A stretch of 63,327 nt of DNA, filler included, from Stramenopiles sp. TOSAG23-6 (taxonomy: Eukaryota), in assembly GCA_900128565.1 (NCBI GenBank). It is 45 parts of 45 records of this genome, joined end to end, with 100 filler letters (N's around TTAATTAATTAA, not from the genome) between each part and the next. Parts side by side here need not be neighbours in the genome. Positions count along the whole stretch, not along the records: positions 1,422 to 2,741 come from LT639250.1; positions 2,842 to 4,161 come from LT639251.1; positions 4,262 to 5,581 come from LT639252.1; positions 5,682 to 7,000 come from LT639253.1; positions 7,101 to 8,418 come from LT639254.1; positions 8,519 to 9,836 come from LT639255.1; positions 9,937 to 11,254 come from LT639256.1; positions 11,355 to 12,671 come from LT639257.1; 37 more parts are not named here. One strand, written 5' to 3'. Below, in pieces: positions 1 through 63,327 of this stretch. The notes beneath the pieces were generated by a model. That model saw only the letters and a program-made list of their open reading frames with translations, ran no database searches and was not told the origin of the DNA. Numbering within the stretch: position 1 is the stretch's first letter; each line of letters opens with the position of its first letter. Both the position numbers and the translations under genes were made by a program.

Positions 1-82
1 TTTTGATTTTTTTTTGTTAGGTACAAAATTAACTACGAAAAAAATTTTACTAAAATAAAAAATTGGAAAAAAAAAAACGTAC

Positions 83-509
83 TTAATGACTCTAGGAAAC
101 TTTTGTCATTTTGAACTACGTAGCTTGATAATCGCCTATACGTCACAACACGAGACGTTTTGTATGATGCGTCTTCTTCGTTTGGTATCTCATTTGTAAA
201 AATTCTATCACTAAACGGTACAGAATGGTAACGCTTATTTTCACCACGCAGATTAATGGAGCCATCCTTGAAGCGTGCCATGACTGAGCCAGTTACAAAG
301 CCTCGTTTTTTCCTGCCTGCGATAATATCCAAGAGAGAGGATTTCCCAGCACCACTTTGACCCATTAGCGCAACCATGCTTCCTTTCGAACAGAATCCGG
401 AAACGTTATCCAAAAATTTATGTTTTGTATCACTTGATGTGTATGAGACATTTTCAAAAGAAACTCCAAAAAAATTTGTTACTTCTTCGTTGTGTAACGT
501 TGTCGACAT
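83..509 (-). CDS. ABCG-family ABC transporter, N-terminal NBD exon (3' partial)
   Basis: LDNVSG..KGSMVALMGQSGAGKSSLLDIIAGRK Walker A and SYVVQND Q-loop; ends at donor GTACGT at 82. Confidence 0.9.
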
Positions 510-1321
510 GATCAAGTTACTCAAACCTCAGTATAGAAACAGTTAAGAGTAGACACACTACAAGGATATACAAATTGTGGAGGCTAATATAAAAACATAA
601 TATAACCCATTATACGCGTAATTGGATGACAAAAGACATGACAAAAGTGACCAGTTGAATTGATGACGAAAATATATTTGAATATTTGATCAAATTGACT
701 TGAAATTGACTAATCAAATCAAATTAACCCTAACCCTAATTTTTATCAAGACAAAAAAATTTAAAAAAAATTAAAAAATGAAGTTTTCGGACATATTTAT
801 AAATCTGTAGCATTAAAATACAATTTTTTGTCTTTTGATATATAAACACTCTTCCATTCAACAACCTCATATTATTCTTGTTTAAGTAAATGCTTCTTGA
901 GTTTTTNNNNNNNNNNNNNNNNNNNNNNNNNNNNNNNNNNNNNNNNNNNNNNNNNNNNNNNNNNNNNNNNNNNNNNNNNNNNNNNNNNNNNNNNNNNNNN
1001 NNNNNNNNNNNNNNNNNNNNNNNNNNATGGTCAAAAGTCAAAAAAACCAAAAAAAAATAGAGTCTTGGTACACAATTGAGTCGAGTATAGAACTTACGAC
1101 AGATTTCGTGTCCTGATAGATCTCGTTATTTTTTTTGTTTTTTTGCTTGGTATTCAATTCACACTTATGTACATTTTTGATTTTGATGGACACTTAGCTG
1201 GTAATGTTCAGCAAATCAAACAATATTTCATGACGCAACAGCACCAATGTGGGTAGGTTCATCCTATATTTTGGAAAAATATTTCAAAATTTTTTTACCA
1301 AAAAAAAAAAAAAATTGTTAG

Positions 1322-1421
1322 NNNNNNNNNNNNNNNNNNNNNNNNNNNNNNNNNNNNNNNNNNNNTTAATTAATTAANNNNNNNNNNNNNNNNNNNNNNN
1401 NNNNNNNNNNNNNNNNNNNNN
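1322..1421. other. Artificial contig spacer N44-TTAATTAATTAA-N44 (first of 44 such spacers, roughly every 1.4 kb)
   Basis: An identical six-frame-stop 12-mer flanked by 44 Ns recurs throughout; contig lengths decrease steadily from 1321 to 1299 bp. Confidence 0.98.
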
Positions 1422-1573
1422 AAAAAAAAAAAAAAAAAAATTTTAAAAAAAAAATTTAAAATTTTGAAAATTTTTAAAATTTAAATTTTTTTTTTTTTTT
1501 TTTTTCGATTTTTTTTTTTTTTTTTTTTTTAAATTTAATTTTCAAAATATTTCAAAAATGTTTTGTACAATAT

Positions 1574-1967
1574 ATGTGTGGTGGAGATAGTCATGGTAAA
1601 ATTGTTGATGCTATTCGGAATGGTGGCTGTGGACATCAATTTTTATGGGATAGTTTAAAACCTGCAAATACGTTTTATATAGGTATTGATGGGAAGAGAA
1701 GAAGTGGATTTGTACGTTTATATTCTTATTTTTTTAAATATTTTTTTTATACGAAATTTTATACCTAACAATTTCAAAAAAAAAAAAAAAAAAATATTTT
1801 TTTATATTATATATATCAAAAGAATATCGTTTATTAGCTTTACGAGCAGCGCGTGGTGAAATTTTAACCGCAGATGAAAAAAGTGGTAACAAAGCGAAAA
1901 AAAAACCAAAACAATTATGGTTGAGTTCTCCAGGTGTTCGTTTGGTTATTGAAGGAAATCCTGAAGG
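1574..1967 (+). CDS. Fragment with CG.D.HG...GGCGHQFLW motif, possibly the C-terminus of an RBR/IBR E3 ligase (exons 1574-1711, 1813-1967)
   Basis: Cys/His motif; the two exons join in frame across a GT-AT intron; mirrored at 2196-2589 by a fold-back. Confidence 0.5.
1712..1812 (+). other. Non-canonical GT-AT intron
   Basis: GTACGT donor, ATACCTAAC branch motif, no AG in the intron; first downstream AG (1822) gives a stop; AT end is 15 nt after AAATAT. Confidence 0.75.
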
Positions 1968-1984
1968 ATACGTTTTCAAAATTG

Positions 1985-2019
<35 letters not shown>

Positions 2020-2143
2020 ATTTAAAAAAAAAAAAAAAAAAAAAATTTTAAAAAAAATTTTTTTTTTTTTTTTAAAAAAAATTTTTTTTAAAAAAAAAAA
2101 AAAAATTTTTTTTAAAATTTTTTTTTTTTTTTTTTTTTTAAAT

Positions 2144-2178
<35 letters not shown>

Positions 2179-3235
2179 CAATTTTGAAAACGTATCCTTC
2201 AGGATTTCCTTCAATAACCAAACGAACACCTGGAGAACTCAACCATAATTGTTTTGGTTTTTTTTTCGCTTTGTTACCACTTTTTTCATCTGCGGTTAAA
2301 ATTTCACCACGCGCTGCTCGTAAAGCTAATAAACGATATTCTTTTGATATATATAATATAAAAAAATATTTTTTTTTTTTTTTTTTTGAAATTGTTAGGT
2401 ATAAAATTTCGTATAAAAAAAATATTTAAAAAAATAAGAATATAAACGTACAAATCCACTTCTTCTCTTCCCATCAATACCTATATAAAACGTATTTGCA
2501 GGTTTTAAACTATCCCATAAAAATTGATGTCCACAGCCACCATTCCGAATAGCATCAACAATTTTACCATGACTATCTCCACCACACATATATTGTACAA
2601 AACATTTTTGAAATATTTTGAAAATTAAATTTAAAAAAAAAAAAAAAAAAAAAATCGAAAAAAAAAAAAAAAAAAAATTTAAATTTTAAAAATTTTCAAA
2701 ATTTTAAATTTTTTTTTTAAAATTTTTTTTTTTTTTTTTTTNNNNNNNNNNNNNNNNNNNNNNNNNNNNNNNNNNNNNNNNNNNNTTAATTAATTAANNN
2801 NNNNNNNNNNNNNNNNNNNNNNNNNNNNNNNNNNNNNNNNNTATGAAACAAAAATCGAAATTGAAAAAAAAAAACACATATCATTATTAATTTATTTATT
2901 GTAGATGATGGAAAGAACACTTCTCTAAAGATTCTTAGATAAATGATCAAAATATTTTAGATGATGGAATCAAAATTTTTCGACGGAGAAATATTTCTAA
3001 TGCTCATTGAAGTGAATAAATTCTTGACTAAATTCTGCTCATAAAAGATCCATTTCCAATAAATGGTGCAGGAAATGGACTATTCATAGGTTTCATTTTT
3101 CGATTGTGTGTTTGAGGATGTTGATGAGCTCGATCGTGATTCTGTATTGCTTTACTTACTCTTGGAGGATGCAAAGCTCCACAAGGAGCAAACCCAGTAC
3201 GTGGATATTTTTTGTATAATTCACGTAATTTTCGA

Positions 3236-4161
3236 TCAAATATCTTTAGATAGCCTACCTGTAGATAACTTACTACGAGTTGTATCAAATCCTGAACGAG
3301 CACTCATTTGAATTCCAGTGTCTAAATATATAGGATTTCTACGAGCATGAAAAATACCAATATCAAAGTCAATTTGTAAATGCCTACCACAGCGATATTG
3401 CTTTCGAATTTCCCCAAAAATGTCAATTATAGCATATAATACTTTATCAACATCATATTTGTCATATCGATGACGTTTTCCTTTCCTATCTTTCCTATCT
3501 TTACGTCGTCGATGTTTTCCGTTATTTTTATGTACACTCACCGATGATGATGCATCTGTATTGACTATGTCATCCACCTTAATTCCGCTTCGTCTTGCGA
3601 TTGCTCTGGCAATTTTTTTATTAAATTTATCAAGTTTTGCAGCATTAGGTGGTGCAAAACCTTGCCGAAATCCAGTGTCCATTATAAATACTGGTCTAAA
3701 AATACGAACATCGCCTGGATCGATCTCCTTGAATTTTTGAGTTTTGCTCTTTTTATTGTTTCTTTCAAGATTATTGTTATTTTTCTTATGTCTACGTCTA
3801 CGACGTCTACTTCGATGAGTTGTACTACCTATAGTAGATCCACTAGACGGCAACGGTTTTGGAACTGGAACATCTGTAAGTGTGATTGATTTATAGTATT
3901 TACTACCAGGAACTACTTTTTTCCACACCATTTCTCCAAAGAAAGGAACTTTTATATTTTTTCGTTTTTCTAAATGAAAAAGCAACCATTGATTCAGAGA
4001 ATCCCATGTCTTGTTAATAATTTCTTTCTTCCTTTCTCGACCAGTACCGAATGGCTTTCCTTTATTATTTCGTTTGCGACATAAATCAAACGTCAACTGA
4101 CCATATTCATTATTTAATACATCTCTTAAAAGATCTTTTAATCTATAAGGCAATTTGTCAG
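3236..4161 (-). CDS. CCDC81-like protein (HU-CCDC81 domains), partial
   Basis: W..L..WL...LEKRKNIKVPFFGE...RPVFIM and IFGEIRKQ..CGRHLQIDFDIG resemble the two CCDC81 HU-like domains. Confidence 0.6.
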
Positions 4162-4350
4162 NNNNNNNNNNNNNNNNNNNNNNNNNNNNNNNNNNNNNNN
4201 NNNNNTTAATTAATTAANNNNNNNNNNNNNNNNNNNNNNNNNNNNNNNNNNNNNNNNNNNNTTAATTTGAAATTTTTTTTTTTTTTATAGTAAATTTTGT
4301 ACCTAACGATTTTTTTTAGATTTTTTTTGAAATATTTTTTTAAAATACAG

Positions 4351-5481
4351 GGAACATTACTGATTCAGTTTTTTTTCGTGAGACATTTGAAAATTCTCGA
4401 CATTCTGAACATTCAAACCAAAGAAATAATGGGGAACATTTTGAACAAGTTGAAAGAGATGATTGTTGTGGTTGTCTCATTTCAAATTATGTATGTTTTA
4501 TGTGGTTGAAATATTATTTTTTCCAAAAAAAATTTCCAAAAAAAATTCCAAAATTTTTTAACAAAGATTTCAAAAAAAAATTCCAAAATTTTTTAACAAA
4601 GATTAAATGTTGAAATTTCATCATACTACATTATAGAATGGTCATGCTAGTGCAGTGTTTGATGTTGATTTTTGTTCAAGTGGACAATATAAAGGCCATT
4701 TTTTTGCTACTGCATCTCTGGACAGAACTGCTCGGTTATGGTCAACACTTAGAAAACGTGCATTTCGTGTTTTTATAGGTCACACTAGCGATGTTAGTTC
4801 CATATCATTTCATCCAAATGGAACATCAATTGTTACAGGTTCAAGTGATAAAACAATCAAAATGTGGGATATTCGATGTGCTGAGGAAATTACAACTATT
4901 TCAGGTTTTACTTCTGAAGTTGATGTAATTGCAATTTCTCCTAATGGGAATCAAATCGCATCTTCAGGACATGGTTATAATTGTAAAATTTGGGATGTTC
5001 GAAATGTTCATCATTCTATATGTACGTTTTTATTTTTTTTTTTCTTTGGATACAAAACATACAAAATTTCATACCTAACCATTTAAAAAAAAAATCCTAA
5101 TTTTTTTTTTATTCCTAAAAAAATTAAAAAAAAAAAATTTTAAATTTTTTAAAAATCCTAAAAAAAATCCTAATTTTTTTTCTTTTTCCAAATTATTTCT
5201 TGACAATACAGTATGCAAAGGACATTCGGCAAAAATAAATTCTTTATGTTTTAGTCAAGACGCTGAAATTCTTGCTTCGGGGTCTCAAGATTGTACGTTT
5301 TCAGAATGAATTTAAAATTGTTTTTTTTTTCGTACGAAATTTTGTACCTAACAAATTTCGAATTTAATTTTCGGATTTGGTCTTGTAAAAGCCCTAACCC
5401 TAATAACACGTCTTTTGAATATAAAAGACAAATCTTTCAAAAACCAATTAATTCATGGAGAACAAAATATACTCCAGTCAT
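4351..5481 (+). CDS. TAF5-like WD40 protein, C-terminal part (exons 4351-4490, 4637-5021, 5212-5292, 5364-5481)
   Basis: FATASLDRTARLWS..RVFIGH.SDV..FHPNG..TGSSDKT..MWD and terminal TKYTPV match TAF5. Confidence 0.75.
5293..5363 (+). other. Non-canonical GT-AT intron
   Basis: Restores WD motif ASGSQDFNFRIWS; no AG between the branch motif (5328-5352) and the RIW codons. Confidence 0.7.
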
Positions 5482-5842
5482 GTACGTTTTCATCATGATT
5501 TTTTTTTTTTTCAATTTTTTATACATAATTTTTTTTTCGTACGAAATTTTGTACCTAACAATTTTTTTTTTTTTTTTTTTTNNNNNNNNNNNNNNNNNNN
5601 NNNNNNNNNNNNNNNNNNNNNNNNNTTAATTAATTAANNNNNNNNNNNNNNNNNNNNNNNNNNNNNNNNNNNNNNNNNNNNATGTATTTTGGAAAAATAT
5701 TTCAAAAAAAAAACTTAAATTTGTTAGGTACAAAATGTACTATAAAAAAAAAAATTCGATTTTTTTGTAAAAAAAAAAACTTAAATTTGTTAGGTACAAA
5801 ATTTCGTACGAAAAAAAAATTAAAAAAACAACTAAAACATAC

Positions 5843-5965
5843 ATAAAGACGACCTAAAAGAGACGCACAAACCATACCAATTCGACCGTGACCATGATGG
5901 GAATATTCGCCGTAGAGTGATATTTTTGAAAACTTTGAAAAATTAGAAGGTAAACATTTTTTATA

Positions 5966-6043
<78 letters not shown>

Positions 6044-6631
6044 GCATTGAAAAAACGTACAAATGTAAATCTTATTCTTTTTTACACTAAGCAATTTCTC
6101 AATTTGACAAAGAAAATTTCGAAATTTTGTTTCATCAGGACATTTGCCACGTGGCATAGGAAATCGTATATACACCAAATTATTTTTTTTTGGTAGTATA
6201 TTTAGTAGTTCTTTGGCTCTTTCATGTTTTGTGAAAAATATATAATTTTTTTTTCTTATATTGTTAGGTACAAAATTTCGTATAAAAAAAAAAAAAAAAA
6301 AAAAAAAANNNNNNNNNNNNNNNNNNNNNNNNNNNNNNNNNNNNNNNNNNNNNNNNNNNNNNNNNNNNNNNNNNNNNNNNNNNNNNNNNNNNNNNNNNNN
6401 NNNNNNNNNNNNNNNNNNNNNNNNNNNNNNNNNNNNNNNNNNNNNNNNNNNNNNNNNNNNNNNNNNNNNNNNNNNNNNNNNNNNNNNNNNNNNNNNNNNN
6501 NNNNNNNNNNNNNNNNAAAAAAAAAAAATTTCATATTTTTGTAAAAAAAAAAAATAAAACATACATCTTGCCATTTTTTGTTCTTCTGTTAGACTTTGAA
6601 CATTTGTAACGGCTATTTTTGCGCGTTCCAT
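5843..6631 (-). CDS. PTP/DSP-fold protein fragment lacking the catalytic Cys (IYIYSHHGHGRIG)
   Basis: YIRFPMP..KCPD..F and IYI-x-S-x2-GHGR-IG..ASLLGRLY resemble the HCxxGxGR P-loop; region spans an N gap. Confidence 0.6.
5905..6060 (-). other. Non-canonical GT-AT intron
   Basis: T|AT junction rebuilds the P-loop spacing; the AG alternative gives TAA; end is 15 nt after AAATAT. Confidence 0.75.
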
Positions 6632-8519
6632 ATAATGTAGAAAAATATTTCAATTTAAAAAAAAAATTTAAAATTTTTTTGTTAGGTACAAAATTTCGTA
6701 TTAAAAAAAAAAAAAAAAAAAACCTTATTAATTAAAANNNNNNNNNNNNNNNNNNNNNNNNNNNNNNNNNNNNNNNNNNAAAAAAAAAAAATTTCATATT
6801 TTTGTAAAAAAAAAAAATAAAACATACATCTTGCCATTTTTTGTTCTTCTGTTAGACTTTGAACATTTGTAACGGCTATTTTTGCGCGTTCCATATAATG
6901 TAGAAAAATATTTCAATTTAAAAAAAAAATTTAAAATTTTTTTGTTAGGTACAAAATTTCGTATTAAAAAAAAAAAAAAAAAAAACCTTATTAATTAAAA
7001 NNNNNNNNNNNNNNNNNNNNNNNNNNNNNNNNNNNNNNNNNNNNTTAATTAATTAANNNNNNNNNNNNNNNNNNNNNNNNNNNNNNNNNNNNNNNNNNNN
7101 AGTCTATACAGCAATCTAATCTCTAAAGTCTTACAAAAAGGTACGTTGTTCATTATTCACAATATTTCTAAACCACAATCAATAATCTATAACATATAAG
7201 CAAAAAATACAATACAAGTAAAACTAGCTTCAAAAGAGAAAAACGATACCGTAGAAAACGAATTATAAACGATTTATAAAAGTAACGTTACACAATCGAT
7301 AGACATGACCCAGAGGATGGAAAGAATATAGACGGAGAAGAAATTAAAAATCGTTTTAAAATATGATAATGCTGTGTATAACAATGAAATATCATATAGA
7401 GNCACCACAATGTTTCAACCCGTCGGTACAATAAAGCTCGACCTTGGAATCACTACAGTGAAACTATACTTCACTAGACCTCGACTTCATCTGGTCGGTC
7501 GACTGAAAGCCGACGTTGGATTTCAACTAGTTTTTACAGGGAAACTTGATATTGGAATACTGGTTAGACCACATGTCACTAAACAGTATTAATGAGAGAA
7601 CAAAATGAAACGAAGAAAAACTTGTACAAAAAGATGATCCTGTAGCGGGCATTTTCGAGGCATTTATTTTGACTCTTGTGTCAGTGGAGACTTACAATCA
7701 ACAGAATGAGTGATTTCATCACTTCATACAACATTCAGTTTGAATTTCAATGTGTCTGTAAATGATTAACTGGGACACTAAGCTAAAGGTATTACAACGT
7801 AGCCTGTCCTTCCAATATGTGATACCTCAGTCCACGTCAATTTTTGAATTCGTGTTTCTATAATATCCAACAAACCGTCCAGGAACGGAACCGATTATTT
7901 ATAACTTTTGGTTTGGTTTTTATTTGGTTTTTATTTGGTTTTTATTTGGTTTGGTACAAAAATTCTATATATAAAGATAGACAAGAAGAGTGTATTTCCA
8001 AAAGCAGGTTTGCTCTAAAAAATATAAATGCATTATTACATTTATCCACAGAATATCCTTTTGTGACATACCTATCTAAATGAGGTTGGTGTACTGTGCC
8101 AAGATAATATAGACATGCTATGTCATACATGGATATTCTCTGGAACAGTGTAATAATGCATTTATATTTTTATGAGATTTTGTGATTCTTGTGTCATTTC
8201 GTCGATAGCCTTTTTGGCCGTGCGTGATGCATAAAATGCCATGTAGTCCTTTAGGTACGAAATTTGATACAAAACAAAACTGACACTAACTTTCACTCTG
8301 TAGGTGCATCATAATGATCCAAATCACAATTTGCGTATATATCTATGCTCATTGATGTCTTTCTTCAAGTGTATCAAGTCCATGATGAAAATGAAGAAGT
8401 CATTCGAAGTTTGTTTGANNNNNNNNNNNNNNNNNNNNNNNNNNNNNNNNNNNNNNNNNNNNTTAATTAATTAANNNNNNNNNNNNNNNNNNNNNNNNNN
8501 NNNNNNNNNNNNNNNNNNA

Positions 8520-8550
<31 letters not shown>

Positions 8551-8626
8551 TAGTGTACAATGAAAAAAAAATCGTTAGGTACAAAATTTCGTACGAAAAA
8601 AAAATAGTGTACAATAAAAAACGGAC

Positions 8627-9700
8627 CTGTCATTAAACTCAATGGTTTATCAAAACTAACAAATCCATTCCCCAACAATGGACTACTAGGGTTAGGGTAA
8701 CCATCAAAAGTGGTTAATATGTTTCTTGACGATTGTTCTACAGTTTCATTATTTGTATTATTTAGAATTGTCTTTTTATTTTGTTTCATATTTCGTGTTT
8801 TTTCTAATTTCCGTTTTTGATAATTTTTGAAATATTTCTGTAATAATTTTGCTGCTTTTAAGTGAACCTTCAATCGCTCCTGTAATGTAAAAATTTTGTT
8901 GTTGTTGTTTATGATGAGTTAGTTGAGGATGTATACCTTTTTTTTTTTTTTTTTTTTTTTTATTTTAAATTTTTTTTTTTTTTTTTTTTTTTTAGGTCAA
9001 AAATTTCGTATTAAAAAAAAAAAAAAATTTTTTTTCGAAATTTTTTTTTAAAAAAAAAAAAAAAAAATATTTAGGTACAAAATTTCGTATTAAAAAAAAA
9101 AGTACATTGCTACTCGTAAATGTTCTTTAAGAGACATATATTTGCGTCTCCAAATAAATTCTAAAAAAAGTTGACCGGGTAACGGATCAGTACAAGTATG
9201 ATTTTGATGTTTTTCATAATTTTCTTTTTCTTTGTGTTTTTCATAATTTTCATAATTTTCTTTTTTTTTGTGTATTTCGTGTTTTTGTGATAAATCTAAC
9301 CAAGAACTCATTAAAACCGAATTATTAGAATGACCAGATATTGAATTTTTTTTCATTTTATCTAATAAAAATGACCAAGGAATTGAAACGGTACCTACTT
9401 TAATGGTAAAAAAATATATTTGATTTTTTTTTTGTTAGGTATATAATTAACTATGAAAAAAAAATTAAAAAAAAAAATTAAAAAAAAAAAAAATTTCTTA
9501 GGTACAAAATTTCGTATGAAAAAAAAATTAAAAAAAAAAATTTAAAAAAAAAAAAATCTTAGGTACAAAATTTCGTATGAAAAAAAAAATATCATCATAA
9601 AACATTAATCCATTGTAAACGTACATAATTCAGGTAATAAATCTTCGTGGAATCCTTTATTCCAACGATATATATTGTGAAACATATTTGTTGTATTCAA
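8627..9700 (-). CDS. Multi-exon hypothetical protein with IQ-like motifs
   Basis: KAAKLLQKYFKNY IQ-like segment; several intron motifs; junctions uncertain. Confidence 0.4.
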
Positions 9701-9736
9701 AAGATTTAGTTAGGTACAAAAAATTGTATGAATTTT

Positions 9737-9776
<40 letters not shown>

Positions 9777-10177
9777 GTTTAGGTAAAAAATTTCGTACGA
9801 AACCAAAAAAAAAAAAAAAAATCGAAATTGAAAAAANNNNNNNNNNNNNNNNNNNNNNNNNNNNNNNNNNNNNNNNNNNNTTAATTAATTAANNNNNNNN
9901 NNNNNNNNNNNNNNNNNNNNNNNNNNNNNNNNNNNNAGCTGGCATGATTTTTACAAAACCTCTGTAAAAATATCATTCATTTAGGAATTTAATGTGTACT
10001 AAATTAGTTTCACAAAACGTATTTTCTACACATATAAAAAAAAAATATTGTTTATATTTAATCTTGAATGATAATAAAAATGTTTTTTGTAAATATATCG
10101 TAAAATATAATCTAGTTTACATTCCAGTATTCAAATATCGTGTTTTATTAGAATTCAGATCCACAAATAAATTATGA

Positions 10178-11067
10178 TTATTTTTTTTTCCTTAGAATAC
10201 AAAGAAAGTCTCTATTGTAATATAAATTGGTTTCGTCTTTTGGGGTTTCTTGGACTATTTCTAAATCTGCTTTATTAGCCAGATGTCGTATAATATCAGG
10301 CGAAATAAAGTAAAAGCCTCCAACAGTAAAACGTTTTTGATTTGAAAACCTATTCCAACCGAGAGTAGAACAAATGTTTGCAGTCGATATAAAAGCAACA
10401 CCCGTATCAGACAACATTGAATGTATGTATTGTAAGTATTGCCATATGGTATGTACATCAACATGAACAAAAACGTCAAATGCATAAATAAAATCAAAAG
10501 ATTCGCGAAACTTTTCAAATGACTTTGCACTATAATCTTCCTTCAAATGACAAAAACTAATATGAGTTCCTTTTATCTCAGTATCAAGTCCTCTCAATGA
10601 CAAAGCTTTACGCGCACGTTTCAACATTTCCAGAGACATGTCAAATAACTGAAGACTCTTTGGCCTATAGCCATACGCCCACCACCACTTCCAATTTCGG
10701 CAACGCGAGTGTTTTCGTCGATATAGGGTTTTATAAAATCGCTGATTACTGTATCTAAAGCTGCACGGTCAGACCATTCCTCGCCAATAACTGGACTACT
10801 ACTCAAAGGGCTGCAACTTTCGCTGACATTTTTTATCATATTTTGTACCCAAGGCGCCTCCAAATTCCACTCTTTTGCATAAAGATCCCATAACTTTCGA
10901 TTGGTCAAGACATTTCCTGGGTCAACGTTAACTACTGCTCCACCGAGTTTTTTTAACATTTGCAAAACAAGAGGGGACGCATCACTGCGCGATACTTTAT
11001 CTAGGTGCTTATGAAAATCTTCGATAGGCTCATCAGACATATTAGAATGAGGGCGCACATCATCCAT
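10178..11067 (-). CDS. Class I SAM-dependent methyltransferase with a frameshift near 10665
   Basis: VAEIGSGGGR motif I, FDMSLEML motif II in a shifted frame, FDFIYAFDVFVH. Confidence 0.8.
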
Positions 11068-11759
11068 GATGTATATAACTTCTTCGAATCAAATATTTTC
11101 GTGACCTCAAGAATATAATAATTTAATAAACAGATAGTACTGTAGTAGTATTGTCGCTACTATGGTAAATTATCACTTTATCAAGTGTTTAGTGATGCTA
11201 AAGGTAATGCAACCGGGAAACTGCAATATTTGGCCAATATTTGTGAATTTGTGANNNNNNNNNNNNNNNNNNNNNNNNNNNNNNNNNNNNNNNNNNNNTT
11301 AATTAATTAANNNNNNNNNNNNNNNNNNNNNNNNNNNNNNNNNNNNNNNNNNNNAAAACTATATAAAGCAGTGAAACTAAAACTATATAAAGCAGTGAAA
11401 CTAAAACTACGCGTATAAGAAATTTCTCTATTTATGGTGCATTCATACGACACTGTTGCTAAAACCTCTTTGATTCAATATTTTAGAACCAATCTACTCA
11501 AATCACAAAATATACCTAGAAGAATGGTAATGTTTTATATATTTTGGCTCTATGGCTATTTTGGGGGTACTCTCTACACAGTATACAGCTAGGAACTAGC
11601 TTGAAACAATAAGACGGATGTTTCTGTCATGACTTGATTGATAAAGACCGCGTGAGTCCGTGACACGTGTCACAAAAAAGTCAGCAAAAAAATAAAAGAA
11701 ATTCCAAAAGTTACACACAAAGTCAAAGTGGGTACGTATATAAATAATTAGACAAGAAA

Positions 11760-12671
11760 ATGTCTGTATTTGGGACACAATGCTTTATTAATCCTATACG
11801 AAAACAAATGCATTCTAATAAAAAACCATGGCTGGCATTTCAGCGTATATTTCGTCGATTTCAGAGTACATCACCGTTAAAGTTACAAGTAAGACATACA
11901 AGGAACAAAACTGAGAAAAATGCAATAAACAAACATTTTTTTAAAGTAGCTCTAGTAGGACGTCCTAACGTTGGGAAATCAACTCTATATAACCGTCTAG
12001 TTGGTGGTAGACCAGCGATTTGTCACCGAGAACCAGGTACGACTCGAGACCGGCAAGAAGGAACTGCTTGGCTTGCAGGTCTTCAATTTACAGTCGTAGA
12101 CACAGGAGGACTCGAAGAAGGTGGTGAGGAAACCATGGAAGGCAAAATTACTCGGGCAACTGAGTTAGCTATTGAAGAATGCGATGTCGCCATTTTAATG
12201 CTTGATGCTCGTGCTGGTGTAACTTCATTAGATGAACATTTTGTTCGATGGATTCGTAAACGATCGGATAAAACGCCAATGCATATGGTCCTAAATAAAA
12301 CTGAAGGTTTTTTCGATCGGGTACAAGAATATGAAGACGGTTGGATCGAACCTGAAGATTCTCGTTGGTTACAACTGAATTCTGATATTCAACGTCTTGG
12401 ATTCTCTAATCCAGTGGCTATATCTGCAGAGCATGGTACTGGAATGGTGGATTTGTGGCATTTATTATACCCTCATTCTAAAATTACGTCTGAAATGGTG
12501 AAAAGTGATGAAAAGTTTGATTTATCCTCTTCAAGTATTGAAATCAGTAATAATTTGAATAATTTAAATATGAATGTAACACTTAACGATCAAGATGACG
12601 AATTACACGATGACTACAATTTTGAGGAATTTGAATCTCAAAATAAAAACAATGCCAATTTTGAGGAATTT
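11760..12671 (+). CDS. der: EngA/Der ribosome-biogenesis GTPase with N-terminal presequence-like extension (3' partial), copy 1
   Basis: VALVGRPNVGKSTLYNRL, PGTTRDR, DTGGL, NKTE and ISAEHG; basic N-terminus suggests mitochondrial targeting. Confidence 0.92.
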
Positions 12672-52299: not shown

Positions 52300-53111
52300 A
52301 CAATACTTACACGTACATCAACGAATCTCTATCCAAAAATACATAATGTACTGATTCGTATTAAATACGTCCAATATGCATTACAAAAAACTTTTGTATT
52401 TCTAAATAACAAAAAGTGGCGCCAACCTGTAGATCATAGAGTAAATATTTGTATGTTTTTTTTTTTCAATTGTGAATGTTTTGTGAATGTTTTTTTCGTA
52501 CGGAATATTGTACTTAACATTTTTTTTTTGAAATATTTTTCCAAAATATTTGTGGAGTCCTTCGATTTAAAATGCAGCATGTAGTTTCTGCGATTCAAAC
52601 ATATATTGTTAATCAAATTAAACATAAAGCTTGGAGAAAGTTAAACACTGCTGTGAGAAGTATAAGTCAATCAAATGATATTATTTTTTCAGTGAATGTT
52701 TTAAAAGATGCCCATTTCGAATATATTCAACACATTGCATCTCATTGCTTTGTGATACCGAATGAAAGAAACATTATCCTAAAAAATCGTATAGATTCGT
52801 GCTTTGAGTGCATTATTCGGTTTTGTGATTTAATTCGATCTAATCAAGTAAATCATATGATGACTGGTAATGGAATTGTTTCTTTACATTGTACAATGAC
52901 AGCAGCTATGAGACCAGCAGGTATGAAGGAACAAGAGCTTTTTATTCGTGCAGTTTTGACTACATCAAGAGAATTTCAATCACTACAAAAAACTCTTTGT
53001 CAAGNNNNNNNNNNNNNNNNNNNNNATTTATTAAATACTCGTTTTGATGATAGGATTAGTGGATTTCATTCTGATTGTCCGCTCCGACAATTGGTTTTAT
53101 CTATTACTTGA
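52300..53111 (+). CDS. Gamma-tubulin complex component (GCP family) C-terminus
   Basis: Y.KI...LIRIKYV.YAL, LRFKMQHVVSAIQTYI..QI...W and LKDAHFEYI..I..HCF. Confidence 0.7.
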
Positions 53112-53625
53112 ATCTACAAAGATTAATCAATTTGAAATCAATGTTGATAATGTACATATATTGTACATTGATACATTGCAATAAAACGGTGTACAGAATA
53201 CAGAAAAAAAAAATTAATTGTTTTGATTGTAGTCCAAAGAATGAATAGTTTNNNNNNNNNNNNNNNNNNNNNNNNNNNNNNNNNTGGATTGGATTTGTGC
53301 TTCAGCTGCGTTGATCCTGGCTCTACGTTTGACAGATGCAGCTGCGTTGATACTGGCTCTACGTTTGACAGAGTTGTCCGTGGATATCACTTTAATTGTA
53401 TATCAAAAGTTATCAAGAAAAAAATGAATTTTACATTTTAAAATCAATAATAATAAATTGTTTTTTTTATGTCTGTTATTTTTATTAATTTTACCAATGA
53501 CAATAGTAAGTATTGTGAAAAAATANNNNNNNNNNNNNNNNNNNNNNNNNNNNNNNNNNNNNNNNNNNNTTAATTAATTAANNNNNNNNNNNNNNNNNNN
53601 NNNNNNNNNNNNNNNNNNNNNNNNN

Positions 53626-54420
53626 TAAATGAACAACAGAAAGGAGTCGAACGGAGTTATCCCCAAGAGATAGCATTACATGAGACCCATTTTTCGACAC
53701 ACCAATCGAACGAATAGTTCCTCCTTGTCTGGGTATGAATGTCTTGTCTTCAGATTCGACTTGCCATATAACTAATACAGCTTCTTCACCTCCAGAGTAA
53801 ATGTACGAACCATCGATACTAAAAGCCATACAACGGACTGCATGAGCGTGCCAGTGACCTAGTTTTTCTACCAAAATATTCTGGGATAGCACACCAAACC
53901 AAAAGTTTCATTCCAACTGCTGTAGCTAAAAATCTTCCACCTCCATAAACAACGCCTACAGATGGCTTCTTAGAAAACTGGATTGCAATCTTTCGTTTTT
54001 CTTCATTGCTATTCAGCGTAGAAGTATTTCTTAAGTTCAACTCTTCTAAGGAATATTTGCCATCCCGCGATATTAAAACGAAGCAGCTGTATTCTTGATA
54101 TGAGGATACTACCATATCAAGTACAGGTGTACCAACATCAATCTTCCGCAAACAAGTACCATCTTCAGTATCCCATATGCGAACAGTTCCATCGAGGGAA
54201 CAGGAAAGGAGTTGTAAACCATTCTTAGGGTGAGTTATTAGGCGAGTCACTAAGTTTTCATGACCTGTCAGCGTATTGATTGTTTCACCTGTCTTACACC
54301 TAAAACGCGTACATCGCTTTCAGCAACACAAAAACCATACTTGCAATTATCAGAGAAAATAACCGGGTGGCTTGAAATGCATGATCCGATTGTTTCAGAT
54401 TCTAAATGTAAGGGAGGCAT
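53626..54420 (-). CDS. WDR75/Utp17-like WD40 protein N-terminus with frameshifts
   Basis: HWHAHAV..MAFS.DG.YIYSGGEEAVLVIWQ...KTFIPR.GG.I is typical of WDR75. Confidence 0.75.
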
Positions 54421-54629
54421 TTTGGCGTTTTCTCTGTAGTACAGAGTGTTGAAGTTTACAATCTACAAAATCACTGCATGCTGAAACTATTTTTGCAAGC
54501 GGTTTTGATACCCGGTTCACCATGAAATCGTCCGATTTTTCGTATTCAGTCAGAATTATTTTTTGTTCATGTTTCATTCCAAGGTAGCCTACTTCGTAAG
54601 AGCTAATATAAAATTAAAAGTTTAAAACA

Positions 54630-54908
54630 ATGAACAAAAAACAATTAGAGGGGACGTTGAAAAGCCAGTTTCAAAATACACAAGTCGGTGGGTATGGCTT
54701 CGTTGCAGCGGACAAAAATGTTTGGCGACAGCCTCGAATTTCTCACAAGCCTGTAACAGTCAAGGATATGACAGGTAAAGTTAGCTTGGTGAATGAGAAA
54801 GATAGTGGCATCCATTCCGACAGAGTATGTAAGAAAACTAGTACATCAGTGGAGCGGAAGAAGAAGAAAAAACACAAAAAGGCAAAGAAGAAGAAAAAAA
54901 AGAAGTAA
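54630..54908 (+). CDS. Small Lys-rich protein, divergently oriented from the WDR75-like gene
   Basis: ATG-to-TAA ORF about 210 bp from the WDR75 start; may be truncated. Confidence 0.4.
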   Translation: MNKKQLEGTLKSQFQNTQVGGYGFVAADKNVWRQPRISHKPVTVKDMTGKVSLVNEKDSGIHSDRVCKKTSTSVERKKKKKHKKAKKKKKKK

Positions 54909-55026
54909 AACAAAATGAAAAAGAAANNNNNNNNNNNNNNNNNNNNNNNNNNNNNNNNNNNNNNNNNNNNTTAATTAATTAANNNNNNNNNNNNNNNNNN
55001 NNNNNNNNNNNNNNNNNNNNNNNNNN

Positions 55027-56327
55027 GAAATTGATAATGAATCAGTGAATACTATGGAATATTTTGGGGAGATTAAACGTCTGCTTTTTTCATTATGGAA
55101 AGGTTTGAATAGTTCTGAAATTGGACAAATTTATTGTAGAAATCGGGCAAATGTGAATATTTCACAACTAATTAAAAGTAATGTTTGGTATCTCATCAAT
55201 GCTCATTGTGATATATTATTGAATGTTGTATCTCGCATAATAAAATCCGATGATGTTGAAGACTCCATAGAAAGAAATGGTAATAATAATACCACCCAGT
55301 TTATATTTGCCTTAGTATGTAAAATATCAGAAGAGAAACATGAAAAACAATCAAGATATTCTAGTATGTGGCAAAAATTAGCTGATTTTATCTCTAAAGA
55401 CTTATTTGATGATGAAACCAGTTTAGTAGGTACAAAATGTATACCAAAAGTTTCTCAGGGTAAGCAACACACTGATATTGGTATAATATTAGCTGGAGAG
55501 TCCACATTAAACAATATGATGGATAGTAAATTATATAATTTATTGTATTCAGAGTCTTGTGCCATAGGTGAAGTTGCTTTACGTGTTGCATGTTTTGTGT
55601 GTACTATATCTGATGTATTATTTTCTGAGGGCGTCAACGATAATATAGAAAACCTTTCGTTTCATATTCAAGTAGAAAATATTGCTAAAGATGTTTGTAA
55701 AGCCATTTTGCTAAAAGTGAAGAAATTTTATTCATTGTCAATTAAATCAGTAGAAAAGCACTCATTAGATGTATCACAATTACTTTCTGCTGCTGTTCGT
55801 CTCGTCATGTATTTCCCTTTATTGAGTGAGGTTGATAAGAGCCCTNNNNNNNNNNNNNNNNNNNNAATTTCTTATACCAGCAATACAAAGATTACAACAT
55901 AGAACATCTGATACACATGATGTACTAAAGGAAAGTATTGATATGGAATTATGGTCATTAATAGCTCTCAGTTGCTGTTACATGCAACAAGTACAATTGA
56001 AAGGCAATACAAATTACAAATCTAAAAGTATAATTATTGATGATTGTGTTGATGTATGGCAATGTTTACTATCTACAATAATGTCACTTCCTCAATCTAT
56101 GATAGTAAAGGGGACACTCTTTCTATTGCGTATTATGGCCGATGGTGTTGGTATAAGTAAGTATCCTGGTTCTTATTCTTGCGGGGTGAAATCTTGGGGT
56201 GATTTATGGAAATATCCTTCATTTGAAGAGGCTTTTGCAATTGCAGAATCTTTTCCATTAGATTCTCCCTTTGTGAACTTGCGACAGCGGTTATTGTTAC
56301 GACTCTTGGCGAATCAACATGTCCCTT
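55027..56327 (+). CDS. Large helical-repeat hypothetical protein fragment
   Basis: Open frames across the whole contig, interrupted by an N gap. Confidence 0.5.
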
Positions 56328-56461
56328 NNNNNNNNNNNNNNNNNNNNNNNNNNNNNNNNNNNNNNNNNNNNTTAATTAATTAANNNNNNNNNNNNNNNNN
56401 NNNNNNNNNNNNNNNNNNNNNNNNNNNTTTTCAATTTAGAATTTATTTTTCCAAAATACAT

Positions 56462-57340
56462 AACCCTGTGAAACTGCTCGTTCCTCTTCTTGTAACAAAT
56501 ACGCTTTGTACTGCTGTAGCACATACGTTTTCAAAATTGAATTTTTTACCATTTTCAAATTTTTTTTTTCATCGTAAATTTTACACCTAACTTTTTTTTT
56601 TTTTTAAACCAAAAAATAATATTTTTTCATAATACATTAACCGTATTTGAGAGACCTGATCCTAGAGCAAATTTGCATAGCTATGGCGAAGCTATTTATC
56701 TTTCACTGATTACAATGTCAACAGTCGGCTATGGGGATTACTACCCAGTTACATTTTTTGGTCAACTCAGTATTATATTTGGAGGTGTCATTGGGGGAAC
56801 ATTACTAGCTACTCTTTTAATTACAGTATTTGTGAATAAAAGTGCGACCTCACACCAAGAAGATTATGTCATTAACATTGTACTCAGAAGAAAATGGAGG
56901 AAAAAGCTTAGGGACAATGCTGCATCTGTAATACAATGTGCCTTTAAAGCAAGACTACTACAAATTAAAAGAGATCGTGGAAATAAAAGAGTCACCAATG
57001 AAATGCAAAAGATACATCAAAAATTATTTTCCAGTATACAAAACATGCGGAGAGTAAGGCTTCAAAGGCCTGACGATCAAACAGATCGACAAATCCAAGA
57101 TGAATGGACAGAAAGTATTCGAAGGATATTATTGACTTTAACTGGTGAGAAGAGTCCAGTCTTTAAAAGATCTGGGAAATCGAGTTCTATAGTAGAAACT
57201 AATGTGACAATACTAGAACTGATGGATAATGTGCGAAAAAGACAAGATAAGTTAGAAGCTCTCACAAATGAACTTACGGGAGTTGCAGCGCTGCTTCAAC
57301 AGAAAATATCATTGAAAAAAAAGAACTACAAACAAAAAAA
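56462..57340 (+). CDS. SK/KCNN-like potassium channel (S5, pore, S6, CaM-binding region); exons 56462-56522 and 56638-57340
   Basis: ITMSTVGYGDYYPVTFFG pore and AASVIQCAFK CaM-binding-like segment. Confidence 0.88.
56523..56637 (+). other. AT-AT intron
   Basis: ATACGTTTTC donor; C|TA gives P...FER spacing equal to KCNN S5; end is 15 nt after AATAT. Confidence 0.78.
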
Positions 57341-57387
57341 NNNNNNNNNNNNNNNNNNNNNNNNNNNNNNNNNNNNNNNNNNNNNNN

Positions 57388-57686
57388 TTACCATCTCGTT
57401 GACCTAGCTCTTCCACGTAATAAATATTGCATTGCATCAACTAAAGAATAACTACTAATACTGTCTATCACCCATCTATAATCTACAACCTGTATGATTT
57501 CGTTTTGATTCATTTCTTTGAGATTTCGTGGTAAATGTCCAGCTGTAAGCGCAGAATCACAAACAACGATTGATGAAGAAAACGATTTTCCTTCAGACTT
57601 TGAATTTTCAATTAACTGTTCAATTGTCCAAGCTATTACGCCTCCACCTAACTGCGCAAGACCATTCAGTACGGATTTAGAAGGAC
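57388..57686 (-). CDS. Terminal exon with BRCT-like domain
   Basis: LGGGV...IVVCD...VVDYRWVIDSISSY.L....Y; preceded by the branch motif and ...AATACAT. Confidence 0.6.
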
Positions 57687-59355
57687 ATGTATTGTGAAAA
57701 AAAAAATGTATAAAATTCGTTAGGTATANNNNNNNNNNNNNNNNNNNNNNNNNNNNNNNNNNNNNNNNNNNNTTAATTAATTAANNNNNNNNNNNNNNNN
57801 NNNNNNNNNNNNNNNNNNNNNNNNNNNNCAAATATTTTTTTTTTTTTTTTTTTTGGTCATCGTGTGCGCTAACCAATACAACATTACGAGCTAGTGTAAA
57901 TAGTTTTTGGTATAAGTTCACACTGGGTTTTGTTTGACTTTGATAAATTGTAAATGAATCATCTGTTTTACCATTAAGTTTGCATCCAAAAAATATACGA
58001 GGCGGAATACTCACACCATCAATTGATGCATGTTTCATTAATTCAAATAGTCTTGTTTTAGGGTCAAGAAGTTCAGGGTCATTCTTTTTCCAACACAAAC
58101 CTTCTCTGGAACAATCCTCATATAATTTGCCAATTCCAGAGGACCACAGTAAATTCAATACATCATCTATACATGTATTTAATTCTTGTTTATAACGCTG
58201 TCACAGTGTTCTTCAATTACTACACAAGGGTCTTCTTCTAGTCTAAAGATAATACTTTTTTTGTTGGGCATATCTAGCATGACAGGAACTTGTAAATCAT
58301 TCCTTGGCTTGCTCTTTTGCCGTCGGGCAACGGAAAGCCTTGTTGTTAGAACAATACATAGAAATACACTGAAATCGAATGGAATTATTATCATTGTACA
58401 TTGTAATATAACACTCTGCGTTCCTACAGCCGTGTTTTTGGTGATGATTCTAAAAAAAAAACAGTCAGTAAACTGCTTAGAAAAAATTTAATNNNNNNNN
58501 NNNNNNNNNNNNNNNNNNNNNNNNNNNNNNNNNNNNNNNNNNNNNNNNNNNNNNNNNNNNNNNNNNNNNNNNNNNNNNNNNNNNNNNNNNNNNNNNNNNN
58601 NNNNNNNNNNNNNNNNNNNNNNNNNNNNNNNNNNNNNNNNNNNNNNNNNNNNNNNNNNNNNNNNNNNNNNNNNNNNNNNNNNNNNNNNNNNNNNNNNNNN
58701 NNNNNNNNNNNNNNNNNNNNNNNNNNNNNNNNNNNNNNNGCTGACTCATGTTTTTCTCATGGGGATTTTGCAAATGCACGTAATCATCTCGACCGTTCCT
58801 TAGACATATTTTCAGGGATGCCGTCTAGTGTGGAAAGTAAATATATGGTAAATGCCGTAAAGCGACGTATAGTTGGGGTTTGTGAAATGATAGGCGATGT
58901 AGCAGAAGGTGAAAGGTTGTTGCTTGAGATTCTTTCTTCGGAGCTCGGAAGCGAGGAAGAATATCTTATGAAACGCTGCATATCCCGCCTTTATATTCAA
59001 CAAAATAGACCAAGTGAAGCTCTCAAATATCTTTCGAAAATGTCAGACGTTGAGTTAGATTCCACTGTTGACAGGGTTAGTGCTAGAGTAGAAGATCTTA
59101 TTTTACTTGGTATAGTTAATAGTATGGATNNNNNNNNNNNNNNNNNNNNNNNNNNNNNNNNNNNNNNNNNNNNTTAATTAATTAANNNNNNNNNNNNNNN
59201 NNNNNNNNNNNNNNNNNNNNNNNNNNNNNTAGATTTTTTTTTACAATGTTCAAATCAAAAAAAAAAAATTGTAGATTTTTTTTTTCTTTTTTTTTTTCGT
59301 AGTACATTTTGTACCTAACGAATTTCAAATACATAAATATTTTTTACTATATATA

Positions 59356-60529
59356 TCGCTTGGAGATTGCTGTACAGGACTTTAACAATGTTGAAAAAAC
59401 TCAAAACGACACAAATGACAGGTACGTTTTAAAACTTTTTATGTATCATTTGTTTTATATAGAAATATATATATTTTTTTTAATTTCGTACGAAATTTCA
59501 TACCTAACAAAAACAAATTAAAATTTTTGAAAAATGTTTTGAAATATTTCCCCAAAAAAACATATTGACACCAAATGATCAAAATACAGGTCAACATTCA
59601 AAATCATCAAAATCATCAAAAACAACAGTAAAGAGTAATTCACAACAACAGGTATTACAAAGTGAAGGACACACTGACAACAGTTCTGTTCCATCAACTG
59701 AAACAGAACACACTGACAACAGTTCTGTTCCATCAACAGAAACAGGACACACTGACAACAGTTCTGTTCCATCAACAGAAACAGACAAAGAAGAAAAAAA
59801 TAGTTCTGTTCCATCAACAGAAACAAAAACAAAAACAAACACAAACACAGAAGAAAAAGCAAAAGAAAAAAATGAAAATGAAAATGAAGAAACACAACAA
59901 CACAAAGAAGAAGACAGTGAGAGATTGGCTTTACTTCATAATGTAGAGGATAAATTAGATAGCATTATTCAGAATGGTATCAATGGTAAAGCATCAGGAG
60001 GACCAAAAGAACAACCAGCAGCAGAACAAGCAGTAACAGCAAAACCAACAAAACAACCAGCAGCAGAACAATCAGCAACAGCAAAACCAACAGAACAACC
60101 AGCAGCAGAACAACCAGCAAAACCAACAGAACAACCAGCAAAACCAACGGAACAACCAGCAGCAGCAACTGAACAACCAACAGCAGAACAACCAGCAACA
60201 GCAACAGAACAACCAGCAGCAACAGCAAAAGCAACAGAACAACCAGCACCAGAACAAGCACCATCATCAACAGCAAAACCACAACCTACACCAGTGGTAT
60301 CTAGAGCATTTCGTTTTGTTGCGTAGGTTCGTTTTTTATATGAAATGTCATACTTTTTTTTTTTTTGTACGAAATTCTGTACCTAACAAAAAAAACAAAT
60401 TTTTGGAATATTTTTCCAAAATACATGCAGAAGCTTGGAAACCTTCCAAATTAGAAAATATTGATGAATATATACGATATGCAGCTTATTGGATTGAAAT
60501 CGTAAAATTACTTGCTGGCCCTGGTGTCT
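59356..60529 (+). CDS. Repeat-rich protein (HTDNSSVPSTET x3, EQPA repeats), multi-exon
   Basis: Long ORF with 42-bp and EQPA repeats; GT-AT intron 59422-59563. Confidence 0.55.
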
Positions 60530-60670
60530 NNNNNNNNNNNNNNNNNNNNNNNNNNNNNNNNNNNNNNNNNNNNTTAATTAATTAANNNNNNNNNNNNNNN
60601 NNNNNNNNNNNNNNNNNNNNNNNNNNNNNTACGAAAAAAAAATTCGAATTTGAAAAAAAATAAAACGTAC

Positions 60671-61793
60671 ACTAAATTTTTCAGGTGTTGGTGGGATATT
60701 CAAAATATGTGTTTTTGAATCATTATTATTCACTACTGTTGATATTCCTCTAGATTTAAACCGAAATAAATCATATACATTTTGATCTGATTTTGGAACA
60801 TTTGTACTATTTTCAGAATGTTTTTGAAAAAATTGATCTGATTTCGGAACATTTGTATTATTTTCAGAATGTTTCGGCGGCTTTAGTGTCTGATATAAAA
60901 ATATGCTTGTGCGATCAGCAGCAGAAAGAATTGAATCTGTAGAAATAGGCGTTTTAAATCCTAACTCTGAATTCTTTCCGTTTTTATCAAAATCTGTAGA
61001 AATAGGCGTTTTAAATCCTAACTCTAAATTCTTTCCGTTTTTATCGATATTATTCATAGTTTTATTACTCAATTGAGAATTCTTTACGTTTTTATCAATA
61101 TTATTCATAGTTTTATTACTCAATTGAGTTAATTGAGTACTTGTTTTATCAGTAGATTTGTCTTTTGAAGATCTAAAAGAAGAAAAACGAAAGAACCTTA
61201 TATCTTCTTGTTGTTGCATTTTGGCAACTTTTCTTGTTTGATGACCACGTTGAATAGCTTGAATTTTTGTTGCAGCTTCCTCCTGTTGTTGTTCACTTTT
61301 TTTTTTTTCTTTGTTTTCTTTGTTTTCTTTTTTTCTTTGTTTGTTCCATTCAAGAAATTTTCCCGCTTCATTTGGTTTTTGTTCGTTCCATATATTAAAT
61401 AGTTTTTCAAATATTTCTACATATTCATTTGCCATTGTAATTAAATTTGTATCTGTTGTAGAGATTGTTTTTTTATTATCTTTCAACAATTCAACTAACT
61501 TGTTAAATTGAGGCATTTCACTTGAATAGTAGTCTTTAATTACACCATTAAAATACTTTAATTTTTTTTTTAATTTGTCACCAAGGTTAATTGAAGGAGT
61601 ATTGTTTTTATACATCATTAAAGCAAGTCGGTAATATTTACAAAACTCTTTCATCTTAAATTTTAATTCGTTACTCATGTATTTTGGAAAAATATTTCAA
61701 AAAAAAAATTGTTAGGTACAAAATTCCGTACGAAAAAAAATCATACAAAAAAAAAAATCAAACATACATTTTGTCTGCTTTTTCTTGTGCTTT
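60671..61793 (-). CDS. IQ-motif protein fragment
   Basis: AATKIQAIQRGHQTRK; GT-AT intron 61677-61767. Confidence 0.65.
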
Positions 61794-62106
61794 GTATTGT
61801 GAAGAAATATTTTTTTATTCAATGAATCGTTAGGTATGAAATGAACCATTAAAAAAAATATATATGTAAAAAAAAAAAAGTTGTAGAAGAAAAATTTAAA
61901 AAAAAATTAAAAAAAAAAAAAATTAAAANNNNNNNNNNNNNNNNNNNNNNNNNNNNNNNNNNNNNNNNNNNNTTAATTAATTAANNNNNNNNNNNNNNNN
62001 NNNNNNNNNNNNNNNNNNNNNNNNNNNNAAATATTTCAAAAAAAAATCGTTAGGTACAAAATTTCGTACGAAAAAAAAATCGACTTTGAAAAAAAATAAA
62101 ACATAC

Positions 62107-63327
62107 GTGTACATTATAATCTCCATCACCAAGTAGAGTGTTTAATCTTTTCATTCTTTGTTGATCCCATTTTCTATCATTAAAATCTATGAAACGAATT
62201 GATGGACTGCCATCTGTATGAACTCCGCCAATACAAAAGAAAGAGGAATCATTGACGTCATTTGTTTGAAGGAAATTACAACACGTATACGTATTTTGGA
62301 AAAATATTTTAAAAATGTTTTTGTTAGGTACAAAATTTCGTATGAAAAAAAAATTAGAATTTGAAAAAAAATTAAAACATACACTGAGGATCGCGAGATG
62401 TAGAAGGTTCCCATATTAAAGGCGGCTCTTCACTGCCTTGGTTATTTAGTATTGTTGGTGCACTTGGAACAATATGTGATTTTCTAGTCCACGCTGCATC
62501 TGAAGCACGTGTTATTACTATACCGTTAGTTCCTTGTGGCATATGATAATTTATTATATTATCTGCAGTTTGGTTATGTGTTACATTTCGTTTTTTCGCT
62601 TGTGATGTCTTCTGTTCCGACATACGTTTTGATTTATTCGATAATTCTTTTGCTGCTGCTGCAAAAGCACTTGAAGCACATTCATATTCAATATCTTGAT
62701 CATTTATACACATTAATTCTGGTTCATTTGTCAATTGAAGATTTTGAATGTGTGTTATTTTTCTTCGCAATATATATTGTGAAGAAATATTTTTTTTTTT
62801 TAAATACAATTTTTGTTAGGTACGAAATTTCGTACGAAAAAAAAATTAGATAAAAACGTACATATCCAATGATAAAACCCAACCACGATCAAGAACACAT
62901 ATCATTTGTGTTGGATCACTATTTGGTATGCTAATATTTCGTATATTCACTTTCCGTAAAGATTTTGGAAGCAAACGACAAAATTCAGATGTTTCAATTT
63001 TAAAAAACATCTTCGGAATTCTTTTAGCTCCGAATGTTGGTACAGAAAGTTTTCTAATATCGTATCCAATTACACCTGTAGATGTACTACAATATACTTG
63101 ATTATAATGACCTATAGCTAAATTATTGATACGTATCTTTTTTGAAGTATTTTGAGATGACGTATTTATCTGATCTGAAAAAAGAGGGCGTTTTGATGAA
63201 CACCGAATGTCCCAAAGTCTAATCATTCCATGTACATCAACTGCAACAATACTATTTCCACCACGTACAGAATTACTATTGAAGCATTTCATACCGATAG
63301 TACCAACACGAGATCCGTTATTATTTG
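62107..63327 (-). CDS. WD40-repeat protein, internal exons
   Basis: G.IRLWDIR and VIGYDIR; introns 62772-62861 (GT-AT) and 62289-62382 (GT-GT). Confidence 0.65.

What the first reader, a model, noticed from the sequence alone, without database searches (positions are those of the whole stretch)
1712..62861. A genome in which most introns end in AT instead of AG (dominant GT-AT intron class)
Seen: across unrelated contigs, introns with an ordinary-looking GTAYGT donor lack a usable AG acceptor, and only a YAT or AAT end restores the frame. Strongest cases use conserved motifs: TTLL FFPKT|WPLP (17986-18133) and NT|WS (17677-17856); PP2C LNKH|HTP (30610-30766, which cannot slide because the exon ends in C); kinesin EA|SRRSAGH..SSRSH (35787-35910); DENN EGK|LLVVSS (50376-50512); TAF5 GSQD|FNFRIW (5293-5363); PTP IYI|YSHHGHGR (5905-6060). 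Further cases: 1712-1812, 25723-25864, 25959-26066, 29069-29185, 36223-36335, 49731-49862, 59422-59563, 61677-61767, 62772-62861. Canonical GT-AG introns (4491-4636, 5022-5211, 20400-20506, 22151-22354, 35424-35592) are the minority, mostly share the same internal motifs and often sit in the same genes. Established: U2-type splicing almost always requires AG (read by U2AF35 and Prp8, with a G+1/G-1 terminal pairing). Inference: one spliceosome here has relaxed 3' terminal recognition. I do not know of this architecture as the majority intron class in any genome.
Basis: partly seen in the sequence, partly recalled or inferred. Interest (0 to 1): 0.95.

Follow-up and report, generated by a model that had tools for sequence, protein, structure and literature searches.

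The report
Introns ending in AT, not AG
In these fragments of an uncultured, AT-rich marine eukaryote, about seven in ten introns begin with the normal GT but end in AT instead of the near-universal AG, which would be a rare large-scale break of the splicing rule if RNA data confirm it.

Summary
The window is 45 contigs of about 1.3 kb from an AT-rich eukaryote. I catalogued 26 complete introns in the non-duplicate contigs: 18 end in AT, 6 in AG, 1 in TT and 1 in GT. With 14 further acceptor-only ends, 29 of 40 ends are AT.

Two AT junctions in a kinesin gene are confirmed residue by residue by orthologues of 65-66% identity, with no gap at either junction. One TTLL junction is exactly collinear with mouse TTLL6 and has no canonical alternative. 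When 3' ends were defined by motif alone, 10 of 13 T-ended introns restore the reading frame only at that exact end.

Nearly all these introns are copies of one repeated, introner-like element. It has a yeast-like GTAYGT donor, a CTAAC branch box and a tail ending YAT, or less often YAG. The last intron base is only T or G.

No RNA evidence could be obtained, and no spliceosome parts could be inspected. The likeliest reading is major-spliceosome splicing that accepts U or G as the last intron base. Forty papers mention GT-AT; none of the 30 listed, by title and abstract, reports it as a dominant class.

The parts
36223..36335 (-). GT-AT intron in the kinesin gene (GTACGT...AAACAT), phase 1
   Evidence: Orthologues P0001-3, P0020 and P0021 (65-66% identity) align without a gap across GGG[C]EFGARD. 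The split codon C is conserved in 3 of the 5 (A in P0001 and P0020). An AG alternative at +12 would delete the conserved CEFG. An identical copy lies at 37630-37742.
35787..35910 (-). NT-AT intron in the kinesin gene (NTATGT...TTGTAT), phase 1
   Evidence: Orthologues read VEA[S]RRAAGH with no gap. The equal-length GT-AG alternative would give X-I instead of the conserved S-R. A copy lies at 37194-37317.
35424..35592 (-). GT-AG intron in the same kinesin gene (control)
   Evidence: The junction TRKS|GVKGER is collinear with the orthologues.
17986..18133 (-). GT-AT intron in the TTLL gene (GTATGT...ATTCAT), phase 1
   Evidence: The upstream exon ends at TTLL6 residue 99. The next exon has residue 2 at TTLL6 residue 102, so the split codon W falls at 100, with no indel. 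No canonical alternative of equal length exists. Frame class 0 gives 45 codons against 17-26.
17677..17856 (-). GT-AT intron in the TTLL gene (GTAAGT...AAACAT), phase 1
   Evidence: Collinear with TTLL6 (residue 41 = 138; next exon residue 7 = 147). Frame class 0 gives 52 codons against 13-17. Caveat: a GT-AG alternative at +4/+4 has the same length.
30610..30766 (+). GT-AT intron in a PP2C-like gene; its boundaries cannot slide
   Evidence: Frame class 0 gives 92 codons against 3-19. The first exon matches Pfam PP2C. The junction could not be fixed by PDB alignment. A copy lies at 41863-42019.
50376..50512 (+). GT-AT intron in a DENN gene; a CAG 5 nt upstream of the end is out of frame
   Evidence: Frame class 0 gives 70 codons against 8-9. 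The exon pieces abut in the DENN profile at 109 and 116, within 2 positions. The skipped AG is listed.
49731..49862 (+). GT-AT intron between the uDENN and DENN exons
   Evidence: Frame class 0 gives 68 codons against 13-14. Pfam finds uDENN and DENN on the two sides.
5293..5363 (+). GT-AT intron (71 nt, ends CGAAT) in a WD40 gene
   Evidence: The upstream exon matches WD40 profile positions 8-32. FNFRIW then completes the repeat with the expected spacing, which is inference.
5905..6060 (-). GT-AT intron before a phosphatase-like loop
   Evidence: Only phase 1 is open on both sides, with 83 and 67 codons. The Pfam PTPlike_phytase hit is weak.
1712..1812 (+). GT-AT intron (ends TATAT)
   Evidence: Phase 0, with 78 and 70 open codons. 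No homologue was found. A mirror copy lies at 2351-2451(-) because contig 2 is a perfect palindrome.
25723..25864 (+). GT-AT intron (donor GTAAAT) in an RTEL1-like helicase gene
   Evidence: Open frames of 22 and 57 codons. The element tail ends ACAATACAT. Weak.
25959..26066 (+). GT-AT intron (ends TTTAT) in the RTEL1-like gene
   Evidence: Frame class 0 gives 43 codons against 12-20. The downstream exon starts at ARCH_RTEL1 profile position 66.
26201..26368 (+). GT-AG intron (GTATTT...AAAAG) in the RTEL1-like gene
   Evidence: Read from the sequence. Phase 2, with 54 and 115 open codons.
29069..29185 (-). GT-AT intron with the non-consensus donor GTTTCT
   Evidence: Phase 2, with 68 and 150 open codons. 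An AG 5 nt before the end is skipped. No homologue was found. Weak.
52451..52551 (+). GT-TT intron in a GCP6-like gene, flanked by the 10-nt direct repeat AAATATTTGT
   Evidence: Frame class 0 gives 75 codons against 5-11. GCP_C profile: the upstream exon reaches about 152 and the next exon has residue 3 at 156.
56523..56637 (+). AT-AT intron (ATACGT...ATACAT) in a K+ channel gene
   Evidence: The spliced frame reads ...LCTAVA|LTVFERPDP...TVGYGD without a stop. The boundaries cannot slide.
59422..59563 (+). GT-AT intron
   Evidence: Frame class 0 gives 39 codons against 4-28.
61677..61767 (-). GT-AT intron; an in-frame AG lies 3 nt downstream
   Evidence: The element tail scores 42 of 50. The upstream exon is only 15 codons, so the frame test favours another class, which is an F-rich read-through. 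Weak.
62772..62861 (-). GT-AT intron (90 nt, minimal form of the element)
   Evidence: Frame class 0 gives 133 codons against 13-16.
62289..62382 (-). GT-GT intron (tail AAAATACGT)
   Evidence: Frame class 0 gives 79 codons against 15-34. No Pfam family was found.
20893..21018 (-). Possible GT-AT intron
   Evidence: Two frame classes are open, 49 and 48 codons. Weak.
20400..20506 (-). GT-AG intron of the same element (tail CACAATATAG)
   Evidence: The AG end is in frame, with 153 codons against 12-27.
22151..22354 (+). GT-AG intron of the same element
   Evidence: The AG end is in frame, with 75 codons against 17-49. A copy lies at 23565-23768.
4491..4636 (+). GT-AG intron in the WD40 gene
   Evidence: Phase 0, with 49 and 149 open codons.
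5022..5211 (+). GT-AG intron in the WD40 gene
   Evidence: Phase 1, with 128 and 32 open codons.
18219..18337 (-). 3' part of an intron ending ATACAT at 18219; the donor lies off the contig
   Evidence: The TTLL exon ISRKYRMARR... starts right after it and aligns to TTLL6 ICRKDLLAR.
33958..34016 (+). 3' part of the element ending ACAATACAT at 34016, followed by CAG
   Evidence: In other copies in runs X3 and X7 the sequence reads TTTTTTCACAATACAT and then diverges.
48014..48071 (+). 3' part of the element ending CATAATACAT; an open frame of 55 codons follows
56428..56461 (+). 3' part of the element ending AAAATACAT; the K+ channel exon follows

Best explanation
These are genuine spliceosomal introns of one abundant, introner-like repeat family. 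A minimal copy is about 90 nt and reads GTAYGTTTT, T-rich filler, CGTACGAAATTTTGTACCTAAC, T-rich filler, GAAATATTTTTYCAMAATAYAT.

Shown: the 5' end is a yeast-type major-spliceosome donor (G1 T2 A3 Y4 G5 T6). CTAAC is an optimal U2-type branch box, lying 35-57 nt from the end in 18 of the 22 introns that have one. The 3' end follows the classical Y-A-G pattern except that the last base is T in about three quarters of introns. Removing exactly GT...AT restores conserved reading frames.

Inferred: the major spliceosome of this organism accepts U or G, but not A or C, as the last intron nucleotide at the second catalytic step. A plausible reason is that U as well as G can make the non-Watson-Crick contact with the first intron G. 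Either U2AF35-type AG reading is lost or changed, or the site is chosen late, as in budding yeast. The element's spread then made AU the commonest 3' end.
For: - Kinesin orthologues of 65-66% identity, whose ORFs fill about 95% of 1.8-kb contigs, align without a gap across two AT junctions and one AG junction. The junction residues are conserved.
- The TTLL exons are collinear with TTLL6, with no indel at two AT junctions.
- With 3' ends defined by motif only, 10 of 13 T-ended introns restore long frames only at the exact end; 2 are ambiguous and 1 is contrary.
- In the profile of 26 introns, +1 is G in 24 and +5 is G in 23. Position -2 is A in 24. Position -1 is T in 20 and G in 6, and never A or C. 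Position -3 is C in 14, T in 7, A in 5 and G in 0.
- AT and AG introns share genes, and 4 of the 6 AG introns share the 3' tail motif of the AT introns.
- The element's 16-mer occurs 82 times against 3.7 expected.
- Other copies in an independent seawater DNA run and an independent RNA run also read ...CACAATACAT and then diverge, so the T is not a base-call error of this assembly.
- In-frame AG alternatives would delete conserved residues.
Against: - No RNA junction was seen. The RNA runs cover intergenic parts and hold the intron repeat at high depth, so they look like DNA or pre-mRNA.
- Good-looking AGs 4-5 nt upstream of the used AT are skipped at 50376-50512, 29069-29185 and 49731-49862. 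This is odd if AG is still read.
- Earlier AT dinucleotides in the tail are also skipped, so the rule that picks the site is unknown.
- One TT end and one GT end exist.
- The PP2C and DENN junctions could not be fixed to the residue.
- Positions +7 to +9 (TTT), and A at -9 and -7, are also conserved. A minor-spliceosome-like or fused branch/3' signal is therefore not excluded.
- No snRNA or splicing protein could be inspected.
Confidence: 0.68

Rival explanations
1. The introns are removed by a transformed minor (U12-type) spliceosome. That spliceosome is known to tolerate GT-AT and AT-AN ends and to rely on strongly conserved 5' and branch motifs rather than on AG.
For: GT-AT is a recognised, if rare, U12-type class. 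It accounts for 7 of 66 non-canonical U12 introns in PMC1557818 (passages read) and 17% of non-canonical introns, which are mostly U12-type, in Physarum (preprint passages). Here the donor is conserved to +9: GTAYGTTTT against the U12 consensus GTATCCTTT, which I recall. A is conserved at -9 and -7. There is no pyrimidine tract next to the 3' end. One AT-AT intron exists.
Against: Positions +5 and +6 are G and T (23 and 26 of 26), not C and C. That fits U1/U6 pairing, not U11/U6atac pairing (inference from recalled consensus). The clear branch box is CTAAC, at 35-57 nt from the end in 18 of the 22 introns that have one, not TCCTTAAC at 10-26 nt. No minor snRNA could be searched for.
Confidence: 0.12
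2. The segments are not removed by a spliceosome. They would be removed either at DNA level, as ciliate-style eliminated sequences are, or by a structure-guided RNA pathway, as in euglenid or Amoebophrya non-conventional introns.
For: They are copies of a mobile-looking repeat. In one case the intron is flanked by a 10-nt direct repeat (52451-52551, read from the sequence). Precedents exist for most introns being non-canonical (PMC7789003 passages).
Against: The standard genetic code fits long ORFs. The ends are not TA-bounded. Direct repeats at the junctions are 0-5 nt and inconsistent (my reading). Sixteen introns folded alone gave z-scores from +1.0 to -2.7, with no common pairing of the ends. 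The donor, the branch box and the -3 preference are classical spliceosomal signals.
Confidence: 0.05
3. The boundaries are misplaced, or the genes are dead. Real splicing would use AGs elsewhere, or the contigs would be pseudogenes or amplification artefacts.
For: The assembly is a fragmented amplified genome with chimeras: contig 2 is a perfect palindrome and several contigs are duplicates. Several cases have nearby in-frame AGs, at +3 for 61677-61767 and +9 for 62772-62861. One has an equal-length GT-AG alternative (17677-17856).
Against: Orthologue and TTLL6 alignments exclude the AG alternatives at the best-tested junctions. Eighteen of 26 introns cannot all be lethal. The frame test points the same way. 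The same tail is seen in independent runs.
Confidence: 0.06

Closest known systems
Rare GT-AT introns of animals, plants and Physarum, mostly U12-type, with a few U2-type such as human and mouse DGCR2
   Same: The same terminal dinucleotides. They are shown elsewhere to be spliceable (PMC1557818, passages; preprint 10.1101/2020.10.12.336362, passages).
   Different: There they are a handful per genome, or 17% of the 0.8% of Physarum introns that are non-canonical, and they carry the RTATCCTT donor. Here they are 18 of 26 introns and carry a GTAYGT donor and a CTAAC box.
Non-canonical introns of the tunicate Fritillaria borealis lineage
   Same: The genome-wide majority of introns break the GT/AG rule and are still handled by the major spliceosome. 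Duplicated U2AF subunits read non-canonical 3' ends (PMC13326754, abstract only).
   Different: In that lineage both ends are changed; that the ends are AG at the 5' side and AC, AT or AA at the 3' side is my recollection, not read here. It is an animal. Here the donor is fully canonical and only the last base differs. No U2AF data exist for this organism.
Introner elements and non-canonical introns of Amoebophrya
   Same: A marine protist in which repeated, transposon-like introns spread, and in which more than 60% of introns are non-canonical (PMC7789003, passages).
   Different: Amoebophrya introns have no consensus dinucleotides. They have inverted repeats forming a hairpin and 3-5 nt direct repeats, and the genes are 54-58% GC. 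Here there is a sharp consensus, no hairpin and 20-39% GC.
Introners of Micromonas, Aureococcus and many other eukaryotes
   Same: One intron family present in many genes, of short uniform length, carrying its own splice signals (PMC12130899, passages).
   Different: Published surveys accept 3' ends AG and AC only and start from annotated introns. No AT-ended family is described there. I found no clear terminal inverted repeats, target duplication or transposase here.
Budding-yeast-type U2 introns (GTATGT ... TACTAAC ... YAG)
   Same: The donor hexamer and the CTAAC core of the branch box; a strong consensus (yeast consensus recalled, not from a call).
   Different: The last base is T rather than G in most copies.

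Membership tests
U2-type (major) spliceosomal intron | 5' splice site GTRNGT, able to pair with U1 and U6 | tested here: met
   G1 in 24 of 25 readable, T2 in 26 of 26, A3 in 25 of 26, G5 in 23 of 26, T6 in 26 of 26.
U2-type (major) spliceosomal intron | Branch box of CURAY type upstream of the 3' end | tested here: met
   CTAA[CAG] is present in 22 of 26 introns: 35-57 nt from the end in 18, 5-13 nt in 3 and 99 nt in 1 (56523-56637 read). The branch itself was not mapped.
U2-type (major) spliceosomal intron | 3' end YAG | tested here: not met
   Only 6 of 26 end in AG and 20 end in T. The Y and A parts are kept: -3 is never G and -2 is A in 24 of 26.
U2-type (major) spliceosomal intron | Removal from RNA at these sites, with a lariat | not testable with these tools
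   The one read-laying allowed showed no joint. Runs were found.
U12-type (minor) spliceosomal intron | 5' splice site RTATCCTT | tested here: not met
   Positions +5 and +6 are G and T, not C and C. The U12 consensus is as quoted.
U12-type (minor) spliceosomal intron | Branch motif TCCTTAAC about 10-26 nt from the 3' end | tested here: inconclusive
   CCTAAC lies at 35-57 nt in 18 of the 22 introns that have it. A conserved A at -9 and -7 could be another branch. No U12 snRNA is available to compare.
Introner (transposon-derived intron family) | Many introns in unrelated genes share one sequence | tested here: met
   The 16-mer occurs 82 times against 3.7 expected. See the alignment of 16 introns. 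In DNA run X3 the repeat stands at depth 17,690 against 7.25 for single-copy sequence.
Introner (transposon-derived intron family) | Terminal inverted repeats, target-site duplication or an autonomous copy with a transposase | tested here: inconclusive
   Junction repeats are 0-5 nt and inconsistent, with 10 nt in one case. GTAT/ATAC is only a 4-nt inverted repeat. No transposase was seen in the window. The element is absent from three public collections beyond chance.
Euglenid or Amoebophrya-type non-conventional intron | The intron ends pair in a stable stem and there are no consensus borders | tested here: not met
   Fold z-scores range from +1.0 to -2.7 with no common terminal stem. The borders have a sharp consensus.
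Ciliate internal eliminated sequence | TA-bounded DNA segments in a germline nucleus, often with a variant genetic code | tested here: not met
   The ends are GT and AT, and long ORFs are open under the standard code.

The most novel reading that the evidence does not exclude
A free-living marine eukaryote has re-specified the 3' splice site of its major spliceosome from AG to A(U/G). An invasive introner carrying AU has made GU-AU the dominant intron class. The G-G terminal contact and AG reading by U2AF35 and Prp8, treated as near-invariant, would then be dispensable in a natural lineage. AGs lying a few bases upstream are ignored, which would mean that the site is chosen by something other than scanning for the first AG.
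Probability: 0.5. Interest if true: 0.9.

Novelty: new variant of a known kind. Interest (0 to 1): 0.8.

Why it matters
The terminal AG of introns is among the most constant signals in eukaryotic genes. Gene finders, spliced aligners and introner surveys assume it. Published introner screens accept only AG or AC ends.

A lineage in which most introns end in AU, with an otherwise textbook donor and branch box, would have three uses. It would be a natural experiment on second-step 3' splice-site selection: which contacts are truly required, and what replaces U2AF35. It would be a case where standard annotation of the genome fails almost completely. And it would be a new example of a mobile intron family reshaping splicing signals.

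The organism occurs in seawater metagenomes from 2024, so material for testing exists.

Tried and rejected
**RNA evidence**
- The look-up of sequencing runs listed 3 seawater metatranscriptome runs holding 5-10% of the words.
The RNA contigs lie at depth 2-3 on coding and intergenic parts alike, and at depth 1,600-3,200 on the intron repeat. They do not show splicing either way.

**Orthologue and structure searches that found nothing useful**
- DENN exon: near lengths, none; all representatives, one weak hit.
- GCP exon: longer lengths, none.
- PP2C exons against PDB: one weak hit and no hit.
- Kinesin middle exon and GCP upstream exon against PDB: nothing.

**Collection scans for the element**
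- Genome contigs gave 31 single hits in bacterial MAGs, viral contigs gave 6, and metagenome contigs gave 3.
- All are single matches in unrelated records, which I take as chance.

**Other dead ends**
- No whole genome is held and there were no Rfam matches, so snRNAs and splicing factors could not be checked.
- The Atlas search with Sar1 gave no taxon.

**Alternative boundary readings**
- Sliding to TG...CA is possible only where the exon ends in T (13 of 17 GT/NT-AT introns) and impossible at 30610, 49731, 59422 and 25723.
- Sliding to AT...AC is possible in only 2 introns.
- 5'/3' end pairing, checked by eye on the tails, is inconsistent.
- A target duplication of AT holds for only 6 of 16.
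- I rejected each of these as the general rule.

**Literature**
- Searches found no report of a dominant GT-AT class, judging the listed papers by title and abstract. Subscription journals and supplements were not searchable.

Full report
**What the window is.** The 63,327 bases are 45 contigs of 1,299-1,321 bases. They are joined by spacers of 44 N, TTAATTAATTAA and 44 N. GC is 20-39% per contig. Several contigs are copies of each other:
- 9, 10 and 11 are identical.
- 16/17 and 26/27 are 99.8% identical.
- 22 and 30 carry the same ORFs.

Contig 2 is a perfect palindrome, a typical chimera of whole-genome amplification. Many contigs end in poly-A/T or inside the intron repeat described below. 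Long ORFs are open under the standard code. No whole genome is held and no Rfam family matches. I left the duplicates (contigs 10, 11, 17, 27, 30) out of all counts.

**The observation.** They have GTAYGT-like starts and AT or AG ends. The first base of 35787-35910 is an N. At every claimed junction only one of the three phases leaves long open frames on both sides.

The 3' ends share a tail, GAAATATTTTTYCAMAATAYAT. The AG introns carry the same tail ending in ...ATAG or ...ACAG.

I added five complete introns: 26201-26368 (AG), 52451-52551 (TT), 62289-62382 (GT), 56523-56637 (ATACGT...ACAT, that is AT-AT) and 20893-21018 (AT, weak). That makes 26 in all:
- 16 GT-AT
- 1 NT-AT
- 1 AT-AT
- 6 GT-AG
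- 1 GT-TT
- 1 GT-GT

Fourteen further 3' ends have a donor that lies off the contig or is uncertain: 11 AT, 2 AG and 1 TT. Overall 29 of 40 ends are AT.

**Is the boundary real? Homology.**

Kinesin (contig 26). A search with the third exon returned 17 proteins. The best, P0001-P0003, and their cluster mates P0020 and P0021, are orthologues. The ORFs of P0020 and P0021 (565 and 557 residues) fill contigs of 1,788 and 1,810 bases, so they look like transcripts. I joined the four exons by coordinates in a script and aligned the model to these proteins. Identity is 65-66% over 237-252 aligned residues. There is no gap at any of the three junctions:
- GGG[C]EFGARD at 36223-36335 (AT). The split-codon C is conserved in P0002, P0003 and P0021; P0001 and P0020 have A.
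- VEA[S]RRSAGH at 35787-35910 (AT). S and R are conserved.
- TRKS|GVKGER at 35424-35592 (AG control).

The equal-length GT-AG alternative at 35787-35910 would replace the conserved S-R. The AG at +12 of 36223-36335 would delete CEFG.

TTLL (contig 13). Three exons were searched separately against PDB.
- The first exon ends at residue 99 of mouse TTLL6 (FFPKT on FFPRT).
- The second has residue 2 on 102 and residue 41 on 138.
- The third has residue 7 on 147.

With one split codon at each junction, both are collinear with no indel. For 17986-18133 no canonical pair gives the same length. For 17677-17856 a GT-AG pair shifted by +4/+4 does, so that case is not decisive.

Profile coordinates agree for three more introns:
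- WD40 at 5293-5363.
- DENN at 50376-50512, where pieces end at 109 and resume at 116, within 2 positions of expectation.
- GCP_C at the TT-ended 52451-52551.

PP2C could not be fixed. The first exon aligns only weakly to one PDB chain and the second not at all.

**Is the boundary real? A test without homology.** I fitted a 25-nt consensus of the tail to both strands, which defines 3' ends without looking at reading frames. I paired each end with a GTA[CTA]GT donor within 450 nt. I then asked which acceptor shift (-2 to +2) gives the longest frame open on both sides.

Thirteen such T-ended pairs do not span an N gap. The results were:
- In 10 the exact motif end wins clearly. Examples are 92 codons against 3-19, 133 against 13-16 and 70 against 8-9.
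- In 2 the result is ambiguous (6630-6827 and 20893-21018).
- In 1 another class wins (61677-61767). Its upstream exon is only 15 codons, and the rival frame is an F-rich read-through of intron sequence.

By my own binomial arithmetic with a null of 1/3, 10 or more of 13 has P of about 0.002. I dropped one pair before counting (6224-6564), because it spans 208 N. The consensus used ends in AT, which favours AT ends slightly in detection but not in the frame test.

**Not a sequencing error.** The introns lie on both strands. In the one read-laying allowed, contigs of an independent seawater DNA run (X3, 2024) and of an RNA run (X7, 2022) that carry other copies of the element read TTTTTTCACAATACAT and then diverge. 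X3 also holds 34135-35210 of contig 25 in one contig, with a single differing letter and one replaced 57-letter stretch. The organism is therefore present in that sample.

**Anatomy.** An alignment of 16 introns gives the element:
- GTAYGTTTT
- a variable T-rich stretch
- TTTTTTCGTACGAAATTTTGTACCTAAC
- a T-rich stretch
- TTTGAAATATTTTTYCAMAATAYAT

Minimal copies are 90-94 nt. Longer ones repeat the middle unit. The 16-mer AAATTTTGTACCTAAC, allowing up to 3 mismatches, occurs 82 times against 3.7 expected. In run X3 the repeat stands at summed depth 17,690 against 7.25 for single-copy sequence, which suggests thousands of copies, though other organisms may contribute.

The profile of the 26 introns is as follows.

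| Position | Bases |
|---|---|
| exon -1 | T in 19 |
| +1 | G in 24 |
| +2 | T in 26 |
| +3 | A in 25 |
| +4 | C in 12, T in 11 |
| +5 | G in 23 |
| +6 | T in 26 |
| +7 to +9 | T in 22-25 |
| -9 | A in 24 |
| -7 | A in 23 |
| -3 | C 14, T 7, A 5, G 0 |
| -2 | A in 24 |
| -1 | T 20, G 6, A 0, C 0 |

The introns are 50% T, 34% A, 9% C and 7% G, so the absence of A at -1 is not a matter of composition. CTAA[CAG] occurs in 22 of the 26 introns. It lies 35-57 nt from the end in 18 of them, 5-13 nt in 3 and 99 nt in 1 (56523-56637). Introns folded alone show no common terminal stem, with z-scores from +1.0 to -2.7.

**What it most likely is.** The donor (GTAYGT) and the CTAAC core are the signals of major-spliceosome introns of the budding-yeast type; that consensus is recalled, not from a call. 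The C>T>A, never G, preference at -3 and the A at -2 are the first two letters of the classical YAG. Only the last letter differs, and it is restricted to T or G.

AT and AG introns sit side by side in the same genes, and 4 of the 6 AG introns have the AT introns' tail. The simplest reading is therefore one spliceosome that accepts U or G at the last intron position, plus an introner-like element that carries U there and has multiplied.

Which steps are shown:
- The DNA boundaries.
- That removing exactly these segments is needed to restore conserved proteins.

Which steps are inferred:
- That removal happens at RNA level.
- That the major spliceosome does it.
- That a U can replace the G that contacts the first intron G at the second step.

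**What does not fit neatly.** At 50376-50512 a CAG preceded by seven T lies 5 nt upstream of the used CAT and is out of frame. At 29069-29185 and 49731-49862 an AAG lies 5 and 4 nt upstream. Earlier AT dinucleotides in the tail are also passed over. The site is thus not simply the first AG or the first AT after the branch. One TT end and one GT end suggest that even the A at -2 can vary. The conserved A at -9 and -7 and the T run at +7 to +9 may be ancestry of the repeat or may be signal.

**Rivals.**
- A transformed minor spliceosome is the serious one. GT-AT is a known U12-type variant (PMC1557818, passages; Physarum preprint, passages). But +5 and +6 are G and T rather than C and C, and the branch box is of U2 type and usually far from the end.
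- DNA elimination or structure-guided excision is unlikely. The code is standard, the borders have a consensus and there is no stem.
- Misplaced boundaries or dead genes are excluded at the best-tested junctions and are implausible for 18 of 26 introns.

**Known or new.**
- The search 'GT-AT' plus 'introns' found 40 papers, 30 of them listed. In the two I opened at those passages the class is rare. For the rest I saw only titles and abstract openings, none of which reports a dominant GT-AT class.
- Genomes where most introns break the GT/AG rule are known. The Fritillaria lineage has 95%, with U2AF paralogues reading odd 3' ends (PMC13326754, abstract). Amoebophrya has more than 60%, with no consensus and hairpin introners (PMC7789003, passages).
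- A recent introner survey accepts AG and AC 3' ends only (PMC12130899, passages).

I found no report of a dominant GT-AT class with canonical donor and branch signals. Subscription journals and supplementary files were not searchable. I could not name the organism, so a lineage-specific paper may exist.

**Limits.**
- The sample is 40 non-duplicate short contigs of a fragmented amplified assembly that tends to break in this repeat. 'Most introns of the genome' is therefore an extrapolation.
- RNA evidence is missing.

Noticed in passing
window 728-739, 5392-5403, 26507-26518, 32958-32969, 45802-45813, 49650-49661, 50382-50393 and others: The telomere-type 12-mer TTAGGGTTAGGG, allowing up to 1 mismatch, occurs 19 times against 0.05 expected. 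It is almost always exactly two units and no longer array occurs. It often lies inside coding exons, where it reads NPNP on one strand or (V/L)GLG on the other, for example in the PP2C, DENN, WD40 and RTEL1-like genes. One copy sits just after the donor of intron 50376-50512. Origin unknown.
   Followed up: partly
window 38179-39485 (contig 28): An eEF3/ABC-F-like gene of 38% GC without the intron repeat. It is read in three successive frames. The stretch that should hold the Walker A loop appears to be missing between ...GYKYGIIA and PTQDEVRSIF... (read by eye, with the family consensus recalled). It may be a damaged copy, an amplification chimera or DNA of another organism.
   Followed up: no
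window 1422-2741 (contig 2): The contig is exactly its own reverse complement, a hairpin chimera typical of multiple-displacement amplification. Its intron therefore appears twice, at 1712-1812(+) and 2351-2451(-).
   Followed up: yes
window 52441-52560: The TT-ended intron 52451-52551 is flanked by the 10-nt direct repeat AAATATTTGT, so its boundaries can slide over 10 positions. It is the only intron here with such a long junction repeat.
   Followed up: partly
inside most introns, e.g. 30696-30721, 26004-26024: The middle box CGTACGAAATTT(T/C)GTAC is a near-perfect or perfect palindrome lying directly before the CTAAC branch box. It could form a small hairpin in RNA or be a protein-binding site of the mobile element.
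   Followed up: no
window 11355-15505 (contigs 9-11): Three identical contigs encode a Der/EngA-type GTPase. It has an N-terminal extension and an N-rich tail. I recall this bacterial-type GTPase as organelle-targeted in plastid-bearing eukaryotes. That is a possible hint on the organism's biology, but it was not tested.
   Followed up: no
window 34895-35000, minus strand, upstream of the Sar1 start: A GTACGT hexamer followed by TATTAAC and several possible CAT or AG ends lies in the likely 5' UTR of Sar1. It would be a frame-free test of acceptor choice, but the RNA contigs did not cover it.
   Followed up: partly
window 10621-10768 (contig 8): Two overlapping ORFs of a methyltransferase-like gene lie in different frames on the minus strand. 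This suggests a one-base indel or a very short intron without the repeat.
   Followed up: no

Follow-up and report, generated by a model that had tools for sequence, protein, structure and literature searches.

Why should nearly every intron of a eukaryotic genome carry a long, nearly palindromic motif of branch-site type, and does that motif bear on the loss of the terminal AG? The question is raised by a 25-mer at positions 5328–5352 of the DNA analysed here (the window, 63,327 bases in all), for which an initial annotation had offered two explanations: extended pairing with a modified U2/U12 snRNA or an SF1-like protein, compensating for the lost AG, or the footprint of an intron-generating mobile element (introner). 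The window is made up of some 45 contigs, each about 1.3 kb long, ordered by size and joined by N runs with a 12-base linker that places a stop in all six frames. Its GC content is 21–35%, and its long ORFs, read with the standard genetic code, encode eukaryotic proteins: a kinesin motor, an Arf-family GTPase, PP2C, a DENN domain, WD repeats and an eEF3-like ABC protein. Some contigs are duplicated, and the contig at 1422–2741 is its own reverse complement. A few motif copies are assembly duplicates, and identical contexts were removed before the block alignment and the motif-independent intron counts.

Copies, strand and extent of the motif

The window letters at 5328–5352 are identical to the 25-mer as originally quoted, which occurs in 11 exact copies (4 on the plus strand and 7 on the minus strand), while the degenerate consensus proposed with it has 35 matches (15 plus, 20 minus). 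Its core, GTACCTAAC, was found 68 times in the window with at most one mismatch, against a mean of 5.60 in 100 shuffles (s.d. 2.27, maximum 10). Away from the window ends there are 67 such matches, in 59 distinct contexts, and all twelve of the example positions given in the initial annotation are found among the core matches. Copies within one contig nearly always lie on the same strand, and the motif is missing altogether from 19 of the 43 distinct contigs. Strand relative to coding was counted in contigs whose ORFs clearly occupy one strand: there, 42 copies are sense and 3 antisense, in agreement with the claim of dozens of sense-strand copies and far from an equal frequency on the antisense strand, while 23 other copies lie in contigs without a clear coding strand.

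The motif had been said to occur in nearly every intron, and this is borne out by introns found independently of it (GTAYGTT, preceded by an ORF of at least 40 codons and followed by an early stop; n = 15). Eleven of these contain the core with at most one mismatch, compared with a baseline of 119 in 2000 random 160-nt windows; three more carry a decayed copy with two mismatches, and only the intron at 4491 is without one.

The earlier figure of about 25 conserved nucleotides was right in describing a long motif and too small in extent, as conservation reaches from about −20 to +10 around the core. Aligned over 52 copies, the conserved block reads as a T-run, then CRTASK, AAATTTY, GTACCTAAC and RA, with column identities of 79–100% apart from four variable positions; the core columns are 96–100% conserved, a value that is partly built in, since the copies were selected via the core. 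The columns that vary are those of the two CpGs in CGTACG, also spelled CA and TG, as well as AG or GT. Linked multi-base variants of the upstream half, namely CATAGTAAA, CGTAGTT or CGTAGTAC, and YGTAGGWAA, each recur in several copies, and some introns contain two to three motif units in tandem. A 16-nt degenerate form of the motif gave just single chance matches among the matches listed from prokaryote and viral collections, and a 20-mer form gave one match in genome_contigs and none in viral_contigs.

Intron plan and 3' ends

Nearly all introns in these contigs belong to a single stereotyped class, in which the motif forms the middle box. With the caret marking a splice border, the plan reads (A)T^GTAYGTTTT, a variable A/T spacer, T7–9 CRTASKAAATTTY-GTAC-CTAAC, a second variable A/T spacer and AAATATTTTTYCAMAATAC-AT^. 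The last of these, a second box lying downstream of the core, was absent from the initial annotation. Together the three shared boxes total about 60 nt per intron, and the consensus of the intron termini reads GTAT...ATAC. The motif is thus intronic and positionally biased, as the earlier account had it, with a fixed place relative to the 5' box and the 3' end; the core is mostly 38–69 nt 3' of GTAYGT. No 8-mers are shared among the spacers between 5' box and T-run (19 introns), and none in shuffles either, which makes this a low-power test.

A logo of 29 donor sites has A at exon position −2 in 16 and T at −1 in 21, followed by GTAYGTTTT; an exon end in AT^ compares with a background frequency of 0.09 for AT. 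GT is present at all 29 sites and GTAYGT at 27 of the 29, GT at positions 1–2 and 5–6 having been a selection criterion. The features at the original locus, and three further introns that illustrate the plan, are as follows.

5293–5301, plus strand: 5' splice-site box GTACGTTTT, after exon ...GAT T^; the upstream 71-codon ORF ends here in phase 1
5321–5354, plus strand: conserved block, made up of T-run, CGTACGAAATTTT, GTACCTAAC and AA (alignment A1, mean column identity 87%)
5348–5352, plus strand: CTAAC, putative branch site, with the presumed branch adenosine at 5351
5353–5363, plus strand: candidate 3' tail ...TCGAAT^ of a short intron, from frame analysis; in-frame, and gives WD-repeat spacing
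62289–62382, minus strand: example intron of 94 nt, with 5' box at 62382, core at 62331–62323 and 3' box AAATAT... at 62309–62289
30610–30766, plus strand: intron holding two motif units in tandem, with their cores at 30654 and 30713, and ending ...CATAATCCAT^, at a PP2C junction fixed by frame only
9431–9624, minus strand: intron holding three motif units in tandem, of which the upstream two read CTAAG and the 3'-most CTAAC

Removal of the example intron at 62289–62382 restores the reading frames, with 144 codons upstream and 110 codons downstream. The candidate short intron at 5293 would have only about 13 nt from branch to end, unlike the 35–53 nt found elsewhere.

When the 5' border is set at ^GT and the open frame is followed on either side, the 3' borders that stay in frame lie in constant register with the AAATAT box. 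For 10 of 13 introns, a border placed 21 nt from the start of AAATAT is in frame (chance, 1/3 each); among the misses, two introns need +22, and one is due to a false AAATAT inside the next exon. Conservation ends at the predicted 3' border, where coding starts. In the 17 introns with frame-defined ends the last dinucleotide is AT in 11, AG in 4, GT in 1 and TT in 1, these borders having been chosen as the in-frame position at the box end and so being not fully independent of the box. If exon and intron share their last bases, the border can slide by 1–2 nt with the product unchanged, and the intron at 61767 is possibly located at a start codon. On these frames, removal would occur mostly at GT...YAT, with YAG in the minority.

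Homology bears on four of these ends. The kinesin gene (35365–36671, minus strand) was spliced in silico and aligned to 16 full-length homologs, the best of which, P0001, shows 65% identity over exon 1; the DENN-domain gene was placed on Pfam coordinates.

36223–36335, minus strand: kinesin intron 1, T^GTACG ... ACTAAACAT^GCG, AT end; gapless against the closest homolog, P0001
35787–35910, minus strand: kinesin intron 2, CAT^NTATGTTC ... AAATATTGTAT^CAAG, AT end; gapless in 16 of 16 homologs
35424–35592, minus strand: kinesin intron 3, AGT^GTAAGT ... AAAAAAAG^GGT, canonical AG end, two tandem motif copies; serves as AG control
50376–50512, plus strand: intron of the DENN-domain gene, CT^GTACG ... 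ACAGTACAT^T, AT end; from Pfam DENN coordinates

At kinesin intron 1 (...AAACAT^GCG) the junction codon specifies Cys, which is also the residue in P0001. The junction residue of intron 2 (...TTGTAT^CAAG; first base N in both assembly copies) is Ser, with Ser or Thr in 15 of the 16 homologs, and the next in-frame border tested, three residues longer, would create a three-residue insertion relative to all 16. The AG-ended intron 3 is gapless in 15 of 16 homologs, P0034 being aberrant there. In the DENN gene, residues 26–169 (of 170) of exon 1 correspond to profile positions 4–109 and the Leu of the next exon to position 112; the gap from 109 to 112 therefore leaves room for exactly one junction residue, as ...GTACAT^ predicts, and the alignment to DENND1B in the PDB begins at the same Leu. 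Taken together, these comparisons of predicted proteins support AT ends for three introns (the first two of the kinesin gene and that of the DENN gene) and, with the 11 AT ends among 17, confirm the earlier suggestion that the AG had been lost. Other searches did not inform the junctions: the WD40 exon retrieved just generic multi-repeat proteins of no use for this purpose, protein searches with PP2C and DENN exons returned nothing at thresholds of 1e-22 and 1e-14, PDB searches with the PP2C exons and DENN exon 1 gave no matches, and a search with kinesin exon 2 gave chance-level matches only (E 0.38–1.1), to unrelated proteins and to no kinesin.

RNA libraries were compared with one 1.3-kb contig, 62029–63327, at a match cut-off of 90%. 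Between 739 and 873 assembled contigs per run from three marine RNA libraries match it. They pile up on the intron blocks only, matching over 36–42 nt before continuing into A/T-rich loose ends, and leave the exon bins empty, a pattern uninformative on expression of this contig. The block is massively multicopy in the three marine RNA samples, which says nothing on splicing. No exon–exon joints at 62029–63327 were present in the library contigs; two contigs of one library cross the exon–intron borders of the intron at 62289–62382 unspliced, and may be pre-mRNA or carried-over DNA.

Branch site, folding and spliceosome class

The last five bases of the core are CTAAC, which matches the standard U2-type branch consensus. 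Of 16 introns that bear the motif, 15 have CTAAC 35–53 nt before the 3' end, the exception being the intron at 5022, where decayed TCCTAA copies are nearer the end; in the intron at 62861 the distance from the true core to the 3' end is 45 nt. By sequence and position CTAAC would therefore act as an ordinary U2-type branch site. The initial annotation had placed the core between the U2 and U12 consensus sequences, an intermediate position that becomes unnecessary with CTAAC as a standard U2-type site, and a modified U2 is then not needed to explain the core. This does not account for the T-run and the approximately 20 nt preceding CTAAC, which are either read by something or inherited.

The introns have the GT donor and the CTRAY-type branch box of the U2 type, but in most cases not its AG end. 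That they might instead belong to the minor spliceosome, or to a hybrid U2/U12 class, is suggested by a superficial likeness of the core to the U12 branch consensus, and by some termini that can be written as AT...AC when both borders are shifted by 2 nt. Such AT–AC borders are not general, however, with A and T at exon positions −2 and −1 in only 16 and 21 of the 29 sites. U12-type introns have a 5' site of the type RTATCCTT and a branch-to-acceptor distance of about 10–26 nt; here, an RTATCCTT-type box occurs at none of the 29 sites, where the box is GTAYGTTTT, and the 35–53 nt from branch to acceptor lie outside that range. A search of the window found no U11, U12 or U6atac, Rfam at gathering thresholds gave no match of any kind there, and relaxing Rfam to E ≤ 1 over the window added a single chance lncRNA match and no snRNA. 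These introns are not U12-type, and we regard membership in that class or in a hybrid one as extremely improbable.

A conserved RNA hairpin, formed either by GUACGA/UUGUAC or by the palindrome TTTCGTACGAAA, might be the functional unit of the block. The consensus copy can indeed pair, and copies that keep CGTACG form a local stem in their minimum-energy folds. We aligned 51 of the 56 distinct copies, omitting those at 34576, 46147, 7949 and 8250, which have one mismatch and no upstream block, and one near-duplicate. Pairing of both stems is no better than in column shuffles: for GUACGA/UUGUAC 75.0% of cells are paired versus 74.3% in shuffled columns, with 140 of 500 shuffles reaching 75.0%, and for the palindrome 78.8% versus 78.1%, with 177 of 500 shuffles reaching 78.8%. 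The possible hairpin first proposed thus loses its footing, while the accompanying remark that the variants do not clearly co-vary is confirmed. Moreover, 26 of 46 distinct copies lack the closing G–C pair of GUACGA/UUGUAC, and a 3' partner shifted by −2 columns pairs equally (75.4%), so that there is hardly any chance of the hairpin being what is conserved. Folding at the scale of whole introns is equally unremarkable, with z-scores of −2.1 to +0.4 (mean about −1) in 10 introns. The consensus termini GTAT(G)TTTT and AAAA(T)ATAC are partly complementary; the intron ends are paired in 2 of the 10 minimum-energy folds, and a compensatory change is found in one intron alone (50376).

Origin of the introns and their place among known systems

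Our preferred reading, to which we give an even chance of being correct, is that the introns form an introner-like family, with a branch site provided by an internal block that they have inherited. An introner-like element would have brought along a 5' site, a branch site and a 3' box as it spread into AT-containing genic sites, the exon-side AT^ and the intron-terminal AT^ then being two copies of the target. The approximately 20 nt upstream of CTAAC would be inherited family sequence rather than an RNA hairpin, the palindrome would be an ancestral spelling now decaying at its two CpGs, and the 3' cut would usually lie 21 nt downstream of where the AAATAT box begins. Both the spliceosomal removal of these introns and their mobile origin are what we infer.

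The introner alternative of the initial annotation gains from the stereotyped ends, the AT^ on both sides, the variant subfamilies and the internal tandem copies, and stops short of proof. Mutually similar introns, a hallmark of introners, are represented by 59 distinct block copies; their similarity is confined to the boxes, as would also be expected under selection on signals. The dinucleotides flanking the introns, as a trace of target duplication, are identical in 6 of 17 introns against 4.3 expected (P = 0.16, permutation), which is not beyond the shared consensus. The initial annotation had further suggested comparing intron positions with those of orthologues. Eight of nine kinesin loci from other eukaryotes are uninterrupted at all three intron positions, which fits an introner-like family, but these loci are distant (36–42% identity to P0001), GC-rich and possibly intron-poor, and the comparison is weak. 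A metagenome scan with kinesin exon 1 returned best matches of 47–49% identity, hence no close relative, and the motif was in none of 80 loci. Within the data examined we saw no presence/absence polymorphism, extragenic copy or autonomous element.

The most serious competitor, possible though on balance unlikely, is a purely functional extended splicing signal, in which the introns are old and unrelated by origin, selection has kept the 25–31-nt block, and a changed U2 snRNP, an SF1-like factor or another RNA compensates for the loss of AG; an snRNA with an extended complement to AAAUUUUGUACCUAAC would favour such co-evolution. Conservation limited to boxes, with spacers that vary in length and sequence, fits this reading, as do the hundreds of RNA-library contigs that match just the 36–42-nt block and then diverge. 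The block also adjoins the branch site on its 5' side, a region in which the introns of other organisms are contacted by components of the U2 snRNP, and the fixed 21-nt cut from the second box in 10 of 13 introns resembles measured acceptor selection. Yet the most variable positions, the two CpGs, are inside the block and vary without compensation, the linked multi-base variant groups resemble descent, and upstream tandem copies persist within introns. Nor do we know of any precedent among splice signals for about 60 conserved nucleotides per intron, and the exon-side AT^ is hard to explain through selection on signals alone. A bolder version of measured selection, which we consider doubtful, dispenses with reading of the acceptor dinucleotide altogether: the spliceosome would measure the 3' cut from the boxes, usually 21 nt after AAATAT and 35–53 nt after a branch module of 25–31 nt held by a factor of its own or by a lengthened duplex with an snRNA, and would accept YAT, YAG and even YGT or YTT.

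It could also be asked whether these segments are spliceosomal introns at all, or whether they are instead eliminated from the DNA or excised through some other RNA pathway, as in IES-like elimination or euglenid-type excision. The mostly non-AG 3' ends, termini resembling an inverted repeat, (AT)GTAT...ATAC(AT), and the failure to recover a spliced junction at contig 62029–63327 would all be expected in that case. Against it stand the GT at 29 of 29 sites with its GTAYGT consensus (GT at 1–2 and 5–6 having been selected for), CTAAC at branch-site distance with YAG or YAT at the end, ends that pair in just 2 of 10 introns, segments contiguous with exons in RNA libraries (where DNA carry-over is possible), and long ORFs under the standard genetic code. 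Such a pathway therefore seems to us quite improbable.

The introns share traits with several known systems. Yeast-type introns have strict U2 signals, GTATGT ... TACTAAC ... YAG, and the GTAYGT 5' box, the CTAAC-ending branch box with TAC just upstream and the 35–53 nt to the end are similar here. Unlike in yeast-type signals, there is an extra C (TAC-C-TAAC), about 20 more conserved nucleotides upstream with a T-run 5' of them, a YAT acceptor in 11 of 17 introns and an exon end in AT^ rather than AG^. In Trichomonas and Giardia introns, branch site and acceptor are fused into an extended motif, which terminates in AG directly at the acceptor. The introns described here likewise have a long conserved motif towards the 3' end that holds the branch site, but 35–53 nt separate the branch box from the acceptor, and the mostly non-AG end follows a 3' box of its own.

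The available sections of PMC11282704 describe introners or transposon-derived introns in Micromonas, Aureococcus, Polarella, Amoebophrya and Fritillaria borealis, give as hallmarks similar copies, TSDs, TIRs and non-canonical ends, and note that introners are more frequent in aquatic organisms. As in those accounts, we find many short sense-strand introns that share sequence, splice signals that the putative element would itself carry and termini that partly resemble inverted repeats. Non-canonical 3' ends, some of them co-opted from the target duplication in introners as described there, are found here too. In contrast to introners, similarity here is restricted to three boxes with unrelated spacers, and the 2-nt AT duplication is statistically inseparable from the consensus. 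The non-canonical introns of F. borealis are AG–AC and AG–AT (PMC11282704), and GT...AT, the majority type here, is not among the introner end types mentioned in those sections. Many non-conventional introns of euglenids and hemistasiid diplonemids are without canonical terminal dinucleotides (PMC12621601, PMC11282704). The frequent lack of the canonical terminal pair is a likeness to our introns. Whereas extensive pairing draws the ends of non-conventional introns together and GT is not conserved in them, our introns have an invariant GT, a branch box and ends paired in just 2 of 10 folds. Searches of article full texts turned up no description of the motif (ACCTAAC, TACCTAAC, UACCUAAC) or of protist GT–AT introns. 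One single-cell stramenopile genome paper, possibly on another organism, is silent on unusual introns in its accessible part. Relative to the known systems this is a new variant, combining introner-like uniformity, a strict GT donor, a standard branch box and a mostly AT acceptor placed by a conserved box.

If our reading is true, an uncultured marine eukaryote has almost all its introns of one stereotyped kind, mostly AT-ended, and would be an independent addition to the few lineages that tolerate non-canonical ends genome-wide (Fritillaria, Amoebophrya, euglenozoans). Because the donor is still a clean GT and the branch box of textbook form, the change is isolated to the acceptor, which would make this a good natural system for studying 3' splice-site choice, and one in which to ask whether introner-like mass intron gain drives change in the spliceosome. 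Should cutting indeed be measured from the boxes, the whole genome would follow a ruler-type rule for its 3' splice sites. In practical terms, gene-prediction models that assume GT–AG will fail at most introns of this genome if the reading holds. The host organism appears to be marine, as DNA runs labelled seawater metagenome contain up to 0.48 of the words sampled from the window's last 10 kb.

Duplicated and inverted contigs

The window (1-63327) consists of about 45 length-sorted contigs of about 1.3 kb each and does not represent a single locus. Contig joints appear as N runs flanking a 12-base linker that carries a stop in all frames (e.g. 5626-5637 and 43746-43757). Several contigs in the window are exact or near duplicates of one another, in the following sets.

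Duplicate contig sets in the window
11355/12772/14189: duplicate contig set
21267/22681: duplicate contig set
35365/36772: duplicate contig set
29737/40992: duplicate contig set, 98%

The contig at 1422-2741 matches its own reverse complement with 100% identity across 1320 bases, a perfect inverted chimera that probably arose artificially, during amplification or assembly; the copies of the conserved intron motif at 1761 (+) and 2402 (-) within it are one copy, counted twice. At the very end of another contig, two opposed motif cores form a near-palindrome (16879-16914, GTTAGGTAC ... GTACCTAAC), which may be a variant unit or the product of inverted chimerism.

Tandem motif units and joined intron boxes

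In two minus-strand introns with several tandem motif units (9431-9624 and 17986-18133), the upstream units carry CTAAG and the 3'-most copy CTAAC. Intron 3 of the kinesin gene (35424-35592, two tandem copies) reverses this order, its downstream copy reading CTAAT, and such multi-unit introns are too few to tell which motif copy is used.

In six RNA-library contigs (four from library X9 and two from X12), ...AAAATAC runs straight or almost straight into GTATGTTTT... at 62106 and 62291, in a minus-strand gene. The joint sets an intron 3' box against an intron 5' box, with sides of 22-24 nt and the letters in between unread. These joints could derive from tiny-exon loci elsewhere, from tandem units or from circles.

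Coding-region features and telomere-like repeats

In exon 2 of the kinesin gene (35912-36220, minus strand), the motor has an insertion bearing a conserved HP..C.C..C motif, which is also present in the aligned kinesin homologues and is followed in the window's kinesin by an asparagine/lysine-rich repeat. Matches in the PDB point to the KIF9/KLP1 group for this protein.

In the eEF3-like gene, the frame shifts at 38900-38960, where the first ABC P-loop segment is expected: ...YGII passes directly to ...PTQDEV in a different frame, and no motif-type intron is found there. The gene may have undergone a frameshifting deletion or be a pseudogene, or the contig may be chimeric.

Telomere-like TTAGGG units occur within the intron of the DENN-domain gene (50376-50400), immediately 3' of its 5' box (GTACGTTTAGGGTTAGGGTT), and CCCTAACCCTAA lies inside a WD-repeat exon (5388-5399).

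What the first reader, a model, noticed from the sequence alone, without database searches (positions are those of the whole stretch)
5905..62772. A 15-nt ruler: the 3' splice site is set by distance from an (G)AAATAT box, not by its dinucleotide
Seen (hand counts): the acceptor lies exactly 15 nt after the last T of AAATAT, or a close variant, at 1812, 4350, 5211, 5905, 17677, 20400, 26066, 29069, 30766, 49862, 50512, 52551, 56637, 61677, 62289 and 62772. The distance is 16 nt at 17986, 22354 and 59563, and 14 nt at 35424. It holds whether the end is AG, AT, TT or GT, and even when the spacer is atypical (AAATAT-CACTCTACGGCGAAT at 5905). The distance from the TACCTAAC motif is variable. Exceptions without a correctly spaced box: 4636, 5363, 35787, 36223. 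Inference: a protein or snRNA binds GAAAUAU-UUUUYC and measures to the cut site. Alternatively, this box holds the real branch adenosine (as in distance-constrained U12 acceptors), or a UUUUGAAA/UUUUCCAAAA hairpin positions the acceptor.
Basis: partly seen in the sequence, partly recalled or inferred. Interest (0 to 1): 0.92.

Follow-up and report, generated by a model that had tools for sequence, protein, structure and literature searches.

The report
Introns ending in AT, not AG
An uncultured marine microbe has short introns that share a long conserved tail and mostly end in AT instead of the near-universal AG (one case confirmed by RNA), and the reported 15-base ruler is the fixed spacing inside that conserved tail.

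Summary
The regularity is real. Three more sites have one-off variants, and three lie at 16 nt.

The 15-nt spacer is not free sequence. Twenty-two unique 3' ends align without gaps at 81% column identity over 30 nt, with consensus TTTTTGAAATATTTTTYCAMAATAYAK|. So the "ruler" is the internal spacing of a roughly 22-nt conserved 3' element.

The terminal dinucleotide is also constrained. Of 34 curated putative acceptors, 24 end in AT, 8 in AG, 1 in TT and 1 in GT.

Only one junction could be tested with RNA. PolyA metatranscriptome contigs join 59421 to 59564, the skipped part runs GT..AT, and the joint has no ambiguity. That intron has a 16-nt spacer, not 15, so the cut follows the terminal CAT. 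Five earlier AT dinucleotides after the branch motif are skipped.

The hairpin idea gets little support.

Best reading: these are U2-like introns (GTAYGTTTT ... TACCTAAC ...) with an extended 3' splice-site element and a relaxed last base (U or G). A strict ruler is not excluded but is not shown.

An AT-ending majority intron class looks new in the papers I could search. The organism is unidentified, and the AT majority rests on inferred sites.

The parts
59422..59563 (+). RNA-verified intron of 142 nt: GTACGTTTTA ... TACCTAAC (59501-59508) ... GAAATAT (59541-59547), then a 16-nt spacer ending ACAT
   Evidence: contigs of runs X3 and X4 join 59421 to 59564, skipping 142 nt with ends GT..AT and both=0. 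The X4 record has 54 and 91 letters on the two sides. The X5 record (another study) fits the same joint. Sequence.
59541..59563 (+). 3' element of the verified intron. The box-to-cut distance is 16 nt, not 15.
61677..61767 (-). Typical 91-nt intron: GTATGTTTG ... CGTACGGAATTTTGTACCTAAC ... GAAATAT TTTTCCAAAATACAT|. It follows a short 5' leader exon, and an ATG is formed across the joint.
   Evidence: The junction is ambiguous by 2 nt because AT ends both the exon and the intron. No RNA.
62289..62382 (-). 94-nt intron with box at 15 nt. Its inferred end is ACGT|, and GT also ends the upstream exon.
   Evidence: In frame. No RNA.
62772..62861 (-). 90-nt intron, AAAATAT TTCTTCACAATATAT|
   Evidence: In frame. 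No RNA.
30610..30766 (+). 157-nt intron in a PP2C-like gene, with two branch blocks and GAAATAT TTTTTCATAATCCAT|
   Evidence: Exon 1 matches Pfam PP2C. The joint gives ..KHHTPYDPIETSRI.. by my own reading.
49731..49862 (+). 132-nt intron that lacks TACCTAAC but keeps GAAATAT TTTTTCAAAAGTCAT|
50376..50512 (+). 137-nt intron, GAAATAT TTTTTTACAGTACAT|, with TTAGGGTTAGGG just after the 5' site
52451..52551 (+). 101-nt intron with box at 15 nt. Its inferred end is ATTT|, and TTT also ends the upstream exon.
   Evidence: No RNA.
25959..26066 (+). 108-nt intron, GAAATAT TTTTTCAAAATTTAT|. A TTTTTTTTAG 12 nt after the branch motif is passed over.
   Evidence: It is in frame only with the 5' site at 25959 (my own count). 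One search took 25955.
20400..20506 (-). 107-nt intron, GAAATAT TTCTTCACAATATAG|
17986..18133 (-). 148-nt intron, GAAATAT plus 16 nt ending TCAT|
   Evidence: 17986 is in frame, while 17987 (15 nt) is not.
22151..22354 (+). 204-nt intron, GAAATAT plus 16 nt ending ACAG| (copy at 23565-23768)
   Evidence: Two frames are open downstream, so 22353 is not excluded.
5905..6060 (-). Intron with disputed 3' end: 5905 (AAATAT plus a G+C-rich 15 nt, ends AAT) or 5920 (ends CAAAAATAT|)
   Evidence: both are in frame; composition favours 5920; weak, non-significant phosphatase-like matches whose spacing favours 5905.
5293..5363 (+). 71-nt intron without a box. It ends AAT| only 12 nt after the branch A.
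   Evidence: The WD-repeat reading ..GSQDFNFRIWS.. has the usual length (my own reading).
4491..4636 (+). 146-nt intron without a 3' box, ending ATAG|. A GAAATAT sits near its 5' end.
36223..36335 (-). 113-nt intron without a spaced box, ending AAACAT| (copy at 37630-37742)
4329..4350 (+). 3' element GAAATAT TTTTTTAAAATACAG|
48050..48071 (+).
50837..50858 (+). 3' element GAAATAT TTTTTCACAGTGCAT| (not listed)
60405..60426 (+). 3' element GGAATAT TTTTCCAAAATACAT| (not listed). The 5' site of this intron is unclear.
   Evidence: No RNA joint seen.
29069..29090 (-). 3' element GAAATAT TTTCTAAAAGTAAAT|
16845..16862 (-). Shortened 3' element AAAATAT TCACAATACAT|, with the box only 11 nt from the inferred cut
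   Evidence: The acceptor is inferred from motif and composition only.

Best explanation
The window holds about 1.3-kb contigs of an AT-rich, uncultured marine eukaryote. Its genes are broken by many short (71-204 nt) spliceosomal-type introns built from three conserved blocks.
- A 5' site, GTAYGTTTT.
- A branch block, (C)GTAYGAAATTTYGTACCTAAC.
- A 3' element of about 22 nt lying 34-56 nt after the branch A: T-run, GAAATAT, six pyrimidines, then AMAATAYA[T/G].

The 15-nt distance is the internal spacing of this 3' element. I infer that the element as a whole marks where the second splicing step takes place. The exact cut falls after the A[U/G] (mostly CAU) that closes the element. The last base has relaxed from G to U or G.

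Shown:
- The motif and its spacing.
- The A[T/G] bias among inferred sites.
- One GT..AT junction in RNA.
- Earlier AT dinucleotides are skipped.

Inferred:
- The element is read by a protein or snRNA of a U2-type spliceosome.
- TACCTAAC is the branch site.
- The other 33 acceptors.
For: -: 22 unique 3' ends align ungapped at 81% mean column identity over 30 nt. Within the spacer T16, T17 and A22 are invariant, and T19, A24, T26 and A29 are at least 90% conserved.
- of 34 curated sites, 24 end AT, 8 AG, 1 TT and 1 GT. The box is at 15 nt in 21, at 16 in 3 and at 11 in 1, and no box lies within 9-20 nt in 9.
- the RNA joint 59421|59564 skips GT..AT with both=0. The spacer there is 16 nt, so the cut follows CAT rather than position 15.
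- at 17986 the 16-nt site is in frame and the 15-nt site is not.
- sites with spacers of 11, 14 and 16 nt all end CAT, CAG or AAG. Between 1 and 7 A[T/G] are skipped between branch motif and cut, and the branch-to-cut distance is 12-56 nt.
- the 3' element is kept where the rest has diverged. The 49731 intron lacks TACCTAAC, and the 22151 intron has only ACCTAAA.
- G+C jumps from a mean of 2.9 in the last 15 intron bases to 5.8 in the first 15 exon bases.
Against: - Only one junction has RNA support. The other acceptors were placed by frame plus the motif itself, so the counts are partly circular.
- If 5905 is the true acceptor, a G+C-rich non-consensus 15-mer is cut at exactly 15 nt. The phosphatase-like spacing weakly suggests this (neither match is significant). 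That would fit a ruler better than a motif.
- Inferred ends AAAT, TTAT, ATTT and ACGT at exactly 15 nt look like point changes that did not move the cut, which a ruler also predicts.
- The 60426 intron may need a cut at 14 nt if its 5' site is GTAGGT (my own frame count, no call).
- No factor or snRNA that reads the element was found. No snRNA lies in the window.
Confidence: 0.55

Rival explanations
1. True ruler. A protein or snRNA binds (G)AAAUAU and places the second-step cut 15 (plus or minus 1) nt downstream. The spacer sequence and the last two bases are only preferences.
For: - The box is at 15 nt in 21 of 34 curated sites and at 16 in 3.
- Inferred ends with changed -3 or -2 bases (29069 AAAT, 26066 TTAT, 52551 ATTT, 62289 ACGT) keep 15 nt.
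- 5905, if real, has an unrelated spacer of exactly 15 nt.
Against: - The only RNA-verified cut is at 16 nt and follows CAT.
- The spacer is conserved, so distance and sequence are confounded.
- A[T/G] ends 32 of 34 sites.
- Nine of 34 sites lack a spaced box, and one has it at 11 nt.
- 5905 has an in-frame alternative at 5920 with intron-like composition.
- GAAATAT also occurs near intron 5' ends without any cut.
Confidence: 0.2
2. Shared descent only. The introns are recent copies of one mobile intron family (introner-like), and the box and its spacing are inherited baggage with no role in choosing the 3' site.
For: - Introns in unrelated genes share idiosyncratic stretches outside the three blocks.
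  - RATTTTTTTTAGATTTTTTT before the box at 4300, 26017 and 17136.
  - AAATTTAAGTTTTTTTTTT at 48022, 5730 and 5796.
  - TTTTTTTTCAAATTCGAATTTTTTTTT after the 5' site at 62382, 62106 and 60670, and in an RNA loose end.
- 3' variants come in sub-families: TTCTTCACAAT, TTTTCCAAAAT and TTTTTCATAAT.
Against: - Intron interiors otherwise differ widely in length (71-204 nt) and content, while the blocks stay.
- The 3' element survives where the branch block has decayed (49731, 22151).
- No target-site-duplication signal: the exon-end and intron-end dinucleotides agree in 5 of 18 complete introns (my count), about what composition gives.
- Copies were not found elsewhere. The scans gave only single chance matches.
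Confidence: 0.1
3. A UUUUGAAA / UUUCAAAA hairpin around the box hides the inner AU dinucleotides and presents the first free CAU or CAG to the spliceosome.
For: - The consensus TTTTGAAA-TATT-TTTCAAAA is an inverted repeat.
- 60426 has a compensated GG/CC stem (-7.2 kcal/mol, z -3.6).
- 75% of cells pair, against 69.7% in shuffles.
Against: -: of 30 3' ends folded, most have energies of 0 to -3 kcal/mol. 27 of 30 have z-scores above -2, and 5 show no pairing at all (5211, 17677, 56637, 62772, 16845).
- sliding the partner by -1 still gives 72.6% paired, 25% of cells do not pair, and pair 7-23 fails in 9 of 21 sequences.
- Sub-family members with an A-run upstream (1812, 62772, 21345, 56637) cannot form the stem.
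Confidence: 0.05
4. The real branch adenosine lies in GAAAUAU, and the cut is set by a short fixed branch-to-3' distance as in U12-type introns. TACCTAAC would then have another role.
For: - The A's of the box lie 17-21 nt from the cut, a usual branch distance.
- The box distance is fixed while the TACCTAAC distance is not.
Against: - TACCTAAC is a near-perfect extended yeast-type branch consensus (recalled: UACUAAC) and is present in 25 of 34 sites.
- The box-less intron 5293-5363 ends 12 nt after the TACCTAAC branch A, with nothing else to branch at.
- Nine of 34 sites have no spaced box.
Confidence: 0.05

Closest known systems
U12-type (minor) introns and their 3' site choice
   Same: - The 3' end tolerates bases other than AG.
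- GT-AT ends occur. PMC1557818 (passages and Table 2 read) counts 7 GT-AT among 66 non-canonical U12-type introns of human and mouse, and says GT-AT can splice.
- The 3' site lies at a constrained distance from an upstream conserved motif (recalled: Dietrich et al.).
   Different: - The 5' site here is GTAYGTTTT, not RTATCCTT.
- The conserved branch motif is TACCTAAC, 34-56 nt from the cut, not 10-20 nt.
- The fixed-distance motif is a separate GAAATAT box.
- AT ends are the majority here, not a rarity.
Rare U2-type GT-AT introns of mammals (DGCR2)
   Same: A good U2-type 5' site combined with an AT 3' end (PMC1557818, passage read).
   Different: These are single exceptional introns among hundreds of thousands. 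Here 24 of 34 inferred ends are AT.
Constrained 3' intron architecture in intron-poor eukaryotes (Irimia and Roy 2008, PMC2483917)
   Same: Strong branch consensus and fixed geometry at the intron 3' end.
   Different: - I saw only the search listing and the start of the abstract.
- By recall, that work concerns branch-to-AG distance in intron-poor species.
- Here introns are dense, the branch distance is variable, a second motif sets the geometry, and the end is AT.
Introner elements (Micromonas, Aureococcus) and the repeated non-canonical introns of Amoebophrya (PMC7789003, passages read)
   Same: Families of look-alike introns spread over unrelated genes in marine protists.
   Different: - By that paper's account, the Aureococcus elements have terminal inverted repeats, direct repeats and canonical splice motifs.
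- Amoebophrya non-canonical introns have no preferred end dinucleotides, and a subset of them has 8-20 nt inverted repeats.
- Here the 5' GT and branch site are strict, the 3' end is A[T/G], and no direct-repeat signal beyond chance was seen.
Non-conventional introns of euglenids and diplonemids (PMC12621601 section 5 and passages; PMC6792441 passages)
   Same: Marine flagellate lineages in which most introns lack GT-AG. Single-cell genomes were the first hint.
   Different: Those introns lack the GT 5' site and any consensus ends, and rely on pairing of the two intron ends. Here the 5' site and branch site look fully spliceosomal and only the last base differs.

Membership tests
U2-type (major) spliceosomal introns | 5' end GU with an extended consensus fit for U1/U6 pairing | tested here: met
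   31 unique GTAYGTTT sites lie at ends of open frames. 18 of the 19 complete introns printed begin GTAYGT. The 5' site of the 60426 intron is unclear.
U2-type (major) spliceosomal introns | Branch-site motif of the UACUAAC kind upstream of the 3' end | tested here: met
   An AYYTAAY motif (mostly TACCTAAC) lies 12-56 nt before the cut in 25 of 34 curated sites. Its use as the branch point was not tested.
U2-type (major) spliceosomal introns | 3' end AG | tested here: not met
   AG ends 8 of 34 sites and AT ends 24 of 34. One AT end is verified by RNA.
U2-type (major) spliceosomal introns | Precise removal from mature mRNA | tested here: met
   PolyA RNA contigs join 59421|59564. This holds for one intron only, and the other two introns of that contig were not bridged.
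U2-type (major) spliceosomal introns | Matching U1, U2 and U6 snRNAs in the genome | not testable with these tools
   No whole genome is held. Rfam found no snRNA in the window.
U12-type (minor) introns | 5' site RTATCCTT | tested here: not met
   All 31 5' sites read GTAYGTTT. The family consensus is recalled.
U12-type (minor) introns | Branch motif TCCTTAAC within about 10-20 nt of the 3' end | tested here: not met
   The motif is TACCTAAC at 34-56 nt in 24 of 25 introns. The family consensus is recalled.
Introner-like mobile intron family | Many near-identical copies in unrelated genes | tested here: inconclusive
   The blocks and some inter-block stretches are shared. However, interiors vary from 71 to 204 nt, and only about 58 kb of one assembly was available.
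Introner-like mobile intron family | Terminal inverted repeats and target-site duplications | tested here: inconclusive
   The exon-end dinucleotide equals the intron-end dinucleotide in 5 of 18 complete introns, near the expectation from composition (my count). The 5' GTATGTTTT and 3' AAAATAC are imperfect complements, but both are also splice signals.
Euglenozoan non-conventional introns | No GT-AG, no U1-type 5' site, ends held together by pairing | tested here: not met
   The 5' GTAYGT is strict. The family definition comes from PMC12621601 and PMC6792441 passages.

The most novel reading that the evidence does not exclude
In this uncultured marine lineage the main spliceosome has given up the 3' terminal G. 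GU...AU introns are the dominant class. The 3' site lies far (34-56 nt) from a strict UACCUAAC branch. It is picked out by a dedicated element of about 22 nt whose GAAAUAU box is read by a lineage-specific factor, which positions the second catalytic step within a base or so. This would be a hybrid of motif reading and measuring not described for any U2-type system.
Probability: 0.3. Interest if true: 0.85.

Novelty: new variant of a known kind. Interest (0 to 1): 0.62.

Why it matters
The AG at the intron 3' end is among the most constant signals in eukaryotic genes. By recall from spliceosome structures, its G is read by pairing with the first G of the intron.

A free-living lineage in which most introns end in AU, yet keep a textbook 5' site and branch site, would be a natural experiment on how the second step finds its site. 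It would also explain why standard gene finders fail on such single-cell genomes.

There is a practical point. Any annotation of this assembly that insists on GT-AG will mis-call most of its genes.

The specific ruler claim matters less. With the data at hand it reduces to a long conserved motif.

Tried and rejected
**More introns from public collections.** I scanned for the branch block GAAATTTTGTACCTAAC.
- Metagenome contigs gave 64 stretches, and none carried the other intron motifs together.
- Viral contigs gave 6 single matches.
- Genome contigs gave 31 single matches in prokaryote records.
- All look like chance hits.

**Transcript-derived proteins spanning junctions.** The PP2C exon found no hit. 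Exon 62384-62770 against shorter proteins found no hit.

**Pfam continuity across the 30766 joint.** Exon 1 matches PP2C, and exon 2 alone gives nothing.

**The 5905 versus 5920 question.** This stays unresolved.
- The PDB search gave only non-significant matches (E at least 0.29).
- The 25-residue piece gave none.
- Pfam PTPlike_phytase scored E 0.0024, below its cut-off.

**RNA cover.**
Only one 1.3-kb contig could then be laid.
- The introns ending near 59355 and at 60426 were not bridged by any contig, which says nothing either way.

**Taxon.**
- No genome is held, and there are no earlier notes on this genome.
- Atlas look-alikes give only Arf/Sar-family GTPase and EF3/GCN1-type HEAT families.
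- MAST-4 (GC 33.9-44.1%, few introns; PMC5269757 passages) and diplonemids were considered and not established.
- Gawryluk et al. 2016 is not held.

**Hairpin and first-AT/AG rules.** Both were considered and rejected.

**Pairing of the 5' end with the 3' end.** No covariation between 5' position +4 (C/T) and the 3' end was visible in 18 introns (by eye).

Full report
**What the window is**

It is a string of about 50 contigs of roughly 1.3 kb, sorted by length and joined by N runs with a TTAATTAATTAA linker. G+C is 20-34%.
- Several contigs occur two or three times, and one is an inverted chimera.
- The DNA runs that hold most of its words date from 2015 and carry a coded organism name. Seawater polyA metatranscriptomes of 2022-2024 hold small parts.
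- The open frames encode ordinary eukaryotic proteins under the standard code: an Arf/Sar-family GTPase, an EF3/GCN1-type HEAT protein, PP2C, kinesin, WD40 and a K+ channel.
- No whole genome is held and I could not name the organism.

**Check of the observation**

I read all 24 listed coordinates on both strands.
- An exact AAATAT ends 15 nt before the listed last intron base at 13 of 24 sites.
- Three more sites have one-off variants at 15 nt (5211, 17677, 56637).
- The distance is 16 nt at 17986, 22354 and 59563.
- 35424 has GGTATAT at 14 nt.
- 4636, 5363, 35787 and 36223 have no spaced box.
- By chance, AAATAT ends 15 nt upstream of 0.26% of all positions and 0.72% of AT-rich positions.

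So the regularity is real and far above chance.

**RNA evidence**

Only one contig could be laid, because the linker pieces block longer stretches.
- Contigs from two polyA runs of one study join 59421 to 59564. They skip 142 nt whose ends are GT..AT, and no letters fit both sides.
- One record has 54 and 91 letters on the two sides.
- A record from a second study runs from 59560 with one other letter and carries the loose end CACAAATG. This fits the same spliced form (my reading).

An intron that ends in AT is therefore really removed. Two points bear on the ruler:
- Its box-to-cut distance is 16 nt, not 15.
- Five AT dinucleotides between the branch motif and the cut are passed over.

**Anatomy**

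The introns are 71-204 nt long and share three blocks.
- A 5' site GTAYGTTT, seen at 31 unique sites. T precedes it in 24 of these and AT in 12.
- A branch block, (C)GTAYGAAATTTYGTACCTAAC.
- A 3' element.

Twenty-two unique 3' ends with the box at 15 nt align without a single gap.
- Mean column identity is 81% over 30 nt.
- The consensus is ATTTTTTTGAAATATTTTTTCAnAATACAT.
- Within the 'spacer', T16, T17 and A22 are invariant, and T19, A24, T26 and A29 reach 90%.

The 15 nt are thus six pyrimidines followed by AMAATAYA[T/G], which is a motif and not free sequence.

**The last two bases**

In a curated, non-redundant list of 34 putative acceptors the ends are AT 24, AG 8, TT 1 and GT 1 (with 48311 corrected).
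- The trinucleotide CAT alone accounts for 16 sites.
- The first exon base is G in 16 of 33 sites.
- G+C rises from a mean of 2.9 (maximum 5) in the last 15 intron bases to 5.8 in the first 15 exon bases.

Caveat: 33 of these 34 sites are inferred from frame, composition and the motif itself, so the counts are partly circular.

**Frame test**

Eighteen complete introns were tested.
- The listed acceptor keeps the frame in 15 of them.
- 26066 does so only with the 5' site at 25959 (my count). The script took 25955.
- 61677 follows an untranslated leader exon.
- 36223 runs into N.
- Since 15 is a multiple of 3, this test cannot tell box+15 from box+0.

**Ruler or motif?**

The informative cases are introns whose spacer length differs.
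- The RNA-verified intron has an extra A in the A-run, and the cut stays with CAT at 16 nt.
- At 17986 the 16-nt site is in frame and the 15-nt site is not.
- By inference, 22354 (16 nt), 35424 (14 nt), 6224 (14 nt, variant box) and 16845 (11 nt, four T missing) all end at CAG, AAG or CAT.
- Nine of 34 sites have no spaced box. These include 5363, which ends AAT only 12 nt after the branch A, and 48311, which ends in an ordinary TTTGCAG.

These cases favour a cut defined by the end of the element rather than by counting. Two observations point the other way.
- Inferred ends AAAT, TTAT, ATTT and ACGT sit at exactly 15 nt, as if point changes did not move the cut.
- 5905 would be a G+C-rich, unrelated 15-mer cut at exactly 15 nt.

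For 5905 the evidence is split.
- 5920, directly after CAAAAATAT, is equally in frame and gives intron-like composition: 2 G/C before the cut and 8 after, against 8 before and 7 after for 5905.
- Weak, non-significant phosphatase-like matches suggest a spacing that fits 5905 better. This rests on my reading and on recalled positions.

The TT and GT ends are each matched by the same dinucleotide at the end of the upstream exon and have no RNA support.

**Hairpin**

The consensus holds an inverted repeat, TTTTGAAA/TTTCAAAA.
- Of 30 3' ends folded, most have energies of 0 to -3 kcal/mol. 27 of 30 have z-scores above -2, and five have no pairing at all.
- On the alignment, 75% of cells pair against 69.7% in shuffles and 72.6% with the partner slid by one. 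A quarter of the cells do not pair.
- Members with an A-run upstream cannot form the stem.

I rate this rival low.

**Branch site**

TACCTAAC is a one-base-longer version of the yeast UACUAAC (recalled).
- It is present in 25 of 34 sites.
- It is the only candidate in the box-less 71-nt intron 5293-5363.
- I therefore take it as the branch site. No lariat data could be had.

**Common descent**

Introns of unrelated genes share odd stretches outside the blocks, and the 3' element comes in sub-families. This points to spread of related copies, as in introners. Three things argue against pure inheritance.
- Interiors differ widely.
- The 3' element survives where the branch block has decayed (49731, 22151).
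- I saw no direct-repeat signal beyond composition (5 of 18 complete introns).

I conclude that descent may explain the uniformity, but selection keeps the element.

**Comparison with what is known**

- GT-AT ends are known as rarities. PMC1557818 (passages and Table 2) lists 7 among 66 non-canonical U12-type introns of human and mouse, plus one conserved U2-type case.
- U12-type introns resemble this system in tolerating non-AG ends at a set distance from a conserved motif. Their 5' site and branch motif are not met here.
- Diplonemid, euglenid and Amoebophrya non-canonical introns lack the GT 5' site and any preferred ends (PMC12621601 section 5; PMC6792441 and PMC7789003 passages).
- Six literature searches turned up no lineage in which GT-AT is the main class.
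A description under its name may therefore exist.

**Verdict**

The interpretation as a sequence-blind ruler is not shown.

The most likely picture is a U2-like intron class with an extended conserved 3' element and an A[U/G] end. The fixed 15 nt is the inner spacing of that element.

The more striking fact is the AT end itself, confirmed once by RNA. It deserves a genome-wide check.

Noticed in passing
60330-60417 (+), and loose ends: The branch-block part of the intron reaches a summed word depth of 53 in one polyA RNA run, far above the neighbouring exons (3-20). The loose ends show that it comes from many other introns of the same family. Unspliced RNA, stable intron products or DNA carry-over could each explain it.
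   Followed up: no
61677-61791 (-): A 24-nt leader exon lies between two intron-type 3' and 5' sites. The start ATG of the downstream frame (MSNELKF...) is formed or kept exactly at the joint (AAAAT|GAGT). The upstream 3' element has no 5' site within the contig, so it could be an ordinary intron or a trans-splice acceptor.
   Followed up: no
60316-60426 (+): The 5' site of this intron is unclear. GTAGGT at 60323 would need a cut at 14 nt from the box (ATACA|). GTTGCG at 60317 would fit the ACAT| end. The coding frame ends in TAG at 60324-60326, so one of the two must hold.
   Followed up: partly
1735, 4508, 30631, 59463 (+): A GAAATAT-like heptamer also lies within about 40 nt after the 5' splice site in 4 of the 19 complete introns printed, where no cut follows.
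   Followed up: no
e.g. 26004-26025 (+), 62815-62836 (-): The branch block holds a second GTACG like the 5' splice site, and in some copies it forms a perfect 16-nt palindrome (GTACGAAATTTCGTAC). In several introns the two pentamers match each other (CATAC..CATAC, TATAC..TATAC).
   Followed up: no
50382-50394 (+); 724-738; 5393-5407; about 29290 (-): Telomere-type repeats (TTAGGGTTAGGG / CCCTAACCCTAA) sit inside an intron just after its 5' site and at three other internal places. The branch motif CCTAAC is itself part of that repeat.
   Followed up: no
38560-38720 (+): The EF3/GCN1-type HEAT reading frame shifts without any intron signal, which points to a frameshift or a sequencing error of the amplified DNA. 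This contig carries none of the intron motifs scanned for.
   Followed up: partly
1422-2741; 11355-15505; 21267-23994; 29737-31043 = 40992-42296; 35365-38078: Assembly artefacts: an inverted self-chimera and contigs present two or three times. Any count on this window must be de-duplicated.
   Followed up: yes
31 sites: The exon base before the 5' site is T in 24 of 31 sites and the last two bases are AT in 12 of 31, instead of the usual AG. The first exon base after the 3' site is G in 16 of 33.
   Followed up: partly

What the first reader, a model, noticed from the sequence alone, without database searches (positions are those of the whole stretch)
56523..56637. AT-AT intron with a U2-like donor (ATACGT) in a K+ channel gene
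Seen: the donor ATACGTTTTCAAAATTGA is identical to the GT donor at 15655 (GTACGTTTTCAAAATTGA) except for the first base. Splicing to AATACAT gives PVKLLVPLLVTNTLCTAVALTVFER, with the same P-to-ER spacing as the S5 helix of KCNN channels. AT-AC would give CAT TAA (stop). Established: AT-starting introns are normally U12-type with RTATCCTT donors and AC ends. Inference: both terminal nucleotides are relaxed and not coupled in the usual G-G or A-C pairs.
Basis: partly seen in the sequence, partly recalled or inferred. Interest (0 to 1): 0.8.

Follow-up and report, generated by a model that had tools for sequence, protein, structure and literature searches.

The report
Real AT-to-AT intron, odd intron family
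A potassium-channel gene of an unnamed, AT-rich marine eukaryote really does carry an intron that starts with AT and ends with AT, and it belongs to a very uniform intron family in which ending in T instead of the near-universal G looks common.

Summary
Window 56523-56637 (115 nt) starts ATACGT and ends ACAT. A polyA metatranscriptome contig joins 56522 directly to 56638, with no mismatch and no register ambiguity. That splice product aligns without a gap to 3 of 3 homologues. The GT-AC, GT-AG and AT-AC alternatives need an insertion, need a deletion, or hit stops.

The intron is not a lone oddity. It is a degenerate copy of one intron cassette found across the window:
- a GTAYGTTTT donor;
- a 16-mer core plus a CTAAC branch box (55 copies against 0.12 expected);
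- an ATATT box 19-20 nt before the end;
- a YA[T/G] end.

Of 18 curated introns, 9 read GT..AT, 1 GT..GT, 5 GT..AG, 2 are ambiguous, and this one reads AT..AT. Only this one has RNA proof.

The A at +1 is rare: 20 of 20 strict-core donors start with G. One other locus (1968) carries the same A-type donor.

The donor, and a branch box 47 nt from the 3' end, look U2-like rather than U12-like. No snRNA could be checked. This is a new variant of lineage-specific non-canonical splicing. The genome-wide claim still needs RNA.

The parts
56428..56461 (+). 3' end of the preceding intron of the same gene (…CCAAAATACAT); the exon starts at 56460, 56461 or 56462
   Evidence: The same RNA contig carries 46 further letters before 56460. 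These read on as the upstream exon and match the homologues' GFNFKMLLKN region. The register is ambiguous by 2 nt. Cassette homology favours 56462.
56462..56522 (+). Exon: first part of the S5 helix of an SK-like K+ channel
   Evidence: Translation. RNA cover with 0 mismatches. Alignment to P0002, P0005 and P0006.
56523..56637 (+). The 115-nt intron with AT at both ends
   Evidence: joint 56522>56638, both=0. (only this splice gives an ungapped match).
56523..56540 (+). 5' splice-site block ATACGTTTTCAAAATTGA (A-variant of the family's GTAYGTTTT donor)
   Evidence: Aligned column by column with G-start donors.
56570..56591 (+). Degenerate copy of the family core plus the branch-site-like box CTAAC (56587-56591; putative branch A at 56590, 47 nt from the 3' end)
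   Evidence: Alignment A2 (ACCTAAC is invariant in 10 of 10 introns). Core statistics.
56616..56637 (+). 3' module ATAATATTTTTTCATAATACAT; the ATATT box starts at 56619, 19 nt before the first exon base
   Evidence: Near-identical modules lie at 48050-48071, 30745-30766 and elsewhere.
56638..57340 (+). Exon: end of S5, pore (TVGYGD), S6 and C-terminal helices; runs into an assembly gap at 57341
   Evidence: P0001. Pfam Ion_trans_2, E 1e-11. 66% identical to P0002. RNA cover in X3, X5 and X6.
15638..15655 (-). Sibling donor GTACGTTTTCAAAATTGA (G-variant); this intron runs off the scaffold end
1968..1985 (+). Second A-type donor with the same 18-mer, at the end of an open exon; its 3' end is lost in a palindromic chimera

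Best explanation
This is a genuine spliceosomal intron. Its first base is A instead of G and its last base is T instead of G.

It is one copy of a very uniform intron family, probably introner-like. The family layout is:
- donor GTAYGTTTT;
- a T-run;
- the core TACGAAATTTTGTACC followed by the branch box (C)CTAAC;
- an A/T-run;
- an ATATT box 19-20 nt from the end;
- the end Y-A-T or Y-A-G.

The signals are those of the major (U2-type) pathway: a yeast-like donor, a CTAAC branch box 35-57 nt upstream of the 3' end, and a pyrimidine run. In this organism the second splicing step evidently accepts U at the last intron position.

The A at +1 is then a simple G-to-A variant of the family donor. 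I infer it is tolerated because a terminal U can pair with either purine at +1 (G-U or A-U).

Shown: the exon junction, family membership, and the motifs and distances.
Inferred: which spliceosome acts, the first-last base pairing, and that the other T-ending introns are really cut there.
For: Junction.
- An RNA contig joins 56522 to 56638 with 0 mismatches and no shared letters at the joint. The same contig also crosses the preceding junction.
- The product scores 837 against P0002, versus 825 for GT-AC and 788 for GT-AG.
- It is ungapped against 3 of 3 homologues.
- P0002's top PDB hits are SK2/SK4, E 1.9e-20.

Family.
- The core 16-mer has 55 hits at up to 2 mismatches, against 0.12 expected.
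- A 10-intron alignment puts the A of this intron in the G column and its last T in the T/G column.
- In one DNA metagenome, intron pieces reach depth 272 on many different contigs, while the exon sits at about 2.9.

T-endings elsewhere.
- Of 18 curated introns, 9 read GT..AT, 1 GT..GT, 1 AT..AT, 5 GT..AG, and 2 are AT-or-AG.
- For 4 of them (donors 1712, 41863, 59422, 62382) no AG acceptor within 45 nt keeps the frame open.
- For donor 5293, the T-ending restores the D-x3-[RK]-x-W spacing seen in the same protein's other WD repeats.
- 3' modules taken 19 nt from the ATATT box, n = 25: AT 12, AG 3, GT 1, AA 3, CA 3 (each followed by T), TT 3.

Not U12-like: the donor lacks RTATCCTT, and the branch box lies 47 nt from the end.
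Against: - Only one contig, in 1 of 4 runs laid, shows the joint.
- No RNA was laid on any other intron. All other T-endings rest on reading frame plus homology to this one.
- Frame cannot fix the register. In 10 of 20 strict-core donors the upstream exon ends in AT. For those, GT..AT and AT..AC give the same mRNA.
- In 5 of the GT..AT calls (d, m, o, r, s) and both ambiguous ones (i, x), an in-frame AG exists within 45 nt.
- The terminal bases A56523 and T56637 come from one assembly with visible artefacts, including a palindromic scaffold and scattered Ns.
- No snRNA or splicing-factor gene could be examined. No genome is held, and Rfam found nothing in the window.
- The GT-AT and AT-AT boundary repertoire is what the literature reports for U12-type introns (passages read in PMC1557818 and in preprint 10.1101/2020.10.12.336362).
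Confidence: 0.62

Rival explanations
1. The intron, and with it the whole family, is removed by a transformed minor (U12-type) spliceosome. This would resemble the expanded minor system of Physarum. AT-AT and GT-AT are the usual non-canonical U12 boundaries.
For: Passages read in PMC1557818 list 12 AT-AT and 7 GT-AT U12-type introns in human plus mouse, and say that AT-AN and GT-AT splice productively. [quoted passage not shown] The family donor GTATGTTTT differs from that Physarum donor at one position. ACCTAAC is one deletion away from CCTTAAC.
Against: GTAYGT is the classic major-type donor. The branch box lies 35-57 nt from the 3' end in 13 of the 14 introns with a box (13 nt in the other one). 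My recalled figure for U12 introns is about 10-26 nt, and Physarum shows 9-12. No U12-type donor (RTATCC) appears in this intron.
Confidence: 0.12
2. One or both terminal bases are assembly or amplification errors, or a private variant of the sequenced cell. The true intron would then be GT..AT like its siblings, or GT..AG.
For: The assembly is fragmentary. It has a perfectly palindromic scaffold and single Ns. Four of 4 other runs read T where the window has A at 56930. RNA cannot show intron termini.
Against: A second locus (1968) carries the same A-type 18-mer. The terminal T is shared by most of the family. Two errors falling exactly on the two terminal bases is very unlikely. The difference at 56930 is a synonymous third-position change, more like a strain variant than an error.
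Confidence: 0.08
3. The missing 115 nt does not reflect RNA splicing. The cause is an intron-less allele or strain, DNA-level excision, or a template-switching artefact of reverse transcription.
For: The joint is seen only in a metatranscriptome contig, and such libraries can hold DNA. Homologue P0005 reads straight through both intron positions on a 1275-nt contig of unknown kind. Family members behave like mobile repeats.
Against: The contig lacks two separate intervening sequences and comes from a polyA library. There is no microhomology at the joint (both=0), which argues against template switching. The element carries a full set of splicing signals. No DNA contig with the joined form was seen, although only one DNA run was laid and it has no cover there.
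Confidence: 0.05

Closest known systems
U2-type AT-AC introns (SCN4A/SCN5A class)
   Same: A at +1 combined with a major-type donor (ATAxGT) rather than the U12 donor. Passage read in PMC1557818.
   Different: Those introns end in C, pairing A with C. This one ends in T. They are isolated and ancient, whereas this one is a copy of a repeated intron family.
Non-canonical U12-type introns (AT-AT, GT-AT, AT-AA, AT-AG) of mammals and Physarum
   Same: The same terminal dinucleotide pairs, and tolerance of any last base after A.
   Different: There is no RTATCC donor here. The branch box is 47 nt from the 3' end rather than about 10-20 nt. Here the T-ending looks like the majority class, not under 1% of introns.
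Lineages where most introns escape GT/AG: Fritillaria borealis, hemistasiid diplonemids, Amoebophrya, Euglena
   Same: A lineage-wide departure from the AG rule, often tied to repeated, transposon-like introns. In Fritillaria, divergent U2AF paralogues recognise non-AG ends. I read the abstract of PMC13326754, section 5 and passages of PMC12621601, and passages of PMC7789003.
   Different: In those lineages the 5' end is also degenerate, the ends vary widely, and pairing between intron ends is prominent. Here the donor and branch box are unusually strict, only the last base departs, and end pairing is no better than in a shifted register.
Introner elements (Micromonas, Aureococcus, dinoflagellates and others)
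   Same: Many near-identical introns of about 90-200 nt, with unit ends that coincide with splice sites. Mentioned in passages of PMC7789003; I saw only the search listing for 10.1101/2022.06.06.494994.
   Different: To my recollection, published introners use GT-AG. I found no clear terminal inverted repeat or target-site duplication here. Mobility is not shown.
Strict intron signals of compact genomes (Irimia & Roy 2008; Ostreococcus)
   Same: A uniform donor and branch box at a constrained distance. I saw the listing and start of the abstract of PMC2483917. Earlier scan notes e1-562441 and e1-567715 reach the same point.
   Different: Conservation here extends over a 16-mer upstream of the branch box and a 3' module. 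Cores occur in tandem within single introns. The 3' end is not AG.

Membership tests
U12-type (minor-spliceosome) intron | Donor [G/A]TATCCTT | tested here: not met
   The intron starts ATACGTTT. The family consensus is GTAYGTTTT.
U12-type (minor-spliceosome) intron | Branch box TTCCTTRAC close to the 3' end (about 10-26 nt as I recall; 9-12 in Physarum) | tested here: not met
   ACCTAAC has its A at 56590, 47 nt from the end. The family range is 35-57 nt in 13 of the 14 introns with a box.
U12-type (minor-spliceosome) intron | Presence of U11, U12, U4atac and U6atac | not testable with these tools
   No genome is held. Rfam finds 0 hits in the window.
U2-type (major-spliceosome) intron | Donor GTRNGT able to pair with U1/U6 | tested here: inconclusive
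   Positions +2 to +6 (TACGT) match the family's GTACGT. Position +1 is A.
U2-type (major-spliceosome) intron | CTRAY branch box followed by a pyrimidine run | tested here: met
   CTAAC at 56587-56591 is followed by a T-run. It is invariant in 10 of 10 aligned introns.
U2-type (major-spliceosome) intron | 3' end YAG | tested here: not met
   The end is CAT, and RNA places the cut after the T.
U2-type AT-AC intron | A at +1 paired with C at the last position | tested here: not met
   Cutting after the C at 56635 gives 16 stops and is not the junction seen in RNA.
Introner element | Many similar copies that make up introns of unrelated genes | tested here: met
   Core 16-mer: 55 hits against 0.12 expected. 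The cassette occurs in introns of K+ channel, kinesin, PP2C, WD40 and DENN genes.
Introner element | Terminal inverted repeats and/or target-site duplication | tested here: inconclusive
   End pairing is 88 of 135 in register against 86 of 135 at +2. The upstream exon ends in AT in 10 of 20 donors (p = 3.9e-6). However, exon end and intron end match in only 3 of 15 introns (sequences).
Introner element | Presence/absence differences between relatives, i.e. recent gain | not tested
   P0005 reads through both intron positions, but whether its contig is DNA or cDNA is unknown.
Nonconventional introns (euglenid, hemistasiid, Amoebophrya type) | No conserved ends, with strong pairing that brings the ends together | tested here: not met
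   The donor and branch box are conserved. The intron's minimum free energy is -2.6 kcal/mol with its ends unpaired.
SK/IK (KCNN) K+ channel | Six-TM core with a TVGYGD-type filter and best similarity to KCNN channels through S5-S6 and the following helices | tested here: met
   Pfam Ion_trans_2. P0002, 66% identical to the window exon, has SK2/SK4 as its top 11 PDB sequences. The best is E 1.9e-20, aligned over residues 8-351.
SK/IK (KCNN) K+ channel | Calmodulin-dependent gating | not testable with these tools
   Only sequence similarity over the proximal C-terminal helices is available.

The most novel reading that the evidence does not exclude
In an uncultured, widespread marine eukaryote, the dominant intron class is a proliferating cassette with a strict yeast-like donor and branch box. 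It is cut by the major spliceosome after Y-A-U rather than Y-A-G. Because a terminal U can pair with G or A at +1, G-to-A changes of the first intron base stay spliceable. This yields natural AT..AT major-type introns. It would be a natural experiment on the first-last nucleotide contact of the second catalytic step, and on how young introns drift from AT towards AG ends.
Probability: 0.4. Interest if true: 0.85.

Novelty: new variant of a known kind. Interest (0 to 1): 0.75.

Why it matters
The terminal G of introns is among the most conserved bases in eukaryotic genes. It contacts the first intron base during exon ligation.

A lineage that keeps strict GT donors and branch sites but routinely ends introns in T would show that this contact can be rewired on its own. 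The occasional A at +1 would add to that. This differs from Fritillaria, hemistasiids and Amoebophrya, where both ends are wholesale degenerate.

It also bears on gene finding. Standard GT-AG gene finders would mis-annotate most genes of this organism.

If the cassette is mobile, it offers a case where the splice-site quality of new introns can be followed from insertion onwards.

Tried and rejected
Searches that found nothing or little.
- Related genomic loci: two metagenome-contig scans, with P0002 and with alignment A1, found no relative.
- cDNA-like homologues for other genes, to test GT..AT junctions: PP2C exon, 0 of 89 candidates. DENN exon against 1.84 billion representatives, 1 weak hit at E 3.7e-5.
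- PDB with PP2C exons: 1 hit at E 0.29 and 0 hits.
- Pfam on exons gave PP2C and DENN names, but no junction-level coordinates.
- Rfam on the window: 0 hits.
- Protein Atlas on the Sar1-like ORF gave no usable taxon.
- Earlier scan notes for this genome or sequence: none.

Methods that failed.
- A codon-usage model for picking acceptors automatically was too weak. It rejected even the RNA-proven intron. I replaced it with frame-by-frame inspection and a stop-codon test.
- In one search the script chose the wrong upstream frame for intron b. I checked that intron by eye.

Introns left out of the counts.
- Ends or frames could not be resolved for donors 9624, 15922, 21018, 61767 (probably 5' UTR), the intron ending at 60426 (no clear donor), 6827 (gap) and 6060.
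- Introns that run off scaffolds were also left out: 82, 5482, 5842, 17176, 28420, 50642, 62106, 15655, 1968.

Ideas rejected.
- Pairing of intron ends is no better than in a shifted register.
- A hairpin in the core is stable in 1 of 3 copies folded and absent in this intron.
- A target-site duplication of AT: the exon end and intron end do not co-vary.

Runs without cover.
- RNA runs X5 and X6, and DNA run X4, have no cover at the junction, so they give no evidence either way.

Literature.
- Searches for a genome dominated by GT-AT introns found none. Supplements were closed, and most subscription journals are not in the library.

Full report
**What the window is.** The 63-kb window is not one locus. 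It is a chain of 45 small scaffolds of about 1.3 kb each, ordered by falling size and joined by N44-TTAATTAATTAA-N44 linkers. GC content is 21-35%. Several scaffolds are near-duplicates of each other, and one (1422-2741) is a perfect palindrome, 1320 of 1320 bases. No whole genome is held for the window. The finding lies on scaffold 56428-57728, which has an internal gap at 57341-57387.

**The observation.**
- 56523-56540 reads ATACGTTTTCAAAATTGA, and the stretch ends ...AATACAT at 56637.
- The same 17 bases after the first one occur at 15638-15654 (minus strand, with G in front) and at 1969/2178 (with A in front). That is 4 exact hits against 0.00 expected. With up to 3 mismatches there are 8 hits against 1.04 expected.
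- The flanks encode a K+ channel. Exon 2 (P0001) matches Pfam Ion_trans_2 at E 1e-11.

**Is the splice real?** Three lines of evidence say yes.
- RNA. Of 18 listed public runs, 11 are RNA. I laid three RNA runs and one DNA run. In X3, a polyA seawater metatranscriptome, a 161-nt contig at depth 4.2 covers 56460-56522 and 56638-56679 with no mismatch. The joint is reported as 'skips 115, ends AT..AT' with zero letters shared between the two sides, so the register is exact and there is no microhomology of the kind template switching leaves. The same contig runs on for 46 letters upstream of 56460, into the preceding exon, so it crosses two junctions. X5 and X6 do not cover the junction.
- Homologues. 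The two protein searches with P0001 returned 4 proteins at E ≤ 0.001, and I took three of them as homologues: P0002 (434 aa, 66% identity, on a 1462-nt contig), P0005 and P0006. The fourth, P0003 (E 4.2e-4, 44% identity over 28% of the query), I left out as a distant K+-channel relative. All three read N-T-x-x-T-A-x-A-L-x-[VI]-x-E-R through the junction. P0002 reads NTLATAVALTVFERPDP.
- Alternatives. Spliced in a script, the AT..AT product aligns ungapped to all three homologues. GT(56527)-AC(56635) needs a 2-residue insertion and GT(56516)-AG(56651) a 7-residue deletion. AT-AC and the other GT-AG combinations hit 15-18 stops. A CA..CA cut one base to the left would give the same protein, but the RNA excludes it.

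P0002's best solved relatives are SK2 and SK4 channels, E 1.9e-20, with S5 aligned without a gap.

**One limit.** RNA shows which exon bases are joined, not what the intron's end bases are. A56523 and T56637 rest on this assembly.

**Surroundings: a uniform intron family.** The 16-mer TACGAAATTTTGTACC occurs 55 times in the window at up to 2 mismatches, against 0.12 expected. It is always followed by TAAC or a near variant. Printing the copies with their flanks shows one cassette:
- donor GTACGTTTT or GTATGTTTT;
- a T-run;
- the core plus ACCTAAC;
- an A/T-run;
- (G)AAATATTTTT;
- then about ten bases ending ...AATACAT, ...AATATAT, ...AATCCAT, ...AATACAG and the like.

A MAFFT alignment of ten introns, including the K+ one, has ACCTAAC invariant. 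It puts the K+ intron's first A in the column where the other nine have G, and its last T in the T/G column. The K+ intron's core is degenerate (56570-56591), but its 3' module (56616-56637) is nearly identical to those at 48050-48071 and 30745-30766.

In the DNA metagenome X4, many different contigs match pieces of the intron at depths up to 272, while the exon sits at about 2.9. This fits a high-copy family. An RNA contig in X6 joins ...ACAT, one G, and TACGTTTTC... head to tail (table 5c). That suggests the unit ends coincide with the splice sites.

**Do the siblings also end in T?** No RNA could be laid on them, so this part rests on reading frames and on homology to the proven intron. I inspected 18 introns whose two flanks are open and resolvable.

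| Reading | Count | Introns (donor positions) |
|---|---|---|
| GT..AT | 9 | 1712, 5293, 25959, 41863 (=30610), 36335 (=37742), the kinesin intron whose first base is N (37317/35910), 49731, 50376, 59422 |
| GT..GT | 1 | 62382, ending ...AATACGT |
| AT..AT | 1 | 56523, this finding |
| GT..AG | 5 | 4491, 5022, 20506, 22151, and a GTAAGT intron in the kinesin gene |
| AT or a nearby in-frame AG | 2 | 18133, 62861 |

- For 1712, 41863, 59422 and 62382, no AG between the branch box and 45 nt past the proposed end keeps the frame open.
- For 49731, 50376 and the proven 56523, the first AG after the branch box breaks the frame.
- For 5293, the T-ending restores the D-x3-[RK]-x-W spacing that the same protein shows in its other WD repeats.

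A frame-blind rule, taking the end 19 nt from the start of the ATATT box, gives these last two bases over 25 non-redundant modules: AT 12, AG 3, GT 1, AA 3, CA 3 (each followed by T, so 20-nt variants) and TT 3.

I left out nine further candidates whose ends or frames I could not resolve, and nine that run off scaffolds. They are listed under Tried and rejected.

**Cautions on this part.**
- Frame fixes intron length modulo 3, not the register.
- In 10 of 20 strict-core donors the upstream exon ends in AT (background 9.3%, p = 3.9e-6). For those introns a GT..AT cut and an AT..AC cut two bases to the left give the same mRNA.
- In five of the nine GT..AT calls, an in-frame AG exists within 45 nt (28-30 nt away in three of them, 12 nt downstream in two).

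**How rare is the A?** All 20 non-redundant donors that lie upstream of a strict core start with G: 11 GTACGT and 9 GTATGT. The A-type donor is seen at 56523 and at 1968. At 1968 it closes an open exon, but its intron is cut off by the palindromic chimera. So the 3' T is the family norm and the 5' A is the exception.

**Which machinery?**
- The donor is the yeast-type major-spliceosome motif and does not fit RTATCCTT.
- The branch box CTAAC lies 47 nt from the end here, and 35-57 nt in 13 of the 14 introns with a box (13 nt in one). It is followed by a T-run.
- That points to the major pathway.
- Against this, GT-AT and AT-AT are the boundaries the literature ties to U12-type introns. There are 12 AT-AT and 7 GT-AT in human plus mouse, and 'AT-AN and GT-AT' splice productively (passages of PMC1557818). 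In Physarum they make up 17% and 8% of non-canonical minor introns (passages of the preprint).
- The window holds no snRNA, so the question stays open. I put a transformed minor system at about 0.12.

**Structure is not the explanation.** Pairing of +1..+9 with -1..-9 totals 88 of 135 in register against 86 of 135 two bases off. The K+ intron folds at -2.6 kcal/mol with free ends. The core forms a stable hairpin in only 1 of 3 copies folded, and not in this intron. The intron is therefore unlike the nonconventional introns of euglenids, hemistasiids or Amoebophrya.

**Most likely mechanism (inferred).** Recognition of donor and branch site is ordinary. Exon ligation then accepts U at the last intron position. 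In the known catalytic arrangement, as I recall it from yeast structures and first/last-base suppression genetics, the last base contacts the first. A U could pair with G (wobble) or with A, which would explain why a G-to-A change at +1 survives in this family. The five AG-ending members could be copies that have since gained the better end, but this is speculation. In Fritillaria, non-AG ends go with duplicated, divergent U2AF subunits (abstract of PMC13326754). A similar change is worth looking for here.

**Novelty.** AT-AT termini, and A at +1 with a major-type donor, are each known separately. The combination is not something I found in print, and neither is a genome sample in which a strict-donor intron family mostly ends in T (searches; supplements closed; many journals are not in the library). 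A description elsewhere cannot be excluded. I file this as a new variant of lineage-specific non-canonical splicing.

**Verdict.**
- The finding is real and correctly read.
- Its wider meaning, a T-ending intron family, is likely but rests on one RNA-proven junction plus frame logic.
- Confidence is 0.9 for the junction itself, 0.62 for the full explanation, and about 0.7 that T-endings are common in this genome.

Noticed in passing
window 1-63327; linkers at 1366, 2786, ... 61973: The window is a chain of 45 scaffolds of about 1.3 kb, joined by N44-TTAATTAATTAA-N44 and ordered by size. Several are near-duplicates: 11355-12671 = 12772-14088 = 14189-15505; 21267-22580 = 22681-23994; 29737-31043 ~ 40992-42296; 35365-36671 ~ 36772-38078.
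   Followed up: partly
window 1422-2741: This scaffold is a perfect inverted repeat of itself (1320 of 1320 bases). That looks like an amplification or assembly chimera. It cuts off the intron that starts with the second A-type donor at 1968.
   Followed up: yes
20 donors across the window, e.g. 25959, 62861, 5842: The two exon bases before the family donor are AT in 10 of 20 cases (background 9.3%, p = 3.9e-6). This may be part of the donor signal or a trace of an AT target site. For these introns, GT..AT and AT..AC readings give the same mRNA.
   Followed up: partly
window 37317 and 35910 (minus strand): In both copies of the kinesin scaffold, the first base of one family intron (xTATGTTC) is an N. 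An ambiguous call exactly at +1 could hide a G/A difference between copies.
   Followed up: no
window 56461/56524, as seen in run X6 and X4 contigs: An RNA contig in X6 joins a family 3' end (...ACAT), one G, and a family donor (TACGTTTTC...) head to tail. This suggests cassettes sit in tandem at other loci. A DNA contig in X4 has a separate joint in the same region (skips 56465–56523) whose inserted letters are not known.
   Followed up: no
window 56930 and 56994: All 4 laid runs read T where the window has A at 56930 (a synonymous third position). X3 and X5 read G at 56994 (Thr to Ala). Near-identical strains occur in seawater samples of several studies.
   Followed up: partly
window 38180-39484 (+): An eEF3-like ABC gene changes frame near 38925-38945. 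It seems to lack the segment that should hold the first Walker A motif. This may be an assembly error, a deletion or an unusual junction.
   Followed up: no
window 50382-50393: Two telomere-like TTAGGG units sit right after the donor of a family intron.
   Followed up: no
window 15780-15860 (minus-strand intron): A (CAATCAAAA)n-type microsatellite replaces the usual branch box and 3' module of a family intron.
   Followed up: no
P0005 (356 aa, contig 1275 nt): This 75%-identical relative reads straight through both intron positions of the window gene, then diverges right after ...LLITV. It may be genomic DNA without these introns but with another one. This hints at intron presence/absence differences.
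   Followed up: no
window 61767-61677 and 61791 (minus strand): Two family introns flank a 25-nt mini-exon ending in ATG, just upstream of a 355-codon ORF. This looks like a 5' UTR arrangement, and splicing there would decide which ATG is used.
   Followed up: no
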